Positions 1 through 64,000 of a DNA stretch of 64,000 nucleotides are shown here, one piece after another. Source of the DNA: Escherichia coli (GTDB lineage Bacteria; Pseudomonadota; Gammaproteobacteria; Enterobacterales; Enterobacteriaceae); assembly GCF_050920415.1 (NCBI RefSeq), contig NZ_CP169309.1; one strand, 5' to 3'. Positions within the stretch are counted from its first letter, which is position 1. Each line of letters starts with the position of its first letter. The translations under genes were made by a program, and so were the position numbers. The notes beneath the pieces are model-generated. The model had not been told where the DNA came from. It searched no databases and saw only the letters and a list, made by a program, of their open reading frames with translations.

Positions 1-69
1 TCCTGCTCCGGCACCTACCACTAACGCCAGCACGGCGCTGACCACGCCCGCCACCACGATTTTCTTCAT
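1..69 (-). CDS. N-terminal 23 codons of a membrane protein in the FliL/LafF position; rest lies outside the window
   Basis: Reverse complement of 1-69 reads ATG then MKKIVVAGVVSAVLALVVGAGAG (hydrophobic N-terminus), starting 7 nt downstream of the FliK-like stop. Identity is inferred from position only. Confidence 0.3.
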   Translation of the reverse strand, partial: MKKIVVAGVVSAVLALVVGAGAG

Positions 70-76
70 CTTGCCT

Positions 77-1141
77 TTACACTTTGATTAAAACGGATTC
101 GTTCTGTGGAAATTGAGGCGCATCGTCAAGAAGTAAGGCGGCACTCACCTCTTCCTGCTGATGGCCCGACTGTTGTTGCTGTTGCTGCGACTGCCCTTCG
201 GAGGAGACCTGTACGTTCACCTCCATAAAATTTTGCGCCGTCAGATGCTGGCGGAGATCGTCGCTAAACTGCTGTAACGCGCGACAAACCTCGCTTTGGT
301 TCGCGCCGAGGTGCACCGTCAGTTTGCCGTTGTCGAGTTGCACGGCGATCTCGAGCTTGCCAAGCGACGGCGGATCAAGACGTATCGTGGAGATCTGCTG
401 TTGTTTGTTGAGCTGAAAGTGGATCTGATCTTTCAGAAGCGTCGTCAGCTTTTCGCCCAGTTCGTCCATCGAAAGCGTGGCTGGTTTGGCGACAATCTCC
501 TGATGATCGCTGACCAGCTCCGGCGTCTTAACCTGCAACACGGCCCTCGCAATAACCGGCTCGCTGTCTGCTACTTTTTCCGTTTTACGCTCGACCTGCG
601 GGCGCGCGGTCACGCGGTTTGGCTCAGGTTTCGGACGAGCGGGCTGTGCCGATACGCGCGGCTGCGTCGGCGCAATGGCATGTAAATCTTCACTGGCGTA
701 AGTCGCCAGTCTGGCCTGCTGCTCCGGTTTCGCCTGTGGCAACTGGCCGACCAGCGCCTGCAACTGCGGCGGCAACGGCGTGGGCTCCTGCTGTTGCGTC
801 GGGTATTGTGGCGCGTTTTGCGCCACCGCTTTCGTCAAGTGCTGGATAACCGGCGATGTTGCGACATTTCGCGGCTGCGGCGTGTCCTGATGCGGCGCGG
901 CAGGTTGCGGAAGTAAGAGCGCCATTAGCGCCTGCATCGCCACCGGATCGTTCTCCTGCGGATGCGTCGCCTGTTGCTGGCTGGTTTTAGCGTTATGAAC
1001 GCGCTCTGCCACCGCGGCCACCGCCATTTTCGGCAGGGTAAACGCGGGCGCGTTTTCACCGCTCACCGACGGTAAAATATCCGCCTTCAACGACGCGGTT
1101 TCCGCAAGTGTTCCGAGCGTGGCAAGCAATGCCGGATTCAT
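77..1141 (-). CDS. lafE: Flagellar hook-length control protein, FliK-like (Flag-2 LafE position)
   Basis: 354 aa; Pro/Gln-rich central region and a C-terminal segment typical of FliK C-domains (…LDPPSLGKLEIAVQLDNGKLTVHLGA…), followed by a Gln-rich tail. Confidence 0.75.
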   Translation of the reverse strand: MNPALLATLGTLAETASLKADILPSVSGENAPAFTLPKMAVAAVAERVHNAKTSQQQATHPQENDPVAMQALMALLLPQPAAPHQDTPQPRNVATSPVIQHLTKAVAQNAPQYPTQQQEPTPLPPQLQALVGQLPQAKPEQQARLATYASEDLHAIAPTQPRVSAQPARPKPEPNRVTARPQVERKTEKVADSEPVIARAVLQVKTPELVSDHQEIVAKPATLSMDELGEKLTTLLKDQIHFQLNKQQQISTIRLDPPSLGKLEIAVQLDNGKLTVHLGANQSEVCRALQQFSDDLRQHLTAQNFMEVNVQVSSEGQSQQQQQQSGHQQEEVSAALLLDDAPQFPQNESVLIKV

Positions 1142-1449
1142 GACTTCTCCGATAATAAATTAACAATTGAGTAGGCCAGCACGCCTTCCTGATGGCGCTG
1201 ATGCTGTTCCATACGCGCCTTCAACACTTCTGCACGCTGCTCGCGCCGTTTAATCAGGGCATTAAACGCGCCGTACAATTGTGCTTTCACCGCACACAAC
1301 TGCGCCGCATCGGTTTCCGCCGCCGCGTAATCGTGAAACTGGCGCATCAATTGCTGATGCAGTGCCGGAAGGCGTCGCCAGCGTTGTTTATCCAGTGCCT
1401 CATTCATCGCCTCAACCAGCGCGAAAAGTTGCCTGCATTGTTTTTCCAT
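1138..1449 (-). CDS. lafD: Small helical flagellar export chaperone, FliT-like (LafD position)
   Basis: 103 aa helical protein between the FliS-like and FliK-like genes; stop/start overlaps the downstream gene. Assignment by synteny and size. Confidence 0.5.
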   Translation of the reverse strand: MEKQCRQLFALVEAMNEALDKQRWRRLPALHQQLMRQFHDYAAAETDAAQLCAVKAQLYGAFNALIKRREQRAEVLKARMEQHQRHQEGVLAYSIVNLLSEKS

Positions 1450-1453
1450 CGTC

Positions 1454-1846
1454 TTAACCCAGCTTGCCCGAAAGCCCTTCCCAGCCTTCGCGCAGGTTGC
1501 TTAAAATCAGCATCACTTCATCGATTTTCTCTGCCGACAGTTCGCCGCTGGCCTCATACAAGCGATACACACAGTGGTCATAGAGGCGTGAAAGGTTGAC
1601 CACCAGCTCGCCGCCGGTTTCAAATTCCAGCGAACTGGTGAGCGCATTGAGAATGTCGATGCATTTATTGATGCTCTGGGCTTTCTTCTCGAAACGCCGC
1701 CCTTCAATATGACTTTTGGCGCGTTCCAGCTCGTCCATCAGGCCAGAAAACAGCACCAGCACCAGTTCCAGAGGCGATGCCGCCGCTGTACGCGCCGCGA
1801 GATCGATCTCTTTATATTGCGAATAGCCATCCTGTACTTGGTACAT
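1454..1846 (-). CDS. lafC: Flagellin-specific chaperone FliS-like
   Basis: 130 aa; matches FliS family features (…SPLELVLVLFSGLMDELERAK…, …LSRLYDHCVYRL…) and lies directly downstream of the FliD-like gene. Confidence 0.85.
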   Translation of the reverse strand: MYQVQDGYSQYKEIDLAARTAAASPLELVLVLFSGLMDELERAKSHIEGRRFEKKAQSINKCIDILNALTSSLEFETGGELVVNLSRLYDHCVYRLYEASGELSAEKIDEVMLILSNLREGWEGLSGKLG

Positions 1847-1868
1847 CTTTAGGGATATTCCTTCTGAG

Positions 1869-3185
1869 TTACGCGAATGCCGCCATGCTGGCTTTCATGG
1901 TGTACACCTCAACCAGCGTGTTGGTGTACTCCTCCAGATAACGGTCGTAGTTGGCGTTATAGGTATCGGTAAGCTGATCGCCTTCGTCCTGAATTTTGCT
2001 CATCTGATCGTCAATGTTCTGCTGGCGCAGGGTGATGATGCCGTTGCTGGAGTCCGTGTAGGTGTTAATCAGATCGTCCATCTGTGCCACCATGCTGTTG
2101 TCGCCAACGAAAATAGAGGTCAGACCGTCAGGATTTTTCGCCATTTCGTCGTTGAACTGGTCGGAGTCAATCTGTAAGTGGCCGTGAGAATCAAGCGTGA
2201 TGCCATAGTCAACAATCGACACCCCGTTGTAGCTGGCATGGGCGATATCATCGAGCTGGTTCGCCAGTGAGCTGAGTCCGGCATCACCCGCAAATACCCC
2301 GGCGCTGGTACTGTCATCACCGTGGGTGGTCAATGAATCAACCGTATCAATCAAGGTGTTATAGGCATCAACAAAGGTCTGTACTTTCTCCTGGCTGGCG
2401 CTGGAATCTTCGCTGATGTTAAAGGTAGTGAGATCGCTGTCAGAATCGCTGACTTCGGTAAAAGTCATGGTGACGCCGGGGATCACATCATCAAAGGTGT
2501 TGCTGCTATTGGTGATGGCGGGCCCCGTGGCACTGCCGAGATGAATAATCGCGTCCTGAGCGGAGGAAACATCCGTAGCAACGGGCGCGCTGGCGCTGTC
2601 GTTGCTGGCATCATGCCCCGTTACGCTCACCGAAAACGCGCTCTGCGCCCCGGTGCTATCCGAGGTGAGCATAATGGTGGTGGTGCCATCGGTTTTTACC
2701 AGTGCCGCTGAAACGCCGGGGTTATCGTCAGAGTCGTTAATCGCATTCACCAGCTCGCTGGCGTCGATAAAACCGTCGCCGTCACCGTTCTGATCCGCCG
2801 CCGCCAGGTCGATATCCATGGTGCTGTCGCCCATCGTCAGCTCGAAGGTGCCGGTAGCGGAAAAGGCGTCGTCGCCCATACTGAACGTGGTCTGCTGCCC
2901 CTGCGCCAGTTGCTCAACGAAAAATGAGTAGCTTCCCGCCTGTGCCTGCGAGTTAGCGGAAACGGTCGCTGAGTCATTATTGCTGGTGGCGGCAAATGTT
3001 ACCGGGCCGTCGGTATCGCTGTTCAGCGCATCGACGGCACTTTGAAAGTCGCTCAACGCCGAGCTGAGCGTATCCAGGCCGCTGCTTTCGGCATCCAGCT
3101 CCGTTTGCTTCTCCTGCAAATTTGCCGCCTGAGTGGCGACATCCGCATAAGCGATTTCCTGGGCAATAGTTCTTGGGTTAATCAT
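1869..3185 (-). CDS. lafB: Flagellar filament cap protein FliD-like (HAP2)
   Basis: 438 aa; N-terminal coiled-coil, Ser/Thr/Asp-rich central region and C-terminal helical segment typical of FliD; sits between the flagellin and FliS-like genes. Confidence 0.85.
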   Translation of the reverse strand: MINPRTIAQEIAYADVATQAANLQEKQTELDAESSGLDTLSSALSDFQSAVDALNSDTDGPVTFAATSNNDSATVSANSQAQAGSYSFFVEQLAQGQQTTFSMGDDAFSATGTFELTMGDSTMDIDLAAADQNGDGDGFIDASELVNAINDSDDNPGVSAALVKTDGTTTIMLTSDSTGAQSAFSVSVTGHDASNDSASAPVATDVSSAQDAIIHLGSATGPAITNSSNTFDDVIPGVTMTFTEVSDSDSDLTTFNISEDSSASQEKVQTFVDAYNTLIDTVDSLTTHGDDSTSAGVFAGDAGLSSLANQLDDIAHASYNGVSIVDYGITLDSHGHLQIDSDQFNDEMAKNPDGLTSIFVGDNSMVAQMDDLINTYTDSSNGIITLRQQNIDDQMSKIQDEGDQLTDTYNANYDRYLEEYTNTLVEVYTMKASMAAFA

Positions 3186-3364
3186 TGATGACTCCGGTTA
3201 ACGATGTCAGGTTATTGGCAAAAGGCGTGCCAATATTTTTTATGTTAATAATCAATAATTTGAAAAATGGGCGGAAAGCGTGTTTCCGGTTCGGCGGAAA
3301 AGTGCCTGCCGCAAAAAGCACAACACCGCCCGCAGGCGGTATTGAGACTGATGACAAACGCAAC

Positions 3365-3466
3365 ACTGCCTGATGCGCTGCGCTTATCAGGCCTACAAGG
3401 TTTCTGCAATATATTGAATTTGCAATATTTTGTAGGCCGGATAAGGCGTTCACGCCGCATCCGGCA
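3365..3466. repeat. BIME: two inverted REP palindromes downstream of the flagellin gene
   Basis: gcctgatgcgctgcgcttatcaggcctac … gtaggccggataaggcgttcacgccgcatccggca; classic E. coli REP sequence. A near-identical pair with the same linker occurs at 24050-24152. Confidence 0.75.
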
Positions 3467-3474
3467 ATCCCGCA

Positions 3475-4389
3475 CTACTGCAGCAGGCTGGAAACCATGC
3501 TGGACATGCTGTTGGACTGTTTCAGCATGGTGATACCGGTCTGCATCAGCACCTGCTGTTTGGTCATGTTGGACGCTTCCGTCGCGTAGTCGGTATCCAT
3601 AATGTTGCCGATAGCGACTTCGGTGTTGTCCTGCATGCTGGTCAGGTTGTTGGCAGTGTCGTTCAGACGGTTAATAGACGCACCCAGCTTGGATTGGATC
3701 TGCGAAACATCATCCATCGCGGTAGAAATGCTGGTAATCATCTGGTTAGCTGAGCCAGACGCAGTCAGTTCAGTACCGCCAGACACGCCTGCGGTGCCCG
3801 TGGTGTCAGCCTGATCCGCACTAAAGGAGTTGCTGATAGCAGAAAGATCCGTCACCAGCGTGTTCAGTTGGCTTGAAATGTTCACGGTCATGGTATCGGA
3901 AGATTCCGCTCCCACCTGGAAAGTCACCGCGCTCTGGAACAGGCCGTCAGTACCGGTGTTGCTGGTGCCGGAAACACCGAACAGGTTGGTGCCGCCGTAA
4001 GTGGTGTTTTGCAGCATGTCAGACATCTGCTGGCCCAGTTCGTCGTATTCGTCCTGCATCGCCTGCAGGTCATCGTCGCTGTAGGTGCCGTTCGCTGCCT
4101 GAGTTGACAGGTCTTTCATACGACCCAGCACATCAGACATTTCGTCGAACATGCTGTCAGCGGTTTGCAGCATCGCCGTTGCATCATTAATGTTGCTCAG
4201 TGCCACCCCCATACCGCTGGACTGTGCAGTCAGACGGTTAGCAATCTGTTTGCCTGCGGCGTCATCGGCAGAAGAGTTAATCCGGTTACCTGTTGCCAGG
4301 CGTTCCATAGATGTAGACAAAGAAGAACTGCTTTTGCTGATTGCATTAACGGCGGCCATTGAGGCGTTATTGGTGTTAATAGATAACAT
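3475..4389 (-). CDS. lafA: Lateral flagellin
   Basis: Starts MLSINTNNASMAAVN… at the internal Met of the 330-aa ORF (304 aa from that Met); conserved flagellin N-terminus (…LATGNRINSSADDAAG…) and C-terminus (…TEASNMTKQQVLMQTGITML…). Confidence 0.9.
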   Translation of the reverse strand: MLSINTNNASMAAVNAISKSSSSLSTSMERLATGNRINSSADDAAGKQIANRLTAQSSGMGVALSNINDATAMLQTADSMFDEMSDVLGRMKDLSTQAANGTYSDDDLQAMQDEYDELGQQMSDMLQNTTYGGTNLFGVSGTSNTGTDGLFQSAVTFQVGAESSDTMTVNISSQLNTLVTDLSAISNSFSADQADTTGTAGVSGGTELTASGSANQMITSISTAMDDVSQIQSKLGASINRLNDTANNLTSMQDNTEVAIGNIMDTDYATEASNMTKQQVLMQTGITMLKQSNSMSSMVSSLLQ

Positions 4390-4874
4390 GATACTGCTCC
4401 TTGGGATTAATCGTTTTCGTTTCGATACCCTGTAAAAACGACACCTCAGGCGCAAACTTAAAATCACTATGAAAAAAATTTCGCCACGTATTATCCGATG
4501 CCACTTTTAGCTAAAAAAAGCAGAGGTTAAATTCAGATAAAAAGATTATTAGCAATATCTGCCACATGGCCAGGTATCAAAATATGTCTTTATCAATTGC
4601 TTGATATAGTTAAGATTGTCATCAATTAACGCGTTTTCTTCACAATGTACTGATGCCAAAATTTACATTGCGTTGCAAATAGTACACATTTGGCTATTGT
4701 ACCTGTCCTGTCATTTCGTTACATTCCCACGCCATATAGTGATTAAGAATAATCCTATTACCATAAAATATTAATTATCACGCAGAAAAATCATCTTCTC
4801 AGGGACGTATAAGACTGTGCTTTATGTAAAGCACTATCAGGAACCATTTATCCCTTGCTAAGGTAAACTCAACT

Positions 4875-5717
4875 ATGAGTATTATTATCAACAACTGGCG
4901 GATGGACCCGTCACTCAATGCCTTAATACATTGCGAAACGGGTGAAACACGTCGTCTCGGCGAATACCATTTTATTTTGCTGGAAACATTAGCAAAAAAT
5001 GCCGATGTGGTTTTATCGCGATCTTATTTATGTGCCGAAGTATGGAAGAACCGCATTGTCGGCGGTAACAGCCTGCCGACGGCGATCCATGCGTTGCGCG
5101 TTGCTATCGACGATGATGGCAAACAACAGAACATTATCAAAACCATCCCGAAAAAAGGTTACTTGTGCAATAAAGAGTATGTGTCTTTGCCGGAATCATC
5201 GCCTGCGGAAAAGCTGATGATTACCGACCAGGTACAGAAAACTGTGCCAGAAAAGATATCTTCGACAACACCGCCTTTACCTGGTAGAAAAAAATATAAA
5301 GAAATGATAGGGCTGGCGTTGAGCGCAGCTGTTATTTTTGTTGGCTCGACCGTGGGCTATTCACACTTGAAAAGTACACCTGACGCCCCGCAACTGGTAA
5401 AAGAGTCAATTAACAGTCCAAGAATAAAAATATTTCATTTAACTTCTGCTGGAGAAAATACTTCCGTACCGTTACTATCACAAACCCTCGCACCAGGAAA
5501 AGACAAACTCGATAATTTATTGTCAGCGCATAATATGACAATGACAACCTATTATAAATATGTTCGTAACCGACTGGAGAGTGATATTGTTCTGCGCAAC
5601 CAGTGCAATGGTAGCTGGCAATTAACCTTTAATGTGGAAGGCTGGCAGAACAGTGATATTAATAGCACGATGTATCAGAATTTAGAGAAGTTGTTAAATA
5701 CTGTGCAGAAGTGCTGA
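4875..5717 (+). CDS. lafZ: ToxR/CadC-like membrane-anchored winged-helix transcriptional regulator (LafZ position)
   Basis: 280 aa; N-terminal OmpR/PhoB-type winged-helix-like region, one hydrophobic span (…IGLALSAAVIFVGSTVGYSHL…), then a C-terminal domain; AT-rich upstream region. Confidence 0.55.
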   Translation: MSIIINNWRMDPSLNALIHCETGETRRLGEYHFILLETLAKNADVVLSRSYLCAEVWKNRIVGGNSLPTAIHALRVAIDDDGKQQNIIKTIPKKGYLCNKEYVSLPESSPAEKLMITDQVQKTVPEKISSTTPPLPGRKKYKEMIGLALSAAVIFVGSTVGYSHLKSTPDAPQLVKESINSPRIKIFHLTSAGENTSVPLLSQTLAPGKDKLDNLLSAHNMTMTTYYKYVRNRLESDIVLRNQCNGSWQLTFNVEGWQNSDINSTMYQNLEKLLNTVQKC

Positions 5718-5730
5718 TGAATACGAATAT

Positions 5731-5771
5731 ATGCCGGATGCGACGCTAAACGCGTCTTATCCGGCCTACCG
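5731..5771. repeat. REP element
   Basis: atgccggatgcgacgctaaacgcgtcttatccggcctacc; canonical REP palindrome. Confidence 0.7.
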
Positions 5772-5775
5772 ATAA

Positions 5776-6753
5776 TTACCCCAATAAATTCCTCACCGTC
5801 TGGCTGGAAATTCGCGCCTGACCGTTCACCGCCTGCAATAAAACCTGATAGTTATGATTGGCGCTGTCGAGCACACCGCCGAGATTTTCCGACGCCTGTA
5901 CCGCACTTTCTGTCTGCGGGAAGCGGGACATGCCGTCGATCAACTGGCGGGCCTTTTCCTGCTGCACAGCCATCTTCGCGCGCTGCTGATTAATGTTTTC
6001 TAACGTCTGAGAAATCCCCGCCCCGCCCTGTTGCAGGCTTTGAGCTAACCGCTCAGCCTCAGAGGGTTCGGCAAAGGTTTTTAGTGGCATAAACGCTGAT
6101 TTATCGCCATCGGTGCGCACGCTTAACGTGCGTTCAATGTCAGGCCACTGTTTTTCGGTGGTGGAGAAGCTGATGCCATCCGCTTGCTGATGCAGCTGCA
6201 CGCCTACGCGGCGCAGGGCGTTGGTCAGCCGTGTCTGGTACTGCCCGGCGTTATCATCCTCAGACAGCATCACCGCCGAAAGCTGGGTCTGCCGCCCGTC
6301 AGAAACGCTGAACATCCGCGTTCCCAGTGTGGGGTTGTTGACGAGATTCGCCAAATCCGGCGAGTGAAAGGTCACCCGCGCTTCCCCCTGCAACACCGGC
6401 TGCAACTGGCGGTCCACCGCGCCGCCGGAAAGTGCGGTGCGTTTGTCCAGCATCTGCGTGAGCGCCGTACTCTGCGCCTGCCCGCCCTTACGCAGGCTGT
6501 GACGATAATCGAGCAACTGCTGTTCCAGTTGCCCGAGATAGTGATCCGCCTGCTGCAAGGTGGTGAGCTGGTCGTTAAGCTGCACGCTGTAACGCTGCGG
6601 GCGAGTGGTAATCAGCGGCGAGGCCGGATATTCACTCGCCGTCGCCGGGAGCTTTTGCCGCACCGCCTGAGTGGGCGCAACGGTTGACGACGATACCGCA
6701 GCGCTATGCGCACCGCCGGTGGCGAGTGATGAAGATGTAAGTCCGACCTGCAT
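5776..6753 (-). CDS. lafW: Uncharacterised Flag-2 protein (LafW position)
   Basis: 325-aa ORF between the FlgL-like gene and the regulator; Gln/Leu/Ala-rich helical composition; no motif I can assign. Gene symbol is by position only. Confidence 0.45.
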   Translation of the reverse strand: MQVGLTSSSLATGGAHSAAVSSSTVAPTQAVRQKLPATASEYPASPLITTRPQRYSVQLNDQLTTLQQADHYLGQLEQQLLDYRHSLRKGGQAQSTALTQMLDKRTALSGGAVDRQLQPVLQGEARVTFHSPDLANLVNNPTLGTRMFSVSDGRQTQLSAVMLSEDDNAGQYQTRLTNALRRVGVQLHQQADGISFSTTEKQWPDIERTLSVRTDGDKSAFMPLKTFAEPSEAERLAQSLQQGGAGISQTLENINQQRAKMAVQQEKARQLIDGMSRFPQTESAVQASENLGGVLDSANHNYQVLLQAVNGQARISSQTVRNLLG

Positions 6754-6769
6754 ACTGTTCCTGAAAGAG

Positions 6770-7597
6770 TTAGAGAACGCTGAATAAATTCAACTCACTC
6801 ACTTTCGAGTAAGTCTTGAGGGTAGCTTCCATTGCCACTTCCAGTCCGGTAAAGGTGATCGACGCAGGGCCGTAATCGAGATCCTGCAATGAACCAATCA
6901 ACTCATCATTAGAGGTAGAGATATCGGTCTGCGCATCGCTCAGCATCGACATGGTGTTTTGTGTCTCGCCGAGCGACGCAATCGAGGCGTTGAGGTCGTC
7001 CGAGGCGGTGTCCACCACATTAACGGCGTTTTGAATATCGCTTTGTACCTGCGGATCTGCCGGGTCAACGTTAGGGTCTTGCAACTCCTGAGAGAGCGAA
7101 TTGAGCGTGTTGAGCACATCTAAATTACTTCCGAAGAAATCGCTCACCGCCACGTTGGTATCCACTTCAACGCCGTTCGACACCGTCGTCTGGCGATGGT
7201 CGCTGTTACCCTGATAGCTGTAGCTATCGGTCACGCCATCACCGTCATCGTCCAACGCCACAATCGGCGGCTGATCGTTGATGGTGCCGCCAAAGACGTA
7301 ATGCCCGTCTTCATCCTGATAGTTGAGCGCCGCCAGCAGGCTGTTGTTGACGCCATCGAGAATCGACTCCTGCTGGCTTAACCCCGCCGACGCAGAGTCA
7401 ATATTGCTTTGATACTGCTCAATCGCCGACTGCTGGCGGTTCAACTGAGTGATGCGTGTGGCGGCGATAGGATCATCCGATGGCTGCAAAATTTCCTTGC
7501 CGGTTGCCATCTGCTCGACCACGTGCGCCAGTTCGCCAGAAAGATTATTAAAACTTTGCGTCATCGAGACGTAGGTTTGTTGAGTGGTTACTCGCAT
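6770..7597 (-). CDS. lfgL: Hook-filament junction protein FlgL-like (HAP3)
   Basis: Start chosen at the internal ATG (MRVTTQQTYVSM…), which has a GGGAG Shine-Dalgarno upstream and a 14-nt gap after flgK; flagellin-like terminal helices. The ORF track start at 7621 is the alternative. Confidence 0.8.
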   Translation of the reverse strand: MRVTTQQTYVSMTQSFNNLSGELAHVVEQMATGKEILQPSDDPIAATRITQLNRQQSAIEQYQSNIDSASAGLSQQESILDGVNNSLLAALNYQDEDGHYVFGGTINDQPPIVALDDDGDGVTDSYSYQGNSDHRQTTVSNGVEVDTNVAVSDFFGSNLDVLNTLNSLSQELQDPNVDPADPQVQSDIQNAVNVVDTASDDLNASIASLGETQNTMSMLSDAQTDISTSNDELIGSLQDLDYGPASITFTGLEVAMEATLKTYSKVSELNLFSVL

Positions 7598-7611
7598 TTT
7601 CGCGCTCCCGC

Positions 7612-8988
7612 TTAGCTGCACATTTCCAGCACCGAATCGAAAATCTCGGCCCCGGCGGAAATGACTTTCAGATTGGCTTCATAAATTTGTTGATAGGTGA
7701 TCAGGTTCACCGCCTCTTCGTCCATGCTGACGCCGCTGACGCTGCTCTGCTGGTTTTGCGCCTCAGAATAGACATTGGACGCAGCGGTCACTTCGGTCTG
7801 GTTTTGCTGAGTGTAAATGCCGATATTGCTGATGATTGACGAGCACGCTTGCCCGACCGTCACGCTGCCGAGGTTGCCTATCTCCAACGGCTCAGTGGAG
7901 ATGTTGATCAGCGCCTGCAGGTTGTCGCTGTTGCCGCTTTCATCCGGCGAACTGGAGAACGCCAGTTCATCGGCGGTGATATCCGGGTTAACGGTCAGCG
8001 GGCCATCGGCATTACTGGCATCGTAAATAAACAGCGGCTCGCCGGGGTTACCGTTGAGATCGTAGCCCTGCGCCAGCTGGTTGTTGACCGCATCGGCAAA
8101 CTGCGACGCCATGCTGTTGATGGTGTCGGTCAGCGGCGTCAGCACGTCGTTTTGATAATCAAAAAGTGCGCCTAATGAACCGCCGGTGTCGGTGGTCATG
8201 GTCGAGGTCGTTCCGGCAAAGGTCAGTGTCATCGTTGGCGTGCCATCGGCGTTGGTTTCCAGCGCAATGGTCGAGCTTTGCTGCCCGCTCACCAGCGGCT
8301 GACCGTTTTGCAGGGTGACGTTGTAGTTGCCCTGGTCGTCGATATTGACCTGCACATCCATCATCCCGCTGAGTTCTTCCACCATCTGGTCGCGGGCATC
8401 GTACAGCGCAGAGGCGTTATCGCCGTTGGCTTCGGCCTGGGCGATTTGCTGGTTATAGCTGGCGATGCCGCTGGTGAGGGTGTTAATTTGCGACACCATC
8501 GCCTGCTGCTGGCTGATGATTTCCGTGCTTTGCGAGTCGATGTAATCGAGCGTGTTATCGATACGCAACGACAGCGCCCCGGCTTCGCTGATCACCTGCT
8601 CGCGCAGGGCAGAATCATCGGGGCTGGTGGTCGCTTCGTTGAGGGCCGCGAAAAAGTTATCGAACCCGCCGCTCAGGCTGCTGTTATCGTCGCTCAATAC
8701 CGCTTCCAGTTGCGTGAGATACCCTTGCTGGGTGTTGTAATAGCCGTAATCGCTGGCGGCATACCACACCTGATTCACCTGATACTGGTTGGAGACGCGA
8801 CGAATGCTGTCGACCTGCACACCGTTTCCGGCGCTGTTCGGCGAACCGCCGCTGGCACCGATGGTGCTGATCTCCGCCACCTGGCGGGTGTAGCCCGTGG
8901 TCATGGCGTTAGCGGTGTTTTGCGCCGTGACGTTCAGCTCCACCTGCGCCGTTGATGCGCCGCTGTAGCCGATGTTAATCATGTCCAT
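7612..8988 (-). CDS. lfgK: Hook-associated protein FlgK-like (HAP1)
   Basis: 458 aa; N-terminus MDMINIGYSGASTAQVELNVTAQNTANAMTTGY… and C-terminal …NLITYQQIYEANLKVI… are typical of FlgK. Confidence 0.85.
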   Translation of the reverse strand: MDMINIGYSGASTAQVELNVTAQNTANAMTTGYTRQVAEISTIGASGGSPNSAGNGVQVDSIRRVSNQYQVNQVWYAASDYGYYNTQQGYLTQLEAVLSDDNSSLSGGFDNFFAALNEATTSPDDSALREQVISEAGALSLRIDNTLDYIDSQSTEIISQQQAMVSQINTLTSGIASYNQQIAQAEANGDNASALYDARDQMVEELSGMMDVQVNIDDQGNYNVTLQNGQPLVSGQQSSTIALETNADGTPTMTLTFAGTTSTMTTDTGGSLGALFDYQNDVLTPLTDTINSMASQFADAVNNQLAQGYDLNGNPGEPLFIYDASNADGPLTVNPDITADELAFSSSPDESGNSDNLQALINISTEPLEIGNLGSVTVGQACSSIISNIGIYTQQNQTEVTAASNVYSEAQNQQSSVSGVSMDEEAVNLITYQQIYEANLKVISAGAEIFDSVLEMCS

Positions 8989-9070
8989 GTTGGATCCTTA
9001 CCGGTAAATCGTGCCGGATAAAAGCGGCGTGAAGTTGGGGATTCTTAAGTGGGAGGGGGTGCGCGCATTG

Positions 9071-9192
9071 CCCCCTCACCCTAACCCTCTCCCTGAGGGA
9101 GAGGGGACCGATCGAGCACGGTATTGAACAGGGTGCCGGTTTTCTCCCTCTCCCTGTGGGAGAGGGCCGGGGTGAGGGCATCAGCGCGCACC
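9071..9192 (+). repeat. Copy A of a ~120-bp composite palindromic intergenic repeat
   Basis: ccccctcaccctaaccctctccctgagggagagggg … ttttctccctctccctgtgggagagggccggggtgagggc; two hairpin modules. Nearly identical to copy B (11346-11470) and inverted copy C (21429-21545). Confidence 0.8.
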
Positions 9193-9197
9193 TCCCC

Positions 9198-9497
9198 TCA
9201 CCTATGCTTCGGCGACAACTGCTTCACAATCATCGCCGCAATCCCTATCCCGTGCTGCTGCGCCAGGGCGTTACACAACTCATCGTCATAAAATCCCTGC
9301 ATCATGCGCACCGAATCGCTGTTAAATGGGTTATCTTTCGAATCAAACAACTCGTTGGTTTTTCGCATCTCTTTGAGCATGTTGCGTAAAAAAATCGCCT
9401 CAAACTGTTCGGCGGCCTGCTTAATATCATTGGCCTGAACCTTCGGCCCCATTAACGCATCGCTGCCGTCAATCCCGCCGCTGGCGTTGACTTTCAT
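9198..9497 (-). CDS. lfgJ: Short FlgJ-like protein (rod-binding domain only; no muramidase domain)
   Basis: 99 aa; …IKQAAEQFEAIFLRNMLKEMRKT… matches the FlgJ N-terminal rod-binding motif. The ORF ends at 9198, so no glucosaminidase domain is encoded. Confidence 0.75.
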   Translation of the reverse strand: MKVNASGGIDGSDALMGPKVQANDIKQAAEQFEAIFLRNMLKEMRKTNELFDSKDNPFNSDSVRMMQGFYDDELCNALAQQHGIGIAAMIVKQLSPKHR

Positions 9498-10612
9498 CAG
9501 ATCACCTCCAGGTCGGCATCCAGCGCGCCCGCTTCATGCAGCGCCTGCAAAATCGACATAATGTCGTCCGGCGTTGCGCCTAAACTGTTCAGCGCATTGA
9601 CCAACGTTTTCAGGCTGCTCGATTCCGGCAAACTCACCACGCCCGGACGGGCATGATTCACCGCGATATTGCTCTGCGGCGTCACCGCCGTGCGCCCGCC
9701 AGCAAAGGCATTCGGCTGGCTGACGTTGCTGGTTTCGTTAATTGAGACGGTCAGGCTGCCGTGCGACACCGCCGCCGCGTGCAGCGCGATGCCATCGCCC
9801 ATCACCACCGTACCGGTACGCGAGTTAAACACCACGCGGGCGCGGATTTTCTCCGCCTGTACCTGCACATCATCCAGTTGCGACATAAACGCCACCCGCG
9901 CGCCGGGGCTGGTGGGCGCACGCACGGTGACGTTGGTGGAACTCTGCGCCGTGGCAATGCCGCCAAACGAGGCGTTGATCGCCGCCGCAATGTTGTTGGC
10001 GTCTTTAAACGACGGACGTTTCAGGTTAAGCGTGATGGTGTCGCCCATCTGAAAATCGCTGGGAATTTCGCGCTCCACCGTCGCGCCATTGGGGATTAAT
10101 CCGGCGGTCGGCGTATTAACCGTTACGCTCGAGCCGCTGGCCCCGGTGGCGTTCATCCCGCCCACCACCACGCTGCCCTGCGCCAGGGCATACACTTCGC
10201 CATCTGCGCCGTGCAACTGGGTCAGCAGCAAGGTGCCGCCGCGAATACTTTTGGCATCGCCAATCGACGAGACGGTGACATCAATGGTCTGCCCGCGCGA
10301 GTACATCGGCGGCAACGTGGCACTCACCGCCACCGCGGCGACGTTTTTCACCTTCGGGTCGATTTTATTTGGCAACTGCACGCCAAACTGGCGCAGCATA
10401 TTGGTGATGGTCTGGTTGGTGAATTTGACCTGGTTTTTATCGCCCGTACCGTCGAGGCCGACCACCAGGCTGTAGCCGACCAGTTGGTTTTCACGCACGC
10501 CCTGTACGTTGACCAGCGACTCCAGCGATTGCGCCAGCGCCACGCCGGGTAGCGCCAGGGTTACGGCTACCATCACCGTTTTTATCCAGTTTTGCATTGC
10601 ACTCTCCGGCAT
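9497..10612 (-). CDS. lfgI: Flagellar P-ring protein FlgI-like
   Basis: 371 aa with signal peptide (…[14 protein letters not shown]…); start ATG overlaps the flgH stop (TAATG coupling). Confidence 0.9.
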
Positions 10613-11277
10613 TAAATCGGGAACAGAGGATGGTTAAACAGCCGGGTCAGCCAGCCTGCGGCGTTGGCGTCACTTAACGCGCCACGTCCGGCATAGGAGA
10701 TACGGGCATCGGCGATCCGCTGGGAAGAAACCGAGTTGTCATTCTGGATATCGTCGGCGCGCACCAGGCCGCTTAAGCGGATGTACTCATCGCCCTGATT
10801 GAGGGTGAGCCATTTCTCGCCGCGAATTTCCAGGATGCCGTTGGGCTGCACCGCATGAACGGAAACGGTGATCTCCCCGCGCAGGCTGTTCTGCTGCTGG
10901 GAGGTGGCGCTGCCGTCAAAGTCGCGGTTGGCGTCGATGGAGCCGGAAAGGTTATTTTTGGTGTGACCAAATACCGTTGGCGCGGTAATATCGACGCTGT
11001 TGCTTTTGCCAAAGTTGGTTTTCGCCTGTTTGCTCGACTGGGTGGATTCTTCGAGGATCACTGTCAGAATATCGCCCACGCGGTAAGCCCGCCGATCGGC
11101 GGTTAGCGACCAGTTGTAGCCCGTTTCAAACAAGCCCCCGGCACGCCCGTCTGCCGGAGGCGGCGCTTCGGTTTTCGGTGGCGCAAAGTATGCGTCGTCT
11201 TTTTTGACCAGAATGGCCTGCGATTCACACCCGCTAAGCAGGGGAAGCAGCGCCACCAGCCAGAGATAATTTTTCAC
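10612..11277 (-). CDS. lfgH: Flagellar L-ring lipoprotein FlgH-like
   Basis: 221 aa; lipoprotein signal [17 protein letters not shown]; conserved FlgH core (…[13 protein letters not shown]…). Confidence 0.9.
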
Positions 11278-11345
11278 GTTCTGCCTGTTTAGTGTTGCAG
11301 GCCACGGGGGTGGCCGGTTGTTTGGTGGGTGCGGAGCTGTTTGTT

Positions 11346-11470
11346 CCCCCTCACCCTAACCCTCTCCCTCAAGGGAGAGGGGACTGACCTGTGCGCGTTG
11401 TTACATTGTGCACCGCTTTTCTCCCTCTCCCTGTGGGAGAGGGCCGGGGTGAGGGCATCAGGCCGCACCG
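11346..11470 (+). repeat. Copy B of the composite palindromic intergenic repeat
   Basis: ccccctcaccctaaccctctccctcaagggagagggg … ttttctccctctccctgtgggagagggccggggtgagggc; lies between the flgH start and flgG stop. Confidence 0.8.
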
Positions 11471-11481
11471 CCCTTAACGCC

Positions 11482-12267
11482 TTACAGCGTCTGACTGATG
11501 TACTGCAACATATCGTCCGCCGCCGAAACCATTTTGGCGTTCATCTCGTACGCGCGTTGCACCGTAATCATCGCCACCATTTCGTTGACGATATCCACGT
11601 TCGAGCCTTCGAGCGCATTGTCCTGCAAGGTGCCAAGCCCATCTTCGCCCGGTACGCCTTCGGTCGGCTGACCGCTGGCGGCGGTTTCCAGATAGAGGTT
11701 GTCGCCCTCGGCGGAAAGCCCCGCCGGGTTGGCGAAGTTCACCAGCGTCAGTTGCCCTAACTCGGTCACGTCGCTGTCGCCGGGTAAGATAGCCGTCACC
11801 GTACCGTCCTCACCAAACGCAACATTCGTCGCCCCCGCCGGAACGTCGATTTCCGGCTGCAATGGCAAGCCCTGCGAGTTGGTTAGCACGCCGTCGGCAT
11901 TCACCTGCAAATTGCCGTCGCGGGTATAGGCGATATCGCCGTTGGCCTTTTGCACCTGCAAAAACCCCTGCCCCATAATGGCGACATTCATCGCGTTGTC
12001 GGTGGTTTCGACGTTGCCTTCGGTAAAGGTTTTCTGAGTGCCGACAATGCGCACGCCGCTACCGAATTGCAGCCCGGTCGGCATGATGTTGTTCTGGTCG
12101 AGCATCGCGCCCGGCGCTTCCTGGGTCTGGTAGAACAGATCCTGAAACATCACCCGGTCGCGCTTGAAGCCGGTGGTGTTAACGTTGGCGATGTTGTTGG
12201 CAATCGCGCTCATTTCAGCATCCTGCGCCGAGAGGCCGGTTTTGCTGATCCATAATGCTGCGTTCAT
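11482..12267 (-). CDS. lfgG: Distal rod protein FlgG-like
   Basis: 261 aa; N-terminal …ALWISKTGLSAQDAEMSAIANNIANVNTTGFKRDR… and C-terminal …NVDIVNEMVAMITVQRAYEMNAK… rod-family motifs. Confidence 0.9.
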   Translation of the reverse strand: MNAALWISKTGLSAQDAEMSAIANNIANVNTTGFKRDRVMFQDLFYQTQEAPGAMLDQNNIMPTGLQFGSGVRIVGTQKTFTEGNVETTDNAMNVAIMGQGFLQVQKANGDIAYTRDGNLQVNADGVLTNSQGLPLQPEIDVPAGATNVAFGEDGTVTAILPGDSDVTELGQLTLVNFANPAGLSAEGDNLYLETAASGQPTEGVPGEDGLGTLQDNALEGSNVDIVNEMVAMITVQRAYEMNAKMVSAADDMLQYISQTL

Positions 12268-12293
12268 GGTGCTTTATTCCCTGATGTCTGTTA

Positions 12294-13031
12294 TCACGAG
12301 CCGCGCAATAAGCGGTTGCCCGCGTCGCTGATATCTTCGGCAGTTTTCATCATCTTGATCTGCGCTTCAAACTGGCGATTCATGGCGATGGACGACATCA
12401 TTTCGCTCACCGCCGAGACGTTGCTGCCTTCGAGAAAACCGCCGCTGACTTTGATGTTTTCATCGCGCTGGGCCGGAATGCCGTCGCTAGTCACCAGCAT
12501 CCCTTCAGGATTTTTCGCCAGGTTAGCGACAGGGATATCCACCAGCTTCAGGCGGTCGATATCCATCGTGGCGGTCACGTCGCCGTCATCGGGCGTCACC
12601 GAGAGCGTGCCGTCGCTGCCAAAAGAGGCGATGGCGTTCGGCGGCAGAATGATCGGGCCGTTATCCCCCAGCACCAGATTGCCGTCGATGGTCAGTTGCC
12701 CCTGATCGTTCTGCTGAATATTGCCGTTGCGGGTATAGACTTCGTTGCCGTTTTTATCCTGCACCGCAATGTAACCCGCCCCCTGAATCGCCACGTCCAG
12801 CGGGCGTTCGGTTTTCTCCGCCACACCCGTGCTGTCGTTCACGCCGCTGGCCCCTTCCTGCGCCATATAGCGCGTGTCGAAGCCGCCACCTTTCACCTTG
12901 TCGTTGGTCGCCATCGCCATATCGGCGCGAAAACCGTTGGTGTTGACGTTCGCCAGGTTGTTGGCGCTAATCTGCTGCTCATACAACGTCTGCGAAGCCC
13001 CGCTCAGGGCGGTATAAATCAGGCGATCCAT
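12294..13031 (-). CDS. lfgF: Proximal rod protein FlgF-like
   Basis: 245 aa; rod-family N- and C-terminal motifs (…NNLANVNTNGFRAD…, …NVSAVSEMMSSIAMNRQFEAQ…). Confidence 0.9.
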   Translation of the reverse strand: MDRLIYTALSGASQTLYEQQISANNLANVNTNGFRADMAMATNDKVKGGGFDTRYMAQEGASGVNDSTGVAEKTERPLDVAIQGAGYIAVQDKNGNEVYTRNGNIQQNDQGQLTIDGNLVLGDNGPIILPPNAIASFGSDGTLSVTPDDGDVTATMDIDRLKLVDIPVANLAKNPEGMLVTSDGIPAQRDENIKVSGGFLEGSNVSAVSEMMSSIAMNRQFEAQIKMMKTAEDISDAGNRLLRGS

Positions 13032-14233
13032 TACATTGCCTGGAACAGCGCGTCATCGAGCTGCGTGCTGGTGGCGATAACTTTGGTGTTGGCCTGATAG
13101 TTACGCTGGGCGGTCATCAGGTTAACCAGTTCGCTGGTGATATCGACGTTAGAGCTCTCAAGCGCTCCCGACGTGAGCGTGCCGCAGGTGCCGGAGCCGG
13201 GAACACCAATCAGTGGCGTGCCGGATTCCCCGGTTTGTACCCACGCGGTGCCGCTTACGGCTTGTAGGCCATCATCGTTAGGGAACGTCGCCAGCACTAC
13301 CTGCCCCTGCAACATGCGCTCGCCGTTGCTGTAGGTGGCGTAAACTTTGCCGTCGTCATCGACCTGCACACCGTTCTGAGTGGCAGAGGCGTAGCCATCG
13401 GCGGCGTTGGTGGTAACCGAGAAGTCAGAGCCGTATTGCGTACAGGTGGAGTAATCGACGGTCAAATCGATGGGCGCGGCGGCGTCGGTCTGAAACTCAA
13501 TGGTCTGCGGGGTGGTGGGCGAAGTCAGTTTTCCGGTATTCGGGTCGAAGGTTAAGGTCGTCGCCGGAACACCGGTCTGCTGCTGACCGTCGAAGGTGTA
13601 CTGCACTTCCCAGGTGTTATCGCTGGTTTTGGTGAAGTACTGGCATACCGAGTGTTCGTTACCTAATGAGTCATACACCGTGGTGGTGTAACTGTCGGTG
13701 TACGAACTGCTGTTGGTCGGATCGAACGGCACGGTAGTGCGGTCGATAGCGTCGTCGCTGGCATCGAGGTTGGCGGTAAAGGTCAGGCTGCTGCTGGCCT
13801 GCGCCGGGATATTGCCGGTTTTGATCTGGATATCCGTCACCGTACCGGTTTGCAAAGTGCCGCTGTCATCGACCGGATAGCCCTGCAAATAAGCGCCCGA
13901 GGCGTTGACGATATAGCCGTCTTTGTCCGTTTCAAACGATCCGGCGCGGGTATAAGAGATGTTGCCCGCGCTGTCGCACATCACAAAAAAGCCGTCGTCG
14001 TTAATCGCCAGATCCAGCGCATTACCGGTGGAGACCAGCGAACCGCCGCGCGAAATACTTTGCGCGGTGCCCGCCACGCTGACGCCCATTGCCTGGCTTC
14101 CGGCATACATGGCTGAAAACTGGGTAGTCATCGACTTATACCCCACCGTTCCGGCGTTAGCGATGTTGTTACTGATCCCGTCCAGCTGTTCGTTAACGGC
14201 ATTCAGCCCCGTTGCGGCAATTTCATAACTCAT
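13031..14233 (-). CDS. lfgE: Flagellar hook protein FlgE-like
   Basis: 400 aa; MSYEIAATGLNAVNEQLDGISNNIANAGTVGYK… and C-terminal …SNVDITSELVNLMTAQRNYQANTKVI…. Confidence 0.9.
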   Translation of the reverse strand: MSYEIAATGLNAVNEQLDGISNNIANAGTVGYKSMTTQFSAMYAGSQAMGVSVAGTAQSISRGGSLVSTGNALDLAINDDGFFVMCDSAGNISYTRAGSFETDKDGYIVNASGAYLQGYPVDDSGTLQTGTVTDIQIKTGNIPAQASSSLTFTANLDASDDAIDRTTVPFDPTNSSSYTDSYTTTVYDSLGNEHSVCQYFTKTSDNTWEVQYTFDGQQQTGVPATTLTFDPNTGKLTSPTTPQTIEFQTDAAAPIDLTVDYSTCTQYGSDFSVTTNAADGYASATQNGVQVDDDGKVYATYSNGERMLQGQVVLATFPNDDGLQAVSGTAWVQTGESGTPLIGVPGSGTCGTLTSGALESSNVDITSELVNLMTAQRNYQANTKVIATSTQLDDALFQAM

Positions 14234-14256
14234 TGTTTCTTCCTGTTAATTGATTC

Positions 14257-14970
14257 TTACGCCACATCACTGTCGGCATCGGGTACGCCAAACTGGCTAA
14301 TCATGGTGAACGGCACTTCGCCCACACCTGCAACGTTGAGCACCGGAGAGCTGCCGTCGAGCGGGATACGTACATCCTCCACTTCGCCGGAGACTTCAAT
14401 CGGTACCTCTTCTTCCCCGGTGTTGGTCACCACCGAAACGTCGTAATCACCCGGCGGGATGCCGTAATCCGCCGGATTAATCGAGAAATCAACCTGGCCT
14501 GGTCCAACCGACGAACTCCCTTCCGGGATCAGCGAGACGGTGTAGTCATCGCCCGCGGCATCGGTAAAGTGGAGTTCGGCGGTGGTACAGGCGTCGTCCA
14601 GTGTGGCGCGACCGTTAATGGTCTGGTCACTCACCTGCAAGGCGGTGGTCTGCACCATAATGTCGTCGCCCACCAGGTTGCCGAGCGCCATCACCTGAAT
14701 GTTGCTCATCAGCACCGCGTTGGTATTGGCCTGCACGCTCATCTCTTCCATCATCGCCACCTGCGCCATCGACGAAAGCTGGTCGATATATTCGGTGGCA
14801 TCGGTCGGGTCGGTCGGGTCCTGGTTTTGGATCTCGGCGACAAACAGCGTCAGAAAGGTATCAACGGGCGAGCTATCGCTGCTGCTTGTCGTGTCGCTGG
14901 CCGCCACAGTGTTGCTTTCCGCCGTGGCGGTCGGCTGCGGTGATTGCGCATTCAGCGCCAGGGTATTCAT
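14257..14970 (-). CDS. lfgD: Hook capping/assembly protein FlgD-like
   Basis: 237 aa; N-terminal …DTFLTLFVAEIQNQDPTDP… FlgD motif. Confidence 0.85.
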   Translation of the reverse strand: MNTLALNAQSPQPTATAESNTVAASDTTSSSDSSPVDTFLTLFVAEIQNQDPTDPTDATEYIDQLSSMAQVAMMEEMSVQANTNAVLMSNIQVMALGNLVGDDIMVQTTALQVSDQTINGRATLDDACTTAELHFTDAAGDDYTVSLIPEGSSSVGPGQVDFSINPADYGIPPGDYDVSVVTNTGEEEVPIEVSGEVEDVRIPLDGSSPVLNVAGVGEVPFTMISQFGVPDADSDVA

Positions 14971-15401
14971 CAGGCTTCTCCCAGTTTCAGCAGGCTTTGC
15001 TGCATACTTTTCACGTTGTTGAGCACATCGACGTTAGTTTCAAAATCGCGCGAAGCCGACATCATGTCCGCCATCTGTTCCACCACGTTGACATCGGGAT
15101 ACCAGACATCACCGTTGGCATCCGCCAGCGGCGAATGCGGTTCATAGCGTTTCACCGCCCCGCCGGTTTGCAGCACGTCCTGCACCTGCACGCTGGCACC
15201 GTCAATGGCATGGCGATGCGTTCCCGCCAGCAAGCTGTGGTGATAGACCGCCGCAAACACCGGGCTGCGCGCTTTATACGCCTGCGCCTCGCTGCCAGCG
15301 GGCGCATTGGCATTTGCCAGGTTACTGGCAACGGTATTCAGACGTAGCGTTTGCGCCGTCATCGCCGAGCCGGAAATCTGATAGATATCAGTAAATGACA
15401 T
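14970..15401 (-). CDS. lfgC: Proximal rod protein FlgC-like
   Basis: 143 aa; …LRLNTVASNLANANAP… and …NVDVLNNVKSMQQSLLKL…; reading frame intact. Confidence 0.9.
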   Translation of the reverse strand: MSFTDIYQISGSAMTAQTLRLNTVASNLANANAPAGSEAQAYKARSPVFAAVYHHSLLAGTHRHAIDGASVQVQDVLQTGGAVKRYEPHSPLADANGDVWYPDVNVVEQMADMMSASRDFETNVDVLNNVKSMQQSLLKLGEA

Positions 15402-15403
15402 GC

Positions 15404-15769
15404 TTATTTCCCTTCAATGGCCTCTCTGATGCCGCTGATTTGCAGATTCAGAAAGGTCAGACTGCTTTGATAATCCATACTATTTTGTGAAAACCGCGCC
15501 TGTTCGCTGTTCAGTTCCACGGTGTTACCATCTTCCGATGGCTGCATCGGTACGCGATACTGGACATCCACCGCCGCGTTATTTGCCCGTTGCATCTCCC
15601 TGGCAAAATCAATATCTTTAGCCTTGAAATTTGGCGTATCGACATTCGCCAGATTCGCAGTCAGTAGCTCGGTCCTCTCAAGACGTAACTTCACTGCCTG
15701 CGGATGTACTCCCAATGCTTGTTGAAAACTGATCCCCATTTCTTGCGCCACTCCCGCTTCAATCCGCAT
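15404..15769 (-). CDS. lfgB: Proximal rod protein FlgB-like
   Basis: …RTELLTANLANVDTPNFKAKDIDF… FlgB motif. Start uncertain: the longest ORF begins at 15769; an internal ATG at 15739 has a GGGAG upstream. Confidence 0.8.
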   Translation of the reverse strand: MRIEAGVAQEMGISFQQALGVHPQAVKLRLERTELLTANLANVDTPNFKAKDIDFAREMQRANNAAVDVQYRVPMQPSEDGNTVELNSEQARFSQNSMDYQSSLTFLNLQISGIREAIEGK

Positions 15770-15799
15770 ACGCTAAGCAATCGCTGTGCCAATTTTTAA

Positions 15800-16558
15800 G
15801 TGACTGATGAGAAAGGGTTTATGAGGTTTCAATTTTGCAGGCGGAAGTTGTATTTCCTCCTGGCGCTGGCCTTACCGGGCTACGCCGCCGTCCATCCCGT
15901 GCAACATAGCGCGCGGGAACAAATCAACGCCCAGGTGCTGAATGCCGCGAGCCAGCAGATTGAATCGCTGGCGCAACAGCGGCAGTGGCATGACTATCGC
16001 TACACCTTTAAGGTCTACATTCCCTCGCAGATTGCGACCGCCGCGCCCTGCGCTACGGCCCCCGGCGTCACGCTGACGTCGCCTGCGGAAATCGCTCTCA
16101 ACCGGATGAACTTCACCGTCAGTTGCCCGCAAAGCTGGCAGATGAACGTTGCGGTGCGCCCGGATGTTCTGGTGCCGGTGGTGATGGCGAAGTCACTGGT
16201 TGCCCGCGATACGCCGCTCACGGCAAATGATGTGGAGCTGAAGCCCTACAACGTCAGCGCCCAGCGGCGGGATGTGCTGATGGATCTCAATGAAGCGATT
16301 GGTTTAAGCAGCAAACATGCCCTGCAACCAGGCAGGCCGCTTACCAAAGAAGAACTGGTTTCGCCAGTGCTGATCGAGCGCGATCAGCCGGTGATGATTG
16401 TTTACCAGAGCGCGGGGATCACCGCCTCGATGCCCGGCGTGGCGCTGAAAAATGGTCGCAAAGGGGAAATGGTGAAAGTACGTAACGCCAGCAGCCAGCG
16501 GGTCATTAGCGCGATGGTGGCCGAAAGCGGCGTGGTGACAACGGTAAGCGCGGAGTAA
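15800..16558 (+). CDS. lfgA: P-ring assembly chaperone FlgA-like
   Basis: 252 aa with signal peptide (…LLALALPGYAAVHP…), divergent from flgB. Alternative start at 15821. Confidence 0.8.
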   Translation: MTDEKGFMRFQFCRRKLYFLLALALPGYAAVHPVQHSAREQINAQVLNAASQQIESLAQQRQWHDYRYTFKVYIPSQIATAAPCATAPGVTLTSPAEIALNRMNFTVSCPQSWQMNVAVRPDVLVPVVMAKSLVARDTPLTANDVELKPYNVSAQRRDVLMDLNEAIGLSSKHALQPGRPLTKEELVSPVLIERDQPVMIVYQSAGITASMPGVALKNGRKGEMVKVRNASSQRVISAMVAESGVVTTVSAE

Positions 16559-16704
16559 TTTGCTTCGATACCGCGTAGCATATGTATGACTATCTCCCAA
16601 TATTATGACTTTCTGACAAATTTCATCGTGTCTTTTGGATAATTATTGAGCACTCAATCACTACTGTTTAAATATCCAGATGGTAACTATTTCATCTGGG
16701 TCAA

Positions 16705-18171
16705 ATGAGTGATACTGTATCACCAATAAGACCTATGGGGGATGCTATGTCTGAATTTGAATTACTCGTGAAAGATCTTCTTTTAAAATCAGAAGAAGAC
16801 GAGAAAAAGCGACAAGAAAAAGATCGAGAATTAATTTCAAAGGTCCTTGAAATCTATGATCAAAAATATGTTGCAGAACTCTTACGAAAACTAGGAAAAA
16901 ATGAATGGAGCAGAGAAACACTTAACCGTTGGATAAATGGTAAGTGCAATCCTAAGCAATTAACTTCTGCGGAGGAAACTTTACTCCGCAAGATGCTTCC
17001 AGAACCTCCTGAACATCATCCTAACTACACATTTCGTTTTATTGATTTATTCGCAGGGATTGGTGGTATTCGTAAAGGTTTCGAAAACATTGGTGGACAG
17101 TGTGTTTTTACCAGCGAATGGAATAAAGAAGCGGTAAGAACCTACAAAGCTAATTGGTTTAATGATGAACTAAATCATAAATTTAATCTTGATATACGAG
17201 AAGTCACTTTAAGTGATAGAGATGATGTTTCCGAAGTAGAAGCCTATAATCATATAGACAAAAATATTCCAGATCATGATGTCCTTCTGGCCGGTTTTCC
17301 ATGTCAGCCCTTTAGTCTGGCTGGGGTAAGCAAGAAAAACTCTCTGGGGCGTGCACATGGTTTTGAATGTGAGGCACAAGGAACACTATTTTTTGATGTC
17401 GCTCGGATTATTAAATCAAAAAAACCAGCTATTTTTGTGCTTGAGAATGTGAAAAACCTTAAAAGTCATGATAAAGGTAAGACTTTTAAAGTCATCATGG
17501 AAACACTCGATGAATTAGGATATGAAGTCGCCGATGCTGGTGTTACTGGCTCAGATGATCCCAAAATTATAGATGGAAAACATTTTTTACCCCAACATCG
17601 TGAGCGTATAGTGTTGGTAGGATTTCGTAGAGATCTGAATATTCACAAGGATTTCACGTTACGAAACATTAACCGCTTTTACCCTCAAAACAGGCCAACA
17701 TTTGGTGAATTATTAGATCATGATGTTGACGATAAATATATTTTGACTCCAAGGTTATGGGAATATCTTTACAATTATGCAAAAAAACATGCAGCAAAAG
17801 GCAATGGGTTTGGTTTTGGTTTAGTGGATCCTAAAAATCCAGATAGTATCGCAAGGACTCTGTCTGCTCGTTATCATAAAGATGGCTCTGAAATATTGAT
17901 TGATCGTGGCTGGGATAAGGCTGTCGGTGAAATTGACTTTAGTAATCCAGCGAATCAAGAGCATCGTCCAAGAAGACTGACACCTCACGAATGTGCCAGG
18001 CTAATGGGTTTTGAAAAACCAGGGGGAAGACCTTTTAGAATACCTGTATCGGATACACAAGCCTATAGACAATTTGGGAACTCAGTTGTTGTTCCAGTAT
18101 TTGAAGCTGTAGCAAGATTACTAGAACCATATATACAAAAGGCAGTCAATATGCATATTATTAACGATTAA
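16705..18171 (+). CDS. DNA (cytosine-5)-methyltransferase, Dcm/M.EcoRII-like (predicted CCWGG specificity)
   Basis: C5-MTase motifs read directly: [11 protein letters not shown] (motif I), [11 protein letters not shown] (motif IV), ENVKNL (motif VI), [10 protein letters not shown] (motif X). Overall layout closely parallels E. coli Dcm as I recall it. AT-rich gene. Confidence 0.9.
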
Positions 18172-18193
18172 TAATAATTAATTTTCACTATTG

Positions 18194-18216
18194 TGAGGCC
18201 TTTTTATTAAAGGCCT
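18194..18216. terminator. Hairpin between the convergent methyltransferase and endonuclease genes (candidate bidirectional terminator)
   Basis: gaggccttt-ttatt-aaaggcctc: 9-bp perfect stem with 5-nt loop in an AT-rich spacer. Confidence 0.6.
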
Positions 18217-18257
18217 CTAAATATATAATCATGAGTTTTTACAAGTATGTTTTTATA

Positions 18258-19463
18258 TTATACAAAATCTTCATAAAGCGTTATTAACTGTGTAATAAAA
18301 CCATCTAATGTTAATATTTCCTCCCTGATTTCCTCCGGGTATTTTTTATGAAGAGGGGAAGGTACAACCAAGGTGACACCTTCAGCTCTCATTTCGTTAA
18401 ATTGAGCAACAGAGACACCCTCTTGCAAGGTAAACAAATATATCTTGTTGATTTTATTTGCTTCATTAAGCGCCTGTCGCCACCGATCCTTACATGTTGT
18501 TTTTACAGCAAGCATACGGAGTTTTTCTCTTGGAAAGTGATCATCATGGTAAGCTGCCGCTGATGGGAAAAGAAAATCGGGTTTCTTTTTTCCTTCAGTA
18601 ATACATTGAGTAGCAAAATGATGCAGTCCATGCTCAATAAAAATTTGCTCAAGATGTAGCTCCAGTGATTTCCCGGCTCGAGATTTTCTTCTATTACTAA
18701 CAGAGTTAGCCATAGCTATAAAATCATCTACAGAACCAAATCCTTGACGGATGATGTCCAGTACGTGAATTTCTTCAACCATTAGAAAGAGATCATATTC
18801 AATACGGCGGCGTTCTAAAAGTTGGTCATCTGGACTGGTTACGCCTGTTGGGTAATAACCTGCCGCATATTGGATAATATCTAAGCCAGAAGGAAAACTA
18901 TGTTTCCAGCTTTCCGGAATAACATATTCCTTTTGAGAGATTTTTGGCCTTGATGCGAGTACACCAAGTATTTCACTGGCAGGCCCAAACATTAAAGTTC
19001 CTGGAATGATCTCCCCAACAGCTGATTCCAGTACATCCTCTTCTTCTGGGCTTACACAAACCCATACATCAACACTTTTGCTGTCTCTCCCAGGCTCATG
19101 TTCAAACGCAAGCACAGACAAAGCACCTGTATTTTCCGGATCTTGTAGGGGACTGCCAGCCCCCCACCGAGTGATACGTTTTTCATTTCTTGTTTGCCCG
19201 AAATACTTATTATTGTAGTAAATAGCGCGAACCTCACTGTCTACACATTCATGAGAGGAATAAGTTGCGCGCAATAAAACCGAAGGATTTTTTTCTGACG
19301 TATGATCTATAGATGGGAAAAGTTCACCGACGATACCGGAAGGGATATATACCCCCACTTGATGCCCTCCTGTTGCACCAGTGTCGTTTGCTGAAAGACG
19401 TTTGATATAGAGATAATTGTTACCACCGACCTTATCAAGCAGCCAATCTTGTAATCCTGACAT
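18258..19463 (-). CDS. Type II restriction endonuclease, EcoRII-like
   Basis: 401 aa, convergent with the Dcm-like MTase. N-terminal …YIKRLSANDTGATGGHQVGVYIP… and overall length match my recollection of R.EcoRII (~400 aa, two-domain). Not verified by alignment. Confidence 0.75.
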   Translation of the reverse strand: MSGLQDWLLDKVGGNNYLYIKRLSANDTGATGGHQVGVYIPSGIVGELFPSIDHTSEKNPSVLLRATYSSHECVDSEVRAIYYNNKYFGQTRNEKRITRWGAGSPLQDPENTGALSVLAFEHEPGRDSKSVDVWVCVSPEEEDVLESAVGEIIPGTLMFGPASEILGVLASRPKISQKEYVIPESWKHSFPSGLDIIQYAAGYYPTGVTSPDDQLLERRRIEYDLFLMVEEIHVLDIIRQGFGSVDDFIAMANSVSNRRKSRAGKSLELHLEQIFIEHGLHHFATQCITEGKKKPDFLFPSAAAYHDDHFPREKLRMLAVKTTCKDRWRQALNEANKINKIYLFTLQEGVSVAQFNEMRAEGVTLVVPSPLHKKYPEEIREEILTLDGFITQLITLYEDFV

Positions 19464-19633
19464 AAGACATCCTTATTTTTGCATAGTATCCGATTCAGAT
19501 TTTTCCACATATCCATCAGAACGACCAGAACCAACATATCTGAACAAAAAGTAAATATGCGATAACGATTAAAGTTTTGCCGCCTGTTAACCGCTTTACC
19601 GGAGTAACCACCCAATACCGAGACGAGGTTGCG

Positions 19634-19912
19634 ATGAAAATCACCCCGACGATGCCAGGCAATCGCCCGACAGCCACAACGGCAGGCTCCAGCCAGCCGC
19701 GTAAAAGTACGGCGACCACCACCACGACGCTGAGTGCCGACGACATTACCCAGGCGGGATTGCAGTCTGCCCAGCAAACGCTGAACGACCAGCAAGAGAG
19801 CGATATCGACAGCGATAAAGTGGCGCAAATGCAGGCGATGCTGGCGTCCGGCAGCCTGCAAGTGGACACCGAACAGTTAGCCAGCGACATGCTGAGTTTT
19901 TTCCAGAACTAA
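19634..19912 (+). CDS. lfgM: Anti-sigma-28 factor FlgM-like
   Basis: Start at internal Met (MKITPTMPGN…), 92 aa; Thr/Ser-rich N-terminus and C-terminal …MQAMLASGSLQVDTEQLASDM… typical of FlgM. Confidence 0.8.
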   Translation: MKITPTMPGNRPTATTAGSSQPRKSTATTTTTLSADDITQAGLQSAQQTLNDQQESDIDSDKVAQMQAMLASGSLQVDTEQLASDMLSFFQN

Positions 19913-19924
19913 GAGGCCGATGAA

Positions 19925-20353
19925 GTGAGTATCCGGTTACAACAGGTGAAGGCGTTGTTGCAGGGCATTCGTGACGATGACGCGCTGTACGATTCCCTGC
20001 GCGAACTTCTCCAGCGTCAGCGGATCTGCATGATTCGCCGCGCCAGTGAAGAGTTGCTGGCGGTAAACGACGAGATAACGCAGCACTATGAGCAGTTGCA
20101 TGGACATAGCCATCAGCGCCATAGCCTGCTGAAAATGCTCGGTGTTAGCGTCAATCGTGACGGTCTGGCGCAGGTGTTTGCCTGGCTTCCGGCGGTACAA
20201 AAAGCGGCAGCACAACAGTTGTGGCAACGCCTGGAGCAAAAAACGGAACGCTGCAAAGCCTATAACGATAAAAACGGCGAGCTGTTGATTCGTCAGTATG
20301 AATTTATTCAGTCTTTTTTAGGCAGCGAAGCGGATTTTCTGTATCAGGAATAA
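19925..20353 (+). CDS. lfgN: Flagellar chaperone FlgN-like
   Basis: 142 aa helical protein directly downstream of flgM; GTG start; FlgN-like composition and position. Confidence 0.7.
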   Translation: MSIRLQQVKALLQGIRDDDALYDSLRELLQRQRICMIRRASEELLAVNDEITQHYEQLHGHSHQRHSLLKMLGVSVNRDGLAQVFAWLPAVQKAAAQQLWQRLEQKTERCKAYNDKNGELLIRQYEFIQSFLGSEADFLYQE

Positions 20354-20440
20354 CGCGAATACCTTCCCCATAGCGGAAACGGATTTTCCGCCTGATTTCC
20401 AATCCTTTGTTTTTGATTAAAAAAATTCCCGGCACGCTTA

Positions 20441-21409
20441 TTGCACATCCTGCACAGCATTAAAGACTGGAAGCCACCTATGAGTTTTATTGAATGTTAC
20501 GAACCGGAATATGCGCGCAATTTTATGGCGCAATATCCCGATTCGCCTTTATACGTCCGCAAGGTGTGGAAGAATGAGATTCGCCAGAGCCTGGCATTGA
20601 CCGATATTGCCAGTTGCAAAGCAGTGCTCAACAATGCCAGGGCCTTTGAATTACAGCTTACCTATCGCCCTGTGGAAGAAAATGCCGCAGCGCTATCTGC
20701 GCGCGATGCGATAGTAAACCAGATAATTTTGAGCACCCTCACGCTCCCGGATTTAACCCCAGAGCTTTCACTGTATGCCGTCGGGATTTTGCTCTCCCGC
20801 GCCAGTAAAATGCCGGGCAGAGACGGCGACACTCTCGCCCGGCTGACAGCACTGCCGCAGGCGCTGGCCGATCACGCACAAAAAGGCACGTTACAGGCAC
20901 AGTTCGCACAGCTACCGCCTGTGCCACAGCTGGCGCGCCAACTGGTGACGCTGCTCGGGAGTTTTGCGTTTGACTGGTCGATTCTGCCGAAAAGCCCGCG
21001 CAAAGCCTCACTGCCGTTGCAGGTTACCTTGCTGACGCTGCACGACGCCAACAGCGAAGCCCTGTTGCAGCAGCAGCTTCAGACACAGTGGCAAACTACC
21101 TGGCAACAGCATTTTGCCACCGCGCCGTGGATGATGCGTAACTGGCTAATTTACCGGGTTTATCACGATGTGATTGGCCAGGCAGACGGGGCGGATTATT
21201 TCCCGCTGGTGTGCGATTTTTACCTCATCCGCACGTTAATCAGTTTATGGACGCTGGATGATTCACCGCTGCGGCAGGAGGATATTTTCGCCCTCTTCGC
21301 GGTGTTTGAACGCTGGCGAACCAGTGAAAATGCCGTGCTGATTCGCCAGCAAATTCAGTCATTATGTGCCGCCGACCCGCTGCTTTCAGCGTTTTCGTTG
21401 CTGACGTGA
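20441..21409 (+). CDS. Hypothetical protein (GC-typical), function unknown
   Basis: 322-aa ORF downstream of flgN (alternative start 20480, MSFIECYEP…); no motif I can assign. Confidence 0.5.
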   Translation: MHILHSIKDWKPPMSFIECYEPEYARNFMAQYPDSPLYVRKVWKNEIRQSLALTDIASCKAVLNNARAFELQLTYRPVEENAAALSARDAIVNQIILSTLTLPDLTPELSLYAVGILLSRASKMPGRDGDTLARLTALPQALADHAQKGTLQAQFAQLPPVPQLARQLVTLLGSFAFDWSILPKSPRKASLPLQVTLLTLHDANSEALLQQQLQTQWQTTWQQHFATAPWMMRNWLIYRVYHDVIGQADGADYFPLVCDFYLIRTLISLWTLDDSPLRQEDIFALFAVFERWRTSENAVLIRQQIQSLCAADPLLSAFSLLT

Positions 21410-21428
21410 GTCGCTCTGTGCGCGCTTT

Positions 21429-21545
21429 GCCCTCACCCCGGCCCTCTCCCACAGGGAGAGGGAGAAACCCTGCGCCCAATTCAGCACCGCGCTCGATCGG
21501 TCCCCTCGCCCCTTCGGGGAGAGGGTTAGGGTGAGGGACATCAGC
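21429..21545 (-). repeat. Copy C (inverted) of the composite palindromic intergenic repeat
   Basis: gccctcaccccggccctctcccacagggagagggagaaa … ccttcggggagagggttagggtgaggg; reverse complement aligns with copies A and B. Confidence 0.8.
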
Positions 21546-21596
21546 GCGCGCATTCAGCACCTCCATCACATTCACCCACTAACTCACCCAAACACC

Positions 21597-24041
21597 ATGC
21601 CAACACCAAGCATCATCAAAACACTCGCCACCCACCGCGAAAAACCGTTCGTCAGCGTCGTCACGCCAACATGGAACCGCGGCGCATTCCTCCCGTACCT
21701 GCTCTATATGTACCGCTATCAGGACTACCCGGCAGACCGCCGCGAACTGGTCATCCTTGACGACTCGCCGCAAAGCCATCAACACATCATCGACCGCCTG
21801 ACCAATGGCACGCCGGAAGCCTTTAACATCCGCTACATCCATCACCCGGAAAAACTGCCGCTGGGAAAAAAACGCAATATGCTCAACGAACTGGCGAGCG
21901 GCGAATATATCCTCTGCATGGATGACGACGACTACTACCCGGCAGATAAAATCTCTTACACCATCGCCATGATGCAAAAACACCGGGCGCTGATCTCCGG
22001 TTCCGACCAGATCCCCATCTGGTACAGCCATATCAACCGCATCTTTCAAAGCCGCAGCTTTGGCCCGCGTAACATCCTCAACGGCACCTTTTGTTATCAC
22101 CGTAACTACCTGAAAAAGCACCGTTACAATGACGATTGCAATTTAGGCGAAGAGAAAAGTTTCACCGACAATTTCAGCGTAAACCCGCTGCAACTGCCCG
22201 GCGAGCGCACGATTTTGTGTATTTCGCATAGCCACAACACCTTTGATAAAGACTTTATTCTCGGGGCCAGCACGCCAGTAAACGCGGCGCTTACGGATAT
22301 CGTCACCGATCCGCTGCTCCGCAATGCTTATCTGAGTCTGCATAACGCCACGCATCACCAGGGGATCAACCATCAGGCGATCTATCAGATCGTTCTGCTG
22401 AATCTGGATAAACGCCCGGATCGTTTACGGCAGATCCGTGAAGAGCTGGCATTGCTGCATATTCCGCCTGAAAAAATTACCCGCCTTGCCGCCTGTGAAG
22501 ATGAAAACGGTCAACGGGGCCGCCGCCTGTCGCACTTGCAGGCGCTACGCCTGGCGCAACAGCACGGCTGGCAAAACTATCTGCTGCTGGAAGATGACGC
22601 GGTTATTCTCAAGCAGGAGAAACATATTCAGGTGCTGAACACGCTGCTGGCGAGCCTGGCGAAAATTCCCTGGCAGGTGATGATCCTCGGAGGCGAAATT
22701 TCGCAAGGAACAATGCTAAAAAGCCTGCCGGGGCTGGTGCACGCGCAGGACTGCCGCAAAGTGTGCGCTTATCTGGTGAACAGCCGGTACTACCCACAAC
22801 TGGCGCAGCAGATGAGTAACGATGAGCACTCGCTGGAAGACGGCTGGCAGCCACTGCTGCGTGCCGACAAATGGCTGGCCTGTTACCCGAGCCTTAGTTA
22901 TCAGCGACCGGGCTTTAGCGATATCGAGAAAAAAGCGACTGATAACATTAACCACTACTTCAATAAGTTACCCGTAGCCACCAAGCCATCTACATTACCT
23001 ATCGCCGACACCATCGGCTTTTTAATGGAAACCTCATTCCACTACGCGCTCTATCGCCCAATCATCACCGCTCTACAGGCGCAGGGGCAGAGCTGCACGC
23101 TGGTGATCAACGACCGCGTGTTTAAACCGTTTCTGGATGAAATGCTGGAGACGCTAAAAACCATCGACGATCCGCAGCTCAAAGGTATGCGCTTGTCTGA
23201 GATGCAGGCACACGGTCAGCGGGTGAAATGCCTGGTCAGCCCCTACCACACGCCCGCGCTCAATGGCCTGGCAGCGGTGAACATCCGCGCTATGTACGGC
23301 TTAGCCAAAGAAACGTGGAACCACGCCGACTGGAACCGTTTTTATCAGCGCATTTTGTGTTATAGCCACTACAGTCAGCAGGCGCTGGCGCATTTCGGCA
23401 GCGCAAAAGTGGTCGGCAATCCACGCTTCGACGCCTGGCATAACGGCACGTTCGACCGTGCGTTGCCGGAAAATATCCAACCAGATTACCGTAAACCTAC
23501 GGTGCTCTACGCCCCAACATTTGGCGCATTAAGCTCCCTGCCCCACTGGGCAGAAAAATTGGGCCGCTTAAGCGGTGATGTGAACCTGATTTGCAAACTG
23601 CACCACGGTACCTGCTCGCGCCCGGAAGAAGCCGCATCGCTGACCCTGGCACGCAGGCATTTAAAGCAGAGCACCGACTCCGCCCGTCACACGCTGGCGA
23701 TGCTGGCAAAAGCCGATTACGTGCTCACCGATAACAGCGGCTTTATTTTCGATGCTATCCACGTTGATAAGCGGGTGATCCTGCTCGACTTTCCGGGCAT
23801 GACGGAACTGCTCGACGGTGAGAAAAGTTATTCCACACCGGAGAGCGCCGACCAGCGAATCCGCGAAATATTACCGGTGGCTCATGATATGGCTGAGCTG
23901 CGTTACTTATTGTCAGAGGCGTTTGACTGGGGGGCGGTACAGGCGCGGCTTACGGAGATTCGCCATCACTATTGTGACGCGTTTATGGATGGCAAGGCGG
24001 GAGAACGGGCGGCGATGGTGGTTGTGGAGGCATTGGGGTAA
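21597..24041 (+). CDS. Large multidomain glycosyltransferase (GT2-like N-terminus, GT25-like centre, TagB/TagF-like C-terminus); candidate flagellin-modification enzyme
   Basis: N-terminus …VSVVTPTWNRGAFLPYLL…ILDDSP… (GT-A fold); central …LLNLDKRPDRL…LLEDDAVI… (GT25-like); C-terminus …YAPTFG…KLHH…VLTDNSGFIFDA… resembling CDP-glycerol glycerophosphotransferases. Start taken at ATG 21597; the ORF extends back to 21531 across repeat C. Confidence 0.65.
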   Translation: MPTPSIIKTLATHREKPFVSVVTPTWNRGAFLPYLLYMYRYQDYPADRRELVILDDSPQSHQHIIDRLTNGTPEAFNIRYIHHPEKLPLGKKRNMLNELASGEYILCMDDDDYYPADKISYTIAMMQKHRALISGSDQIPIWYSHINRIFQSRSFGPRNILNGTFCYHRNYLKKHRYNDDCNLGEEKSFTDNFSVNPLQLPGERTILCISHSHNTFDKDFILGASTPVNAALTDIVTDPLLRNAYLSLHNATHHQGINHQAIYQIVLLNLDKRPDRLRQIREELALLHIPPEKITRLAACEDENGQRGRRLSHLQALRLAQQHGWQNYLLLEDDAVILKQEKHIQVLNTLLASLAKIPWQVMILGGEISQGTMLKSLPGLVHAQDCRKVCAYLVNSRYYPQLAQQMSNDEHSLEDGWQPLLRADKWLACYPSLSYQRPGFSDIEKKATDNINHYFNKLPVATKPSTLPIADTIGFLMETSFHYALYRPIITALQAQGQSCTLVINDRVFKPFLDEMLETLKTIDDPQLKGMRLSEMQAHGQRVKCLVSPYHTPALNGLAAVNIRAMYGLAKETWNHADWNRFYQRILCYSHYSQQALAHFGSAKVVGNPRFDAWHNGTFDRALPENIQPDYRKPTVLYAPTFGALSSLPHWAEKLGRLSGDVNLICKLHHGTCSRPEEAASLTLARRHLKQSTDSARHTLAMLAKADYVLTDNSGFIFDAIHVDKRVILLDFPGMTELLDGEKSYSTPESADQRIREILPVAHDMAELRYLLSEAFDWGAVQARLTEIRHHYCDAFMDGKAGERAAMVVVEALG

Positions 24042-24049
24042 ACCGCAGA

Positions 24050-24152
<103 letters not shown>

Positions 24153-24367
24153 AACAGCGCACTTATCTACCCTTCGATTTTAAATACATCTCTTTATGGC
24201 TGGTGAATCGGTAAAGTCGTAGATTGTGGGGGAGCGATCTTTATGAATTCTGAAAAAACCCTGAATCTTGCTAAACATATTGCTTATCATAAATATAGGT
24301 TACACACTATAAAAATTACTGCGTAATTTAACATCTTGCCTAAAAATGATAGAGCGTAAACGATAAT

Positions 24368-25189
24368 ATGACTTCTGATAAAAAAGTAACTTCCGGTACG
24401 ACAAGCCAGAAACAAAACAACATTGTCACTCAAAAAATATCACGCCAGAAGGAATTGTTTCTATTATTTTGGGTTGATGAGTCCGATGATAGCCGACGTT
24501 CTATTTTTGAAGAAGCATGTCTGACGCGTTATTTCAATATCCTTTATTCCCCCGAGTATAAAAAAGAAACACAGATAGTTTATCATTTATCAATTAACAC
24601 ATTTAATCAAATCAAAGAAATATTAGAAATCTTTATAAACAAGAATGGAGGTAAAACTAAAGCAAAGGTTAAAGAAGTCAGTTTATTCTCACATGGGGGG
24701 CCAATTCATGGTCCTACAACCTCAAACTCTATAAATACACCTTCCGTGCCTAAATACCCACAACAAATGGACATATCCGGAGGATGGGATTCAATTGATT
24801 TTAACTGGTCAAACAATGCTATGTTTGTTATGTATGGTTGTCGCACTAGTTATGCAAGTGATGATTCAGGACAAGGTTTTGCCAGTAAATTATCCCTATT
24901 AGATAATTTTAAGGACGTGAATGTCTGGGGTCAAACAGAAAGTACTTATCCATCTTATTTCCCAGATATCAGGACAACGTCGATTATGAGGTCAATAAAT
25001 ATAGGTTGGTCTTTTTCACCAACATATATGGTTGCCAATTCTGAAGGTCAAGGATGGGATGCATTATTCCCGGATAATCGAAATCCATTAAAAGCTCTCC
25101 CTATGCAGTGTTATAATAATGGGACATTGATTTTAACCTGCGATCAAAGCAATTTTAATGATCACCGGAAGAATAAATCAAATGATTAG
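24368..25189 (+). CDS. Hypothetical protein with a caspase-like (clan CD peptidase-type) His…Cys dyad; AT-rich
   Basis: 273 aa; hydrophobic strand + SHG (VSLFSHGGP, His109) and, 49 residues later, hydrophobic strand + GC (AMFVMYGCRT, Cys158), the arrangement of caspase/CHAT-type catalytic dyads. Inferred by eye only. No signal peptide. Confidence 0.45.
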   Translation: MTSDKKVTSGTTSQKQNNIVTQKISRQKELFLLFWVDESDDSRRSIFEEACLTRYFNILYSPEYKKETQIVYHLSINTFNQIKEILEIFINKNGGKTKAKVKEVSLFSHGGPIHGPTTSNSINTPSVPKYPQQMDISGGWDSIDFNWSNNAMFVMYGCRTSYASDDSGQGFASKLSLLDNFKDVNVWGQTESTYPSYFPDIRTTSIMRSINIGWSFSPTYMVANSEGQGWDALFPDNRNPLKALPMQCYNNGTLILTCDQSNFNDHRKNKSND

Positions 25190-25721
25190 CATTGTATTGA
25201 GAAGCTTTATTTTATTATTCATAATAATAGTGTATCCGGATTATAATAAAAACCCACCTGCCTTTGAAGTATATGGGGAAAATGACATACTTAAGGATAT
25301 GGTTATTAATATGAAAACTTATAGATACCATAGTAAGGAAAACTCTTCCCCCACAGCTATAGTGCAAACCATCCTTTTTAAAGGAAATATACAGCAAGTT
25401 TTTGAAAGCAATGACATGGGTGGTGCGAGCTTCTTTTTTTCTTATAATAATAAGGTTGAAACGCTGGTAACAGACGCTTTCTTTTTAAATAAAAAATTAG
25501 ACAAACTGCATGATGCAAATATTTTTGAGGTTATAAAGCATAAGGAAAACATCGTTATTAGATATTACAAGTGCAAAATTGAATATATGCAAAGAGAAAA
25601 ATTTATCGAAATAGAGATATCAACAAACAAAAATAGTTATTTTAACAAGAATGGAATAAAACAAAAAGATACAAATAAATATAACACATATTTCTTCAAT
25701 TACTTTGAGTCTCAAAAATAA
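25158..25721 (+). CDS. Hypothetical small membrane-anchored protein, partner of the upstream gene; AT-rich
   Basis: 187 aa; N-terminal hydrophobic segment (ISIVLRSFILLFIIIVY), Lys/Asn-rich remainder; overlaps the upstream gene (alternative start 25182 gives an 8-nt overlap). Confidence 0.45.
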   Translation: MITGRINQMISIVLRSFILLFIIIVYPDYNKNPPAFEVYGENDILKDMVINMKTYRYHSKENSSPTAIVQTILFKGNIQQVFESNDMGGASFFFSYNNKVETLVTDAFFLNKKLDKLHDANIFEVIKHKENIVIRYYKCKIEYMQREKFIEIEISTNKNSYFNKNGIKQKDTNKYNTYFFNYFESQK

Positions 25722-25724
25722 ATT

Positions 25725-26129
25725 TTATTTTGTCATGCGCGCCCTCCTAATCACCTCAATAATCCCCGTCGTCGACACCGACGGCGTGCGGGGGAAATAG
25801 ACCACCTCACAAATATACGCGAAGCTATCAAACTTCCCTGCCCAGTCATCGCCCATCACCAAAACATCCGCACTGTACCCCCGCAGATATTCCGCTTTCT
25901 GCGCCAGCGATTCCTCGAGAAATACGCCATCCACGCACGCCAGCCCGGCGATAATCGCCATGCGGTCATCCTGAGGGTAAACCGGTGCCCTGCCCTTTTT
26001 GGCAATATTTAAGGCGTCGGACGACACGCCAACCAGCAGCCGTTCGCCCAGCGTGCGGGCGCGTTGTAAAAGGCGCAGATGACCGACATGAAACACATCG
26101 AAGGTGCCGAAGGTGATGACCGTTTTCAT
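25725..26129 (-). CDS. Cytidylyltransferase, TagD/glycerol-3-phosphate cytidylyltransferase-like
   Basis: Start at internal Met (MKTVITFGTFDVFHVGHLRLL…); HxGH nucleotidyltransferase motif; 134 aa; begins 3 nt after the fliJ stop. Confidence 0.75.
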   Translation of the reverse strand: MKTVITFGTFDVFHVGHLRLLQRARTLGERLLVGVSSDALNIAKKGRAPVYPQDDRMAIIAGLACVDGVFLEESLAQKAEYLRGYSADVLVMGDDWAGKFDSFAYICEVVYFPRTPSVSTTGIIEVIRRARMTK

Positions 26130-26131
26130 GG

Positions 26132-26566
26132 CTACTCCGCTAATTTGTGCCGTAGCCAGCACTGAACGGCGATGTCATCCACCGCTTTTTGCGCTTTCGC
26201 CGTGGCACTTTCTTGCTGCTCGCGGCGTTTGTCATCCAGCGTCAGGGCCACCACTTTCTCTTCGCATGCCGCCGCCGTCAGGTTTTTCTGCATTCGCGTA
26301 GCCTTGATGTTAGCCAGCGTTTTTTCCTGCTCCTGCCAGGCGATCACTTTGCGCAAGGTGCCTTTGTAGCCGCTGACGTTTTTCAGCGATTCCACCGACG
26401 CCGCCGCGCCCGCAGATGTTTTCTCCACCAGGTAGCCTAACGCTTTGATATTGTTGTCATAGCCCGCGCAAATCTGTTTTTGCTTTGCCAGCTCGACGGT
26501 TTTGTCTTTGACCGATTTATCCCGCAGGCGCTGCAATTGCGCGAGGGTGTCGATGATTTGTCGCAT
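26132..26566 (-). CDS. lfiJ: Flagellar export protein FliJ-like
   Basis: 144-aa coiled-coil protein immediately downstream of the FliI-like ATPase gene. Confidence 0.7.
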   Translation of the reverse strand: MRQIIDTLAQLQRLRDKSVKDKTVELAKQKQICAGYDNNIKALGYLVEKTSAGAAASVESLKNVSGYKGTLRKVIAWQEQEKTLANIKATRMQKNLTAAACEEKVVALTLDDKRREQQESATAKAQKAVDDIAVQCWLRHKLAE

Positions 26567-26568
26567 AG

Positions 26569-27906
26569 TTACTGTTCTGCCTTTTTGGCACCAGGAAAGA
26601 GGATTTGCAGGCGGCTTTGTACCAGTTCGAGGGAGGCGGGTTCGCGCATCTCCTGGCGTAAAAATCGCTCGATGGCCGGGAACATTTTCACCGCTTTGTC
26701 GACGCTGGCATCCGCGCCTGCCACGTAGCCACCGAGTGGGATCAGCGGTTTGATCTCCATATAGGCGGCGTAGTTTTGCTTTAACGCGCGAGCGGATTGC
26801 TGATGTTCCGGGCGGGTGACCTGGTTCATGCAGCGGCTGATCGACTGGCCGATATCGATGGCCGGATAGTGCCCCGCTTCCGCCAGTTTGCGGGTTAATA
26901 CGATATGCCCGTCCAGCACCGCGCGGGCGCAGTCGACGATGGGATCTTGCTGGTCGTCGCCTTCCGCCAGCACGGTGTAGATGGCAGTCATCGATCCCGC
27001 GCTTTCGCTGTTGCCTGCGCTTTCGACCAGTTTGGGGATCATGCCGAATGCCGACGGCGGATAGCCTTTGGTAGCGGGCGGTTCGCCAAGAGAGAGCGCA
27101 ATTTCACGCTGCGCCATCGCATAGCGGGTCAGGGAATCCACCAGCAGCAAAACGTGATGCCCGCGGTCGCGAAACCAGGCGGCGATGGAGTGACACAGTT
27201 CGGTGGCTTTCAGGCGCATCAGCGGCGATTCATCGGCGGGCGCGACGACGACGATAGACTTCGCCAGCCCGTCCGCGCCCAAGGAATGGTCGATAAACTC
27301 TTTCACTTCGCGCCCGCGTTCTCCTATCAGCCCAACCACCACAATATCGGCTTTAGTCTGGCGGGTGATCATCCCCAGCAGCACGCTTTTCCCGACGCCG
27401 CTACCCGCCATTAGCCCGACGCGCTGGCCTTTGCCGATGGTCAGCAGACCGTTGATCGCTTTCACACCCACGTCTAAGGGTTCGTCCACCGAACGGCGGG
27501 TTAAGGGATTGACCGAGGGCGGCAACGGCGGCAGAAGGTCGTTGCCGTTCAGGCGGCCTTTACCATCCAGCGGTTCGCCGAGGCCATTCACCACGCGGCC
27601 TAACCAGCTTTCGCCTATCAGGATGTCGTGGGCTTTTTCTTCCGGGAAGACACGCGCCCCCGCCATCAGGCCGACCGGCTGTTTAAACGGCATTAAATAG
27701 GTGATGTCACGATTAAAGCCCACGGCCTGCGCGTCAATTAGCGTGTGATTAGCGCTTTCGATGCGGCACAACTGCCCGGTCATTAATGGGCAGCCGACGC
27801 TCTCCAGCAGAATGCCGTTCAGGCGCACCAGCCGTCCGGCGACGCGAGCCAGCGGGATCGACTCCAGCGAACGCAGGGCGTTATCGAAAGCAGAAAAATC
27901 ACTCAC
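26569..27906 (-). CDS. lfiI: Flagellum-specific ATP synthase FliI-like
   Basis: 445 aa; Walker A (GLMAGSGVGKSVLLGMI) and F1/FliI-type ATPase core (…VLLLVDSLTRYAMAQREI…). Confidence 0.9.
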   Translation of the reverse strand: MSDFSAFDNALRSLESIPLARVAGRLVRLNGILLESVGCPLMTGQLCRIESANHTLIDAQAVGFNRDITYLMPFKQPVGLMAGARVFPEEKAHDILIGESWLGRVVNGLGEPLDGKGRLNGNDLLPPLPPSVNPLTRRSVDEPLDVGVKAINGLLTIGKGQRVGLMAGSGVGKSVLLGMITRQTKADIVVVGLIGERGREVKEFIDHSLGADGLAKSIVVVAPADESPLMRLKATELCHSIAAWFRDRGHHVLLLVDSLTRYAMAQREIALSLGEPPATKGYPPSAFGMIPKLVESAGNSESAGSMTAIYTVLAEGDDQQDPIVDCARAVLDGHIVLTRKLAEAGHYPAIDIGQSISRCMNQVTRPEHQQSARALKQNYAAYMEIKPLIPLGGYVAGADASVDKAVKMFPAIERFLRQEMREPASLELVQSRLQILFPGAKKAEQ

Positions 27907-28609
27907 TCTGCGTCTCCGGCGTCAGCGTCTCTTGCAGTGCGGTCATGCATTGTTCAAGGCGATGCTCGCAGCCGATGTCCAGTTCTGATTTATCGGTGAT
28001 CACCCGGCATTCCCCCGGCGGCAAATCCGGCGAAGGCGTCAGCCCCCATTCGCTGACCTTTTCCGGCACCGCGTCGCGCAGGCGGTTAAACTCTTCCGTG
28101 CTCAGCATCACTTGCAGGGTTTCCGGCATCGCCGGGAAGGCCGCCAGCGCCTCTTCCACCAGCGCCAGTAACTGCGTCGGTTGCAGCGCCAGTTCGCAGC
28201 GGATCACCTGGCGGGTGACTTTCTCCACCAGTTGCAGCAAATCTTCCCGCTGTTTACGTTCGATATGGGCGAGGAAGTCGTTCACTTTTCCAGTGATGGC
28301 TTCCAGCGGCTGCGCTGCCTCAACAAACTGCTTGCGCCCTTCCTGCTGCCCGGCGAGGCTGCCTTCGGTGTAGCCCTGACGTCGCCCCTCGGCAAAACCT
28401 TGCTGATGACCTTCGCTAAAGCCCTGCTCCTGACCCTCGGTCATGCCCTGAGCAAACCCTTTTTGCAGTCCTTCCTGAAAACCATCCATCAACTGGCGCT
28501 GGTAATCGGCGGCGCTAATGCTGGCAGTGAGCGGTTCTCCGGTCACCGCACGCTGACGCGGCGGGAAACGGTGCAGGCGATAGCGCCCGCGCAGTGTTTC
28601 AATGGTCAT
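27899..28609 (-). CDS. lfiH: Flagellar assembly protein FliH-like
   Basis: 236 aa; E/Q/G-rich repeat region (…GQEQGFSEGHQQGFAEGRRQGYTEG…) typical of FliH; overlaps the fliI start. Confidence 0.75.
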   Translation of the reverse strand: MTIETLRGRYRLHRFPPRQRAVTGEPLTASISAADYQRQLMDGFQEGLQKGFAQGMTEGQEQGFSEGHQQGFAEGRRQGYTEGSLAGQQEGRKQFVEAAQPLEAITGKVNDFLAHIERKQREDLLQLVEKVTRQVIRCELALQPTQLLALVEEALAAFPAMPETLQVMLSTEEFNRLRDAVPEKVSEWGLTPSPDLPPGECRVITDKSELDIGCEHRLEQCMTALQETLTPETQSE

Positions 28610-28612
28610 GGG

Positions 28613-29656
28613 TTACTCCGCCGTCTGTTCCGCAAAGAGCTGTAGCTGAAGTTCGCCCGCCTCTTCCAGTTCACGGGCGATACCCATGATTTCGCGGCGG
28701 ATCTGTTCGATACGGCTGACCGGCACCGGCCCCAGGCGCGCGGTAATTGCTTCCAGTTGCTGCACCTGACGTTTTGGCATCACCGCGTAAATGGAGCGAC
28801 GCAGCAGAGCTTCGGTGCCTTTCAGCGCCACCGCCCAGTCTTCCATTGGCACTTCGTCGAGCAGGCGACGGCGCACCTCTTCGTTCTGGCGGCTGAGAAT
28901 AAAGAAGTCGTACATCTCATCCTGGAGCTGCTCCAGCACGTCTTCGTCGCGCTCGCGCATCTGGTCGAGGATCACCTGCTGGTTTCCCTGGAAGCGGTTG
29001 ACAATATCCGCCGCCTGTTTGATGCCCTTCACCTTCGAGCCATGCTCTGAAAGCACCGACAGGCCGCGTTCGATCAGACGATCCAGTTCATCCACCACAT
29101 CGCGGTTGACGTCGTTGAGTTTTGCTACCCGGTAAAGAATTTCGTTTTGCACCGATTCGTTGAGATAAGAGAGCACCGCCGCCGAGATTTCCGGCGTCAG
29201 AAACGCGAGGAACACCGCCTGCAATTGCAGATGTTCTTCGGAGATCAGCATCGCCAGCTGGCGCGGTTCCACCCATTGCAGGCGCGCCATCCGCGAGCGG
29301 ATCTCATCGCCGTAGATGCCGTTGATCACGCTGCTGGCGATCTCGGTGCCCAACGCCTTGTTAAGAATGCCCTGCAACATGGAGCGCGACGCACCGTTGA
29401 TCCCGCTCTGTTCGCGGAACTCATCAAAGAAGTTATTGATCACCTTGCGCGCCATGCTGGTTTTGACGCCGGAAAGCCGCGCCATGTTTTCGCTCAGGCG
29501 CACTACTTCTTCGCGGCTGAGTTTTTGCATCACCGTTGCCGCTGCTTCTTCGCCCAGACACAGTAGCAGGATCGCCGCCTGTTCGAGGTAGCTGTTGCTC
29601 TTATTTATTGTCAATTCGCTCATTGCTGGTAATCCATTGTCTGAGAACTTCGGCAA
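28613..29656 (-). CDS. lfiG: Flagellar motor switch protein FliG-like
   Basis: 347 aa; FliG middle and C-terminal domain features (…MPKRQVQQLEAI…). Confidence 0.9.
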   Translation of the reverse strand: MPKFSDNGLPAMSELTINKSNSYLEQAAILLLCLGEEAAATVMQKLSREEVVRLSENMARLSGVKTSMARKVINNFFDEFREQSGINGASRSMLQGILNKALGTEIASSVINGIYGDEIRSRMARLQWVEPRQLAMLISEEHLQLQAVFLAFLTPEISAAVLSYLNESVQNEILYRVAKLNDVNRDVVDELDRLIERGLSVLSEHGSKVKGIKQAADIVNRFQGNQQVILDQMRERDEDVLEQLQDEMYDFFILSRQNEEVRRRLLDEVPMEDWAVALKGTEALLRRSIYAVMPKRQVQQLEAITARLGPVPVSRIEQIRREIMGIARELEEAGELQLQLFAEQTAE

Positions 29657-31247
29657 CGCGATCGGTGTCGCTCATGGCCAGTTTTTGCAGGAACTCGAGT
29701 TTCACTTCGAGGCCAGAACTCTGGGACGGCAGGCTGTCATCGCCAGGCAGCGACGGCAGGTCGACATTTTTACGCTCCTCTTCCGGCACGGCGATCCACG
29801 GTTCGCTGATGGCTTCCGGTTCTGGTGTGATAACCGGCGCACGTACCGCCGTCAGTCGTTTCATCAGCGGGCGCACCACAAAGAACAGCAGCAACAGGGC
29901 CAGCAGGCCGCAGCCAATCAGCCGCACCCACGCCAGTACGCTGTCATCTTTCCACAGTGGAATAACCGGTTCGACAGGCACCGCCTGCGGCACAAAGTTG
30001 AGCAGTGATAAGGTGAGATTGTCACCACGCTGGGCGTCGATTCCGGCGGCATTGTTCAGCAACGCGGTCAGTTGCGTGGTTTGCTCCGGCTTCCAGTTTT
30101 TCAGCGCCGGGGCGTTTTGATTGAGCACCACCGCCACGTTGAGGCGTTTCACCGCAAAGCCGGGATGCTGAATATGCTGGACGCTGCGGTCGTAAGAGTA
30201 GTCGCGCTTACTTTCGCTGTGTTTGGAAAGCGCTTCCGGCGAGCGGTTTTCTTCCGCACCGTTGGTCATCTGATTCGCTGCAATCGGCGGACGGTTACTG
30301 AGCGAACCGGGCACGCCCATCGCCACCTGATTGGTGTCGCTGTCCAGCACGCTCTCTTCGCGGTTGATTTTCGGCGCGTCACCGTAGTGTTCCTGGGTTT
30401 CGTCGATGGTGCTGAGGTCGAGATCCGGCATCACGCTGACGCGGTAATTCCCGCTGCCAACCAGCGAATCCAGTACGTTCGCCACGCTGGCACGGGTTTT
30501 GTCCTGAATGTCTTTGAGGATCTGATCGCGTTTACGGGTCGCGGCAGAAACCGCCTCGCCCGCGCCAATGCCGTCGGTCAGCAGATTTCCCGCCTGATCG
30601 ACGACGCTGACTTTGCTGGCCTGTAGCCCTGGAATACTGCCGGACACCAGATGCACAATGGCGTTCACCTGGTCCATATTCAGTTTCGCGCCGTAATGCA
30701 AGCGCACCACCACCGAGGCACTGTTTTGCGGCTCATCGCTGACCACAAACGAGCTTTCTTCGTTAAGCGCCAGATGCACCCGCGCGCTCTCCACCGCGTC
30801 CAGCGACATGATGCTCTGCGCCAGCTCCCCTTCGAGACTGCGTTTATAGCGCACGTTCTGCATGAACTGACTGCTGCCGAGCACTTCGTCTTTGTCCATC
30901 AGCTCGTAGCCGCTGGGCAATATCGCCTGCACGCCTTTGGCGGCAAGGGTCATGCGCGTTTTCGACAGTTCGTCTTCCGGCACCAGTATCTGCCCGCTTT
31001 GCGGGTCGATGCGGTAGGTGAGCTTTTCGCCGTCCAGCACGGTGACAATCTGCGACACGGGCAGATTTTCCTGGCGTCCGTAGAGCGAGACGTAGCCGCG
31101 ATTCCCCGTCCACAGCACGCTAACGATAATCGCCGTTGCCGCAACGGCAAGCCCCACTCCCGCCATCAACGCCCAGCGTTTGTTATCTGCGAGACGCAGT
31201 CGAAACGCCGGAAACGCCTGGGTTAACTTCTTTATTTGTGCATTCAT
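29601..31247 (-). CDS. lfiF: Flagellar MS-ring protein FliF-like
   Basis: 548 aa; N-terminal membrane anchor, conserved ring-building core and C-terminal membrane span; 3' end overlaps the fliG start. Confidence 0.9.
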   Translation of the reverse strand: MNAQIKKLTQAFPAFRLRLADNKRWALMAGVGLAVAATAIIVSVLWTGNRGYVSLYGRQENLPVSQIVTVLDGEKLTYRIDPQSGQILVPEDELSKTRMTLAAKGVQAILPSGYELMDKDEVLGSSQFMQNVRYKRSLEGELAQSIMSLDAVESARVHLALNEESSFVVSDEPQNSASVVVRLHYGAKLNMDQVNAIVHLVSGSIPGLQASKVSVVDQAGNLLTDGIGAGEAVSAATRKRDQILKDIQDKTRASVANVLDSLVGSGNYRVSVMPDLDLSTIDETQEHYGDAPKINREESVLDSDTNQVAMGVPGSLSNRPPIAANQMTNGAEENRSPEALSKHSESKRDYSYDRSVQHIQHPGFAVKRLNVAVVLNQNAPALKNWKPEQTTQLTALLNNAAGIDAQRGDNLTLSLLNFVPQAVPVEPVIPLWKDDSVLAWVRLIGCGLLALLLLFFVVRPLMKRLTAVRAPVITPEPEAISEPWIAVPEEERKNVDLPSLPGDDSLPSQSSGLEVKLEFLQKLAMSDTDRVAEVLRQWITSNERIDNK

Positions 31248-31251
31248 AGGG

Positions 31252-31593
31252 TTAGATCGACATACTCATCAGATCGTTAAATCCGGTGGCGATTTTGTTG
31301 CGCACCTGCACCAGCGCGGAGAAAGAAAGCGACGCCTGCTGGCTGGCGATCATCGCCCCGGCGAGGTCATCACTTTTGCCCGTGTCGACAGCCGTTTGCT
31401 GCTGCTCCGCCACCTGCTGGAACTGGTCAACGTGACCGAGCGCGCCGGACATAATGCGATTAAACGACACGTCCGGGTCGGTGGAACTGAAGGTCATGGC
31501 GGGTAGCACTGGCGCCTGGGCGTTGGCCTGCATCCGCTGCACGTCCTGCATAATTTGCGCCTGCATGGTGCTGTTGATTGTGGTAATGCTCAT
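31252..31593 (-). CDS. lfiE: Flagellar basal-body protein FliE-like
   Basis: 113 aa; C-terminal …ASQQASLSFSALVQVRNKIATGFNDLMSMSI typical of FliE. Confidence 0.8.
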   Translation of the reverse strand: MSITTINSTMQAQIMQDVQRMQANAQAPVLPAMTFSSTDPDVSFNRIMSGALGHVDQFQQVAEQQQTAVDTGKSDDLAGAMIASQQASLSFSALVQVRNKIATGFNDLMSMSI

Positions 31594-31607
31594 TTTTAAC
31601 TTCCGGG

Positions 31608-32594
31608 TCAGGAGAAAACTTCGATACCGTGCTTGCGCATGGAGGCCAGTCGATAGCGCAGGGCGCGCGGGGTAATGCCTAACAAGTCGGCGATTTTGCT
31701 GCGGTTGCCCTGATATTTACGCATCAGGTCGGCGATATATTGATACTGCGCGCTTCGTCCGTGCTGGCCTAAATCACCGGTTTCGGCAATGTGGACGGCG
31801 GGCTGAACAGGCCATTGCAGATCGCTGTGGTCTGCAATATCGGTGTCCGGCAGGCCTAATGCATCCGGGTAAATTACGCCGTCGCGATTTAAAATCATTC
31901 CCCGCTGAATGGCGTTTTCCAGTTGACGCACGTTACCGGGCCAGCGGTAATTAAGCAGCGCGCGGCGGGTGGATTCGGACAGGGTGATATTTTTCACCAG
32001 TACCGTTGAGTATTTTTTAATAAATGACTCTGCCAGCGGAATAATATCGTTCAGGCGTTCACGCAGTGGCGGCATGGTAATAGGGATAACCGCCAGACGA
32101 TAATAGAGATCTTCACGAAAACGTCCGGCGGCAACTTCCTGCTCCAGGTTTTTATTGGTGCAGGCAATCAGGCGAAAATTGAGTTTGATTTGTCGGTTGC
32201 TGCCTAATCGCTCAACCTGTTGTTCCTGCAACACGCATAATATTTTGGCCTGTAGCGCCAGCGGCATTTCACCAATTTCATCGAGTAATAAGGTGCCGTT
32301 ATTTGCCAGTTCCATTTTTCCTGGCACGCTGGCAATTGCGCCGGTAAATGCACCTTTGTCGTAGCCAAATAACGTCGATTCCAGCATATTTTCCGGGATC
32401 GCCGCGCAGTTCACGCCGATATAGGGCGCATTATCATTTTCACCAAAGGCTACGGTGTGAATATATTTCGCCACGCACTCTTTCCCCGCGCCGGTTTCGC
32501 CCTGAATCAGGACCGGCACGTTAAAGGCGGCGACACGCTTTGCCAGAGTAAAAGCGTTTATGCTGGAGGCGGCAGATGCAATAAGTTCAGACAT
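31608..32594 (-). CDS. lafK: Sigma-54-dependent transcriptional activator LafK-like (AAA+ domain plus C-terminal HTH; no N-terminal receiver domain)
   Basis: 328 aa; Walker A GETGAGKE, GAFTGA sigma-54 contact motif, Fis-type HTH at the C-terminus. An in-frame stop 25 codons upstream of the ATG excludes an N-terminal extension. Confidence 0.85.
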   Translation of the reverse strand: MSELIASAASSINAFTLAKRVAAFNVPVLIQGETGAGKECVAKYIHTVAFGENDNAPYIGVNCAAIPENMLESTLFGYDKGAFTGAIASVPGKMELANNGTLLLDEIGEMPLALQAKILCVLQEQQVERLGSNRQIKLNFRLIACTNKNLEQEVAAGRFREDLYYRLAVIPITMPPLRERLNDIIPLAESFIKKYSTVLVKNITLSESTRRALLNYRWPGNVRQLENAIQRGMILNRDGVIYPDALGLPDTDIADHSDLQWPVQPAVHIAETGDLGQHGRSAQYQYIADLMRKYQGNRSKIADLLGITPRALRYRLASMRKHGIEVFS

Positions 32595-32711
32595 AGGGTG
32601 AACAATATAAGTAGCGACAATAATCAGGATGTTCTGAAGCGTATCACCGGCGGGATTAACAAGTTTGAATTAAACGATAATAAAAATATTATTTCATTTT
32701 AAACAATGAGT

Positions 32712-32800
32712 TAGAGTCGTATGGCGGATAAGGTTTTTACGCCGCATCCGGCAATTGTGCACCGGTGCCTGATGCGACGCTGCGCGTCTTATCAGGCCTA
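32712..32800. repeat. BIME in the divergent lafK / fliM control region
   Basis: atggcggataaggtttttacgccgcatccggcaa … ggtgcctgatgcgacgctgcgcgtcttatcaggcctac. Confidence 0.7.
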
Positions 32801-32980
32801 CAGGGCGTGCAATGTTTTATGACGATGCCCGATATCTCACCCTTTAATAATTTAATTATTTTTTCACCCTATTAATAATTTGCCCCTTTCACGCCCCGTC
32901 TATTTAATACCTCACCTTGTGTCACTGCCGGAATTGCGTGCACAAAAACGCCCATACCATTACAGCAGAGAAAGTAAGCC

Positions 32981-33832
32981 ATGCTGAAGTACAGTAAAAC
33001 GCCAGGCATCTTTAAATTAGAAGGTAATCGGCTCGGACGCCCCTACCATCGCCTGCCGACCCTGTTTACGGGGAATTTTGACGTGATTGATTCGCATCTC
33101 GGCAGCTACTTTCTCAAAAAGCATCGCAGCAATATCACTTTAAAAAAGATTGGCTGCGAAATGGATATTATTAATAAAAACGCCGAGTTGATGGTTTCCC
33201 AAGTCGGGCATCTGGCATTTGATATCGATCGCTCCTTATTGTTAATGCTGCTGGGCAATTTTTATGGTCTGGAGTCTTCTCTTGAAGAGGCAAAAGCCCA
33301 TAATGGCCTGCCGACCAAAACCGAAACACGATTAAAGAACCGACTCGCGCTGGATATCTGCACGCTGATATTTAATCTGCAAACCTCCGGTATTGCGCTG
33401 AAATTAAAGCTGGACAGCAGCACGGTAATTACCCACTGGGCGTATCAATTAACCTTTACCCTCGCGGGCGATGAAGAGAGCCGTTTTCGTATTTTGCTCG
33501 ACGATGCCCACACCGATTTTATTTTAAATCTGATCCGCCACAGTGAGCACAGTAAACCGCAGCAGGTGGCGAAATCCGTCAACAAGCCGGCACTGATTAA
33601 AGAGATCATCCGCTCTCTGCCGTTGACCCTGAACGTCAAAATCGCCGAGCTGTCGATGAATGTTGCCGATCTGGCGCAGATAAAAGCCGGAGATATTTTA
33701 CCCATCTCGCTGGGAGAAACGTTCCCGGTGGCGATTGGGCAATCTGAATTATTTAGCGCCCTGATTGTGGAAGACAAAGACAAACTGTTTTTGTCGGAGC
33801 TGGCGGGCAAAAATGAGAATAGCCATGAGTAA
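32981..33832 (+). CDS. lfiM: Flagellar motor switch protein FliM-like
   Basis: 283 aa; C-terminal FliN-like SpoA region (…AGDILPISLGETFPVAIGQSELFSALIVEDKDKLFL…). Confidence 0.85.
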   Translation: MLKYSKTPGIFKLEGNRLGRPYHRLPTLFTGNFDVIDSHLGSYFLKKHRSNITLKKIGCEMDIINKNAELMVSQVGHLAFDIDRSLLLMLLGNFYGLESSLEEAKAHNGLPTKTETRLKNRLALDICTLIFNLQTSGIALKLKLDSSTVITHWAYQLTFTLAGDEESRFRILLDDAHTDFILNLIRHSEHSKPQQVAKSVNKPALIKEIIRSLPLTLNVKIAELSMNVADLAQIKAGDILPISLGETFPVAIGQSELFSALIVEDKDKLFLSELAGKNENSHE

Positions 33833-34196
33833 GCAAGAAGATATTTTAACCGGGGATTTTGGCCTCACCGATGACGTTGCGCCTGTCACGAAACCCGCCG
33901 ACGCCGACACGCTGGTCACTCGCCTGGAAGACCGCTTTTCCGACTCGATGACGCTGCTGAAACGCATTCCGGTGACCTTAACGCTGGAAGTGTCGTCGGT
34001 GGAAATCATGTTAGCCGACCTGCTGAACATCGACGACGACACGGTGATTGAGCTGGATAAACTCGCCGGGGAGCCACTGGATATCAAAGTGAACAATATC
34101 CTGCTGGGCAAAGCGGAAGTGGTAGTGGTCAACGAGAAGTACGGCCTGCGCGTGCTGGAGTTTAACACCCGCGATATCAACGACCTGGCACCATGA
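33813..34196 (+). CDS. lfiN: Flagellar motor switch protein FliN-like
   Basis: SpoA domain (…VTLTLEVSSVEIMLADLLNIDDDTVIELDKLAGEPLDIKVNNILLGKAEVVVVNEKYGLRV…). Start uncertain: 33813, 33825 or the ORF track's 33765. Confidence 0.8.
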   Translation: MRIAMSKQEDILTGDFGLTDDVAPVTKPADADTLVTRLEDRFSDSMTLLKRIPVTLTLEVSSVEIMLADLLNIDDDTVIELDKLAGEPLDIKVNNILLGKAEVVVVNEKYGLRVLEFNTRDINDLAP

Positions 34197-34945
34197 AACG
34201 CCGCGCTCAACTGACGCTGGGCCTGGCGCTGCTGGCGCTCGCGCCGCTGGCAATCGCCCAGGGCGGTGATATTGCGCTGCTTAACGTGGTCACTCATGGC
34301 AACACTCAGGAATACAGCGTCAAAATCCAGGTTCTGATTCTGATGACCCTCGTCGGTTTGTTGCCGACGATGGTGCTGATGATGACCTGCTTTACGCGCT
34401 TTATTATCGTGCTTTCACTACTGCGCCAGGCGCTGGGGCTGCAACAAACGCCGCCAAACCGCATTCTGATTGGCATTGCGCTCTCCCTCACCCTGCTGGT
34501 GATGCGCCCTGTCTGGCTGAATATTTACGACCACGCGGTGGTGCCGTTCGAAAACGATCAGATTACCCTGACCGATGCGCTAAGCACCGCCGCGACGCCG
34601 CTGAAACGCTTTATGCTGGCGCAGACCGACAAAAAAGCGATGGCGCAAATCATGACCATCGGTGGCGCGAAGGGCAATGCCGCCGACCAGGATCTCTCCA
34701 TCGTGGTGCCCGCCTATGTGCTGAGCGAGCTGAAAACCGCTTTCCAGATTGGCTTTATGATTTACATCCCGTTTCTGGTTATCGACCTGATTGTCGCCAG
34801 CGTATTGATGGCGATGGGGATGATGATGCTGTCGCCGCTGATCGTTTCGCTGCCGTTTAAACTGATGCTGTTTGTGCTGATCGACGGCTGGTCGCTGACC
34901 ATCGGCACGCTCACCACCAGCATTCGCGGGCTGGGGCTGGGCTGA
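34193..34945 (+). CDS. lfiP: Flagellar export apparatus protein FliP-like
   Basis: 250 aa; signal peptide and conserved FliP membrane core (…MTCFTRFIIVLSLLRQALG…); ATGA overlap with the fliN stop. Confidence 0.9.
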   Translation: MKRRAQLTLGLALLALAPLAIAQGGDIALLNVVTHGNTQEYSVKIQVLILMTLVGLLPTMVLMMTCFTRFIIVLSLLRQALGLQQTPPNRILIGIALSLTLLVMRPVWLNIYDHAVVPFENDQITLTDALSTAATPLKRFMLAQTDKKAMAQIMTIGGAKGNAADQDLSIVVPAYVLSELKTAFQIGFMIYIPFLVIDLIVASVLMAMGMMMLSPLIVSLPFKLMLFVLIDGWSLTIGTLTTSIRGLGLG

Positions 34946-34947
34946 TT

Positions 34948-35220
34948 ATGTTGACCGTAGACGTAGCCGCCGACATTGTCGCCAGCGGCATTAAAGTAGT
35001 GATTTTGCTGGTTTCGGTACTGGTGGTGCCAAGCCTGCTCGTTGGCCTGCTGGTGAGCGTGTTCCAGGCAGTGACGCAGATTAATGAGCAGACACTGAGC
35101 TTTTTACCGAGGCTGATTGTCACGCTGGTGGTGCTGGGGGTGTGCGGTAAATGGATGATTATCCAGTTGCATGATCTCTGCATTCATCTGTTTACCCAGG
35201 CCGCGTTGCTGGTGCATTAA
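34948..35220 (+). CDS. lfiQ: Flagellar export apparatus protein FliQ-like
   Basis: 90 aa, two hydrophobic helices (…FQAVTQINEQTLSFLPRLIV…). Confidence 0.85.
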   Translation: MLTVDVAADIVASGIKVVILLVSVLVVPSLLVGLLVSVFQAVTQINEQTLSFLPRLIVTLVVLGVCGKWMIIQLHDLCIHLFTQAALLVH

Positions 35221-35221
35221 G

Positions 35222-36004
35222 ATGCGCACAAGCGACGTTACGCAACTGATGGATCTGGCGCTGGGGCTGTGGTTTCCCTTCGTGCGCATTATGGCGTTTC
35301 TGCGCTATGTGCCGGTGCTGGATAACAGCGCCCTGACCGTGCGCGTGCGGATTATTTTGTCGCTGGCGCTGGCAATCATCATCACGCCGTTGATCCCCCA
35401 TCCCATTCCCCACGACCTGCTTTCGCTCAATAGCCTGATCCTGACGGTGGAGCAAATTTTATGGGGCATGTTATTCGGGCTGATTTTTCAGTTCCTGTTT
35501 CTGGCGCTACAGCTGGCCGGGCAAATTCTCTCGTTCAATATGGGGATGAGCATGGCGGTGATGAACGACCCGAGCAGCGGCGCATCGACCACCGTACTGG
35601 CGGAGCTAATCAACGTTTACGCGATCCTGCTGTTTTTTGCCATGGACGGGCATCTGCTGCTGGTGAGCGTGTTGTACAAGGGCTTCACCTACTGGCCGAT
35701 TGGCAACGCCCTGCATCCGCAAACCCTGCGCACCATCGCGCTGGCCTTTAGCTGGGTGCTGGCGTCGGCATCGCTGCTTGCGCTGCCGACCACTTTTATC
35801 ATGCTGATTGTGCAGGGCTGCTTTGGCCTGCTCAACCGCATTGCGCCGCCGCTGAATCTCTTTTCACTTGGCTTTCCCATCAACATGCTGGCAGGGCTGG
35901 TCTGTTTTGCCACCCTGCTCTACAACCTGCCGGATCACTATCTGCATCTGGCGAATTTTGTGTTGCAGCAGCTCGACGCGCTGAAAGGTCACTATGGCGG
36001 ATAG
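35222..36004 (+). CDS. lfiR: Flagellar export apparatus protein FliR-like
   Basis: Start taken at the ATG just after the fliQ stop (MRTSDVTQLMDLALGLWFPF…), 260 aa, polytopic membrane protein. Confidence 0.8.
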   Translation: MRTSDVTQLMDLALGLWFPFVRIMAFLRYVPVLDNSALTVRVRIILSLALAIIITPLIPHPIPHDLLSLNSLILTVEQILWGMLFGLIFQFLFLALQLAGQILSFNMGMSMAVMNDPSSGASTTVLAELINVYAILLFFAMDGHLLLVSVLYKGFTYWPIGNALHPQTLRTIALAFSWVLASASLLALPTTFIMLIVQGCFGLLNRIAPPLNLFSLGFPINMLAGLVCFATLLYNLPDHYLHLANFVLQQLDALKGHYGG

Positions 36005-37133
36005 CAGCAGCGAAGAAAAAACAGAGAAACCTTCGGCGCAAAAGCTGCGTAAAGCGCGTGAAGAGGGACAACTGCCGCGCTCGAAGGATATGGGGCTGGC
36101 GGCGAGCCTGTTTGCGGCGTTTGTGGTGATCTCCAGCAGCTTCCCGTGGTATGCCGATTTTGTACGCGAGAGTTTTATCAGCGTGCATCAGTACGCGCAG
36201 GAGATTAATAACCCGGACGTTATCGGCCAGTTTCTGCGCCATCACCTGTTAATTCTCGGCAAGTTTATTCTCACCTTGCTGCCGATGCCCGCCGCCGCAC
36301 TGCTCTCCTCACTGGTGCCTGGCGGCTGGCTGTTCTTGCCGAAAAAAATCCTCCCGGATTTCAGCAAAATCAGTCCGTTAAAAGGCATTGGACGGCTGTT
36401 CTCCAGTGAACATCTTGCGGAAACAGGCAAGATGACGGCGAAGTCGGTGGTGGTGCTGGTGATGCTGTGGATTAGCCTGCGCAATAACTTTGCCGCCTTT
36501 CTCGGCCTGCAGGCGCTGCCGTTCAAACTGGCGATGAATGAGGGTTTGTCGCTCTACGCCAGCGTGATGCGCAACTTTGTCATCCTGTTTATTTTCTTCG
36601 CGCTTATCGACGTGCCGCTGGCGAAAGCCCTGTTCACCAAAGGGCTGAAGATGACTAAGCAGGAGCTGAAAGAAGAGTACAAAAATCAGGAGGGCAAGCC
36701 GGAAGTGAAAGCGCGTGTGCGGCGGCTGCAACGGCAGCTGGCGATGGGGCAAATCCGCAAAGTGGTGCCGAAAGCCAACGTGGTGATCACCAACCCGACC
36801 CACTACGCCGTGGCGTTGCAGTATGACCAGTCGCGCGCCGCCGCGCCGTTTGTAGTGGCAAAAGGTACCGATGAAATCGCCCTCTATATTCGTCAGGTCG
36901 CCACTGAAAATCAGGTGGAAGTGGTCGAGTTCCCGCGGCTGGCGCGCTCGGTTTACTACACCACCCAGGTGAACCAACAAATTCCGTTTCAGCTTTACCG
37001 GGCCATCGCCCACGTTCTGACCTACGTCCTGCAAATGAAACACTGGCGCGAGGGCGCACAGCCGCGCCCGGCCCTGAACAGACATATTTCCATTCCCAAA
37101 GAGGTGCTTAAACTGGATGGCGAAAACAACTAA
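35994..37133 (+). CDS. lfhB: Flagellar export switch protein FlhB-like
   Basis: 379 aa; N-terminal …EKTEKPSAQKLRKAREEGQLPRSKD… and the autocleavage NPTH motif (…VVITNPTHYAVAL…). Confidence 0.9.
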   Translation: MADSSSEEKTEKPSAQKLRKAREEGQLPRSKDMGLAASLFAAFVVISSSFPWYADFVRESFISVHQYAQEINNPDVIGQFLRHHLLILGKFILTLLPMPAAALLSSLVPGGWLFLPKKILPDFSKISPLKGIGRLFSSEHLAETGKMTAKSVVVLVMLWISLRNNFAAFLGLQALPFKLAMNEGLSLYASVMRNFVILFIFFALIDVPLAKALFTKGLKMTKQELKEEYKNQEGKPEVKARVRRLQRQLAMGQIRKVVPKANVVITNPTHYAVALQYDQSRAAAPFVVAKGTDEIALYIRQVATENQVEVVEFPRLARSVYYTTQVNQQIPFQLYRAIAHVLTYVLQMKHWREGAQPRPALNRHISIPKEVLKLDGENN

Positions 37134-39210
37134 ATCGTTCCTCGCGCTGCTGCGCGGCGGTAATCTCGGCGTACCGCTGGTGATCCTGTGTATTCTGGCG
37201 ATGGTTATTCTGCCGCTGCCACCTGCGCTGCTGGATATTCTGTTCACCTTCAACATTGTGCTGGCGGTGATGGTGCTGCTGGTGGCGGTGTCGGCGAAAC
37301 GACCGCTGGAATTCAGCCTGTTCCCGACCATTTTGCTGATCACCACCTTAATGCGCCTGACGCTCAACGTTGCTTCTACGCGCGTGGTGCTGCTGCACGG
37401 GCATCTCGGCGCGGGCGCGGCGGGTAAGGTGATTGAGTCGTTTGGTCAGGTGGTGATTGGCGGCAACTTTGTCGTCGGTTTCGTGGTGTTTATCATCCTG
37501 ATGATCATCAACTTTATCGTCGTCACCAAAGGGGCCGAGCGTATTTCCGAGGTTTCTGCCCGCTTTACCCTGGACGCGATGCCCGGCAAACAGATGGCGA
37601 TTGACGCCGATCTTAACGCCGGGTTGATCAACCAGGCGCAGGCGCAGACCCGCCGCAAAGATGTTGCCAGCGAGGCCGATTTCTACGGCGCAATGGACGG
37701 GGCATCGAAATTTGTGCGCGGGGATGCCATCGCCGGGATGATGATTCTGGCGATCAACCTGATTGGCGGCGTTTGTATCGGGATCTTCAAATACAACCTG
37801 AGCGCCAATGCCGCCTTCCAGCAGTATGTCCTGATGACCATTGGTGACGGGCTGGTAGCGCAGATCCCTTCCCTGCTGCTCTCTACCGCGGCAGCGATTA
37901 TCGTCACCCGCGTCAGCGACAACGGCGATATCGCCCATGATGTGCGCCACCAGCTGCTGGCAAGCCCGTCGGTGCTCTACACCGCCACCGGGATTATGTT
38001 CGTGCTGGCGGTGGTGCCGGGAATGCCGCACTTCCCGTTCCTGATGTTCAGCGCCCTGCTTGGTTTTACCGGCTGGCGAATGAGCAAACGCCCGCAGGCG
38101 GCGGAGGCGGAAGAGAAAAGCCTCGAAACGCTGACCCGCACCATCACCGAAACCAGCGAGCAACAGGTCAGTTGGGAAACCATTCCGCTGATCGAGCCCA
38201 TTAGTTTAAGCCTCGGTTACAAGCTGGTGGCGCTGGTGGACAAAGCGCAGGGTAATCCGCTCACCCAGCGGATTCGCGGCGTGCGGCAGGTGATTTCCGA
38301 CGGCAACGGCGTGCTGCTGCCGGAGATCCGCATTCGGGAAAATTTCCGCCTCAAGCCCAGCCAGTACGCCATTTTCATCAACGGCATTAAGGCTGATGAA
38401 GCGGATATTCCGGCGGATAAGCTGATGGCTCTGCCCTCCAGCGAAACCTACGGCGAGATTGACGGCGTGCTGGGGAACGACCCGGCGTATGGGATGCCGG
38501 TGACCTGGATTCAGCCCGCGCAGAAGGCGAAGGCGCTGAATATGGGGTATCAGGTGATCGACAGCGCCAGCGTAATTGCCACACATGTGAATAAGATTGT
38601 GCGCAGCTATATTCCTGATTTGTTTAACTATGACGATATTACTCAGCTGCATAACCGTTTGTCGTCGATGGCACCGCGCCTGGCGGAGGATTTGAGTGCG
38701 GCGCTGAATTACAGCCAGTTGCTGAAAGTGTACCGGGCACTGCTGACCGAAGGCGTTTCCCTGCGCGATATCGTCACCATCGCCACCGTGCTGGTCGCCA
38801 GTAGTACCGTCACCAAAGATCATATTCTGCTGGCGGCCGATGTGCGCCTGGCACTGCGGCGCAGCATTACCCATCCGTTCGTTCGCAAGCAGGAGCTGAC
38901 GGTGTATACGCTGAATAATGAGCTGGAAAACCTGCTGACCAACGTGGTGAATCAGGCGCAACAGGCTGGCAAAGTGATGCTCGATAGCGTGCCGGTGGAC
39001 CCGAATATGCTCAACCAGTTCCAGAACACGATGCCGCAGGTGAAGGAGCAGATGAAAGCCGCAGGTAAAGACCCGGTGCTGCTGGTGCCGCCGCAGCTGC
39101 GCCCATTGCTGGCGCGTTATGCGAAGTTGTTTGCGCCGGGGTTGCATGTGCTGTCGTATAACGAAGTGCCGGACGAGCTGGAGTTGAAGATTATGGGGGC
39201 GTTGAGTTGA
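37117..39210 (+). CDS. lfhA: Flagellar export gate protein FlhA-like
   Basis: 697 aa; conserved N-terminal membrane domain (…FPTILLITTLMRLTLNVASTR…) and large cytoplasmic C-terminal domain. Confidence 0.9.
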   Translation: MAKTTKSFLALLRGGNLGVPLVILCILAMVILPLPPALLDILFTFNIVLAVMVLLVAVSAKRPLEFSLFPTILLITTLMRLTLNVASTRVVLLHGHLGAGAAGKVIESFGQVVIGGNFVVGFVVFIILMIINFIVVTKGAERISEVSARFTLDAMPGKQMAIDADLNAGLINQAQAQTRRKDVASEADFYGAMDGASKFVRGDAIAGMMILAINLIGGVCIGIFKYNLSANAAFQQYVLMTIGDGLVAQIPSLLLSTAAAIIVTRVSDNGDIAHDVRHQLLASPSVLYTATGIMFVLAVVPGMPHFPFLMFSALLGFTGWRMSKRPQAAEAEEKSLETLTRTITETSEQQVSWETIPLIEPISLSLGYKLVALVDKAQGNPLTQRIRGVRQVISDGNGVLLPEIRIRENFRLKPSQYAIFINGIKADEADIPADKLMALPSSETYGEIDGVLGNDPAYGMPVTWIQPAQKAKALNMGYQVIDSASVIATHVNKIVRSYIPDLFNYDDITQLHNRLSSMAPRLAEDLSAALNYSQLLKVYRALLTEGVSLRDIVTIATVLVASSTVTKDHILLAADVRLALRRSITHPFVRKQELTVYTLNNELENLLTNVVNQAQQAGKVMLDSVPVDPNMLNQFQNTMPQVKEQMKAAGKDPVLLVPPQLRPLLARYAKLFAPGLHVLSYNEVPDELELKIMGALS

Positions 39211-39241
39211 TTGAGGATTCTTTTCCATACTTTGCAGCACC

Positions 39242-39302
39242 TGACACCATTAATTGACGTCACACTGCAAAGAGACTACGATGACACCATACAATGACGT
39301 CA
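39242..39302 (+). promoter_or_regulatory. Two direct copies of a 21-bp palindrome-containing motif plus a sigma-70-like promoter upstream of the HicA-like gene (candidate operator)
   Basis: tgacaccattaattgacgtca (39242-39262) and tgacaccatacaatgacgtca (39282-39302), each with TGACGTCA; -35 TTGACG at 39254-39259 and -10-like TACGAT at 39277-39282 (17-bp spacer). The second copy overlaps the -10 and ORF start. Confidence 0.45.
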
Positions 39303-39593
39303 TGGATTGATAGTATGATTAAGGTCAGCGCGCTAGGCTCTCGTCATAGAAAAACATTCGACGATGTAATGACGGAGCCGCCAAAATCTGGAATTAAATG
39401 GGATGATGTTGTTGCTCTCATTAAAGCGGTGGGTGGATCAATAAAAAATAACAACGGCTCCAGACGAAAATTTCAGATTGGAACGACCAAATTCAGCACA
39501 CATGAGCCGCATCCAAAGAATGTGATGGATAAAGGCGCAGTAGCAGGTCTTAAGGAGTGGTTTGTTAACTGTGTAGGGGTAGATTATGAATAA
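39294..39593 (+). CDS. HicA-like toxin (mRNA interferase family), putative
   Basis: 99-aa ORF (alternative start 39315); C-terminal half (…NGSRRKFQIGTTKFSTHEPHPKNVMDKGAVAGLKEW…) resembles the HicA pattern as I recall it; 8-nt overlap with the downstream gene. Confidence 0.45.
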   Translation: MTSWIDSMIKVSALGSRHRKTFDDVMTEPPKSGIKWDDVVALIKAVGGSIKNNNGSRRKFQIGTTKFSTHEPHPKNVMDKGAVAGLKEWFVNCVGVDYE

Positions 39594-39942
39594 AGCATCG
39601 AACATTATCACAATTAAAGGTCAACCAGCCGCAGTGACATTTGAAGCCGATATCAACGCATTTCGCGGCAAGTTCCTCAATGTAAACGGTTATTGTGACT
39701 TTGTAGCCACAAGTATTGAGGCATTATATCGTGAAGGCGAAAGCGCTCTGGATGAGTGGATGGCGGATTGTGAAGAGGACGGTATTGCCCCTTTTCGTGA
39801 AGAAGAAGAGCAAAAACGCCTGACGCTTCGTGTGCCGCATCACATCGATTCGCGGCTGACCATCGTCGCCAGACAACATTCCATTTCAAAAAACCAGCTC
39901 ATTATTGATGTCTTAGAACGTGAGTTTTCAGCCCAGATGTAA
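39586..39942 (+). CDS. HicB-like antitoxin with C-terminal ribbon-helix-helix, putative
   Basis: 118 aa; N-terminal HicB/UPF0150-like region and C-terminal RHH-like segment (…KRLTLRVPHHIDSRLTIVARQHSISKNQLIIDVLEREF…). Confidence 0.55.
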   Translation: MNKASNIITIKGQPAAVTFEADINAFRGKFLNVNGYCDFVATSIEALYREGESALDEWMADCEEDGIAPFREEEEQKRLTLRVPHHIDSRLTIVARQHSISKNQLIIDVLEREFSAQM

Positions 39943-39998
39943 ACAGGTCGGATGCCGCGTGGCATCCGACCTGTTGCCAGTTCGTCAATATTACCCAT

Positions 39999-40757
39999 TT
40001 ACAAAATCGTCTCTTCCGTCAAAATCCGCCGCGCGCCTAAAAAATGATCCTGCCAGAAAGGTTCAGCTAACCGACTTACCCGAATGGTTTCCCCGGTGCG
40101 CGGCGACTCGATAAACTGACCGTCTCCCAGATACACGCCCATATGGTCGGCAATCTCGCGGCTGTGAATATGGAAAAACAGCAAATCTCCCCGGCGCAGG
40201 TCGTTATTTGCCACAATGGTTGCCCGACGGTAGTGATACATCTCATTGGCCGTGCGCGGGAGTTTCGCCTCGAGGATCTTGTTGTAGGCATAAAAAACCA
40301 ACCCGCTACAGTCGAAGCCTTGATCGGGTCGCGTGCCACCCCAGACGTATGGCTTGCCAAGCTGCTGCTCCAGACGGTGAATCGCCACTTCGGTGATATT
40401 ATGCAGGTGGTTACTGCTGAGGAAATGATTGTTTTCCGCCAGCGCCTGCCAGCGTCTGTCACTCGCCTTGAGCGGCGCAGGAAACCATTCTGGATGCTGT
40501 TTTATCTGTTCGCGGTTGTGTTGCCGCAGTGCCCTTCTGCTTTCGGCATTGCCTTCCACAATATAGCTGGCCTGCTTTTTCAGATGAATTTGGTACTGTT
40601 TTAATAAACGCGCACGGTTTTGCATCCGCTGGCGGGCGGCGTAGCTGAAAGAGATATGTGATGTGGTGGCGCTGGCGAGTAAAGGGAGCAAAACGCATAA
40701 CGAAAACACGCCTGGATGCAGAAATCTGCCGAGCAAGAACGAAGACATGAAGGACAT
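39999..40757 (-). CDS. yafL: NlpC/P60-family lipoprotein peptidase YafL
   Basis: 252 aa; signal sequence and NlpC/P60 catalytic Cys motif (…GFDCSGLVFYAY…) with downstream His. Alternative start 40748. Confidence 0.8.
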   Translation of the reverse strand: MSFMSSFLLGRFLHPGVFSLCVLLPLLASATTSHISFSYAARQRMQNRARLLKQYQIHLKKQASYIVEGNAESRRALRQHNREQIKQHPEWFPAPLKASDRRWQALAENNHFLSSNHLHNITEVAIHRLEQQLGKPYVWGGTRPDQGFDCSGLVFYAYNKILEAKLPRTANEMYHYRRATIVANNDLRRGDLLFFHIHSREIADHMGVYLGDGQFIESPRTGETIRVSRLAEPFWQDHFLGARRILTEETIL

Positions 40758-41048
40758 AAACCGGCTGAATGAAGGTGAGAATTTTAAAAGACCGGAGGAG
40801 TAAACGGGATTATTAATTGCTTATTTGCATATTACTATTGAGGTTTCATAATCTTAGGAAATAAATGATACATGCGCTTTTCGGACTAATGAAAACTGCC
40901 CTTGTGCTAAATTTGTAAACCCTGCGCCGACAGGCTTGCGTAAAACTCTTTTGGTGATAATGTGAGCCTTCCAAATCCAGACTATTCCGATTTGGGATCC
41001 ATTTTGCCGTCCTGGCGTGTGTAACCGTTTTATCAAGGAATAAGCAGT

Positions 41049-41789
41049 ATGCGTAAAATCGCATTAATTCTTGCGATGTTGTTGATCCCGTGCGTTTCGT
41101 TTGCCGGTTTGCTGGGCAGCAGTAGCTCGACCACGCCAGTGAGCAAAGAGTATAAGCAGCAGTTGATGGGATCCCCTGTCTACATCCAGATCTTCAAGGA
41201 AGAACGTACGCTCGATCTCTACGTCAAAATGGGCGAGCAATATCAGCTGCTCGACAGTTATAAAATCTGTAAATATTCCGGCGGCTTAGGGCCAAAACAG
41301 CGTCAGGGCGATTTCAAAAGCCCGGAAGGGTTTTATAGCGTCCAGCGTAATCAGTTAAAACCAGACAGCCGTTACTACAAAGCGATTAATATTGGTTTCC
41401 CCAATGCCTATGACCGTGCGCATGGTTATGAAGGGAAATACCTGATGATCCACGGCGATTGTGTTTCCATCGGCTGCTACGCAATGACCAATCAAGGTAT
41501 TGATGAGATCTTCCAGTTCGTTACTGGTGCGCTGGTGTTTGGTCAGCCGAGCGTGCAAGTGAGTATTTACCCGTTCCGCATGACCGACGCCAATATGAAG
41601 CGCCATAAATATTCCAACTTTAAGGACTTCTGGGAGCAACTGAAGCCGGGTTACGACTACTTTGAACAGACCCGTAAGCCACCGACCGTTTCTGTGGTCA
41701 ATGGCCGTTACGTGGTCAGCAAGCCGTTAAGCCACGAAGTTGTGCAGCCACAACTGGCATCAAACTACACGCTCCCCGAGGCAAAATAA
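41049..41789 (+). CDS. yafK: L,D-transpeptidase-fold periplasmic protein YafK
   Basis: 246 aa; signal peptide and YkuD-like domain (…[18 protein letters not shown]…). Confidence 0.85.
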
Positions 41790-42527
41790 GCGCCATTCGC
41801 CTGGCATAATCTTTTGCCAGGTTTCATTGCCCGTCAGCGGCTGTGTCGCAATCACCGTGACCACATCATTCGGTGTGGTCTGCGAGCTGAAGTCGATTTC
41901 CACATCCTGATCCAGCAACGTTGCCACGCCAAACGGCGCGCGGCGGGTGATCCAGTGTAAATTAGTCGAGCAATACGCCATTACATAGCGCCCGTCAGAA
42001 AGCAGCATGTTGAAAACGCCCTTCTGCCGCAGTTCATCCGCCAGTGAGGCGATATATTTAAACACTGCCGCCATGTTGCCCGGTGTGCGTGGGTAACGCT
42101 GCGTTAATTTATGCAGCAGCCAGCAAAAGGCTTTTTCGCTGTCGGTTTCACCTACCGGGCGGAAGTTGCCGGTTTCCAGTGACTTGTACCCCGTCAGTTG
42201 CCCGTTATGGGCATAAGTCCAGTTGCGTCCCCATAACTCGCGGGTAAACGGATGAGTATTTTCCAGTGCCACCTCGCCCCGATTCGCCTGGCGAATATGA
42301 GCAATTACCGAGCAGGATTTGATTGGATAGTCCTGGACCAGTTTAGCGATAGGGGAATTAAAGCTGGGTTGCGGATCTTTAAATGTGCGACAGCCTTTAC
42401 CTTCGTAAAAGGTAATGCCCCAGCCATCTTTATGTGGCCCGGTTCCACCACCACGCTGCACCAGACCGGTGAAACTAAAGCAGATATCGGTAGGGACGTT
42501 AGCGCTCATCCCGAGCAATTCGCACAT
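41760..42527 (-). CDS. yafJ: Class II glutamine amidotransferase-like protein YafJ
   Basis: Starts [10 protein letters not shown]… (Cys2 nucleophile typical of class II GATase), 255 aa; convergent 30-nt overlap with yafK. Confidence 0.85.
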
Positions 42528-42589
42528 GGGTAACCTCCACAACAGCGGGAGCGCATGGCCCCCGGCGAAGATTGATTTAAGAATTTTCA

Positions 42590-42729
42590 GGTCGGATGCA
42601 GCGTGAACGCATTATTCGGCCTACGGTTCGGGTACAGATTTGTAGGCATGATAAGACGCGTCAGCGTCGCATCAGGCATCAGCGCACAAGTGCCGGATGC
42701 GGCGTAAACGCCTTATCCAGCCTACGCCA
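42590..42729. repeat. BIME with three REP palindromes
   Basis: gtcggatgcagcgtgaacgcattattcggcctac … gtaggcatgataagacgcgtcagcgtcgcatcaggca … gccggatgcggcgtaaacgccttatccagcctac. Confidence 0.75.
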
Positions 42730-42732
42730 GAC

Positions 42733-43311
42733 TTACTTAACCATCTCTTTTTCAATTAACTGGATCAGGATATGGATCACTTTAATGTGGATCTCCTGAA
42801 TGCGGTCGGCATAACCAAAGTGCGGAACGCGAATTTCGATATCCGCCGCGCCAGCCATTTTGCCGCCGTCTTTACCCGTCAGGGTGATCACTTTCATCCC
42901 CTTCTCACGCGCCGCCGAGATCGCTTTGATCACGTTTGCAGAGTTACCAGAGGTGGAGATCCCCAGCAATACATCGCCTTCGCGACCTACCGCTTCAACG
43001 TAGCGGGAGAAAATATCATTGAAACCGAAATCATTACCGACGCAGGAAATATGACTAACGTCAGAAATAGCAATCGCCGGATAGCCCGGACGGTTTTCAC
43101 GGTAGCGCCCCGTCAACTCTTCGGCAAAGTGCATGGCGTCGCAATGGGAACCGCCATTACCGCAGGAAAGCACCTTACCACCGGCTTTAAAGCTATCTGC
43201 TAACAGGACCGCCGCGCGCTGAATGGCGTGAATATTGGCGTCATCTTTTAAAAAGTTAGCCAGCGTTTCCGCCGCTTCGTTCAGTTCGTTACGAATAAGA
43301 TCCTGGTACAT
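42733..43311 (-). CDS. gmhA: Sedoheptulose-7-phosphate isomerase GmhA
   Basis: Starts [10 protein letters not shown]…, 192 aa; SIS-domain motifs (…[17 protein letters not shown]…, …[11 protein letters not shown]…). Confidence 0.9.
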
Positions 43312-43550
43312 GAGGATATCCTTCAGCATAAATGTAATAGACAAAATGCAGTGTACCGGATACCGCCAAAAGCGAGAAGTACGGGCAGGTGCGATGACCA
43401 GGACTTTTTGACCTGAAGTGCGGATAAAAACAGCAACAATGTGAGCTTTGTTGTAATTATATTGTAAACACATTGCTAAATGTTTTTACATCCACTACAA
43501 CCATATCATCACAAGTGGTCAGACCTCCTACAAGTAAGGGGCTTTTCGTT

Positions 43551-45995
43551 ATGATGATTTTGAGTATTCTCGCTACGGTTGTCCTGCTCGGCGCGTTGTT
43601 CTATCACCGCGTGAGCTTATTTATCAGCAGTCTGATTTTGCTCGCCTGGACAGCCGCCCTCGGCGTCGCTGGTCTGTGGTCGGCGTGGGTACTGGTGCCT
43701 CTGGCCATTATCCTCGTACCGTTTAACTTTGCGCCTATGCGTAAGTCGATGATTTCTGCGCCGGTATTTCGTGGATTCCGTAAGGTGATGCCACCGATGT
43801 CACGCACTGAAAAAGAAGCGATTGATGCAGGCACTACCTGGTGGGAAGGCGACTTGTTCCAGGGTAAGCCGGACTGGAAAAAGCTGCATAACTATCCGCA
43901 GCCGCGCCTGACCGCAGAAGAGCAAGCGTTTCTCGACGGCCCGGTAGAAGAAGCCTGCCGGATGGCGAATGATTTCCAGATTACTCATGAGCTGGCTGAT
44001 TTGCCGCCGGAGCTGTGGGCGTACCTTAAAGAGCATCGCTTCTTCGCGATGATCATCAAAAAAGAGTACGGCGGGCTGGAGTTCTCGGCTTATGCCCAAT
44101 CTCGTGTGCTGCAAAAACTCTCCGGCGTGAGCGGGATCCTGGCGATTACCGTCGGCGTGCCGAACTCATTAGGCCCGGGCGAGCTGCTGCAACATTACGG
44201 CACTGACGAGCAGAAAAATCACTATCTGCCGCGTCTGGCGCGTGGTCAGGAGCTCCCTTGCTTTGCACTGACCAGCCCGGAAGCGGGTTCCGATGCGGGC
44301 GCGATTCCGGATACCGGGATTGTCTGCATGGGTGAATGGCAGGGCCAGCAGGTGCTGGGGATGCGACTGACCTGGAACAAACGCTACATTACGCTCGCGC
44401 CAATTGCGACCGTGCTTGGGCTGGCGTTTAAACTTTCCGACCCGGAAAAACTGCTGGGTGGCGCAGAAGATTTAGGCATTACCTGTGCACTTATCCCGAC
44501 CACCACGCCAGGCGTGGAAATTGGTCGTCGCCACTTCCCGCTGAACGTACCGTTCCAGAACGGACCGACGCGAGGTAAAGATGTCTTCGTACCGATCGAC
44601 TACATTATCGGCGGACCAAAAATGGCCGGGCAAGGCTGGCGGATGCTGGTGGAGTGTCTCTCCGTGGGCCGCGGCATCACCCTACCTTCCAACTCAACCG
44701 GCGGCGTGAAATCGGTAGCACTGGCAACGGGCGCGTATGCGCACATTCGCCGTCAGTTCAAAATCTCTATCGGTAAGATGGAAGGGATTGAAGAGCCGCT
44801 GGCGCGTATTGCCGGTAATGCCTACGTGATGGATGCTGCGGCATCGCTGATTACCTACGGCATTATGCTCGGTGAAAAACCTGCCGTGCTGTCGGCTATC
44901 GTTAAGTATCACTGTACCCACCGCGGGCAGCAGTCGATTATTGATGCGATGGATATCACCGGGGGCAAAGGCATTATGCTCGGGCAAAGCAACTTCCTGG
45001 CCCGTGCTTACCAGGGCGCACCGATTGCCATCACCGTTGAAGGGGCCAACATTCTGACCCGCAGCATGATGATCTTCGGTCAGGGAGCGATTCGTTGCCA
45101 TCCGTACGTGCTGGAAGAGATGGAAGCGGCGAAGAACAATGACGTTAACGCATTCGATAAACTGCTATTCAAACATATCGGCCACGTCTGCAGTAACAAA
45201 GTTCGCAGCTTCTGGCTGGGCCTGACGCGCGGTTTAACCAGCAGCACACCAACCGGCGATGCCACTAAACGTTATTATCAGCACCTGAACCGCCTGAGTG
45301 CCAACCTCGCCCTGCTTTCTGATGTGTCGATGGCGGTGTTGGGCGGCAGCCTGAAACGTCGCGAACGCATCTCGGCACGTCTGGGGGATATTTTAAGCCA
45401 GCTTTACCTCGCCTCTGCCGTTCTGAAGCGTTATGACGACGAAGGCCGTAATGAAGCCGATCTGCCGCTGGTGCACTGGGGCGTACAGGATGCGCTGTAT
45501 CAGGCTGAACAGGCGATGGATGATTTACTGCAAAACTTCCCGAACCGCGTGGTTGCCGGGCTGCTGAATGTGGTGATCTTCCCGACCGGACGCCATTATC
45601 TGGCACCGTCTGACAAGCTGGATCATAAGGTGGCGAAGATTTTACAAGTGCCTAACGCCACCCGTTCACGTATTGGTCGCGGTCAGTACCTGACGCCGAG
45701 CGAGCATAACCCGGTTGGTTTACTGGAAGAGGCGCTGGTGGATGTGATTGCCGCCGACCCAATTCATCAGCGGATCTGTAAAGATCTGGGTAAAAACCTG
45801 CCGTTTACCCGTCTGGATGAACTGGCGCATAACGCGCTGGCGAAGGGGCTGATTGATAAAGATGAAGCCGCTATTCTGGTGAAAGCTGAAGAGAGTCGTC
45901 TGCGCAGTATTAACGTTGATGACTTTGATCCGGAAGAGCTGGCGACGAAGCCGGTAAAGTTGCCGGAGAAAGTGCGGAAAGTTGAAGCCGCGTAA
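43551..45995 (+). CDS. fadE: Acyl-CoA dehydrogenase FadE
   Basis: Starts [13 protein letters not shown]… (814 aa); N-terminal membrane segment and acyl-CoA dehydrogenase core. Confidence 0.9.
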
Positions 45996-46004
45996 TTGAA
46001 TAAC

Positions 46005-46029
46005 GGAGCCGAAAGGCTCCGTTTCTTTA
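46005..46029. terminator. Rho-independent terminator hairpin between convergent fadE and ivy
   Basis: cggagcc-gaaa-ggctccg stem-loop followed by tttcttta. Confidence 0.7.
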
Positions 46030-46037
46030 TCCGCTAA

Positions 46038-46511
46038 TTATTTAAAATTAAAGCCATCCGGATGGTTTTCCAGGCTGCCGGTCAACGCCGCGAATAGCAC
46101 CGTTTTACCATCAATCGAAAGCGCATCATTCACATTCAACCAGGTGAGTTTCTCTTGCGAGGTTTTCTCATCAATGGTCGAGAACAGCCCCGTCATCTGA
46201 TTAGATTTCTCGGACCACATCACAGCGATACGTTGCGAGCCACAGTCATGCGGTTTGCACGCGCTCATCACCTGATACGTCTCATCTCCCAATGTCACGG
46301 TTTGTGCGGGGGTATAAGTACCGCCTTTCATCACCCAGGCTGGCAGCTTATGCCCTTGCACCATCTGACTAAATGCAGCGTTGGTGGTTTCGCCCTTTGC
46401 AAGGCTGCTAATGGTTAAATCATCCTGCGCCATTGCACTGGTGGCGATGACCAGAGCGGCGACTGTTGTTATTGCCTTAAACATCATTCCTCCCGAGCTT
46501 ATCCTGCCCAT
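46038..46511 (-). CDS. ivy: Inhibitor of vertebrate lysozyme Ivy
   Basis: 157 aa; signal peptide (…ALVIATSAMAQ) and the CKPHDC loop motif characteristic of Ivy. Confidence 0.85.
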   Translation of the reverse strand: MGRISSGGMMFKAITTVAALVIATSAMAQDDLTISSLAKGETTNAAFSQMVQGHKLPAWVMKGGTYTPAQTVTLGDETYQVMSACKPHDCGSQRIAVMWSEKSNQMTGLFSTIDEKTSQEKLTWLNVNDALSIDGKTVLFAALTGSLENHPDGFNFK

Positions 46512-46664
46512 GTTATTAACCTCCTAAAGCCTGGCGACAACACGATAATTTGCAAATCAGATATTTCCAATATCAGCATTTGTTATCAATTTATTCTGCG
46601 CTAAGGCAACTGCCTGATAAGGTGTTAAAGTTATAAAACCCTTCGCATAAAGGAGTTGTACACC

Positions 46665-47435
46665 GTGCCTGGTTTGAAGATTACGCTTTTGCAGCAACCA
46701 CTGGTGTGGATGGATGGTCTTGCCAACCTGCGCCATTTTGATCGTCAACTGGAAGGTATTACCGGGCGCGATGTGATCGTTCTACCGGAGATGTTTACCA
46801 GCGGCTTTGCCATGGAAGCGGCAGCTTCGTCGCTAGCACAAGATGACGTAGTGAACTGGATGACAGCTAAAGCGCAGCAGTGCAATGCGCTGATTGCAGG
46901 CAGTGTTGCATTACAAACGGAGTCTGGTTCGGTTAACCGCTTTTTGCTGGTTGAGCCGGGCGGCACGGTACATTTTTATGATAAGCGTCATCTGTTCCGA
47001 ATGGCAGATGAGCATCTGCATTATAAAGCGGGCAATGCGCGAGTGATTGTGGAATGGCGCGGCTGGCGTATTTTGCCGCTGGTGTGCTACGACCTGCGTT
47101 TTCCGGTGTGGTCGCGCAATCTCAACGATTATGACCTCGCCATCTACGTCGCCAACTGGCCTGCCCCACGCTCTCTGCACTGGCAGGCATTGCTGACAGC
47201 CCGCGCGATTGAGAATCAGGCGTATGTGGCGGGATGCAATCGCGTCGGCAGCGATGGCAACGGCTGCCATTATCGCGGTGACAGCCGGGTGATTAATCCA
47301 CAGGGCGAGATTATCGCTACTGCCGACGCGCATCAGGCAACGCGCATTGATGCGGAGCTGTCGATGGCGGTGTTAAGGGAATATCGCGAAAAGTTTCCGG
47401 CATGGCGGGATGCGGATGAGTTTAGGTTGTGGTGA
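46665..47435 (+). CDS. yafV: Nitrilase-superfamily omega-amidase YafV
   Basis: GTG start 9 nt after an AGGAG Shine-Dalgarno (256 aa); C-N hydrolase motifs (…VLPEMF…, …RKRHLF…, …VCYDLRFP…). Confidence 0.85.
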
Positions 47436-47464
47436 GTGGGGGTTGTGTTTAGGGCCGGGGAGAG

Positions 47465-47700
47465 TTGGGGTATGACTACGAAAGCCCGCTCTCCTGCGAC
47501 CACTTTTATCATAGGAGTGTGGAAGTGCTTTTCCATCAATCGCGATGACGTCTTTGTCATCTGAAGAATGACATTCACGCATCCGGTTAATAAAGCATTC
47601 GTGAAATTATACTGAACGGATACAAGACATAACTCTAATTATGGTGCCGTGAACAGGATTACCATTTTCAAAATTACGATATTATTTGCAGTAATTATGT
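47465..47700 (-). mobile_element. Degenerate ISAs1-family (H-repeat) transposase remnant abutting the yafV 3' end
   Basis: About 80% nucleotide similarity by eye to 49396-49620; minus-strand translation …[26 protein letters not shown]… matches the transposase fragment at 49323-49781. Confidence 0.5.
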
Positions 47701-47706
47701 TATTAA

Positions 47707-48219
47707 TCATTGTGATATTTCCATCTCTGTGATTAATACCGGATACGCATTTAATTGCAGAGTTTGCACGAAATTATCGCAGATAACTGGCAATAACAAT
47801 AACCCATCAGCCCGCTGCTGTAATACCTCCATTCGTTCTACTGATTCAACATTAACAACCAAACCAAGGGCATTTAGCGATTTAAGGATCTCCAGATGTT
47901 CACTCATCCAGCGCAGAGAAAAAGGATCATCACCAATTATAAAAACAGGCCCCCAGCCGGTTAATAACTGGCGTTTCATTACGGAACCAGGATGAAGTCG
48001 AGTACATATTACAGGAAATACCCCCTGTTGCGATGGTTCCGATGATGTGGATAATTCAGAAATATTTTCCATTGTTAGTGAAGAATTAACATCCATTAAT
48101 AATGGTGAAACAACCTCACTTTCCTTGCTAGTAATGGCTGCACTAATCTGAGAGGAAAATAACAATATTATTACGTATAAACTCATTTTTAACATAACAA
48201 ATTCAATCCGTTTATTCAT
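47707..48219 (-). CDS. Hypothetical secreted/membrane protein, AT-rich
   Basis: 170-aa ORF with N-terminal hydrophobic signal-like segment (MSLYVIILLFSSQISAA); no assignable motif. Confidence 0.45.
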   Translation of the reverse strand: MNKRIEFVMLKMSLYVIILLFSSQISAAITSKESEVVSPLLMDVNSSLTMENISELSTSSEPSQQGVFPVICTRLHPGSVMKRQLLTGWGPVFIIGDDPFSLRWMSEHLEILKSLNALGLVVNVESVERMEVLQQRADGLLLLPVICDNFVQTLQLNAYPVLITEMEISQ

Positions 48220-48285
48220 GTTATAGAATAATGATGCTATAAATCATCATTAATGTTCAATTATTTAATCACACAGTTTAAAAAA

Positions 48286-48789
48286 TCATTGACCAATGTG
48301 AATTGGCAATGTACCACTCAAGTTAAAATCACTGAATATTTTATCAATTTCTCTTGCAGTTTCTATATATTTAACCTCTTTCGTACTTGCATTATAAATA
48401 GCCCAAGCCTCGGGATGGGATGTTCCACCAAACCTTACAAAAAAACTTGATTTCATATTATTATATAAATTAACATCAGGAAAAGGATCTTCTCCAAAAT
48501 TAGTAGTATTGAATAATGAAAGTTCGTATCGCTTAGAAAATTCTATTGGTAGGATAGCTTCACTGCCATCAATAGCATTCATCCAGAGTTTGTTACCATT
48601 ATATTCCAACAATAATCTCTGTTTTGCATGTGTTTTATCTCGTTCTTTAACGACAGCGAATACCTTTTTAACAACCTGCTGTGCGGATGGTCCTATTGTA
48701 TTACCAAAAGATGGCAACCCGATTTTGCCATAAACACTCTCCTGAATGAAATAAATATCCGTTTTATCGGCCTCGACAATATCTACCAT
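48286..48789 (-). CDS. Hypothetical cytoplasmic protein, AT-rich
   Basis: 167-aa ORF; no signal peptide; no assignable motif. Confidence 0.45.
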   Translation of the reverse strand: MVDIVEADKTDIYFIQESVYGKIGLPSFGNTIGPSAQQVVKKVFAVVKERDKTHAKQRLLLEYNGNKLWMNAIDGSEAILPIEFSKRYELSLFNTTNFGEDPFPDVNLYNNMKSSFFVRFGGTSHPEAWAIYNASTKEVKYIETAREIDKIFSDFNLSGTLPIHIGQ

Positions 48790-49101
48790 TTATCCCTCCA
48801 AACAAGACCTGACTCCAGGACAAGAGCATAGTGTGTAGTAAACACATCATGCTCTTGCCCTGACCATTGAAATAACAACTTTCGTTTGTTTACTGTACGC
48901 TGTCTAAATAGCTGCGTGGAATAAAGTTGCACTTTTTATCATCCCTTGTAGAGCAAGATTACGAAAGCCCGCCCCCGCAAGGGCTGACGCGAGGTAGTCT
49001 CTGTCCGCAGCTGCTTTTCACATCTTACATCTTGCCCCTGCCTTGAGTATCTTATCTTTCGTTAAAATATTAATAGCGATCTTCCGTATCCCTGAAAATA
49101 A

Positions 49102-49781
49102 TTATGCTGCATTTCCTCTTCTTATTTTGAAGTCGTCTTTATTCATTACCACTTCCAGATGCCAGTGCAATTTATTCTCCACTTGCCAGTGATTTCGGTT
49201 CGCTGTGGCGAACTTCTCTGCGGTTAAATCAGCAGAAATGCTATAATATCTGACCGTCATTTCGGGATTTTTCTTTTGTTCTGCTATTATTGAGCGAAAT
49301 GAGACTGCCATGCATAATTTCTTCAGCCCTTTCCATTCAAACGTAAAATCAATAAATTCATCAGAGACATGCAAACAATATGAAGACGGATTTTAATGAC
49401 ATAAGTTGCTCCCTTGTGACGAGTTTTATCATAAGAGTGCCGGAGCGTTTTTCCATCAATTGCAATGACGTCTTTATCATCTGAAGAATGACATTCACGC
49501 ATCCGGTTAATAAAGCATTCGTGAAATTTTGCAGGACTGATACATGATACAACTCTGGCAATAGTATCGTGAACAGGAATACCATTTTCAAAATCACCAT
49601 ATTGCTTCAAAAAATCGAGATGAGTTTCCCCGAAATCCTCTATATCTTCCCAGCCTTCTGCACCCGAAATAACGGCGCAAATAGTCAACAGTAGAATATC
49701 CGATAATTTATGCTCCACTTTCCAGGCTTGTCTGTAATCGGGGATAATAGAAATATGTTCCATCAATTTTTTAAGTTCCAT
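49102..49781 (-). pseudogene. ISAs1-family (H-repeat-associated) transposase, internally deleted/frameshifted
   Basis: N-terminal 152 aa ([51 protein letters not shown]…) and a separate 90-aa C-terminal piece (…[30 protein letters not shown]) lie in different frames; the catalytic middle is missing. Confidence 0.7.
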
Positions 49782-49904
49782 TTTGTTCTCCTTAATTATG
49801 TAAGGAGTATTTGATCATGTATAAGCAATAAAAAACAGCTTCAGGTAATGAGGAATATCTCAATTTTTAAACATAAAATGCGAATTATTTAGTACAAAAA
49901 AGCA

Positions 49905-51796
49905 GCGTTAAGTGAGTAGGCCACCGGAACCTCCCCGACAGCCTCTCGCAGAACCGTACGTGAAACTCTCGCTTCATACGGCTCCCGTCAGGCAAACGCG
50001 CTTCCTGGTCCTGCTTTCCAGTGGGCAAACAACTCCGGCTTCTCTTTTGACAGCCTTTCCATTAGCTGACACGCCTTCGTCTTTCTATACCGCAGGGTTT
50101 TATATTTCTTTCTCGCCCACGCAATCAGCGTCAGATTAATATATCTGCATACTTTCTTCATCGCTGATTTGTGGTATCTCGCGTAATAATTCAGCCACCC
50201 CGATATTATCGGATTCAGCCACTTCGCAATATCTTCGAGACTCATCTCCACCCTGCGTCTGATCCACAGTTTCCTGAGTTTTCCAATCATGCCTTTCTGC
50301 GCACGGTTACTCGCCGCCGGGCTGAAACTCGTAAAGAGGTTTCCCCGCCGGTGGTTACGTGCTCTTCGCGCTCTGAACGTATACCCCAGAAAATCAAACT
50401 GCACTGTTTCATGGTTCGCCTGTCGTTCGCTGTCTTTGCAGTAAACTACTTTCGTTTTCTCCGGATGTAATTCCAGTCCACATTCCTGAAAACGTTTTGC
50501 CAGCTTATTCAGTAATTCCTCTGCCTGTTGTTTACTGCCACAATGAATTAATCCATCATCTGCATAACGGCACAGGGAATTTCCGGATAATGTAACGTCA
50601 GCCATTTATCAAACACATAGTGCAGAAATAAATTCGCCAGTACCGGGCTGATGACTCCACCCTGTGGCGTACCTTTATTTCTTTCCTTCAGTGTTCCATC
50701 CGGCATCTGCACCGGCGCTGTCAGCCACCGGCGAATAGACAGTCTTACCCATTTATCCGCACAATGTTTATCTACTGCCCTGAGTAATAAATCGTGGGAG
50801 ATATTATCGAATAACCCTTTAATATCAAACTCAAGACACCAGTCGTATTGCCAGCAACGTTTTCTGGTGACTGCTATTGCATCCAGCGCTGATTTTCCAT
50901 GCCGGTATCCGTATGAATCATTCAGGAAATAACGCTCCACTAATGGTTCAAACGTTACCAGCACCGTCATCTGCGCTATTCGATCGCTTACTGTCGGTAT
51001 TCCTAAAAGTCTTTTGCTGCCATCCTTCTTCGGAATTTCCACCGCACGCACTGGCGGCGGCATCCAGCTTCCCGACGATAACCTGTTCCAGATTTTGTAC
51101 AGATTTCCTTTCAGATCCCGCTCAAAATCTTTCAGCGTCTGGTTATCCACTCCGGCAGCTCCGGCATTCGCCTTTATCCGCCGGTACGCTTCCACCACAT
51201 GCAATTTACTGACCTGAAACGGTTTTGTCTGTTCACACACAGCCTCCTCCTGCCTACAGTTGGGCTGTGATGCAGACTGCCCGACGCTGTCCCTTCGCTC
51301 CACGTTCATTACAAACGCTTCCTCACTACTACGAACAGCTCTGCCCCGGTTTCGCACATCGATACTCTCATACTCATAATTTCGGTTATTTGTATTTCTC
51401 TCTTGAAATTGCGACGACCGGTTCCCGTAGTTCCTGCAAAGAGCCTGATACAGCGTCATGCCTGCTATACACCGGACACCATTCACGCAGCATTCGGAAT
51501 TCACCCGTAAATTAATCCCGGCGGTATCACGAAACCTCCGGTTTTGATGTCACTTAGGACTAACGACGTTTCAACACAGGTTCGGGTTTACTCATCTCAC
51601 TGTATCTCACATAGGATCAGATCTCGTCTGATCGTTCCCCCTGCGCTCACTACCATGGCTCTTTACCACAGCAGCCGGGGTTGTTTGGGACCGACTTCCG
51701 ACAGCAGATCCCGGTGGGCCTGCCACCATCTCTTCACAAGCTTATGCTTATTACATGCAAAACGTCCCGTTTTGCATCTTTGTGCCTACGGCACAC
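49905..51796 (-). mobile_element. Bacterial group II intron (about 1.9 kb)
   Basis: 5' end GTGTG on the minus strand (complement of cacac at 51792-51796); RT/maturase ORF; domain V-like hairpin gagccgtatgaagcgagagtttcacgtacggttc (complement of 49951-49984) just after the ORF stop. 3' boundary is approximate. Confidence 0.65.
49988..51309 (-). pseudogene. Group II intron reverse transcriptase/maturase, frameshifted
   Basis: RT motifs (…GIPTVSDRIAQ…, …TPQGGVISPVLANLFLHYVFD…) in ORF 50548-51504; YADD and maturase domain X (…GWLNYYARY…) in ORF 49988-50605. The two parts are in different frames. Confidence 0.7.
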
Positions 51797-51843
51797 GATG
51801 ATCTTTCCCTGATTACTTGACCTTTCCCTGGGAGTACAGAGTG

Positions 51844-51893
51844 AAGTTTCCGGCATGGCGGGATGCGGATGGGTTTGAACTGGGGTGATTAGG
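51844..51893 (+). repeat. Duplicate of the yafV 3' terminus (direct repeat of 47381-47432)
   Basis: aagtttccggcatggcgggatgcggatg identical in both copies (28 bp), with decaying similarity over the next ~20 bp; second copy would encode …[14 protein letters not shown]. Confidence 0.7.
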
Positions 51894-51942
51894 CACTACA
51901 TGTCTACATTTTCCCGGTCTCCAACCCCTCAATCTTATAAAC

Positions 51943-54042
51943 TTAACCTCGGCTCACCGTTTTCGATTCCATCCAATAAATGACCCGGTTGGATGTGGGC
52001 TGATCGCCAACAACTTTGCCATCTGCAGAGATTAGCTTCAGCTCTTTATTAGCCTCATCACCGAAGTAAATCATGCGGTAGCGAAAATAACCGCCCCAGG
52101 GTTCGCGTCCACCCAGCGAACTTTGCATAAACCAGGCGCGGGAGTCGTGAACCTGGTCATCATAGAGAGCCAGTAATTCAGCGCAGGGCTGAGTTCGCGT
52201 TCGCGTTCCCGTTCCCAGTGAATCAATAAAAAATTGTGGATAGAGTCCGTTTCCCATAGCCTTAATTTGTTGATATTCCTTTGCTTCATCATCGCCATTA
52301 ATCAGATACACCGGATATTTAGGAATGACATCCACAAGAATCTGAATGGCTTTCTCCGTGACGCTGCCGTTAATATCGCGCGTCCATCCTTTATAATCGC
52401 TCTGAAATTCTCGGGCTGCCTCTCGCAATTGGTACTGAGCGTTCGTCGGGTCAAGGATAGGTATGCCCTGATTACTTTCATCAAGTGTGCCATTGCCTTT
52501 CTGCGTGTTCGCCCGCTCTTTTTCGATATTTTCCATTTGTTCTTCGCGCGCTTGGGCCTCTTTATCAAGTCCATCTTTATCCAGCTGTGGCGCCTTAATA
52601 TAAAAAGGTTGCACAAGAAGGCTGTTGTTCGCATAGCGACCGATACGCCAGGCGGTGATCCAGCCGATCTGATCGCTAATTGCGCTTTCAAGAACCTGGG
52701 CAAGTTGATAGGGGTGATAACCTTCCCTCGTATCAATCATTTCTTCTGTACCCTGCAAGGTGGTGTTCAGCAGCGTTTGTCGCCAGATGTTGAAGCGTTT
52801 TGTTAATGAATTAGCAATCGTAAATTCCTTTACGCTAGAAGGACTCATAATTCGCAGAGGCGACACACCTTTTATTAATGGAGTAACAAATTTAGAATAA
52901 ACAGCAAGTGGTGCTCCTGAATCAAATGCAGCAAGATACATATCATGCAGGGCTATCTGAGAAAGAATTTCGCCTGAGTCACCACAGGACTTCCCCTGAT
53001 CGCGAACGGGATAGCCACCACCGACATCAGAGTGCATCCCCGGATAGATAACTTCCTCTGCATATAAAGGATAATTGCCTTCAGGACGACGGATTGAATC
53101 CAGCGGAAAGCACAACCGCTGTTCATGCGCAGCGACGAAGTGGCGGCAGCATTTAATCAGGCCGGGAAACTGCGTCTCATCAGGGAGTTGCTGAGTACTA
53201 TCGGCCCATCCCATATGACCGGCTGCGCCCGGTAAAACATGCGCCGCCCCCACAGAAGCTACGGTATCCAGCAGCCCCAAAAACTCAATACTGACAGCTA
53301 AACCGGCCAGCATCACCTGTTGCCTCTGCGGGCAAGCTAACTGAGTCAACCAGTTAACAAAAGTTCGTGCTTCCGCTGCGCCACGGGAAAATCCGTAGAT
53401 AAACAGCCTTACGTTTAGCAGGCGCGGACTAGCTTGTTCTAACTGTCCCTGTAATTTTTCCAGGTAGGGGTTAATCACATTGCGACGATTCACTTCACCA
53501 GTCATCGGCCAAGGAGCACGCATAAGAGGAATGTGCTCTTTTGCCACCTTCTCATTCAGTCCATTTTGGGTTGGGTCAATAGCATAGCTAAGGGCATCCA
53601 CGAGACGTAATAATGCCCAATTAATTCGGTCTTCACCACCGGTGGCAAATTCCAGTCCGCTGTTGCTGTAATCCATTTCACCTATCTTGGGAAATGGTGT
53701 GCCTACACCAGGTATGTAATAGGAAAAATACCCAGCATTACGGTCTTTAATACTTGCGTGGAATAATTTCGCAATATTGGTTGGATGAGAGGCTTTTGTG
53801 TCATTATATTCATTATTATTTGTACCATCAAAAAACAGACTAATATGCAGACTTTGACTACATGTAAAGCCAATTCTAAATCCAGCCTGTTTACTACAGT
53901 TGGTTTTGTGCTCCTCTGTTTTATTGATTTGTTTCAGGTAGTTCGCGTTTACCTGCGCTTCAGATAATATTAATCGCCCATCTTCAGGGAACACCGGGGG
54001 GGCATAACACGGAAAAGCCAGACCACTTATTTCGCTGGACAT
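51943..54042 (-). CDS. tle1: Type VI secretion phospholipase effector, Tle1-family (DUF2235 alpha/beta hydrolase)
   Basis: Start at internal Met (MSSEISGL…), 699 aa; N-terminal …LFFDGTNNN… motif and GxSxG nucleophile elbow (IYGFSRGAAEA) characteristic of Tle1/DUF2235. Confidence 0.75.
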   Translation of the reverse strand: MSSEISGLAFPCYAPPVFPEDGRLILSEAQVNANYLKQINKTEEHKTNCSKQAGFRIGFTCSQSLHISLFFDGTNNNEYNDTKASHPTNIAKLFHASIKDRNAGYFSYYIPGVGTPFPKIGEMDYSNSGLEFATGGEDRINWALLRLVDALSYAIDPTQNGLNEKVAKEHIPLMRAPWPMTGEVNRRNVINPYLEKLQGQLEQASPRLLNVRLFIYGFSRGAAEARTFVNWLTQLACPQRQQVMLAGLAVSIEFLGLLDTVASVGAAHVLPGAAGHMGWADSTQQLPDETQFPGLIKCCRHFVAAHEQRLCFPLDSIRRPEGNYPLYAEEVIYPGMHSDVGGGYPVRDQGKSCGDSGEILSQIALHDMYLAAFDSGAPLAVYSKFVTPLIKGVSPLRIMSPSSVKEFTIANSLTKRFNIWRQTLLNTTLQGTEEMIDTREGYHPYQLAQVLESAISDQIGWITAWRIGRYANNSLLVQPFYIKAPQLDKDGLDKEAQAREEQMENIEKERANTQKGNGTLDESNQGIPILDPTNAQYQLREAAREFQSDYKGWTRDINGSVTEKAIQILVDVIPKYPVYLINGDDEAKEYQQIKAMGNGLYPQFFIDSLGTGTRTRTQPCAELLALYDDQVHDSRAWFMQSSLGGREPWGGYFRYRMIYFGDEANKELKLISADGKVVGDQPTSNRVIYWMESKTVSRG

Positions 54043-54584
54043 GTTGCAGGTTCCTTCATCTCGCGGGGTTCTTTGATAGGATAATTTGGTGTACCATATT
54101 TCTGGCAGACGGTTGTCACTTTTATCTGATTGCACGATAGAAAATGAACGGTCAGGCCACAAAGCTCAGCATCGTATTCCGGGATATCAACAATTACTTT
54201 ATATTTTTGATAATTTGCAGCATGTTTAGCATACGCATCTTCTTCATAGCCAAAACCTTCTTTTTTCATTGCAATAGGTTCAAGGGGGTTCGGGTCTACT
54301 TCCCACTCAATCCGGGCCTTTAATCCCACACGCCACTTATCTGGCAGCATAACGCAACAATATCCTCCACCGTCCCCGAATGGAGAAATATTTGGCCCAC
54401 CGTAACCATTGATGTGTAAATAATTTATAGCCTTATCCGTATGATTTATCCCATTAATATCCACAGCAGTGTAATCTCTGCTATTTTTTGCCATTGAACA
54501 GCCTGATACTGCAAATAAAATCATTAGAGAATAACATTTGAAAATCGCTCTCATACTGATACTTTTCCTTATTTCGCTGGACAT
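54027..54584 (-). CDS. Lipoprotein, putative Tle1 immunity protein (Tli-like), tandem copy 3
   Basis: 185 aa; lipobox (…LFAVSGCSMA…); paralogous to the two upstream copies, with a divergent central segment. Confidence 0.7.
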   Translation of the reverse strand: MSSEIRKSISMRAIFKCYSLMILFAVSGCSMAKNSRDYTAVDINGINHTDKAINYLHINGYGGPNISPFGDGGGYCCVMLPDKWRVGLKARIEWEVDPNPLEPIAMKKEGFGYEEDAYAKHAANYQKYKVIVDIPEYDAELCGLTVHFLSCNQIKVTTVCQKYGTPNYPIKEPREMKEPATCPAK

Positions 54585-55123
54585 GTTGCAGGTTCCTTCA
54601 TCTCACGGGGTTCTTTGATGGGATAATTCGGTGTGCCATAACCCTCGCAGACGGTTGTCACTTTTATCTGATCGCATGGCAGAAAATGTACGGTCAGGCC
54701 ACAACGTTCAGCGCCGTATTCCGGGATATCAACAATTGTTGAATATTTTCTAAAACTGTTTAGCGCAACTTTCTTCCATGCTTCAAATTTCTCCCTGTCC
54801 ACATAACCTGGAGGCAGAGGAGCTGTATTTGGATCAACCTCCCACTCAACCCGGGCTTTTAATCCAGAATGCCACTTATCTGGCAACATAACACAACAAT
54901 ATCCTCCACCGTCCCCGAATGGAGCAATATTTGGACCACCGTAACCATTGATGTGTAAATAATTTATAGCCTTATTCGTATGATTTATCCCGTTAATATC
55001 TCCAGCAGTGTAATCACCGCTATTTCTCGCCATTGAACAGCCTGATACTGCAAATAAAATCATTAGAGAATAACATTTGAAAATCGCTCTCATACTTATA
55101 CTTTTCCTTATTTTGATGGACAT
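54569..55123 (-). CDS. Lipoprotein, putative Tle1 immunity protein (Tli-like), tandem copy 2
   Basis: 184 aa; lipobox; near-identical N- and C-terminal thirds to copies 1 and 3. Confidence 0.7.
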   Translation of the reverse strand: MSIKIRKSISMRAIFKCYSLMILFAVSGCSMARNSGDYTAGDINGINHTNKAINYLHINGYGGPNIAPFGDGGGYCCVMLPDKWHSGLKARVEWEVDPNTAPLPPGYVDREKFEAWKKVALNSFRKYSTIVDIPEYGAERCGLTVHFLPCDQIKVTTVCEGYGTPNYPIKEPREMKEPATCPAK

Positions 55124-55662
55124 GTTGCTGGTTCCTTCATCTCGCGGGGTTCTTTGATGGGATAATTTGGTGTACCATATTTCTGGCAGACGGTTGTCAC
55201 TTTAATCTGATTACACGTTAGAAAATGAATCGTCAGGCCACAAAGCTCAGCATCATATTCCGGGATATCAACAATTGTTGAATATTTTCTAAAACTGTTT
55301 AGCGCAACTTTCTTCCATGCTTCAAATTTCTCCCTGTCCTTATTGCCTGGAGGCAGAGGAGCTGTATTTGGATCAACCTCCCACTCGACCCGGGCTTTTA
55401 ATCCAGAATGCCACTTATCTGGCAGCATAACGCAACAATATCCTCCACCGTCCCCGAATGGACCAATATTTGGTCCGCCGTAACCATTGATGTGTATATA
55501 ATTTATAGCCTTATCCGTATGATTTATCCCGTTAATATCCACAGCAGTGTAATCACCGCTATTTTTCGCCATTGAACAGCCTGATACAACAAATAAAACA
55601 ATTAGAGAATAACATTTGAAAATCGCTCTCATACTTATACTTTTCCTTATTTTTCTGGACAT
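55108..55662 (-). CDS. Lipoprotein, putative Tle1 immunity protein (Tli-like), tandem copy 1
   Basis: 184 aa; lipobox (…LFVVSGCSMA…); 16-nt overlaps link the three copies head-to-tail. Confidence 0.7.
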   Translation of the reverse strand: MSRKIRKSISMRAIFKCYSLIVLFVVSGCSMAKNSGDYTAVDINGINHTDKAINYIHINGYGGPNIGPFGDGGGYCCVMLPDKWHSGLKARVEWEVDPNTAPLPPGNKDREKFEAWKKVALNSFRKYSTIVDIPEYDAELCGLTIHFLTCNQIKVTTVCQKYGTPNYPIKEPREMKEPATCPSK

Positions 55663-55975
55663 GTTGCAGGTTCTTTTACTTTGAGAGATTTTAATTGATG
55701 GGTGTTATTTCTACGACAACAAAGTTTTGACAAAGAAGCAAATAAAATGCATATCTTTTGATTGTCACACATTGGAATATCGACAGAGCATTGATGATAT
55801 TACGCAAAATATATTGCAGCCAAGTGAACTGACATTACGATCGAACACAAATGCAACATGATGGATACTACCATTACATGTCGAGCTTGATTTTCCGCTT
55901 ATTTTACGATTATCTCTTGATATTAACAGCTACGGACTTTTAAACAGATAAATCTCCCCGTACATCACTACAATA

Positions 55976-56740
55976 TTATCCTTCGAAGTCCCGCAAAGCT
56001 CCAAAATATTTCGCGTCATTGGCCCTGAAAGCAATATCAAGACAGTGGGCAAAATAGCTTTCCTGACTGAGTTCACTGACTGCTTTTTCCTTCATCAGGG
56101 CTTCAGCGTCGCAGATACAGCCCATCAATCCCACCTGTACATCATCCACCCGATTCATCTCCGGGTTGTCAGTAAGCCTGCGTTCTGGTGAAAAACTTCC
56201 TGATTTCCAGTTAATCTCTCCATCACGGTCTAACCAGCTCCAGAACAACGCAATATCAGTAAATGTCGCCTGCTGCTCGTTGGTCAAAACATGTGTGAAC
56301 AGCAAAGGGAACACCCGATTATCATAGTAACGCAGCAATCCGGTCTGTTCTTCCCACTGAACCTGTGACAATACCTGAAGATGCCGCCCCAGCAGGTCGA
56401 ATGTAAGAGGGGATATCAACAAAGTAAGACGCGGCGTATCAGCAAATGACGCCATCAGTTGCGCCAGAAATTTGCGATGACTACTGAGCGCAAAGTACAG
56501 GCGTAACACTACAGGGGAATACTCCATCGTCTCAGCTTCAGGCGTTCCTTCAAACAGGGCATACCAGTGAATGGCTGGCGACAGATGAAGCATATCATTT
56601 TGCAAAGGTTGGTCTGTTCCAGCCTGGTCAACAAGCACATCTATGTAATCCAAACCAGCGGCAGAACAGAATGATTCAGTCTGCTTCAGCCAGATAATAT
56701 ATTTGTCTTGATCGGTAGCGTGTGGCGATACTGTTATCAT
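55976..56740 (-). CDS. DUF4123-like type VI effector adaptor/chaperone, putative
   Basis: 254 aa, directly downstream of vgrG; …LLRYYDNRVFPLLF… resembles the DUF4123 (R/Y)FYDPRV signature as I recall it. Confidence 0.5.
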   Translation of the reverse strand: MITVSPHATDQDKYIIWLKQTESFCSAAGLDYIDVLVDQAGTDQPLQNDMLHLSPAIHWYALFEGTPEAETMEYSPVVLRLYFALSSHRKFLAQLMASFADTPRLTLLISPLTFDLLGRHLQVLSQVQWEEQTGLLRYYDNRVFPLLFTHVLTNEQQATFTDIALFWSWLDRDGEINWKSGSFSPERRLTDNPEMNRVDDVQVGLMGCICDAEALMKEKAVSELSQESYFAHCLDIAFRANDAKYFGALRDFEG

Positions 56741-56752
56741 TGTCTTTCTCCC

Positions 56753-57447
56753 TTATCCACGAGGCGCAAAAGCGGCGGCGGCTTCCTGCGCCCTTTTCAG
56801 GCACTCCTTACACACCGATTTTTCTGGTGCTTCCTCATCCTCATCGTTGTTATCATTCTGATCGGACGACGCATTACTGTCATTTTGCTCAGCCGCTAAA
56901 CTTTTATCATCTGCCAGCGCTTTCAAAACCGCCGGTTGTAGCGTCGGCACCGGCGTTCCCGGACTACCGCCGCTATTGAGATTGATTTTCGGCCCGACGA
57001 TGTCCACGCCCCCTGAATGGATGACCACAAACGAACCACCCACCTTCAGGGTGATTTTACCGCCACTCTCCAGTACGATTTCATCCCGGACCTTCATTCC
57101 CAGCGCACCGGTAATCTTCCTCGCCAGGTCGCCCTTCACCTCCAGACTGTGCTTTCCCTCCACCAGACTGATATGGTTCCCCGTCGTCTTATGCTCCTGC
57201 TTCCCTTCCACCGTCACTTTACGGTCGTTTCTGACATACAGGCCGTCATCGTGACTCACGCTCACCGTCCGGTCATTCGTCACCTTCAGCGTCTGGTCAT
57301 TACGTACCGTTATGCGCCGGTCGTTCGCCACCGTGATACTCTGGTCGTGGCCCCCTTCTTTTCTGGTGCCGACCTCAACCGTCTGCCCCTTCACCACCCT
57401 TATCTTCTGGTCGTTACCGATGGTCTCCGTATGGTCATGCTTCACGT
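56753..57447 (-). pseudogene. vgrG: vgrG, C-terminal part (gene interrupted by an IS21-family insertion)
   Basis: 230-aa frame with VgrG beta-helical repeats (…ITVANDRRITVRNDQTLKVTNDRTVSVSHDD…); in frame with the N-terminal part once the IS and one target-site duplication copy are removed. Confidence 0.8.
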
Positions 57448-57547
57448 GTCAGCGCCAATGATATAAGACAGTAATTCACCATTTGGATTGTCCGCTCCAC
57501 CCAACATGTTGTTTCCTTAAGGTTCCTACACCACAAAGGGAACACTC

Positions 57548-58718
57548 ATGCTGAGCAGAGAGGACTTTTACATGATAAAGCAAATGCGCCAGCAAGGTGC
57601 GTATATTGTTGATATTGCCACTCAGGTTGGTTGCTCTGAGCGGACTGTCAGACGGTACCTGAAATACCCGGAACCTCCGGCCAGAAAAACACGCCACAAA
57701 ATGGCCAAACTCAAGCCGTTCATGGACTATATCGACATGCGTCTGGCTGAGAATGTCTGGAACGGCGAGGTCATCCTGGCGGAAATCAAAGCGATGGGTT
57801 ATACCGGTGGCCGTTCCATGTTGCGTTACTACATCCAGCCCAAACGTAAGATGCGGCCATCGAAGAAAACGGTTCGCTTCGAAACTCAGCCCGGTTACCA
57901 GCTACAGCATGACTGGGGAGAAGTTGAGGCTGAGGTTGCCGGGCAACGATGCAGGGTTAACTTCGCGGTTAATACGCTGGGGTTCTCACGTCGCTTCCAT
58001 GTCTTCGCGGCACCAAAGCAGGATGCTGAACATACCTATGAGTCACTGGTCCGCGCCTTTCGCTACTTCGGCGGCAGCGTGAAAACCGTGCTGGTCGATA
58101 ACCAGAAAGCCGCAGTGCTGAAAAATAACAACGGGAAGGTGGTGTTCAACTCCGGGTTCCTGCTGCTGGCCAATCACTATGGCTTCCTGCCACGGGCCTG
58201 CCGTCCACGAAGGGCCAGAACCAAAGGTAAGGTGGAACGGATGGTGAAATACCTCAAGGAAAACTTCTTCGTCCGGTACCGCCGGTTCGACAGCTTCGCC
58301 CATGTTAATCAGCTACTGGAGCAGTGGATGGCTGACGTTGCCGACAGGCGGGAACTTCGCCAGTTCAGGCAGACACCGGAACAGCGCTTCACGCAGGAAC
58401 AGGTGCATCTGCAGGCGCTGCCAGGTACGGACTTCGATACCAGCTACTTCGATATCCGTCATGTCTCCTGGGATGGCTATATCGAGGTTGGCGGGAACCG
58501 TTACAGCGTGCCGGAAAGCCTGTGTGGCCAGCCGGTATCAATACGGATCTCGCTGGATGATGAACTGCGATTTACAGTAATGAGCAACAGGTAGCATCGC
58601 ACCGTCTCTGTTCGGCTGTATACGGCTGGCAGACCGTGCCGGAGCATCACGCCCCACTCTGGCAGCAGGTCAGTCAGGTGGAACACAGGCCGTTGAGTGC
58701 CTATGAGGAGCTGTTGTG

Positions 58719-58719
<1 letters not shown>
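57548..58719 (+). pseudogene. istA: IS21-family transposase istA, frameshifted near the 3' end
   Basis: 348-aa ORF ends at 58594; the expected C-terminus (…WQTVPEHHAPLWQQVSQVEHRPLSAYEELL*) continues in another frame and ends at the TGA overlapping the istB start. Confidence 0.75.
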
Positions 58720-59512
<793 letters not shown>

Positions 59513-59569
59513 TGACCAATAGCGGACATTAAAAATGGCGAAAAACGGCCAATAATCTTGGCGTTGACA

Positions 59570-61111
59570 CACGTCCGTCGTCCGGTCGTTAAGCACCTCC
59601 GTGTCCATGTTCTTCTGCGCGTGGATATACACCTGCTCACTGTCCGTCGCATCCTCGAAACGCAGTTCATTAAAGCCGCTTCCTTTATAGGTCTTCGAGC
59701 GGATGGTCATCTGCGTCCGCGTGCCCGGTAAATCCCCCGGTGAACGGTTGTCTTCATGGTAGGTCCGCCCCGTCACAATGGGCTGGTCCGGGTCGCCGTT
59801 CAGAAAGTCCACTATCACTTCCTGACCCACACGCGGTATCGCCAGATTGCCGAACCCCGGTCCCGCCCATGCCTGCGACACCCGTATCCAGCATGAACTC
59901 TCCTCCGTCATCCCGTGATAACGGTCCCAGTGAAACTTCACCCGTACCCGGCCATGTTCGTCGCAGAATATCTCCTCGCCCTTCGGCCCGGTCACGATGG
60001 CACTCTGCGGGCCGTCCACCTTCGGCTTCGGCAGCGGCGCGTGACGCCACGTCCTGTCCGCCGGTATCACCTCAAACTGATTGCTCAGCGTCGTTCCCTC
60101 GCCGTGACTCCCGTGCAGCGCCTGCGGCTGTTCTCCCCGCAGTGTGCTTCCCACAACCTGCCATTCCCGGTTCAGCGTCCCTGAGGGATGGCCCGTCAGC
60201 CGGAACCGCGTTCCCGGCCACAGTCGCGCCGTGTTACACACCCCGCTCGCCGTCTCCGCCCCGTTCCGCCACCCTTCCGTCTGGTAACGCGCAAAGTCCT
60301 GGCCGTGCTGCTCATCCTTGAAACGCCCCGGATAATCAAATATCTCGTACTGCGTTCCCTGCCCGTTCAGGCTCTCCCCGGCATGGCTGTAGTACCCCGG
60401 CCACCCCGGCGTTTTGAACATATAATCCTGCGTCTCCACCGACGCCACGCTTATCTGCGCACGGTAACGAAACTCGCTGATGTACTCCGTCGTTCCCCCG
60501 GTCGTCGTGTCCGGGTTAAACGCCAGCGCCCCCATTCCCGTCAGCCCCGCCACGTCATCACACACCGCCAGCTTCTGTTCCGGCCCTTCCTGACTGCAGC
60601 GCTCATAAAAGAAGATACCTTCCTCCGCCCACAGCCGGGTCAGGAACGCCAGGTCGCTCTCCCCGTACTGCACGCAGAACTCCCGCGCCGGGTGCGCCTC
60701 ATAGAACAGCGGCATCCACGCCGTCACCCCGTTCTCTTCAAGAAGCTGTGCTGATATCGTCTGAATGTCCTGCTGCTGGAAGATACGGAAGTTCTGCCGT
60801 AACCCTGCCCGCCACAGCGGCGGGCTGATGCTCAGGGAATAACGCATCTGCCAGTCGTTGTTCTCACCGAGCTGCACCTCCGTCACGATACCGCTGACGT
60901 AACGCTGTGCAGTGTCGCCCTGCCAGACCGTCAGCAGCGCGCTTTTCTCCAGAAAATCCTCCGCCGTCAGGTCAGACAGTCCGCTGGCGATATCCACATC
61001 CAGGATGAACGGTGTGCAGTGGTGCTGGTACAGACGGAAGCTCACCACTGCCGTCGCCATCTCCACAATACCGTCCACCGACAGCGTGAAACGTAATCCT
61101 TCTGAGGACAT
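59570..61111 (-). pseudogene. vgrG: vgrG, N-terminal part (gp27/gp5-like spike domains), interrupted by the IS21-family element
   Basis: N-terminal 514 aa with VgrG features (MSSEGLRFTLSV…, …YIHAQKNMDTEVLNDRTTDV); the 561-aa ORF runs on into IS-derived sequence. Confidence 0.85.
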
Positions 61112-61327
61112 ATGACCTCCCTTGATTCACTTACAGAACACTGGTTGTCTACTGACCATGCAGCAGAGGGTGCCAGTACAGCGTTACGCTCATATTCAGG
61201 TACGCTACCGCCCGGGTTCCCGGCATCCACCATCTCCCTCATGAAAGCGTAACTCCTTACTGACACTCATTTTTTACACGTACAAAAACAACATCCTGCA
61301 CTAAGGCAGGATGTTGTTGACTCAGAT

Positions 61328-61846
61328 TTATGCTTCCAGCGGTGCACGCCAGTCATCGGCACCAGAAGTACCGGATTTGATGTGCTCCCACTCAACCTTA
61401 CGGTAGGCCAGTGATACTGCGAGCAATTGCGTAAACTCACGCTGTGCAGGGTCCTGGCAGTGCGGCATATGCAGGTTCATGTCCACAATCGTCGCGTCAG
61501 TAAGACGTGTGGTGAAGTAGTGCTCCTGCTTGCCTTCAACAGAGGTACGCCACCAGTGCAGCTCCACTTTCGGCAGCATTTCACCGGAGGCCAGCGCGTT
61601 GTACAGCAGCGGAACGGCTTTGTTCAGCGCCACGGTGAAAATGAACGGTTTGTGAGCACGCTGCCCGGAAGGCTGACCAGACTGCGGATCGGTTGGAACA
61701 GTAACGTTATGCAGAAACTCCTGCACCAGCATTTCATCTTCGTGTCCCTGCACGTAGATATTGCCGACAGAATCTGCGGTGAAAGCACCGGCAGTGATGT
61801 TCCCCTGGGTCTGACCTGTAATTGAAATGTAACATGGGGTTGGCAT
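61328..61846 (-). CDS. hcp: Type VI secretion tube protein Hcp
   Basis: 172 aa; N-terminus MPTPCYISITGQTQG… and overall size typical of Hcp. Confidence 0.9.
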   Translation of the reverse strand: MPTPCYISITGQTQGNITAGAFTADSVGNIYVQGHEDEMLVQEFLHNVTVPTDPQSGQPSGQRAHKPFIFTVALNKAVPLLYNALASGEMLPKVELHWWRTSVEGKQEHYFTTRLTDATIVDMNLHMPHCQDPAQREFTQLLAVSLAYRKVEWEHIKSGTSGADDWRAPLEA

Positions 61847-62547
61847 TTATGAACTCCTTGTGAAATTATCAACTGCTGTTTTACGAACAACCCGTCGTTA
61901 ATCCCCGACAGGTTAGAGTGTGATGCGGCTCACATCAGGAACCACACCCTTTTCTTTATTCGAGTTACAGGCACACGTAATTAGCACCTACCGAAAAACT
62001 CTTTTATGGTGTTTAAATATATTTTTAGTCAATTTCAGAACACGGTCACATAAGCTAAAAATATATCAACATCAACAGTAGAATTATCCATAACGTATCC
62101 TTACCCCCATAAAAACCTACAATTTCGTCAAAAATCAATTATTACAACACTTACTTCACCATCGTTCCGGCACGCAATTAAGATATTCCTTAAAGAAATT
62201 TCTTATGATGTATTGCTAGCAATTAATTAATTTATAAAACCATACATAAAACTTATTAATCAATTTAATAAACACATATAAATCAATATGTTATGGCGCT
62301 TTATTGGCCGTAAAATTATATTCGCCAAGTCTATAAATACCAAATTGATTTCACTATCATGTATTAATAATGAAGGATACATCTCTTTCAAAAATATAAA
62401 TAGTTCTTTTAATATTTTATTTCACGAGTAGAATACCGATCACAACAGAAGGAAGGTTACATTATCTAACTGCCACTGAAACGGTATTGTCGGTATTTGT
62501 ATGCAGTACGAAAATGCTGTGCTCATGGCCTGAACGGGAACATTTTT

Positions 62548-63051
62548 ATGAGCAAAATGAACAACAATGGCGGCAGTGTCGCGCCGAAAGAAAGAATCAG
62601 CGTTCGGTATACACCAAAAGTTGATGGGGTGGCTGCTGATATCGAATTGCCGCTGAATTTATTGATCACCGGCAATCTGAAAGGGAAACCAGATAACACG
62701 CCGTTGGATGAGCGAACTGCCATTGCTATCAACCGCTATAACCTCAACGCAGTCATTTCAGAAGCTGACATTGAACGGGAGTTTGTTGTTCCGGCTGAAC
62801 TCAGTGACGCACCCAATGAGCAAATGTACGTCAACCTGAAAGTCAAATCTATGGATGACCTTTCTCCTGACCATATTGCCAGCCAGGTACCAGAAATAAA
62901 ACGTCTGCTCGAATTGCGTGAAGCCCTGGTCGCACTTAAGTCTCCACTAGGCAATATTCCGGCCTTCCGCGCACAACTTCAGGCGCTACTGGAAAACGAA
63001 GACAGCCGCGAGCAGCTGATCCAGGAACTGGGTATCGCCGTTCAGAAATAA
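62548..63051 (+). CDS. tssB: Type VI secretion sheath small subunit TssB (VipA-like)
   Basis: Start at internal Met (MSKMNNNGG…), 167 aa; conserved TssB core (…ELPLNLLITGNL…). Confidence 0.85.
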   Translation: MSKMNNNGGSVAPKERISVRYTPKVDGVAADIELPLNLLITGNLKGKPDNTPLDERTAIAINRYNLNAVISEADIEREFVVPAELSDAPNEQMYVNLKVKSMDDLSPDHIASQVPEIKRLLELREALVALKSPLGNIPAFRAQLQALLENEDSREQLIQELGIAVQK

Positions 63052-63073
63052 TTTTCACAGAAGGATATTCAGT

Positions 63074-64000
63074 ATGTCAGTAAAGGAAGAAATTGCTCCC
63101 GTCAGCGCGTCTCAAACCGCCGCGCCCCCATCTCTGCTTGATGAAATCATGGCGCAAACCCGCGTCCAGCCTAAATCAGAAAGCTACGATATCACCCGCC
63201 AGGGCGTGAGCGCCTTTATTGCCGCCATGTTACAGGGCGACAGTAGCGCTGAACCTATCAATATCCTGGCCGTTGACGCCATGATTGCTGATATTGATGC
63301 CCGAACCAGCAGGCAGATGGATGCCATTATTCATGCCCCGGAGTTTCAGGAACTGGAATCCCTGCTGCGCTCGCTGAAGCTGCTGGTTGAACGCGCGGAT
63401 ACACGGGAAAACATCAAAGTCCATTTCCTGAATGTCACTCAGGAAGAACTGCTGGATGATTTCGAATTTGCACCTGAAATCACGCAGTCTGCGTATTACA
63501 AGCATGTATATTCAAGCGGTTACGGACAATTTGGCGGTGAGCCAGTGGCGGCGGTAATCGGCAACTTTGCCTTTAAGAACACCACGCCGAATATGAAGTT
63601 GCTGAAATATATCAGCCAGGTCAGTGCGATGGCGCACAGCCCGTTCCTCTCATCAGTATCATCCGAATTTTTCGGTCTGGACTCATGGACAGAGCTACCA
63701 GGGATCAAAGAACCAGGAGCCATCTTTGAAGGCCCGGCCTATTCCCGCTGGCGTGCCTTGCGTGAATCTGAAGATTCACGCTACCTGGGGCTGACTGCCC
63801 CCCGGTTCCTGCTGCGTCACCCTTACTCGCCAGATGAGAACCCAGCCAGGACCTTCCGTTACCATGAAGACGTCAGCCAGAGTCACGAGTCTTATTTGTG
63901 GGGGAACACCTCGTTTTTACTAGCTGCGAACCTGGCTGAAAGTTTTGCTAAATATCGCTGGTGTCCCAATATCATTGGCCCTTCCAGCGGCGGCGCAGTC
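63074..64000 (+). CDS. tssC: Type VI secretion sheath large subunit TssC (VipB-like), 3'-truncated by window end
   Basis: ATG at 63074 after a GGA-rich Shine-Dalgarno; translation MSVKEEIAPVSASQ…AVIGNFAFKNTTPNMKLLKYISQVSAMAHSPF… is typical of TssC; the frame stays open to the window end. Confidence 0.85.
   Translation, partial: MSVKEEIAPVSASQTAAPPSLLDEIMAQTRVQPKSESYDITRQGVSAFIAAMLQGDSSAEPINILAVDAMIADIDARTSRQMDAIIHAPEFQELESLLRSLKLLVERADTRENIKVHFLNVTQEELLDDFEFAPEITQSAYYKHVYSSGYGQFGGEPVAAVIGNFAFKNTTPNMKLLKYISQVSAMAHSPFLSSVSSEFFGLDSWTELPGIKEPGAIFEGPAYSRWRALRESEDSRYLGLTAPRFLLRHPYSPDENPARTFRYHEDVSQSHESYLWGNTSFLLAANLAESFAKYRWCPNIIGPSSGGAV

Follow-up and report, generated by a model that had tools for sequence, protein, structure and literature searches.

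An Escherichia coli Flag-2 lateral-flagellar locus with all reading frames open, yet with lesions in lfgL and lafK that make a working flagellum unlikely

Gene Content and Chromosomal Site

Positions 1–39210 of the window, i.e., of the whole stretch of 64,000 nucleotides of Escherichia coli DNA analyzed here, hold the already described Flag-2 (lateral-flagella-like) cluster of this species at its usual chromosomal site. In tblastn searches with every Flag-2 protein of E. coli 042, the proteins from LafE to LfhA were recovered full length and collinear at 89.7–100% identity, and no internal stop or frameshift was detected in the Flag-2 genes. The alignment of LfgC, which is frameshifted in 042, begins at residue 17 (90.6% identity), and the C-termini of two proteins of variable region 1 (VR1) diverge from their 042 counterparts. 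These matches bear out a previous sequence-only reading of the region as a Flag-2 lateral-flagellar locus, including its coordinates and gene inventory. The 28 genes listed in a published description of the Flag-2 locus are present, collinear and open in frame, with lfgL as the sole one not at full length (34 codons missing). Gene names follow the PGAP annotation of the near-identical record NZ_CP169399.1, which belongs to MFDS1022581, the nearest complete genome (99.96% identical over window positions 7327–61127).

The left edge of the window lies inside lafF (partial, positions 1–69), and further genes of cluster 3 (lafWZABCDEFSTU), namely lafW, lafZ, lafA, lafB, lafC, lafD and lafE, are complete. 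The filament part of this cluster (1–4389, minus strand) matches 042 at full length and 93–100% identity by tblastn and comprises, beside the lafF fragment, the fliK-like gene lafE (77–1141), lafD (1138–1449), lafC/fliS (1454–1846), lafB/fliD (1869–3185) and the lateral flagellin gene lafA (3475–4389), the product of which features Flagellin_N and Flagellin_C matches. On the plus strand, lafZ (4875–5717) encodes a ToxR-like winged-helix transmembrane regulator (Pfam Trans_reg_C, 1.4e-13; 92% identical to 042). It is followed on the minus strand by lafW (5776–6753), encoding a putative extra hook-associated protein, and by lfgL (6770–7597), the gene of the hook-filament junction protein HAP3, with a 102-bp in-frame deletion.

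The structural genes of cluster 2 (7612–15739, minus strand), assigned by 042 matches and the names in the nearest record, are lfgK (7612–8988), lfgJ (9198–9497), lfgI (9497–10597), lfgH (10612–11277), lfgG (11482–12267), lfgF (12294–13031), lfgE (13031–14233), lfgD (14257–14970), an intact lfgC (14970–15401) and lfgB (15404–15739). They are accompanied on the plus strand by lfgA (15821–16558) for the P-ring assembly chaperone, lfgM (19634–19912; Pfam FlgM) for the anti-sigma-28 factor and lfgN (19925–20353; Pfam FlgN) for the chaperone of LfgK and LfgL. Part a of cluster 1 (26132–31593, minus strand; 042 matches) consists of lfiJ (26132–26566), the ATPase gene lfiI (26569–27906), lfiH (27899–28609), lfiG (28613–29623), the MS-ring gene lfiF (29601–31247) and lfiE (31252–31593). 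The adjacent lafK (31608–32594, minus strand; Pfam Sigma54_activat, 1.6e-63) encodes a sigma-54-dependent activator with the substitution R120C. Part b (32981–39210, plus strand; 042 matches) includes lfiM (32981–33832), lfiN (33825–34196), lfiP (34193–34945), lfiQ (34948–35220), lfiR (35222–36004), lfhB (35994–37133) and lfhA (37117–39210).

On its right-hand side, the locus closes with lfhA, which stops at position 39210 and is followed by hicAB and yafL. K-12 MG1655 features lfhA (b0229) and lafU (b0230) as pseudogenes between rayT and dinB, which confirms the earlier statement that K-12 keeps only remnants. In NZ_CP169399.1, lafF, lafS, lafT (motA), lafU and then dinB lie to the left of the window-equivalent region, free of pseudogene flags. 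The cluster is therefore placed at the site of the K-12 remnants, with yafL towards one end and dinB towards the other, the latter taken from NZ_CP169399.1. From the flanks named in the sequence-only reading, dinB and yafL were retained, whereas rayT has to be replaced, with hicAB sitting between lfhA and yafL. The expected position of lafS, lafT and lafU left of the window is likewise supported by this record; the window stops short of these genes, and they were seen intact solely there.

Cargo, Variable Region and Promoters

Directly after the lfgA stop, a low-GC cargo insertion of 3.0 kb (16564–19565; junction mapped against 042) carries a gene for a dcm-type C5 methyltransferase (16747–18171, plus strand; 914 bits with NCBIfam PRK10458, the cut-off of which is 710) and one for an EcoRII endonuclease (18258–19463, minus strand) with both domains (Pfam EcoRII-N, 1.1e-59; EcoRII-C, 7.5e-71). 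The cassette, which the window has between lfgA and lfgM, occurs in 28 of 5426 complete genomes, chromosomal every time. VR1 (20430–26129), the flagellin modification region, comprises lafV for a FliB-like lysine methylase (20480–21409, plus strand; 43.8 bits with NF038110, which is under the curated cut-off of 85), a GT2 glycosyltransferase gene (21597–24041, plus strand), two low-GC hypothetical ORFs absent from 042 (24368–25189 and 25182–25721, both plus strand) and a gene for a TagD-like cytidylyltransferase (25725–26129, minus strand). Neither the EcoRII/Dcm cassette nor the set of VR1 modification genes is new as cargo: the former has been described for Flag-2, and the VR1 content of the window agrees with the same report (PMC6993521).

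A perfect sigma-54 promoter match, TGGCACAGCGATTGCT, was found at 15776–15791 (minus strand), 36 nt upstream of lfgB, and this site (TGGCAC-N5-TTGCT) is the sole zero-mismatch one in the window. Sites with one mismatch lie 31–34 nt upstream of lafB and lafV, namely TGGCACGCCTTTTGCC at 3217–3232 (minus strand), 31 nt before the lafB start, and a sigma-54-like site at 20430–20445 within VR1. The pattern count in the window (7 against 3.25 expected, with 4 of 100 shuffles reaching 7) is not significantly above chance, and the weight therefore rests on the position and orientation of these three sites. Together with a dedicated activator, LafK, the lfgB site represents the regulatory arrangement of a Flag-2 system. 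A search for sigma-28 promoters (TAAA-N14-16-GCCGATAA, mismatches allowed) yielded nothing convincing upstream of lafA, lfgM, lfgK or other genes.

In-Frame Deletion in lfgL

Because of the 102-bp in-frame deletion, LfgL comprises 275 aa in the window instead of 309 aa. The deletion junction is located at about 7329/7330, the missing residues 90–123 are VRDDLLEAANGTNTADSLASLGQDIESLTESMVA, and both ends of the lost segment are flanked by the 6-bp direct repeat TGGCGG (coding strand). The Pfam Flagellin_N match covers profile positions 1–85 of 139 with the deletion and 1–136 without it. An AF2 model of the undeleted protein features a helix at residues 43–98, a turn at 99–103 and a second helix at 104–125 with a pLDDT of about 90. 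The lost residues thus span the last part of helix 1, the turn and nearly the whole of helix 2 in the flagellin-like D1 domain. [quoted passage not shown]

Every one of the 1274 complete E. coli genomes carrying lfgL keeps the lost segment, as do the 40 best-matching genomes and the nearest draft contig. Moreover, it is present in 120 homologue clusters, and 121 of 121 aligned homologues retain it, with most of its positions invariant. In these homologues, which share 85–98% overall identity, positions 84–129 are mostly invariant. The exact 275-aa LfgL was not found in any public collection searched, and the deletion is confined to the sequence of the window. The D1 domain of FlgL is a conserved four-segment bundle, and cells without FlgL have no functional flagella (PMC6155364). 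LfgL in the window does not retain the four D1 segments of an intact axial protein, since helix 2 is removed, and we infer that its function is lost through the deletion of residues 90–123.

Substitution at LafK Residue 120

LafK comprises the AAA+ (Sigma54_activat), AAA_lid and HTH_8 domains, and the Pfam search found no domain beyond the AAA+ and HTH_8 ones. The substitution R120C (window base 32237) lies within the conserved KILRVLQE motif: residue 120 is a cysteine in the window and an arginine in the nearest record and in 042. It aligns with R122 of PspF (KLLRVIE motif). At this position, arginine occurs in 162 of 176 matches (92%) and cysteine in none (150 diverse activators), and LafK thus departs at R120 from the ATP-site residues which an activator of this type retains.

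For PspF, a Vmax of 1.26 per min was reported for R122A against 39.5 per min for the wild type, i.e., an ATPase loss of about 97%, and both R122A and R122E lowered the ATPase Vmax about 30–40-fold (Joly et al., 2012; PMC3419264). By analogy, R120C would lower LafK activity. This extrapolation leads from the engineered Ala and Glu variants of PspF to a natural Cys allele of a different protein. The exact C120 allele is found on at least 22 public contigs and is therefore perhaps tolerated.

Comparison With Related Loci

The Flag-2 locus was reportedly described by Ren et al. in 2005 for enteroaggregative E. coli 042. In this strain (NC_017626.1, about 284.7–323.2 kb), the same three clusters are found at the same site and in the same order, and LafA, LafC, LfgG, LfiJ and LfiQ are 100% identical to the window proteins. 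Features of the window are the loss of 34 codons from lfgL, R120C and a 2-aa loop insertion in LafK, the EcoRII/Dcm cassette after lfgA and the two extra low-GC ORFs in VR1. The RelE/HTH pair of the 042 VR2 is absent from the window, hicAB is present where 042 has rayT, and lfgC is intact, whereas that of 042 contains a 2-bp insertion. Variable spots with indels relative to 042 were observed in LafK (the 2-aa loop), LfgD (DPT repeat) and LafE (polyQ run); the nearest record has the same ones, as the proteins are identical there.

MFDS1022581 shares the cargo genes and the organization of the window, and lafS, lafT and lafU are annotated as intact to the left. In contrast to the window, it encodes a 309-aa LfgL, LafK with R120, LafW with P143, the GT2 glycosyltransferase with Y465 and LfiM with V204. 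Seven coding substitutions separate both sequences, four of them non-synonymous and, polarized with 042, two per lineage. LfiM V204A and GT2 Y465S correspond to the 042 state, which makes the nearest record the odd one out, whereas LafW P143L, differing from both 042 and this record, is derived in the window lineage and shared with a Logan contig (ERR10854090). The laf systems of V. parahaemolyticus and Aeromonas hydrophila feature the same repertoire, with the sigma-54 activator LafK, the sigma-28 factor LafS, the flagellin LafA and the LafT/LafU stator. Nevertheless, swarming is proven for these, whereas no Flag-2 of E. coli is known to be expressed and the copy in the window carries two lesions.

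Discussion

[quoted passage not shown] Owing to the 34-residue deletion in LfgL and the substitution of the catalytic arginine of LafK, Flag-2 is probably not functional here. The proposed course of events follows a three-tier cascade modelled on the lateral systems of Vibrio and Aeromonas and on the flag-1 paradigm. LafK together with sigma-54 would switch on the export apparatus, the basal body, the hook and LafS; completion of the hook-basal body would lead to the export of the anti-sigma factor LfgM, and LafS (sigma-28) would then drive the LafT/LafU stator and the flagellin LafA, the substrate of the modification enzymes from VR1. With one of the four longitudinal D1 segments of LfgL removed, the junction for LafA polymerization should not form, and any flagellin leaving the cell would do so in monomeric form and be lost. 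R120C, affecting the arginine that acts in trans at the ATP site of the AAA+ domain, should strongly weaken the sigma-54-dependent transcription of class-2 units, among them the lfgB operon. The predicted phenotype is a weak class-2 expression without attachment of a filament.

A fully intact and potentially functional locus, in which the lfgL deletion would be an assembly error or tolerated and R120C neutral, agrees with the complete gene set and open frames. It also agrees with the nearest public genome, in which lfgL is of full length, R120 is kept and pseudogene flags are absent. The 275-aa LfgL still passes the NCBIfam cut-off for FlgL (145.6 vs 127.2 bits), and flag-1 FlgL may cross-complement the truncated protein. 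The deletion itself may stem from an error in assembly or sequencing; several 1–2-bp indels relative to the nearest relative occur further right, and these might be sequencing noise. Nevertheless, the cleanly delimited loss of 102 bp between 6-bp direct repeats resembles replication slippage and not a typical homopolymer error, and it affects a near-invariant helix hairpin modelled with high confidence. Likewise, the arginine of LafK is never replaced by cysteine among the diverse activators, and its PspF equivalent is needed for ATPase activity. An intact locus is thus regarded as improbable. Somewhat better founded, albeit still doubtful, is the assumption that E. coli keeps Flag-2 transcriptionally silent whatever its sequence, with the lesions as early neutral decay under relaxed selection and not as the cause of the loss. 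Whether Flag-2 is expressed, as asked in the sequence-only reading, is not a new question: the ST131 strain EC958, with an ORF-intact Flag-2, showed neither LafA nor Flag-2 motility at 28 or 37°C (PMC4637896). Additionally, lfgC is frameshifted in 042, the cluster has disappeared from about 77% of the complete E. coli genomes, 76 of 100 strains analyzed hold only truncated lfhA/lafU copies (PMC6993521), and four of the seven coding substitutions mentioned above are non-synonymous. In turn, Flag-2 proteins are highly conserved across E. coli and Citrobacter and a canonical sigma-54 promoter is kept, which speaks for purifying selection still acting in many lineages. Furthermore, Plesiomonas possesses a functional Flag-2, and Yersinia expresses its own at low temperature.

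Finally, the apparatus might persist as a type III export device which lacks a filament and releases LafA or cargo to the medium. The genes for export gate, ATPase, rod, hook and cap are all open, and Salmonella mutants in junction proteins shed unpolymerized flagellin into the medium. The lack of functional flagella upon loss of the junction protein (PMC6155364) points in the same direction, and a function of Flag-2 in secretion is among the speculations of De Maayer et al. Nevertheless, the deletion occurs in a single sequence and is therefore not a selected design, R120C would reduce the expression of the machinery needed, and domain searches revealed no effector candidate in VR1 or VR2 of the window, so that such a device is considered highly improbable. 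Equally far-fetched is a natural HAP3-defective Flag-2 in which hook-basal bodies form, the filament stays unanchored and modified LafA monomers or other substrates are released; if true, it would be a snapshot of a flagellum converting to, or decaying into, an export machine.

The presence of Flag-2 at this site adds nothing new, as the locus was described in 2005 and surveyed across the Enterobacterales, including the EcoRII/Dcm cargo, in 2020. The lesson is instead that open reading frames throughout differ from intactness, since an in-frame deletion and one missense change, both missed by ORF scans, would probably disable the system. The conclusion from open frames to an intact, potentially functional locus, as previously drawn, lost its support after alignment to 042 and the nearest genome, and intactness fails on LfgL and LafK. 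That claim was to fall with frameshifts or premature stops in essential genes. To the letter, this condition does not apply, because neither lesion is of that kind, but in its intent it does, as an essential gene is damaged. For tests of Flag-2 function in E. coli, the window sequence is a poor choice, and MFDS1022581, with full-length lfgL, LafK R120 and an intact lfgC, is the better test strain.

Gene content and integrity of the Flag-2 locus

The window is part of an E. coli chromosome. Of the 5,426 complete E. coli genomes searched by megablast, strain MFDS1022581 (NZ_CP169399.1) matched it best, with base-by-base identities of 99.97% across 1-7335 and 99.96% across 7327-61127. The PGAP annotation of this record and the RefSeq annotation of the enteroaggregative reference strain 042 served as guides, and each 042 protein of the lateral flagellar system Flag-2 was used as a tblastn query against the window. 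These proteins aligned over their full length, with the exceptions of LfgC and the divergent C-termini of two proteins of variable region 1 (VR1). Likewise, each Flag-2 gene was translated with a start codon, a terminal stop and zero internal stops, apart from the truncation of lafF by the window start (bases 1-69 present). The gene lfgC is intact, whereas the 042 copy is frameshifted by a 2-bp insertion. In the nearest genome, lafF, lafS, motA/lafT and lafU precede dinB and carry no pseudogene flags, while K-12 MG1655 features only the pseudogenes lfhA (b0229) and lafU (b0230) between rayT and dinB. The gene lfgL is present in 1261-1274 of the 5426 complete E. coli genomes (about 23%), in agreement with the published Flag-2 prevalence of 24 in 100 E. 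coli strains (PMC6993521).

A sequence-only reading had described positions 1-39210 as an apparently intact Flag-2 locus, and its coordinates, gene inventory, identification and K-12 contrast proved correct; the system as well as its cargo are already known. Nevertheless, the inference of intactness fails owing to a 34-residue deletion in LfgL and the exchange R120C in LafK. The alignment and frameshift check proposed in that reading found all frames open, but it also disclosed the gap in LfgL. The value of this case is one of caution, as open frames do not equal integrity.

In-frame deletion in lfgL

Nine substitutions and one 102-bp gap separate the Flag-2 part from NZ_CP169399.1. The hook-filament junction protein LfgL (HAP3), comprising 275 instead of 309 amino acids, was the single large discrepancy in the tblastn comparison with 042, and direct alignment with the nearest record located a clean 102-bp loss at ~7329/7330. 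The lost segment is flanked by a 6-bp direct repeat (TGGCGG, coding strand) and encodes residues 90-123 (VRDDLLEAANGTNTADSLASLGQDIESLTESMVA). As the deletion keeps the frame, it is unnoticeable to any ORF scan. The truncated protein scores above the NCBIfam FlgL cut-off (145.6 vs 127.2 bits). Its match to Pfam Flagellin_N covers positions 1-85 of the 139-position profile, against 1-136 for the full-length protein.

Alignments of the deleted region with V. parahaemolyticus FlgL (3PWX, E 7.6e-32) and with the FlgL of Salmonella, as resolved in its native junction (9GO6), contain no gaps. In the AlphaFold model of full-length LfgL, a helix at 43-98, a turn (99-103) and a second helix (104-125) reach a pLDDT of about 90, so that the deletion cuts helix 1 short at its end and eliminates the hairpin turn together with nearly the whole of helix 2. 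Flagellin stacks on the D1 domain of FlgL, a conserved bundle of four segments (alpha1, alpha2, beta-hairpin/alpha3, alpha4), and cells deficient in FlgL lack functional flagella (Hong et al., PMC6155364). We infer that D1 of the shortened LfgL cannot keep this topology, because one whole antiparallel segment is gone and the chain is left at the wrong end of the bundle.

The segment is retained throughout the 120 best homologue clusters (E. coli, E. albertii, Shigella, Citrobacter), with a gap of 4 residues in a single cluster and no variation at most positions. Complete genomes with the 102-bp sequence number 1274, no fewer than those with its flanks. The closest draft relative found (Logan ERR10854090), sharing the LafW L143 allele with the window, encodes the full 309 amino acids and elsewhere differs by one substitution over 5.7 kb, and the exact 275-residue protein had no match in a collection of 15 billion proteins. 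Together, these comparisons indicate a deletion private to the window sequence; either it arose by recent slippage or, with lower probability, it reflects an error of assembly.

LafK R120C and sigma-54 promoter matches

Of the nine substitutions, four are non-synonymous. Polarised by 042, LfiM V204A and GT2 Y465S represent the 042 state; the changes LafW P143L and LafK R120C arose in the lineage of the window. The sigma-54 activator LafK contains AAA+, lid and HTH_8 domains, and its C120 lies within the motif KILRVLQE and is aligned to R122 of PspF. This conserved arginine acts in trans in the nucleotide pocket, and the ATPase Vmax of 39.5 per min drops to 1.26 in the variant R122A (Joly et al., PMC3419264). 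Among 150 diverse family representatives, the position holds arginine in 162 of 176 domain matches and cysteine in none. As 22 public contigs encode the identical C120 protein, it represents a real lineage allele and not noise.

A relevance of LafK is supported by a perfect sigma-54 promoter match (TGGCACAGCGATTGCT) 36 nt upstream of lfgB and by one-mismatch sites that precede lafB by 31 nt and lafV by 34 nt, even if the total of such matches across the window is not above chance by itself. The site upstream of lafB falls within a 91-aa ORF between lafA and lafB (3178-3453), termed a hypothetical protein in the nearest record and unannotated in 042. It gave no match in a family search and is probably promoter DNA, not a gene.

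Proposed cascade and predicted outcome

Judging from homology to the lateral systems of Vibrio and Aeromonas and from the flag-1 paradigm, LafK and sigma-54 would drive the export apparatus, rod, rings and hook as well as LafS. LafS, freed once LfgM is exported, would then drive LafA and the LafT/U stator, with LfgK and LfgL forming the junction and LafB capping the growing filament. R120C would weaken this cascade at its top, and the LfgL deletion would block filament nucleation; at most hook-basal bodies are predicted, with LafA lost to the medium. Quite apart from the two lesions, expression of Flag-2 in E. coli was never shown in the literature searched; EC958 features an ORF-intact Flag-2, yet neither LafA nor Flag-2 motility (PMC4637896), and 042 has the frameshifted lfgC.

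Cargo, intergenic elements and flanking loci

Between lfgA and lfgMN lies a 3.0-kb insertion of low GC content (16564-19565, about 43%), which starts immediately behind the lfgA stop and carries the genes of a PRK10458-type Dcm methyltransferase and of an EcoRII endonuclease. Of the 5426 complete E. coli genomes, 28 contain this insertion, at one chromosomal place every time; as Flag-2 cargo, it had been described before in 21 Escherichia strains (PMC6993521). The insertion leaves the 68 nt upstream of lfgM the same as in 042: this conserved stretch (19566-19633, GATTAAAGTTTTGCCGCCTGTTAACCGC) begins exactly at its right edge and opens with a TAAAGTTT motif resembling a sigma-28 -35 element, for which no matching -10 element was found. 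VR1 (20430-26129) encodes a FliB-like methylase under the curated cut-off, a GT2 glycosyltransferase and a TagD-like cytidylyltransferase. A patch of 37.6% GC in VR1 (24368-25721) holds two further hypothetical ORFs that overlap (273 and 179 aa) and are absent from 042, their sole family match being a sub-threshold DUF4347 in the first. Conversely, the RelE/HTH pair of the second variable region in 042 is absent from the window.

A GC-rich element of about 130 nt with an internal palindrome structure (CCCTCTCCCTGTGGGAGAGGG...GGGTGAGGG) fills both the lfgJ-lfgK (9071-9201) and the lfgG-lfgH (11346-11478) intergenic region and resembles the boxC-type intergenic repeat. The lfgF-lfgG spacer comprises 26 bp in the window and 178 bp in 042; hence, the number of such spacers differs among strains. 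The divergent lafK-lfiM intergenic region (386 bp), in which no sigma-54 site was found, holds a REP/BIME-like palindromic element (32705-32800, GCCGCATCCGGCA...GCCTGATGCGACGC...).

Between lfhA and yafL, the window carries a hicA/hicB toxin-antitoxin pair (39294-39942), whereas K-12 and 042 have rayT (yafM). It also lacks the dinJ-yafQ pair that K-12 features between dpaA and yafL; yafN-yafO, located between dinB and yafP in K-12 and 042, is missing from the nearest record. Right of Flag-2, a few 1-2-bp indels distinguish the window from NZ_CP169399.1. In the reverse transcriptase gene ltrA of a group II intron (49988-51504), a 1-bp deletion at ~50573 breaks the reading frame into two ORFs, whereas the nearest record encodes an unbroken protein of 440 aa. 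Further differences, either real or assembly noise, are G7 instead of G6 at 53996 at the start of a Tle1-like effector gene, several indels within an IS21 istA/istB copy (57800-59376) and a 3-base substitution in vgrG (60762-60764, CCG to TGA, plus strand). Collinearity with the fetched part of NZ_CP169399.1 is lost across 61128-64000, which suggests a different type VI secretion (T6SS) cargo downstream of vgrG. Adjoining the T6SS Tle1-like phospholipase effector, three tandem DUF3304 paralogues (54026-55673, 86-88% identical at the DNA level) are situated in a vgrG/PAAR/Tae4 island broken by ISAs1 and IS21 remnants.

Follow-up and report, generated by a model that had tools for sequence, protein, structure and literature searches.

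Three composite repeats, each ~135-142 nucleotides (nt) long, lie in a 64-kb stretch of Escherichia coli DNA (referred to below as the window), and by their sequence all three are inverted pairs of a known E. coli element, BoxC, also described as PIT (potential intrastrand triplex), TM_ECO and HPG1/HPG2. What the initial annotation had called a small enterobacterial repeat is therefore a dispersed family that is already described and not new. It is our favored view, held with fair confidence, that these repeats are dispersed, non-coding, structure-forming passengers in a few permissive gaps of the Flag-2 cluster, and not purpose-built flagellar control, because they belong to a known repeat family and because other strains mostly hold a different palindromic repeat in the same gaps.

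Identification of the repeats as BoxC pairs

Copies A, B and C were all found where the initial annotation had placed them, although the units prove slightly longer once the terminal inverted repeats GGTGCGCGC and GCGCGCACC are counted (Table 1). A repeat finder recovered A/B as a direct pair and both A/C and B/C as inverted pairs, which bears out the inversion reported for copy C. Each unit consists of a type-A module (ending in GGGAGAGGGTTAGGGTGAGGG), a spacer of ~40 nt and a type-B module (ending in GGGCCGGGGTGAGGG), the two modules forming an inverted pair, and each copy is a quasi-palindrome of ~135 nt with short inverted termini. The pattern GGGNGAGGGNNNGGGTGAGGG has six matches in the window, two per copy and on opposite strands, where shuffles predict 0.01. 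Copies A and B had been regarded as near-identical; this holds for their modules but not for the whole units, which are 85% identical and differ in their central spacers. Copy A is nearer to the inverted copy C than to B (88-89% identity, spacer included).

Table 1. Positions of the repeats, their modules and neighboring features in the window
Feature	Position	Strand	Sequence, match or context
Composite repeat A	9058-9192		Ends GGTGCGCGC (9058-9066) and GCGCGCACC (9184-9192); between lfgJ stop codon and putative lfgK promoter
Type-A BoxC/TM_ECO module, copy A	9072-9105	-	CCCTCTCCCTCAGGGAGAGGGTTAGGGTGAGGGG; 33/34 bases as in MG1655 TM_ECO #17
Type-B BoxC/TM_ECO module, copy A	9146-9179	+	CCCTCTCCCTGTGGGAGAGGGCCGGGGTGAGGGC; 34/34 bases as in MG1655 TM_ECO #1/#4
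Composite repeat B	11328-11469		Inverted BoxC pair, other central spacer; weaker termini GGTGCGG / CCGCACC
Type-A module, copy B	11347-11381	-	
Type-B module, copy B	11423-11456	+	Exact TM_ECO #1/#4 match
Composite repeat C	21417-21552		Inverted on the + strand relative to A and B
Type-B module, copy C	21429-21462	-	Exact TM_ECO #1/#4 match
Type-A module, copy C	21503-21538	+	"A mm" variant with CCCTCGCCCC
lfgJ stop codon	9198-9200	-	Copy A begins 5 nt past it
lfgG stop codon	11482-11484	-	Neighbor of copy B
lfgH start	11277	-	Neighbor of copy B
Hypothetical/lysine-methylase-like gene	ends 21409		Neighbor of copy C; Flag-2 variable region VR1
Glycosyltransferase gene	starts 21597		Neighbor of copy C; Flag-2 variable region VR1
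Putative sigma-28 (LafS)-type lfgK promoter	9020-9049	-	CTTAAGAAT-N11/12-GCCGCTTTT
Small GC hairpin	11300-11315		GGCCACGGGGGTGGCC; between copy B and lfgH ribosome-binding site

The three-block core of BoxC, namely CCCTC(T/G)CCC(C), a short loop, GGG(G)AGAGGG, TTA (type A) or CCG/TCG (type B) and GGGTGAGGG, is present in the modules, and each copy carries TTA (type A) on one strand and CCG (type B) on the other. Three modules match MG1655 TM_ECO #1/#4 exactly over 34 nt, and one matches TM_ECO #17 at 33 of 34. In 3/3 copies the paired modules are one of type A and one of type B on opposite strands; such inverted A+B pairing has been described for MG1655, which has five paired BoxC sites (PMC4666352). 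Both triplex formation and G4/hairpin switching in vitro were reported for identical sequences (PMC4666352, PMC5100583). No Rfam family matched the copies.

The initial annotation had proposed counting the repeat across E. coli genomes. Queried with copy A, 5096 of the 5426 complete E. coli genomes gave matches; the median was six places per genome, and 30,004 of the 30,033 places were chromosomal. RefSeq annotates no gene over any of the three copies in a 99.97%-identical genome and places each of them between genes, as is the rule for BoxC, an intergenic-only element; the copies are non-coding. Six modules within 12.5 kb represent a strong local enrichment, and in a parent-like genome three of the six family places fall inside these 12.5 kb.

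Host genes and the position of copy A

The genes around the repeats are the Flag-2 lateral flagellar (lfg) genes adjoining dinB/yafP, and not those of the primary flgB-L operon, in which copies A and B had been placed. The junctions themselves stand under their lateral flagellar names, lfgK/lfgJ and lfgH/lfgG. Copy A is followed after 8 nt by the putative lfgK promoter, with a motif and spacing conserved in other genera as well. Probably, lfgK is served by a sigma-28-type promoter of its own, and copy A, because its place is between this conserved motif and the stop codon of lfgJ, is probably at an operon boundary rather than in the operon interior that had been assumed. This corrects the annotation context on two points, the cluster and the likely lfgK promoter. 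The small GC hairpin next to copy B is shared by Escherichia sp. E1V33, whose allele is of the BoxC type.

Allelic variation at the sites

Among ~1250 Flag-2-positive genomes, the lfgJ/lfgK allele of the window (site A) occurs in only two, and the same element is inverted in 30; most of the genomes have REP/BIME instead, which was located in the exact slot in four sampled E. coli genomes and two other Escherichia/Citrobacter-labelled loci. At lfgG/lfgH (site B), 193 of these genomes have a BoxC pair, one allele of which contains an internal partial duplication, and the others that were sampled have one or two REP-like palindromes. The site C element is found in 742 genomes. Escherichia whittamii retains only a 23-nt remnant at lfgJ/lfgK, and the L015 allele is a perfected palindrome. 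Surroundings that vary among strains are typical of BoxC, a family linked to local sequence variability (PMC4666352), and sites A and B vary in just this way, with REP/BIME, inverted, duplicated and remnant alleles.

This variability might suggest that the elements act at the level of DNA: their G-rich/C-rich blocks would form an intrastrand triplex, G-quadruplex or cruciform during replication or transcription, forks would stall, and slippage, deletion, inversion and recombination would follow, so that the elements would mainly be generators of local variability rather than expression signals. The site A inversion, the site B duplication, the E. whittamii remnant and the L015 palindrome all fit, as do the reported in vitro structures and variable flanks and the predicted single-stranded DNA folds (-36 to -52 kcal/mol; z-scores -4.9 to -7.7). 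However, in vivo footprinting gave no sign of the triplex (PMC4666352), the variability may be a by-product and not a function, and the REP/BIME alleles in the same slots are likewise variable in length, so instability is not specific to BoxC. We consider this explanation plausible but on the unlikely side.

Very unlikely, in our estimation, is a MITE-type origin of the composite repeat. Its 9-nt terminal inverted repeats, uniform size of ~135 nt, occurrence in either orientation at site A and genome-wide dispersal are features that such an element might have. Nonetheless, none of the three sites showed a target-site duplication, the spacers are unlike between copies, and the segment replaced at site A extends into the last lfgJ codon, which is better explained by allele replacement through homologous recombination than by precise insertion. 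Moreover, MG1655 pairs are both head-to-head and tail-to-tail with a spacing of 16-59 nt, and no mobile-element association was reported for BoxC (PMC4666352).

Folding and termination

On the mRNA strand, the predicted RNA folds of the three copies have dG values of -99.6, -80.1 and -89.0 kcal/mol, with z-scores of -6 to -8.7. The expectation of strong transcript stem-loops is thus upheld by RNA folding (dG -80 to -100 kcal/mol). The two-hairpin layout originally proposed is only partly retained: two local 9-bp hairpins are possible, but folded as a whole the unit has its energy minimum as a single long hairpin, with the two modules paired to each other over ~60 positions.

An intrinsic (Rho-independent) terminator was also considered and rejected, since no U-rich tract follows the stems on the mRNA strand. 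A scan of 8900-11700 gave no hairpin with a U-tract on the minus (mRNA) strand at copies A and B, and the sequence after the copy C stem reads ATTCAGCACC. Reporter tests of PIT elements (Hoyne & Maher 2002, in the account given by PMC4666352) showed neither promoter nor terminator activity.

Such stable stem-loops could split the lfg transcripts into segments of differing stability or partly terminate them, with REP, BIME and BoxC pairs serving as interchangeable cassettes that would balance the rod/hook (lfgB-G), ring (lfgH-J) and hook-associated (lfgK-L) proteins against one another. The extreme stability of the predicted folds and the start of copy A only 5 nt past the lfgJ stop codon are consistent with this proposal. 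Also in its favor, all the Escherichia alleles looked at in these two slots have a strong palindrome (REP, BIME or BoxC pair) apart from the E. whittamii lfgJ/lfgK remnant, and the lfgG-lfgH spacer of Citrobacter, Enterobacter, Leminorella, Rahnella and relatives nearly always keeps a GC-rich hairpin of unrelated sequence (z below -2 in 14/15). REP/BIME were reported to be mRNA stabilizers and transcriptional attenuators, according to citations in PMC2267715. Against it, the A and B alleles are rare and strain-specific (2+30 and 193 of the ~1250 genomes), both orientations of the element are found at site A, REP/BIME occupies the same slots, the stems lack a U-tract, and the published PIT reporter tests, as cited, found no terminator activity. 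In other genera just 0-17 nt separate the lfgJ stop codon from the lfgK promoter, with no hairpin, and more distant Flag-2-like loci have lfgG-lfgH spacers of 11-17 nt in which a hairpin is absent; the hairpins of the other genera may also be those species' own REP-type passengers. Thus, the suggestion in the initial annotation of an evolved partition or attenuator device is weakened, and we judge the proposal unlikely.

A stricter form of it, that the lfgG/lfgH gap (in Escherichia also lfgJ/lfgK) needs a strong RNA stem-loop, with REP, BIME and BoxC interchangeable in setting segmental mRNA stability or in insulating the class-2 lfgB-J transcript from sigma-28-driven lfgKL, appears decidedly improbable. 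If true, it would be the first demonstrated cellular function for the BoxC family, and strains would adjust lateral-flagella stoichiometry by flipping the orientation of cassettes and swapping them.

Probable interchangeable passengers in permissive gaps

Under the passenger reading, BoxC pairs would have replaced REP/BIME palindromes in the same gaps, or have been replaced by them, most likely through recombination of whole intergenic alleles together with local copying. The likeness of A and C, spacer included, and the concentration of half of the family places within 12.5 kb support local copying. Any effect on lfg expression would be that of a generic, very stable stem-loop in the transcript, which would shield the upstream segment from 3'-to-5' decay and perhaps impede read-through to some extent; a BoxC pair may then be functionally equivalent to the REP/BIME it replaces and not a specific flagellar regulator. 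The copies may have a role in mRNA stability. At the DNA level, the palindrome would destabilize its site and give rise to the inversion, internal duplication and near-complete deletion alleles.

Three observations sit less easily with passengers. GC-rich hairpins of unrelated sequence in the lfgG-lfgH spacer of other genera hint that selection may favor a stem-loop at this position, and that the repeats of E. coli could have a real function. Copies A, B and C share one orientation relative to local transcription, an arrangement with a chance probability of 1 in 4. Passenger status alone also does not account for six modules in 12.5 kb.

Finding further copies is routine for a family known since the 1990s that has been described anew three times (BoxC, PIT, TM_ECO/HPG). 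The added value is modest and lies in a natural experiment at two intergenic slots of one operon cluster, which, depending on the strain, contain a BoxC pair in either orientation, a REP, a multi-REP BIME or almost nothing. This allelic series is ready-made, isogenic-like material for asking whether BoxC has a role in RNA (decay barrier, read-through block) or only destabilizes DNA.

Comparison with known systems

Rho-independent terminators resemble the present repeats in having a GC-rich stem-loop after a stop codon, but the repeats lack a U-tract and their stem is far longer. In surveys of the palindromic repeats of enterobacteria, RSA and boxC stand as separate families. Compared by description only, the RSA repeat of E. 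coli K-12 (150/151 bp, six copies) is similar in length and low copy number, and the K-12 repeat table lists it apart from BoxC (PMC5172473).

REP (PU) and BIME elements are also short GC-rich intergenic palindromes, often in inverted pairs, and occupy the same two lfg slots in most strains. Identity with them was rejected, since in sequence they are unrelated: the GCC(G/T)GATG...CATC(C/A)GGC core (GCCGGATG...CATCCGGC) of their imperfect palindrome, which is ~35-40 nt long and often comes after GTAG, is absent from all three copies. True REPs occur elsewhere in the window (repeat finder; naRNA4 match). REPs are mobilized by the RAYT/TnpA_REP transposases; BoxC is not known to have a mobilizing enzyme. 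The stabilizer or attenuator action of REP/BIME, in the form in which PMC2267715 relates it, provides the most plausible model should the present repeats have an effect at the RNA level.

The closest system is BoxC/PIT/TM_ECO itself, with an identical core, both module types, intergenic location, inverted A+B pairing, presence in nearly all E. coli genomes and strain-variable flanks. Nothing essential differs. As further features, a single gene cluster holds three pairs within 12.5 kb, each pair has additional inverted termini (GGTGCGCGC), and the modules face outward (CCCTCACCC / GGGTGAGGG outside), as in only one of the five MG1655 pairs, lldD-trmL.

Identity of the repeats

Direct reading of the sequence bore out the presence of three composite repeats, copies A, B and C, and a repeat finder independently recovered their reported relations, A and B being direct and C inverted relative to both. 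Each copy carries two GC-rich modules on opposite strands, ~40 nt apart, of the form CCCTC(T/G)CCC-loop-GGGAGAGGG-NNN-GGGTGAGGG. Six matches to the core pattern GGGNGAGGGNNNGGGTGAGGG occur in the 64 kb of the window, two in every copy, where dinucleotide shuffles predict 0.01. A three-way alignment showed that the modules and a few adjoining bases are invariant across the copies and that the central spacer of copy B is unlike that of A and C; the arms of the elements are nearly invariant. The description of A and B as near-identical thus holds for the modules, but overall the two share 85% identity and differ in their central spacers; A is 88-89% identical to inverted C with the spacer.

The family could be named from Holder et al. 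2015 (PMC4666352) and Kaplan et al. 2016 (PMC5100583), both reached by a full-text search with motif strings. The repeat was first called BoxC, with the name PIT (potential intrastrand triplex) given by Hoyne/Maher and TM_ECO by Holder et al. (PMC4666352); HPG1/HPG2 is the name used by Kaplan et al. (PMC5100583). In MG1655, 23 copies are tabulated, type A with the loop TTA and type B with the loop CCG, and five sites carry an inverted module pair, always type A plus type B (PMC4666352). Each of copies A, B and C has exactly the anatomy of these pairs; the MG1655 lldD/trmL pair faces outward like the copies here, but its spacer is different. The type-B modules of all three copies are identical to TM_ECO #1/#4 (34/34), and the type-A module of copy A matches TM_ECO #17 at 33 of 34 positions. 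These matches, together with the excess of core motifs, rule out chance similarity. Since every defining feature of BoxC/PIT/TM_ECO that could be tested was found in them, the three copies are this known repeat in its known paired configuration. The BLASTN check suggested in the initial annotation was run with copy A, so that the family is now both named and counted (it occurs in 5096 of the 5426 complete E. coli genomes, with a median of six places per genome). Rfam gave no family over the copies at the gathering and E<=1 thresholds, sub-threshold chance matches only. RSA is listed as a separate, 150-bp family in the K-12 repeat table (PMC5172473).

Genomic setting

The window shares 99.96-99.97% identity with E. 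coli MFDS1022581. The genes around copies A and B do not form the primary flgB-L operon, as had been assumed, but belong to the Flag-2 cluster for lateral flagella (lfg genes), which adjoins dinB/yafP. On the opposite side of this cluster, in a neighbourhood corresponding to variable region 1 of De Maayer et al., copy C is flanked by two plus-strand genes, one hypothetical/lysine-methylase-like and the other for a glycosyltransferase. All three copies are intergenic by RefSeq annotation and have the same orientation relative to local transcription. Coding sequence is ruled out, as no annotated genes lie over the copies and the slots are filled by unrelated sequence in other strains; mechanical ORFs overlapping the copies, 11329-11760 (+) and 21240-21575 (-), are antisense to or run across real genes.

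Coordinates of the repeats and neighbouring features in the window
Feature	Position	Strand	Remarks
lfgK	7612-8988	minus	after copy A
Sigma-28-like motif TTAAGAA-N12-GCCGCTTTT	9020-9049	minus	upstream of lfgK
Copy A	9058-9192		bounded by short terminal inverted repeats GGTGCGCGC ... GCGCGCACC
lfgJ ('rod-binding protein')	9198-9497	minus	after lfgI, then copy A
lfgH	10612-11277	minus	after copy B, then lfgI
Copy B	11328-11469		ends are short terminal inverted repeats
lfgG	11482-12267	minus	then copy B
Copy C	21417-21552		inverted; ends are short terminal inverted repeats

Several other features of the window were recorded. Between lfgA and lfgM, two inserted genes interrupt the cluster, one for a Dcm-like cytosine methyltransferase (16705-18171, +) and the other for a type II restriction endonuclease (18258-19463, -); of the Flag-2 loci of Escherichia, 21 carry EcoRII/Dcm cargo according to De Maayer et al. 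2020. Inside lfgL (~7327-7335), the window is ~93-102 nt shorter than the otherwise 99.97%-identical NZ_CP169399.1, the difference being in-frame with a 9-nt overlap at its flanks. Rfam placed group II intron domains on the minus strand (RF00029 at 49911-49986, RF01999 at 51610-51727), and two adjacent ORFs between them (49988-50605 and 50548-51504) resemble a split intron-encoded protein. A 539-nt unit is repeated three times in tandem at 54026-55666 (88-92% identity), from inside the 5' end of a 739-aa ORF (51943-54162, minus) on upstream, and further local repeats pair 47377-47683 with 49408-49603 and 51830-51893. Ordinary REP/BIME, a different kind of intergenic palindrome, lie at 3356-3481, 24041-24159, 32718-32798 and 42627-42726, around the Flag-2 cluster and elsewhere, some of them as Rfam naRNA4 and ES036 matches. 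Both the REP/BIME and BoxC families are therefore present in this region.

Folding of the repeats

The strong stems predicted in the initial annotation were recovered when the mRNA-sense units were folded as RNA, with dG values of -99.6 (A), -80.1 (B) and -89.0 (C) kcal/mol and z-scores against shuffles of -8.7, -6.1 and -7.2, respectively; as single-stranded DNA, the same folds gave -36 to -52 kcal/mol. The minimum-energy fold is a single long hairpin, in which the type-A module pairs with the type-B module, rather than the two hairpins originally described; two local 9-bp hairpins are possible as an alternative, and would form first during transcription. An intrinsic terminator is ruled out on the mRNA strand, where no T-run follows the stems 3' and a terminator scan had no match. 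The stem of copy A starts only 5 nt past the lfgJ stop codon; for REPs close to a stop codon, a tmRNA/ribosome-stalling effect is described. The stretch from copy B to the ribosome-binding site of lfgH contains a further, small GC hairpin (GGCCACGGGGGTGGCC, 11300-11315). Escherichia sp. E1V33 keeps this hairpin in its BoxC-type allele, and it may have been the original one of the lfgG/lfgH slot.

Polymorphism among strains

The flanks of site A (the lfgJ/lfgK gap) are found in ~1250 complete E. coli genomes. In four sampled genomes a REP pair or an expanded BIME occupies exactly the slot of copy A, the replaced segment beginning with the last lfgJ codon and ending shortly ahead of CTTAAGAAT. 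Junction-specific searches found the window's own allele in only two genomes, and the opposite orientation, with the element flipped between its GGTGCGCGC termini, in 30. At site B (the lfgG/lfgH gap), the BoxC pair is present in 193 genomes, and other sampled genomes have REP-like palindromes there, either a single one, in some cases shortened, or two. The element at site C is found in 742 genomes, even though its flanking genes are ~15% diverged. Strains with the alleles of the window include MFDS1022581 and N96. From the allele counts at sites A and B, copies A and B are minority alleles; the slots accept one repeat family or the other, and orientation is not constant.

Derived alleles were also seen. 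The lfgJ-lfgK spacer of E. whittamii (L014) holds a remnant, only the first 23 nt of the element, that of L015 (labelled Pseudocitrobacter faecalis) has the outer arms of the element as a perfect palindrome, and positions 186-483 of L006 (E. coli 23AR1183) carry a site B BoxC allele with an internal partial duplication. All three fit palindrome-driven slippage or template switching. Inspection of filled, alternative and remnant alleles showed no target-site duplication of the kind expected for a MITE. In L013 and L015 (labelled Pseudocitrobacter vendiensis and faecalis), the lfg proteins are 94-100% identical to those of the window and BoxC pairs lie at the same lfg junctions, suggesting recent horizontal transfer of Flag-2 or mislabelled/contaminated assemblies.

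The lfg spacers of other genera

An LfgI scan of reference genomes yielded 74 loci, in which lfgG, H, J and K were placed by tblastn and the spacers extracted. The lfgG-lfgH spacer is 50-100 nt long in Citrobacter, Enterobacter, Leminorella, Rahnella and relatives, where it nearly always contains one GC-rich hairpin of taxon-dependent sequence (z < -2 in 14/15). In the more distant Flag-2-like loci of Rosenbergiella, Tatumella, Pseudomonas and betaproteobacteria, it is 0-17 nt long and the hairpin is absent. That a hairpin is conserved at this gap in related genera lends some support to the earlier proposal of stem-loops evolved to partition lfg mRNA stability; however, the hairpins may be REP-type passengers particular to each species, and we consider the proposal unlikely.

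The lfgJ-lfgK spacer of the reference loci contains a motif, TTAAGAA-N11-13-(G)CCGCT(T/C)TTA, conserved at fixed spacing, with sequence and spacing kept in Citrobacter, Enterobacter, Rahnella, Leminorella and even Aquincola. Its distance from the lfgJ stop codon is 0-17 nt in non-Escherichia taxa and 122-150 nt in the REP/BIME or BoxC alleles of Escherichia. The sigma-28 consensus is TAAAGTTT-N11-GCCGATAA, which the motif resembles, and similar motifs precede lfgM and lafA (~19570-19600 (+) and ~4430-4462 (-)). We infer that it is a putative lateral sigma-28 promoter of lfgKL; its conservation and the related motifs at lfgM and lafA suggest that lfgKL forms a late (class 3) unit of its own. 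If the motif is so read, copy A would not lie inside an operon, as first described, but behind the last gene of the lfgB-J unit, with 8 nt between it and the -35 element downstream.

Discussion

The best-supported explanation is that the BoxC pairs are passenger repeats, which would occupy the few permissive gaps of a tightly packed gene cluster. Whole intergenic alleles may be swapped by recombination, and, since copy A resembles copy C, pairs may also be copied locally; their palindromic DNA would make the sites unstable. Bachellier et al. reportedly described, in 1997, polymorphic intergenic regions with BIMEs into which boxC had inserted. TM_ECO sites show unusually high variability between strains (PMC4666352). 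Any effect on expression would probably be the generic one of a very stable transcript stem-loop, by analogy with REP/BIME, for which roles as mRNA stabiliser and attenuator appear in work cited in PMC2267715. The PIT reporter tests cited in PMC4666352 found promoter or terminator activity absent, and the same source describes the PIT/TM_ECO triplex as undetected in vivo. Our literature search found no functional studies of BoxC/PIT later than those cited. The site A and B alleles form a natural allelic series that should be useful for finally testing BoxC function.

Relative to what is known of the family, four features are additional: the clustering of three pairs in Flag-2, the swaps of REP and BoxC at identical slots, the inverted allele of site A, and the position of copy A beside a putative sigma-28 promoter.

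Follow-up and report, generated by a model that had tools for sequence, protein, structure and literature searches.

Descriptions of single-domain FlgJ proteins go back to Nambu et al. (2006; as cited in PMC8517470), and two of them are accompanied by a separate transglycosylase, which is SltF in Rhodobacter sphaeroides (PMC7277832) and BB0259 in Borrelia burgdorferi (PMC8517470). LfgJ, the homologue encoded in the Flag-2 locus of Escherichia coli, resembles the single-domain FlgJs of R. sphaeroides Fla1, Caulobacter, B. burgdorferi and Liberibacter in consisting of the rod-binding/scaffold part only and in being encoded in a rod operon. The resemblance to the R. sphaeroides FlgJ/SltF pair ends there, however, as the SltF gene lies inside the flagellar cluster whereas neither the Flag-2 locus nor the 64-kb stretch of DNA analysed here (hereafter the window) contains an SLT-domain gene. 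With the flag-1 FlgJ of Salmonella and E. coli, LfgJ shares a gene position after flgI, an ATGA overlap with that gene and a homologous N-terminal domain, but it has no part of the C-terminal glucosaminidase domain. An LfgJ without a hydrolase domain is, then, an ordinary and already known kind of protein, and RefSeq already names it accordingly (WP_000867177.1, 'rod-binding protein'), an annotation that it carries in over a thousand E. coli genomes. What is mildly new here is comparative: three LfgJ architectures occur within one lateral-flagellar lineage.

The window contains the complete Flag-2 (lateral-type) locus of the E. coli chromosome, between dinB/lafU and lfhA/hicAB/yafL, and PGAP flags no pseudogenes among its flagellar genes. 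The open reading frame (ORF) list and PGAP both give the minus-strand order lfgF-G-H-I-J-K-L, with lfgF at 12294–13031, lfgG at 11482–12267, lfgH at 10612–11277, lfgI (P-ring protein) at 9497–10612, lfgJ at 9198–9497, lfgK (hook-associated protein 1) at 7612–8988 and lfgL at 6770–7621. The lfgI gene adjoins lfgJ on its upstream side, the stop codon of the one and the ATG of the other sharing a single nucleotide (ATGA, at 9497), while lfgK is the first gene downstream, 209 bp beyond the lfgJ stop codon. An earlier reading made from the sequence only had this geometry reversed, placing the end of the ORF directly before flgI; it is the start of lfgJ that meets lfgI. The flgI and flgJ genes of flag-1 in the same genome share an identical 1-nt ATGA overlap, and a start/stop overlap of this kind is a layout typical of translational coupling. 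Placement between the flgI and flgK homologues is that of a rod/ring operon gene, and the order is kept in 80 related loci.

In a segment search, positions 8600–10000 (lfgI-lfgJ-lfgK) matched the E. coli MFDS1022581 chromosome (NZ_CP169399.1) at 100% identity, in which the Flag-2 locus is, by its annotation, apparently intact and the lfgJ product again carries the name 'rod-binding protein'. The allele is otherwise unusual: only four E. coli records match this segment at ≥ 99%, the common E. coli allele being ∼92% identical, and LfgI of the window is 99% identical to the LfgI of Pseudocitrobacter vendiensis and Escherichia whittamii. These identities suggest that the Flag-2 lineage of the source strain is divergent or was exchanged horizontally.

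The 99-aa product was described in the sequence-only reading as a FlgJ homologue with the rod-binding domain alone, and the domain search of this product agrees. Its sole Pfam match is PF10135 (Rod-binding), with 53.8 bits against a cut-off of 25.1 (E 2.9e-14); the match covers residues 42–93 and the full model (positions 1–51), and the protein ends six residues past the domain. In every computable respect LfgJ behaves as a single-domain FlgJ/Rod-binding protein (PF10135). In contrast, the equivalog model for dual-domain FlgJ (TIGR02541) gives 68.5 bits, below its cut-off of 193, and aligns only through its N-terminal positions 20–91 of 294. The GH73 glucosaminidase domain (PF01832) is found neither in LfgJ nor in any of the six frames of the window. 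As a positive control, the 313-aa flag-1 FlgJ of the same genome showed both Rod-binding and Glucosaminidase domains; in the rod-binding region, LfgJ is 35% identical to it over 77 residues.

A third model, NCBIfam NF009349 (PRK12708.1-1), is the equivalog for a 97-aa short 'peptidoglycan hydrolase'. LfgJ aligns to it full-length (positions 19–97 of 97) with 85.7 bits (E 2.4e-24), short of the cut-off of 141 bits, and is a relative rather than a member of that equivalog. Since LfgJ has no hydrolase domain, the product name of this model is misleading for it; there is some value in the correction, as some NCBIfam models label short, hydrolase-free homologues 'peptidoglycan hydrolase'. In the AlphaFold2 model (pLDDT 70) residues 1–17 are disordered and helices span residues 22–51, 61–80 and 86–94, a prediction compatible with a small exported scaffold protein. 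A PDB sequence search returned no solved structure related to the LfgJ rod-binding domain. Judged by its sequence, the 99-aa ORF is LfgJ, a genuine single-domain FlgJ of the E. coli Flag-2 system.

Given that lfgJ is one-third the length of flag-1 FlgJ, and that the NCBIfam names of short homologues still read 'peptidoglycan hydrolase', one could suppose that a dual-domain flgJ has here become a truncated pseudogene or been misassembled. A frameshift hiding a downstream hydrolase domain, a possibility raised in the sequence-only reading, is excluded by two results. Translation found all three frames past the lfgJ stop codon closed, and a scan of the entire 64 kb in six frames, using HMMs built from the GH73 domains of dual-domain FlgJs and the SLT domains of Pseudomonas LfgJs, gave no matches. 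A rod-binding HMM, scanned in the same way, had lfgJ as its sole match. Nor can the gap between lfgJ and lfgK house a hydrolase domain, because 209 bp is too short for ∼150 aa. Loci of Pseudocitrobacter, E. whittamii, Citrobacter and Escherichia sp. share the 99-aa reading frame, close homologues (57% identity or more) have lengths of 95–106 aa and PF10135 as their only domain, and the lfgI-lfgJ-lfgK segment is found in 1,249 of the 5,426 complete E. coli genomes. Finally, dN/dS for lfgJ is 0.02–0.13 (Nei–Gojobori, against orthologues of Pseudocitrobacter, E. whittamii, Citrobacter and others, unsaturated dS only), comparable to that of lfgI, which shows that the gene is under purifying selection. 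With no hydrolase remnant in any frame, either downstream or in the window-wide scan, with a reading-frame length constant across several genera and the 1,249 E. coli genomes, and with dN/dS this low, a truncated or misassembled gene is extremely improbable.

The spacer between lfgJ and lfgK deserves a separate description. Most of it is filled by a composite GC-rich palindromic repeat (9046–9204, no strand assigned) with inverted repeats I1 and I2, which abuts the lfgJ stop codon and folds as RNA into a ∼160-nt composite hairpin of −116.5 kcal/mol (z = −8.0). The palindrome unit is dispersed and unannotated, being found in 4,024 of 5,426 E. coli genomes, while in E. whittamii and several Citrobacter the spacer is 85–95 bp and has no palindrome; in one Citrobacter a different repeat, which looks REP-type by eye, occupies the same site. 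We considered the palindrome as a relic of a coding domain and rejected this, as it is a dispersed repeat that is missing from the E. whittamii and Citrobacter spacers; by the comparison of these spacers, it is an insertion. GC-rich palindromic units (CCCTCACCC..CCCTCTCCCTGWGGGAGAGGG) recur in Flag-2 intergenic spacers, at 9046–9204, at 11289–11470 (lfgG–lfgH) and at about 21442–21462. No Rfam family was found in the lfgJ–lfgK spacer at the gathering threshold. On the minus strand, ∼60 nt upstream of lfgK, lies the motif TTAAGAA-N13-GCCGCTTTT (9020–9048), whose columns are invariant in seven aligned spacers. We read it as a candidate sigma-28 (LafS)-type promoter for lfgKL, by its likeness to the TAAA-N15-GCCGATAA consensus only; a sigma-70 site was sought in this spacer and none was found.

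The distribution of LfgJ architectures among related loci bears on whether the E. coli protein has lost anything. A search with an LfgI alignment, covering one genome for each GTDB species, yielded 80 loci whose FlgI is 57–99% identical to that of the window, and we scored the gene after flgI in each for domains. The Enterobacterales loci (48 of 48) all encode a Rod-binding-only protein of 97–135 aa; they come from Escherichia, Citrobacter, Pseudocitrobacter, Phytobacter, Enterobacter, Buttiauxella, Lelliottia, Kluyvera, Cedecea, Pantoea, Mangrovibacter, Yersinia, Fukatsuia, Budvicia, Pragia and others. Rod-binding alone is also found in two Photobacterium loci (167 aa) and one Aeromonas locus (132 aa), while all 29 loci from Pseudomonas, Stutzerimonas and related or unclassified gammaproteobacteria encode Rod-binding plus SLT (PF01464) in a protein of 331–398 aa. 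Beyond these loci, a search of 1.84 billion proteins with an LfgJ profile showed, among the best 150 cluster representatives, Rod-binding in 147, Glucosaminidase in 53 and SLT in 5; the single-domain share among these 150 is ∼60%, making it a common architecture. The description of this FlgJ as 'reduced' is therefore unsupported, the single-domain form being the one found in all 48 Enterobacterales lateral loci and in those of Aeromonas and Photobacterium.

One contig in this survey, labelled Chryseobacterium sp. 18061 (L020, CACSKA010000002.1), carries an Enterobacteriaceae-type Flag-2 locus whose LfgI is 79% identical and sister to that of Enterobacteriaceae RIT691. It probably reflects assembly contamination or mislabelling.

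The Pseudomonas and Stutzerimonas loci are lateral-type, running lfgA/BCDEFGHIJKL and then a LafW homologue. The LfgJ of Pseudomonas nitroreducens and Stutzerimonas stutzeri belongs to an orthologous locus type (FlgI 57–62% identical) and has a homologous rod-binding domain, but continues into an Slt70-like domain for a total of 331–398 aa, whereas E. coli LfgJ stops right past the rod-binding domain. The SLT part of the fused LfgJ can be aligned to the catalytic domains of both P. aeruginosa Slt (E 1.7e-22) and E. coli Slt70 (E 1.5e-16), and an E-S pair occurs in it where, we presume, the catalytic motif is to be expected. The loci with this architecture are L053, L056–L073, L075, L077–L080 and L082–L086 of our set (for example L059, 8113–9153), and a protein from a Cellvibrio MAG (P0173) is likewise a fusion of Rod-binding and Slt70-like SLT domains. 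A literature text search found no description of a FlgJ–SLT fusion, the primary papers on Flag-2, on V. parahaemolyticus laf and on SltF phylogeny lying outside its reach; two comparative Flag-2 papers and the Shewanella polar/lateral paper do not mention FlgJ/LfgJ.

The third architecture belongs to Plesiomonas shigelloides, whose lateral system has been linked experimentally to swarming (PMC6993521; gene table in PMC4481668). Its lateral FlgJ (FlgJ_L; 328 aa, L005, 10001–10987) is encoded in a canonical lateral cluster, organized as in E. coli, but unlike E. coli LfgJ it combines Rod-binding with a GH73 domain that is nearest to the one in its own polar FlgJ. The two parts of the protein have different relatives. 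The N-terminal domain matches Photobacterium-type single-domain proteins at 56% and 54% and the polar FlgJ of the same species at 42%, while the GH73 domain and that polar FlgJ are reciprocal best matches (58%, 190 bits vs. 152 for the next). This chimeric pattern is as expected from capture of the domain out of the polar paralogue, and suggests that the lytic domain of this lateral FlgJ passed between paralogous flagellar systems.

How these architectures are related can be read from a neighbour-joining FlgI tree, rooted with one outgroup (E. coli flag-1). The lateral lineage falls into three groups, namely Enterobacterales, Pseudomonadaceae, and Aeromonas with Plesiomonas and Photobacterium together; on this tree the Enterobacterales are all single-domain and the Pseudomonadaceae are all SLT fusions. 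Parsimony prefers a single-domain ancestor by a narrow margin, with three changes vs. four, for a sample made up of Enterobacterales, Pseudomonadaceae and related gammaproteobacteria, Aeromonas, Photobacterium and Plesiomonas. Two gains on a single-domain ancestor are the reading that we favour, because the two lytic domains are unrelated and one of them is nested among single-domain relatives; an ancestor already bearing GH73, with several losses, is the less favoured reconstruction. Thus the single domain is probably the ancestral state of the lateral lineage, and not the product of a recent reduction.

If LfgJ works as the FlgJs of Salmonella, Rhodobacter and Borrelia do, its disordered N-terminus would direct it into the Flag-2 type III apparatus for export, and the core of three helices would cap the growing rod and act as scaffold for LfgB/C/F/G. 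The hole in the peptidoglycan would then be cut by an enzyme outside LfgJ and outside the locus, a step of which we are less certain. The sequence-only reading had stated that a separate lytic enzyme was needed and that none was obvious in the locus, and both parts stand: LfgJ has no lytic domain, and no glycan-cleaving enzyme was found in the Flag-2 locus or the 64-kb window, whether in the PGAP annotation, in Pfam and NCBIfam searches of unannotated ORFs or in the HMM scans. The SLT HMM from Pseudomonas LfgJ had no match at E ≤ 10 either among the ORFs of the window or by six-frame scanning. The unannotated ORFs of the Flag-2 locus, LafW (325 aa) and those of 103, 91, 322, 273 and 187 aa, were also considered as carriers of a lytic domain, and Pfam and NCBIfam revealed none. 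By analogy with the Pseudomonas/Stutzerimonas fusion, the likeliest cutter would be an Slt70-like housekeeping enzyme (a family-1 lytic transglycosylase) that acts at the rod tip or is recruited to it. We prefer an Slt-type partner because known single-domain FlgJs use a separate transglycosylase and because lateral relatives have fused an Slt70-like domain.

Taken jointly, that LfgJ is a genuine single-domain rod cap, that the wall is cut by a separate, unlinked enzyme and that the single-domain state is probably ancestral seems to us likely. The fuller scenario we advance tentatively, giving it somewhat less than an even chance: an ancestral bare rod cap with at least two lytic captures (an Slt70-like SLT and a polar-FlgJ GH73), and an unlinked enzyme, probably a housekeeping Slt-type one recruited by LfgJ, in Enterobacterales, Aeromonas and Photobacterium. 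If this is true, Flag-2 would be a natural system for finding out by what means a rod cap brings in a general-purpose autolysin. The three architectures in any case provide a testable Slt70-type lead on the enzyme that opens the wall for the Flag-2/lateral rods of these three groups.

Other sources of the opening have to be weighed against an unlinked Slt-type enzyme. The same genome encodes the dual-domain flag-1 FlgJ, in the same flgI-flgJ-flgK layout, which might supply its lytic activity to Flag-2 in trans. Yet the rod-binding domains of the two proteins share only 35% identity, and Budvicia aquatica (106 aa), Pragia fontium (103 aa) and Tatumella ptyseos (124 aa) have a rod-binding-only LfgJ even though these taxa have no flag-1 and are described as motile (PMC6993521). 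Since motile taxa without flag-1 have the single-domain form, supply in trans is unlikely as a general answer, albeit possible in the source strain, and we regard it overall as quite improbable. A different candidate is suggested by gene position, as YafL (an NlpC/P60 endopeptidase, 39999–40757) and DpaA/YafK (an Lpp–peptidoglycan amidase, 41049–41789) are encoded just outside the locus, < 2 kb from its lfhA end. Neither cleaves glycan strands, however, unlike the known flagellar partners, and we take yafL and yafK to be core genes kept in E. coli K-12, which lost Flag-2. Because they are believed to be core genes, their place beside Flag-2 is probably coincidental, and that either opens the wall for Flag-2 is very improbable indeed.

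It could also be that no lytic enzyme is needed, the rod passing through gaps that the sacculus has naturally or that arise during growth, or that Flag-2 is a non-functional relic in E. coli whose rods are never built. Hirano and colleagues are said to have found in 2001 that Salmonella with the N-terminal half of FlgJ alone keeps weak motility, which would speak for passage without an enzyme. On the side of a relic, the Flag-2 locus of E. coli 042 has been described as inactivated by a frameshift (PMC6993521), and a function of Flag-2 in E. coli is a prediction. Against both stand the strong purifying selection on lfgJ and lfgI, the absence of any PGAP-flagged Flag-2 pseudogene in the source strain, and the fact that relatives within the same lineage have twice fused a lytic domain to LfgJ, which implies an advantage of lysis. 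We consider this pair of explanations unlikely, and retain the unlinked Slt-type enzyme as the preferred source of the opening.

Several further features of the window lie within or beside the Flag-2 locus. A DNA cytosine methyltransferase gene (16705–18171, plus strand) and a type II restriction endonuclease gene (18258–19463, minus strand) are inserted between lfgA and lfgM and split Flag-2 cluster 2. Variable region 1 (20441–26162) contains a 322-aa, weakly FliB-like ORF (flagellin lysine methylase), an 836-aa GT2 glycosyltransferase, a cytidylyltransferase and unknown ORFs of 273 and 187 aa, and is a probable flagellin-modification island. At the gathering level, Rfam places naRNA4 at 32722–32798 (plus strand) and 42645–42722 (minus strand), one of the two copies lying in the lafK–lfiM divergent region, and the ES036 sRNA at 3389–3431 (minus strand), inside a 91-aa hypothetical ORF upstream of lafB. 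The gene for the lysozyme inhibitor Ivy lies past YafL and DpaA/YafK, outside the locus on its lfhA side. Further along, a group II intron (49911–51727; Rfam matches to D1–D4 and domain V, with an ltrA maturase) adjoins a T6SS effector island (51943–64000) that encodes a Tle1-like phospholipase, three DUF3304 proteins, two VgrG proteins, a PAAR protein, a Tae4 amidase and an M23 peptidase, together with IS21 and ISAs1 fragments.

What the first reader, a model, noticed from the sequence alone, without database searches (positions are those of the whole stretch)
16559..19633. EcoRII-like restriction-modification cassette inserted between flgA and flgM
A Dcm/M.EcoRII-like C5-cytosine methyltransferase and a convergent ~400-aa endonuclease with an EcoRII-like N-terminus occupy an AT-rich ~3-kb block that splits the flagellar flgA / flgMN neighbourhood. 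They share one hairpin between their stops. This is a defence (or selfish) module embedded in a motility locus. It would add CCWGG methylation or restriction on top of any chromosomal dcm, and its insertion may have separated flgA from flgMN transcriptionally.
Basis: partly seen in the sequence, partly recalled or inferred. Interest (0 to 1): 0.7.

Follow-up and report, generated by a model that had tools for sequence, protein, structure and literature searches.

The report
EcoRII-type restriction-modification cassette in Flag-2
A 3-kb foreign block carrying an EcoRII-type restriction enzyme and its cytosine methylase sits between two lateral-flagella genes of an E. coli chromosome; it is real and looks functional, but it is an ordinary member of a well-known family and was already reported in 2020.

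Summary
Window 16564-19565 is a 3002-bp, 38% GC block in a 52% GC E. coli Flag-2 (lateral flagella) locus. It lies exactly between lfgA and lfgM. It encodes a Dcm/M.EcoRII-type C5 methyltransferase (16747-18171, +) and a convergent full-length EcoRII homologue (18258-19463, -), with a 9-bp-stem hairpin between the stops.

The endonuclease has both EcoRII domains and is 69% identical to EcoRII. It keeps every active-site, CC:GG-readout, base-flipping-pocket and effector-domain base-contact residue named in the EcoRII-DNA crystal-structure paper.

Of 5426 complete E. coli genomes, 1279 carry this part of Flag-2. 1250 have an uninterrupted lfgA-lfgM junction and 28 carry the cassette. So it is an insertion. 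There are no mobility genes, terminal repeats or target duplication.

Both genes are intact in every carrier inspected and under strong purifying selection (dN/dS 0.04-0.09). Synonymous divergence is 0.10-0.21, so the cassette is an old resident. A near-identical strain also has intact dcm-vsr, so the methylase is redundant for protecting the chromosome.

The cassette is annotated in RefSeq, and De Maayer et al. 2020 reported it in the Flag-2 loci of 21 Escherichia strains.

The parts
16564..19565 (.). Inserted block of 3002 bp and 38% GC. It replaces about 5 bp (GCTGG) of the empty lfgA-lfgM spacer.
   Evidence: Occupied and empty alleles were compared. Empty...GAGTAATTTGC|GCTGG|CGATTAAAGTTTTGCC. 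Occupied...GAGTAATTTGC|TTCGATACC...GCGATAA|CGATTAAAG. No terminal inverted repeats or target duplication were found.
16664..16716 (+). Conserved non-coding block upstream of the methylase gene. It contains the inverted repeat CCAGATG (16676-16682) / CATCTGG (16693-16699). It is a candidate promoter and operator for self-repression by the methylase.
   Evidence: The block is nearly invariant between the window, Klebsiella spallanzanii and plasmid-borne EcoRII, while everything further upstream cannot be aligned. The function is inferred from published M.EcoRII autoregulation (review PMC3874152).
16747..18171 (+). C5-cytosine DNA methyltransferase of the M.EcoRII/Dcm type, 474 aa.
   Evidence: Pfam DNA_meth_N plus DNA_methylase. 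NCBIfam PRK10458 scores 913.8 bits against a cut-off of 710. It is 84% identical to plasmid M.EcoRII and 68% identical to the host's own Dcm. PDB 3me5 matches at E 7e-212. The start at 16747 follows PGAP and the frame argument.
18195..18217 (.). Perfect 9-bp-stem hairpin with a 5-nt loop between the two stop codons. It is a likely two-way transcription stop.
   Evidence: The K. spallanzanii and plasmid EcoRII systems each have a hairpin of different sequence at the same place. The simple terminator scan does not call it because no T-run follows.
18258..19463 (-). EcoRII-family Type IIE restriction endonuclease, 401 aa.
   Evidence: Pfam EcoRII-N plus EcoRII-C. PDB 1na6 matches at E 2e-188. It is 69% identical to EcoRII. 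Functional residues are conserved. PADLOC REase_II matches at E 2e-179.
19499..19509 (-). Conserved box TGTGGAAAAAT, 36 nt upstream of the R start codon. It is a candidate extended -10 element of the R promoter.
   Evidence: It is the only conserved stretch upstream of R across the window, K. spallanzanii and plasmid EcoRII. The function is inferred.
15821..16558 (+). lfgA (Flag-2 flgA homologue), the left neighbour of the insertion.
   Evidence: RefSeq annotation of identical sequence; ORF.
19570..19912 (+). Sigma-28-like box TAAAGTTT (19570-19577), 4 nt right of the junction, followed by lfgM (19634-19912). This is the right neighbour of the insertion.
   Evidence: A similar TTAAGTTT-N11-GTCGTTTT lies upstream of lafA. 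The promoter function is inferred.

Best explanation
This is a functional Type II (subtype IIE) restriction-modification cassette of the EcoRII family, acquired horizontally. It was inserted as a bare two-gene unit into the 80-bp spacer between lfgA and lfgM of the E. coli Flag-2 lateral-flagella locus. The methylase is predicted to methylate the inner cytosine of CCWGG. Like M.EcoRII, it probably represses its own promoter through its N-terminal DNA-binding domain. The endonuclease is predicted to cut unmethylated CCWGG only when a second copy of the site binds its N-terminal effector domain and relieves autoinhibition. Each gene has its own promoter region inside the block, and a shared hairpin stops the convergent transcripts. 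Shown here: gene content, domain architecture, residue conservation, insertion junction, rarity among Flag-2 loci, purifying selection, and presence of host dcm-vsr. Inferred: CCWGG specificity, enzymatic activity, regulation, and any effect on lfgMN transcription.
For: - Both EcoRII domains and both Dcm-type domains are present.
- The endonuclease matches the EcoRII crystal-structure sequence over its full length, E 2e-188. It is 69% identical overall and 77% in the catalytic domain.
- All residues named in PMC2770665 are identical, with one exception. These are the active site (E271, D299, K324, E337), the CC:GG readout (K328, D329, R330, N260), the flipped-base pocket and backbone contacts (R222, E225, Y226, F229, R265, A266, R262), and the effector-domain base contacts (N28, H36, Q37, Y85, R94, E96, R98). 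The exception is K92->Q among the phosphate contacts.
- The methylase is 84% identical to plasmid M.EcoRII, with all C5-methylase motifs visible.
- 1250 genomes have an empty site and 28 are occupied.
- The block has foreign GC content.
- The same convergent unit occurs in another context in Klebsiella spallanzanii, and on 1936 plasmids at about 71% nucleotide identity.
- Both genes are intact in all 7 carriers inspected.
- dN/dS is 0.04-0.05 for M and 0.04-0.09 for R. Synonymous divergence is 0.10-0.21, close to that of the flanking flagellar genes at 0.2-0.3.
- Promoter-proximal blocks and an intergenic hairpin are conserved across distant homologues.
Against: - No enzymatic or methylome data exist for this allele.
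- At 69% identity to EcoRII, a shift in specificity cannot be formally excluded.
- The host has intact dcm. The methylase is therefore redundant for self-protection. DNA coming from other dcm+ enterobacteria would already be resistant, so the defence benefit that would explain the purifying selection is not obvious.
- The hairpin has no T-run and is not called by the terminator scan.
Confidence: 0.88

Rival explanations
1. The cassette is a decaying remnant: an inactive endonuclease next to a methylase that merely duplicates Dcm, with no present function.
For: The host has its own dcm-vsr. Published work shows Dcm neutralises killing after loss of EcoRII (review PMC3874152), so the cassette cannot enforce its own retention. 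E. coli Flag-2 loci often carry lesions; the window's own lfgL has a 34-codon deletion.
Against: Both ORFs are full length in all 7 carriers inspected, and none is flagged as a pseudogene. All 28 carriers align over the full 3 kb. dN/dS is 0.04-0.09 over synonymous divergence of 0.1-0.2. Every catalytic and DNA-contact residue tested is kept except one phosphate contact.
Confidence: 0.05
2. The two genes are an ancestral part of the Flag-2 locus that most strains have lost, rather than an insertion.
For: The cassette is old. Synonymous divergence between carrier lineages (0.10-0.21) approaches that of the flanking genes. An empty-site strain (WL297) has flanks closer to the window (98.4% and 96.1%) than an occupied strain does (94.6% and 91.5%). 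So presence and absence do not follow flank relatedness.
Against: The block is 38% GC in a 52-60% GC locus. 1250 genomes are empty and 28 occupied. Across Enterobacterales, cluster 2 is typically lfgNMABC..., with lfgM next to lfgA, and the R-M pair was reported only in 21 Escherichia strains (PMC6993521). Related units lie in unrelated contexts in Klebsiella and on plasmids. The mismatch with flank relatedness is what homologous recombination between alleles would produce.
Confidence: 0.03
3. The system is active but has a different specificity or mode of action from EcoRII. For example, it might cut CCNGG like Ecl18kI, or not need a second site.
For: Identity to EcoRII is 69% overall and only 47% in the inter-domain linker. 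Ecl18kI and PspGI share the catalytic fold and match weakly. The published work itself says the basis of W discrimination is incompletely understood.
Against: All pocket residues linked to the central base pair (E225, F229, Y226, R222) and all effector-domain base contacts are identical. The partner methylase is 84% identical to M.EcoRII, which is specific for CCWGG. The full effector domain is present.
Confidence: 0.04

Closest known systems
EcoRII restriction-modification system (R.EcoRII / M.EcoRII, plasmid-borne prototype; structures 1NA6, 3HQF, 3HQG)
   Same: - The two-gene convergent layout is the same.
- There is a hairpin between the stop codons.
- The endonuclease has the EcoRII-N plus EcoRII-C architecture.
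- All published catalytic and recognition residues are kept.
- The methylase has the N-terminal DNA_meth_N domain.
- Sequence blocks upstream of M and upstream of R are conserved.
   Different: - R is 69% and M 84% identical in protein, and the DNA is about 71% identical.
- This cassette is chromosomal, at a fixed site in Flag-2. No plasmid or phage copy at 85% identity or more was found.
- The intergenic spacer is longer (86 bp against about 33 bp) and the hairpin sequence differs.
- GC content is lower.
E. coli chromosomal Dcm-Vsr
   Same: It belongs to the same methyltransferase subfamily (NCBIfam PRK10458) and has the same predicted CCWGG target. Both are present in the same genome.
   Different: The cassette methylase is only 68% identical to the host Dcm. 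It is paired with an endonuclease rather than with vsr. No vsr-like ORF overlaps its 3' end.
EcoRII/Dcm cargo genes of Escherichia Flag-2 loci, as described by De Maayer, Pillay and Coutinho 2020 (PMC6993521)
   Same: This is the same thing. The paper reports a 401-aa EcoRII and a 474-aa Dcm in the Flag-2 loci of 21 Escherichia strains, with average amino-acid identities of 97.1% and 98.6%. That matches the sizes and the 96-100% identities found here.
   Different: In the passages I read, the paper does not give the exact junction, the frequency of empty sites, the selection analysis, the residue-level comparison or the host dcm status. Those are added here.
Klebsiella spallanzanii / K. oxytoca chromosomal EcoRII homologues
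   Same: They are the nearest relatives outside E. coli: R is 77% identical. The layout is convergent and the GC content low. DNA homology spans the M promoter block through to the R start codon.
   Different: The genomic context is different, not a flagellar locus. No homology extends beyond the two genes and their promoter regions.

Membership tests
EcoRII family (Type IIE restriction endonuclease) | Two-domain architecture: an N-terminal B3-like effector domain plus a C-terminal PD-(D/E)XK catalytic domain | tested here: met
   Pfam EcoRII-N covers residues 16-164 (E 1.6e-59) and EcoRII-C covers 226-390 (E 1.1e-70), each over the full model length. The protein aligns with 1na6 over residues 1-400.
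EcoRII family (Type IIE restriction endonuclease) | Active-site residues Glu271, Asp299, Lys324 and Glu337 (PMC2770665) | tested here: met
   All four are identical, as E268, D296, K321 and E334.
EcoRII family (Type IIE restriction endonuclease) | CC:GG readout triplet Lys328-Asp329-Arg330 plus Asn260, and the flipped-base pocket Arg222, Glu225, Tyr226, Phe229, Arg265, Ala266, with Arg262 | tested here: met
   All 11 residues are identical.
EcoRII family (Type IIE restriction endonuclease) | Effector-domain contacts to CCWGG: Asn28, His36, Gln37, Tyr85, Arg94, Glu96 and Arg98, plus the phosphate contacts | tested here: met
   7 of 7 base contacts are identical. 5 of 6 phosphate contacts are identical; the change is K92 to Q.
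EcoRII family (Type IIE restriction endonuclease) | Cleavage of unmethylated CCWGG that depends on a second recognition site | not testable with these tools
   This needs purified enzyme or in vivo restriction assays.
M.EcoRII / Dcm subfamily of C5-cytosine methyltransferases | C5-methylase catalytic core with the conserved motifs (FxGxG, PCQ, ENV, QxRxR, GNSV) and a score above the curated subfamily cut-off | tested here: met
   Pfam DNA_methylase at E 1e-78. NCBIfam PRK10458 scores 913.8 bits against a cut-off of 710. The motifs [29 protein letters not shown] and FGNSVVVPV are visible in the alignment.
M.EcoRII / Dcm subfamily of C5-cytosine methyltransferases | N-terminal DNA-binding extension used for self-repression | tested here: met
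   Pfam DNA_meth_N at E 9e-26, full model length. A conserved inverted repeat lies in the upstream block. Repression itself was not tested.
M.EcoRII / Dcm subfamily of C5-cytosine methyltransferases | Methylation of the inner cytosine of CCWGG | not testable with these tools
   This needs methylome sequencing in a dcm-negative background.
Self-mobile element (transposon, integrative island, prophage) | Recombinase or transposase gene, terminal inverted repeats, or a target-site duplication | tested here: not met
   The block holds only the two genes. No terminal repeats or duplication were found at the junctions. No similar plasmid or phage copy was found.
Flag-2 (lateral flagella) locus cargo insertion | Lies inside a Flag-2 cluster and is absent from most Flag-2 loci of the species | tested here: met
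   lafA and the lfg/lfi/lfh genes surround it. 1250 of 1279 loci are empty and 28 are occupied. 20 carriers were seen with lfgA and lfgM on either side.

The most novel reading that the evidence does not exclude
The cassette has persisted for a long time under strong purifying selection on both genes, in a host whose own Dcm should cancel addiction and whose usual DNA donors are already CCWGG-methylated. This could mean it is kept for something other than classical defence or post-segregational killing. One possibility follows from its position. No terminator was detected between lfgA and the methylase gene, so class-2 lfgA transcripts may read into M. The hairpin and the opposing R gene would then block read-through into lfgMN. 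The insertion could therefore both tie extra CCWGG methylation to lateral-flagella induction and alter the LfgM/LafS checkpoint.
Probability: 0.1. Interest if true: 0.45.

Novelty: already known. Interest (0 to 1): 0.15.

Why it matters
The finding matters little beyond bookkeeping. It confirms that E. coli Flag-2 loci accept cargo genes, and it gives a clean example of a bare R-M gene pair inserted into an operon spacer with no mobility machinery. Its one mildly useful property is that it sets up a natural experiment. An EcoRII-type system has been kept intact for a long time in a dcm+ vsr+ chromosome, where the selfish-addiction explanation is neutralised. Carriers and their close empty-site relatives could therefore be used to ask what maintains such systems. 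They could also show whether splitting lfgA from lfgMN changes control of lateral flagella.

Tried and rejected
- **Mobile-element signatures.** I searched for terminal inverted repeats, direct repeats at the junctions and recombinase genes. None were found. Only a 4-5 nt CGAT(A) microhomology lies near both ends, which is not significant.
- **A plasmid or phage vector for this allele.** No plasmid or phage matches the cassette at 85% identity or more over more than a short stretch. The only 80-90% hits are one unlisted plasmid record and a 68-nt match in a Microcystis phage. Plasmid EcoRII is about 71% identical.
- **A recent donor species.** The nearest R protein outside the E. coli cluster is 81% identical, on a 1.5-kb metagenomic contig. 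The next are Klebsiella proteins at 77%. The donor is unidentified.
- **A C (controller) protein or a vsr gene inside the block.** There is no ORF of 60 aa or more other than M, R and overlapping spurious frames.
- **The 488-aa methylase start at 16705.** Rejected, because a 1-nt indel puts it out of frame in other carriers.
- **CCWGG avoidance inside the cassette.** Not seen: 4 sites against about 2.5 expected.
- **The simple terminator scan.** It does not call the intergenic hairpin, and the sigma-70 scan finds no more sites than shuffled sequence does. The promoter assignments therefore rest on cross-homologue conservation only.
- **Literature on the M.EcoRII operator.** The paper mapping it (PMC332081) is not held, and a text search for it gave nothing useful. 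The operator assignment is an inference.
- **NCBIfam.** It has no model that matches the endonuclease.
Full report
**What is there**

The window is an E. coli chromosome segment. Positions 16400-19700 are 100% identical to strain MFDS1022581 (NZ_CP169399.1) and 99.9% identical to strain N96. RefSeq annotation of that stretch and its surroundings shows a complete lateral-flagella (Flag-2) locus. It contains lafA, fliD/S and lfgL-B on one side. It continues with lfgA, lfgM, lfgN and a glycosylation region, then the fliJ-E homologues, a sigma-54 activator, the fliM-R homologues and flhBA homologues. The same chromosome has a separate Flag-1 system elsewhere.

Two convergent ORFs lie between lfgA (15821-16558) and lfgM (19634-19912). 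One runs 16747-18171 on the + strand and the other 18258-19463 on the - strand. GC falls to 0.33-0.46 here, against 0.55-0.60 in the flanks. The block is 38.2% GC and the rest of the window 52.3%.

**Identity of the two proteins**

- The - strand protein (401 aa) has both Pfam EcoRII domains over their full lengths.
- It aligns end to end with the EcoRII crystal-structure sequence 1na6 (E 2e-188).
- Identity is 69% overall: 68% in the effector domain, 47% in the linker and 77% in the catalytic domain.
- I took the residue lists from the EcoRII-DNA co-crystal paper (PMC2770665) and mapped them onto the alignment.
  - All four active-site residues are identical.
  - The K328-D329-R330/N260 readout of CC:GG is identical.
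  - The seven residues of the flipped-base pocket and backbone clamp are identical.
  - All seven effector-domain base contacts are identical.
  - One of six phosphate contacts differs (K92 to Q).
- The + strand protein has the C5-methylase core and the DNA_meth_N extension.
- It scores 913.8 bits against the NCBIfam Dcm subfamily cut-off of 710.
- It is 84% identical to plasmid M.EcoRII and 68% identical to the host's own Dcm. It is therefore an M.EcoRII-lineage gene, not a duplicate of dcm.
- PADLOC files the pair as a Type II REase and MTase.

**It is an insertion, and the junction is exact**

I built an artificial empty site by joining lfgB/lfgA to lfgM/lfgN without the block, and searched all 5426 complete E. 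coli genomes with it.

- 1279 genomes have the locus.
- In 1250 of them the two halves are contiguous in a single alignment.
- 29 records give two separate places.

Searching with the block alone finds 28 genomes. All hits are chromosomal and full length, at 95.8-100% identity. Twenty of these carriers were seen with lfgA and lfgM on either side.

Aligning occupied and empty alleles gives the junction.

- Empty: GAGTAATTTGC-GCTGG-CGATTAAAGTTTTGCC.
- Occupied: GAGTAATTTGC-[3002 bp]-CGATTAAAG.

The insert is therefore window 16564-19565, and it replaces about 5 bp. There is no target duplication, no terminal inverted repeat and no recombinase gene. No plasmid or phage copy of this allele was found.

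**Anatomy of the unit**

I compared the window with the nearest non-E. coli relative and with plasmid EcoRII. The relative is Klebsiella spallanzanii (R 77% identical). The plasmid copy is about 71% identical at the nucleotide level and occurs on 1936 plasmids.

- **Upstream of M.** A block at 16664-16716 is almost invariant across all three, although the coding regions have diverged by 20-30% and everything further upstream cannot be aligned. It contains the inverted repeat CCAGATG/CATCTGG.
- **Upstream of R.** The only conserved stretch is TGTGGAAAAAT (19499-19509, - strand).
- **Between the stop codons.** All three systems have a hairpin, each with a different sequence. In the window it is a perfect 9-bp stem (18195-18203 / 18209-18217). 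The intergenic fold has z = -3.5.

A review states that methylases of this type repress their own promoter through the N-terminal helix-turn-helix domain, and cites the M.EcoRII work (PMC3874152). The conserved upstream block is the obvious candidate operator, but this is an inference. The ATG at 16705 that gives the 488-aa ORF lies inside this conserved block. It is out of frame in other carriers because of a 1-nt indel, so 16747 is the real start.

**Age and selection**

Between the window allele and six other carriers, synonymous divergence is about 0.18 in M and 0.10-0.13 in R. It is 0.2-0.3 in the adjacent flagellar genes. dN/dS is 0.04-0.05 for M and 0.04-0.09 for R.

Both ORFs are intact, and neither is flagged as a pseudogene, in every carrier inspected. 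The cassette is therefore an old resident whose two genes have been kept working.

An empty-site strain (WL297) has flanks closer to the window than an occupied strain does. Presence and absence have therefore been shuffled by recombination between Flag-2 alleles.

**Host context**

The near-identical strain MFDS1022581 has intact dcm and vsr. Published work summarised in PMC3874152 shows that Dcm protects against killing after loss of EcoRII. In this host, therefore, the cassette cannot act as an addiction module, and its methylase is redundant for self-protection. What maintains it is not evident from sequence.

**Effect on the flagellar operon (inferred only)**

The insertion point is 5 nt after the lfgA stop codon and 4 nt before a TAAAGTTT box (19570). 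This box, together with a downstream ACCGCTTT, resembles the TTAAGTTT-N11-GTCGTTTT found upstream of lafA. Both look like sigma-28-type promoters.

lfgMN may therefore keep a late promoter of their own. Read-through from lfgA now has to cross the methylase gene, the hairpin and the opposing R gene. No terminator-like site lies between lfgA and M, so lfgA transcripts may extend into M.

**Comparison with what is known**

This is a member of the EcoRII family. All sequence-testable defining features are met. Enzymatic specificity could not be tested.

It is not new. PGAP annotates both genes. De Maayer et al. 2020 reported 'restriction endonuclease EcoRII (401 aa)' and 'DNA cytosine methylase Dcm (474 aa)' as cargo in the Flag-2 loci of 21 Escherichia strains (PMC6993521).

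This analysis adds the exact junction, the frequency (28 of 1279 Flag-2-bearing complete genomes), the residue-level check, the conserved regulatory blocks, the selection analysis and the host dcm status.

**Verdict**

The finding is already known. Interest is low.

Noticed in passing
window 6770-7597 (- strand), junction at about 7327-7335: The window's lfgL (hook-filament junction protein) lacks 102 bp, or 34 codons (VRDDLLEAANGTNTADSLASLGQDIESLTESMVA). These are present in the otherwise 99.9% identical strain MFDS1022581. The longer form has a short direct repeat (CGCCGCCA / CACCGCCAGCA) at both ends, so this looks like an in-frame deletion between short repeats. It may impair the Flag-2 filament junction.
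   Followed up: partly
window 19570-19600 (+) and window about 4440-4470 (- strand, upstream of lafA): Two similar sigma-28-like motifs were seen. TAAAGTTT-N12-ACCGCTTT lies upstream of lfgM, and TTAAGTTT-N11-GTCGTTTT lies upstream of lafA. They are candidate LafS-dependent late promoters of Flag-2.
   Followed up: partly
window 20441-26129: [quoted passage not shown] It holds a lysine-N-methylase-like protein (20441-21409), an 836-aa glycosyltransferase (21531-24041), two hypothetical proteins and a cytidylyltransferase. This is presumably the flagellin-modification cargo described for Flag-2 loci.
   Followed up: no
window about 39315-39942: A HicA/HicB toxin-antitoxin pair lies immediately after the flhA homologue, at the edge of the Flag-2 locus.
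   Followed up: no
window about 47480-61111: A mosaic island follows yafV. It contains ISAs1 remnants and a group II intron reverse transcriptase (49988-51310). It also has a T6SS Tle1-like phospholipase effector (51944-53995) with three tandem DUF3304 paralogues (54027-55662, about 86-88% identical to each other). A DUF4123 chaperone, a gp5/VgrG fragment interrupted by IS21, and a full vgrG (59426-61111) complete it.
   Followed up: no
window 61128-64000: The last 2.9 kb of the window does not align with the corresponding part of MFDS1022581, although the preceding 61 kb is 99.9-100% identical. The window therefore comes from a close relative with a different T6SS-effector tail.
   Followed up: no
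NZ_CP169399.1 2057795-2060462 (outside the window; locus L038): In the near-identical strain, the primary flagellin gene fliC is split by an IS2 insertion, while the Flag-2 genes are annotated as intact. Motility in this lineage may therefore not depend on Flag-1.
   Followed up: no
L002 (E. coli WL297) against L004 (NRZ14408), flanks of the insertion site: The Flag-2 flanks are unusually divergent among E. coli strains (91-98% nucleotide identity, dS up to 0.3). Flank relatedness does not track presence of the cassette, which indicates allele shuffling by recombination across this locus.
   Followed up: partly
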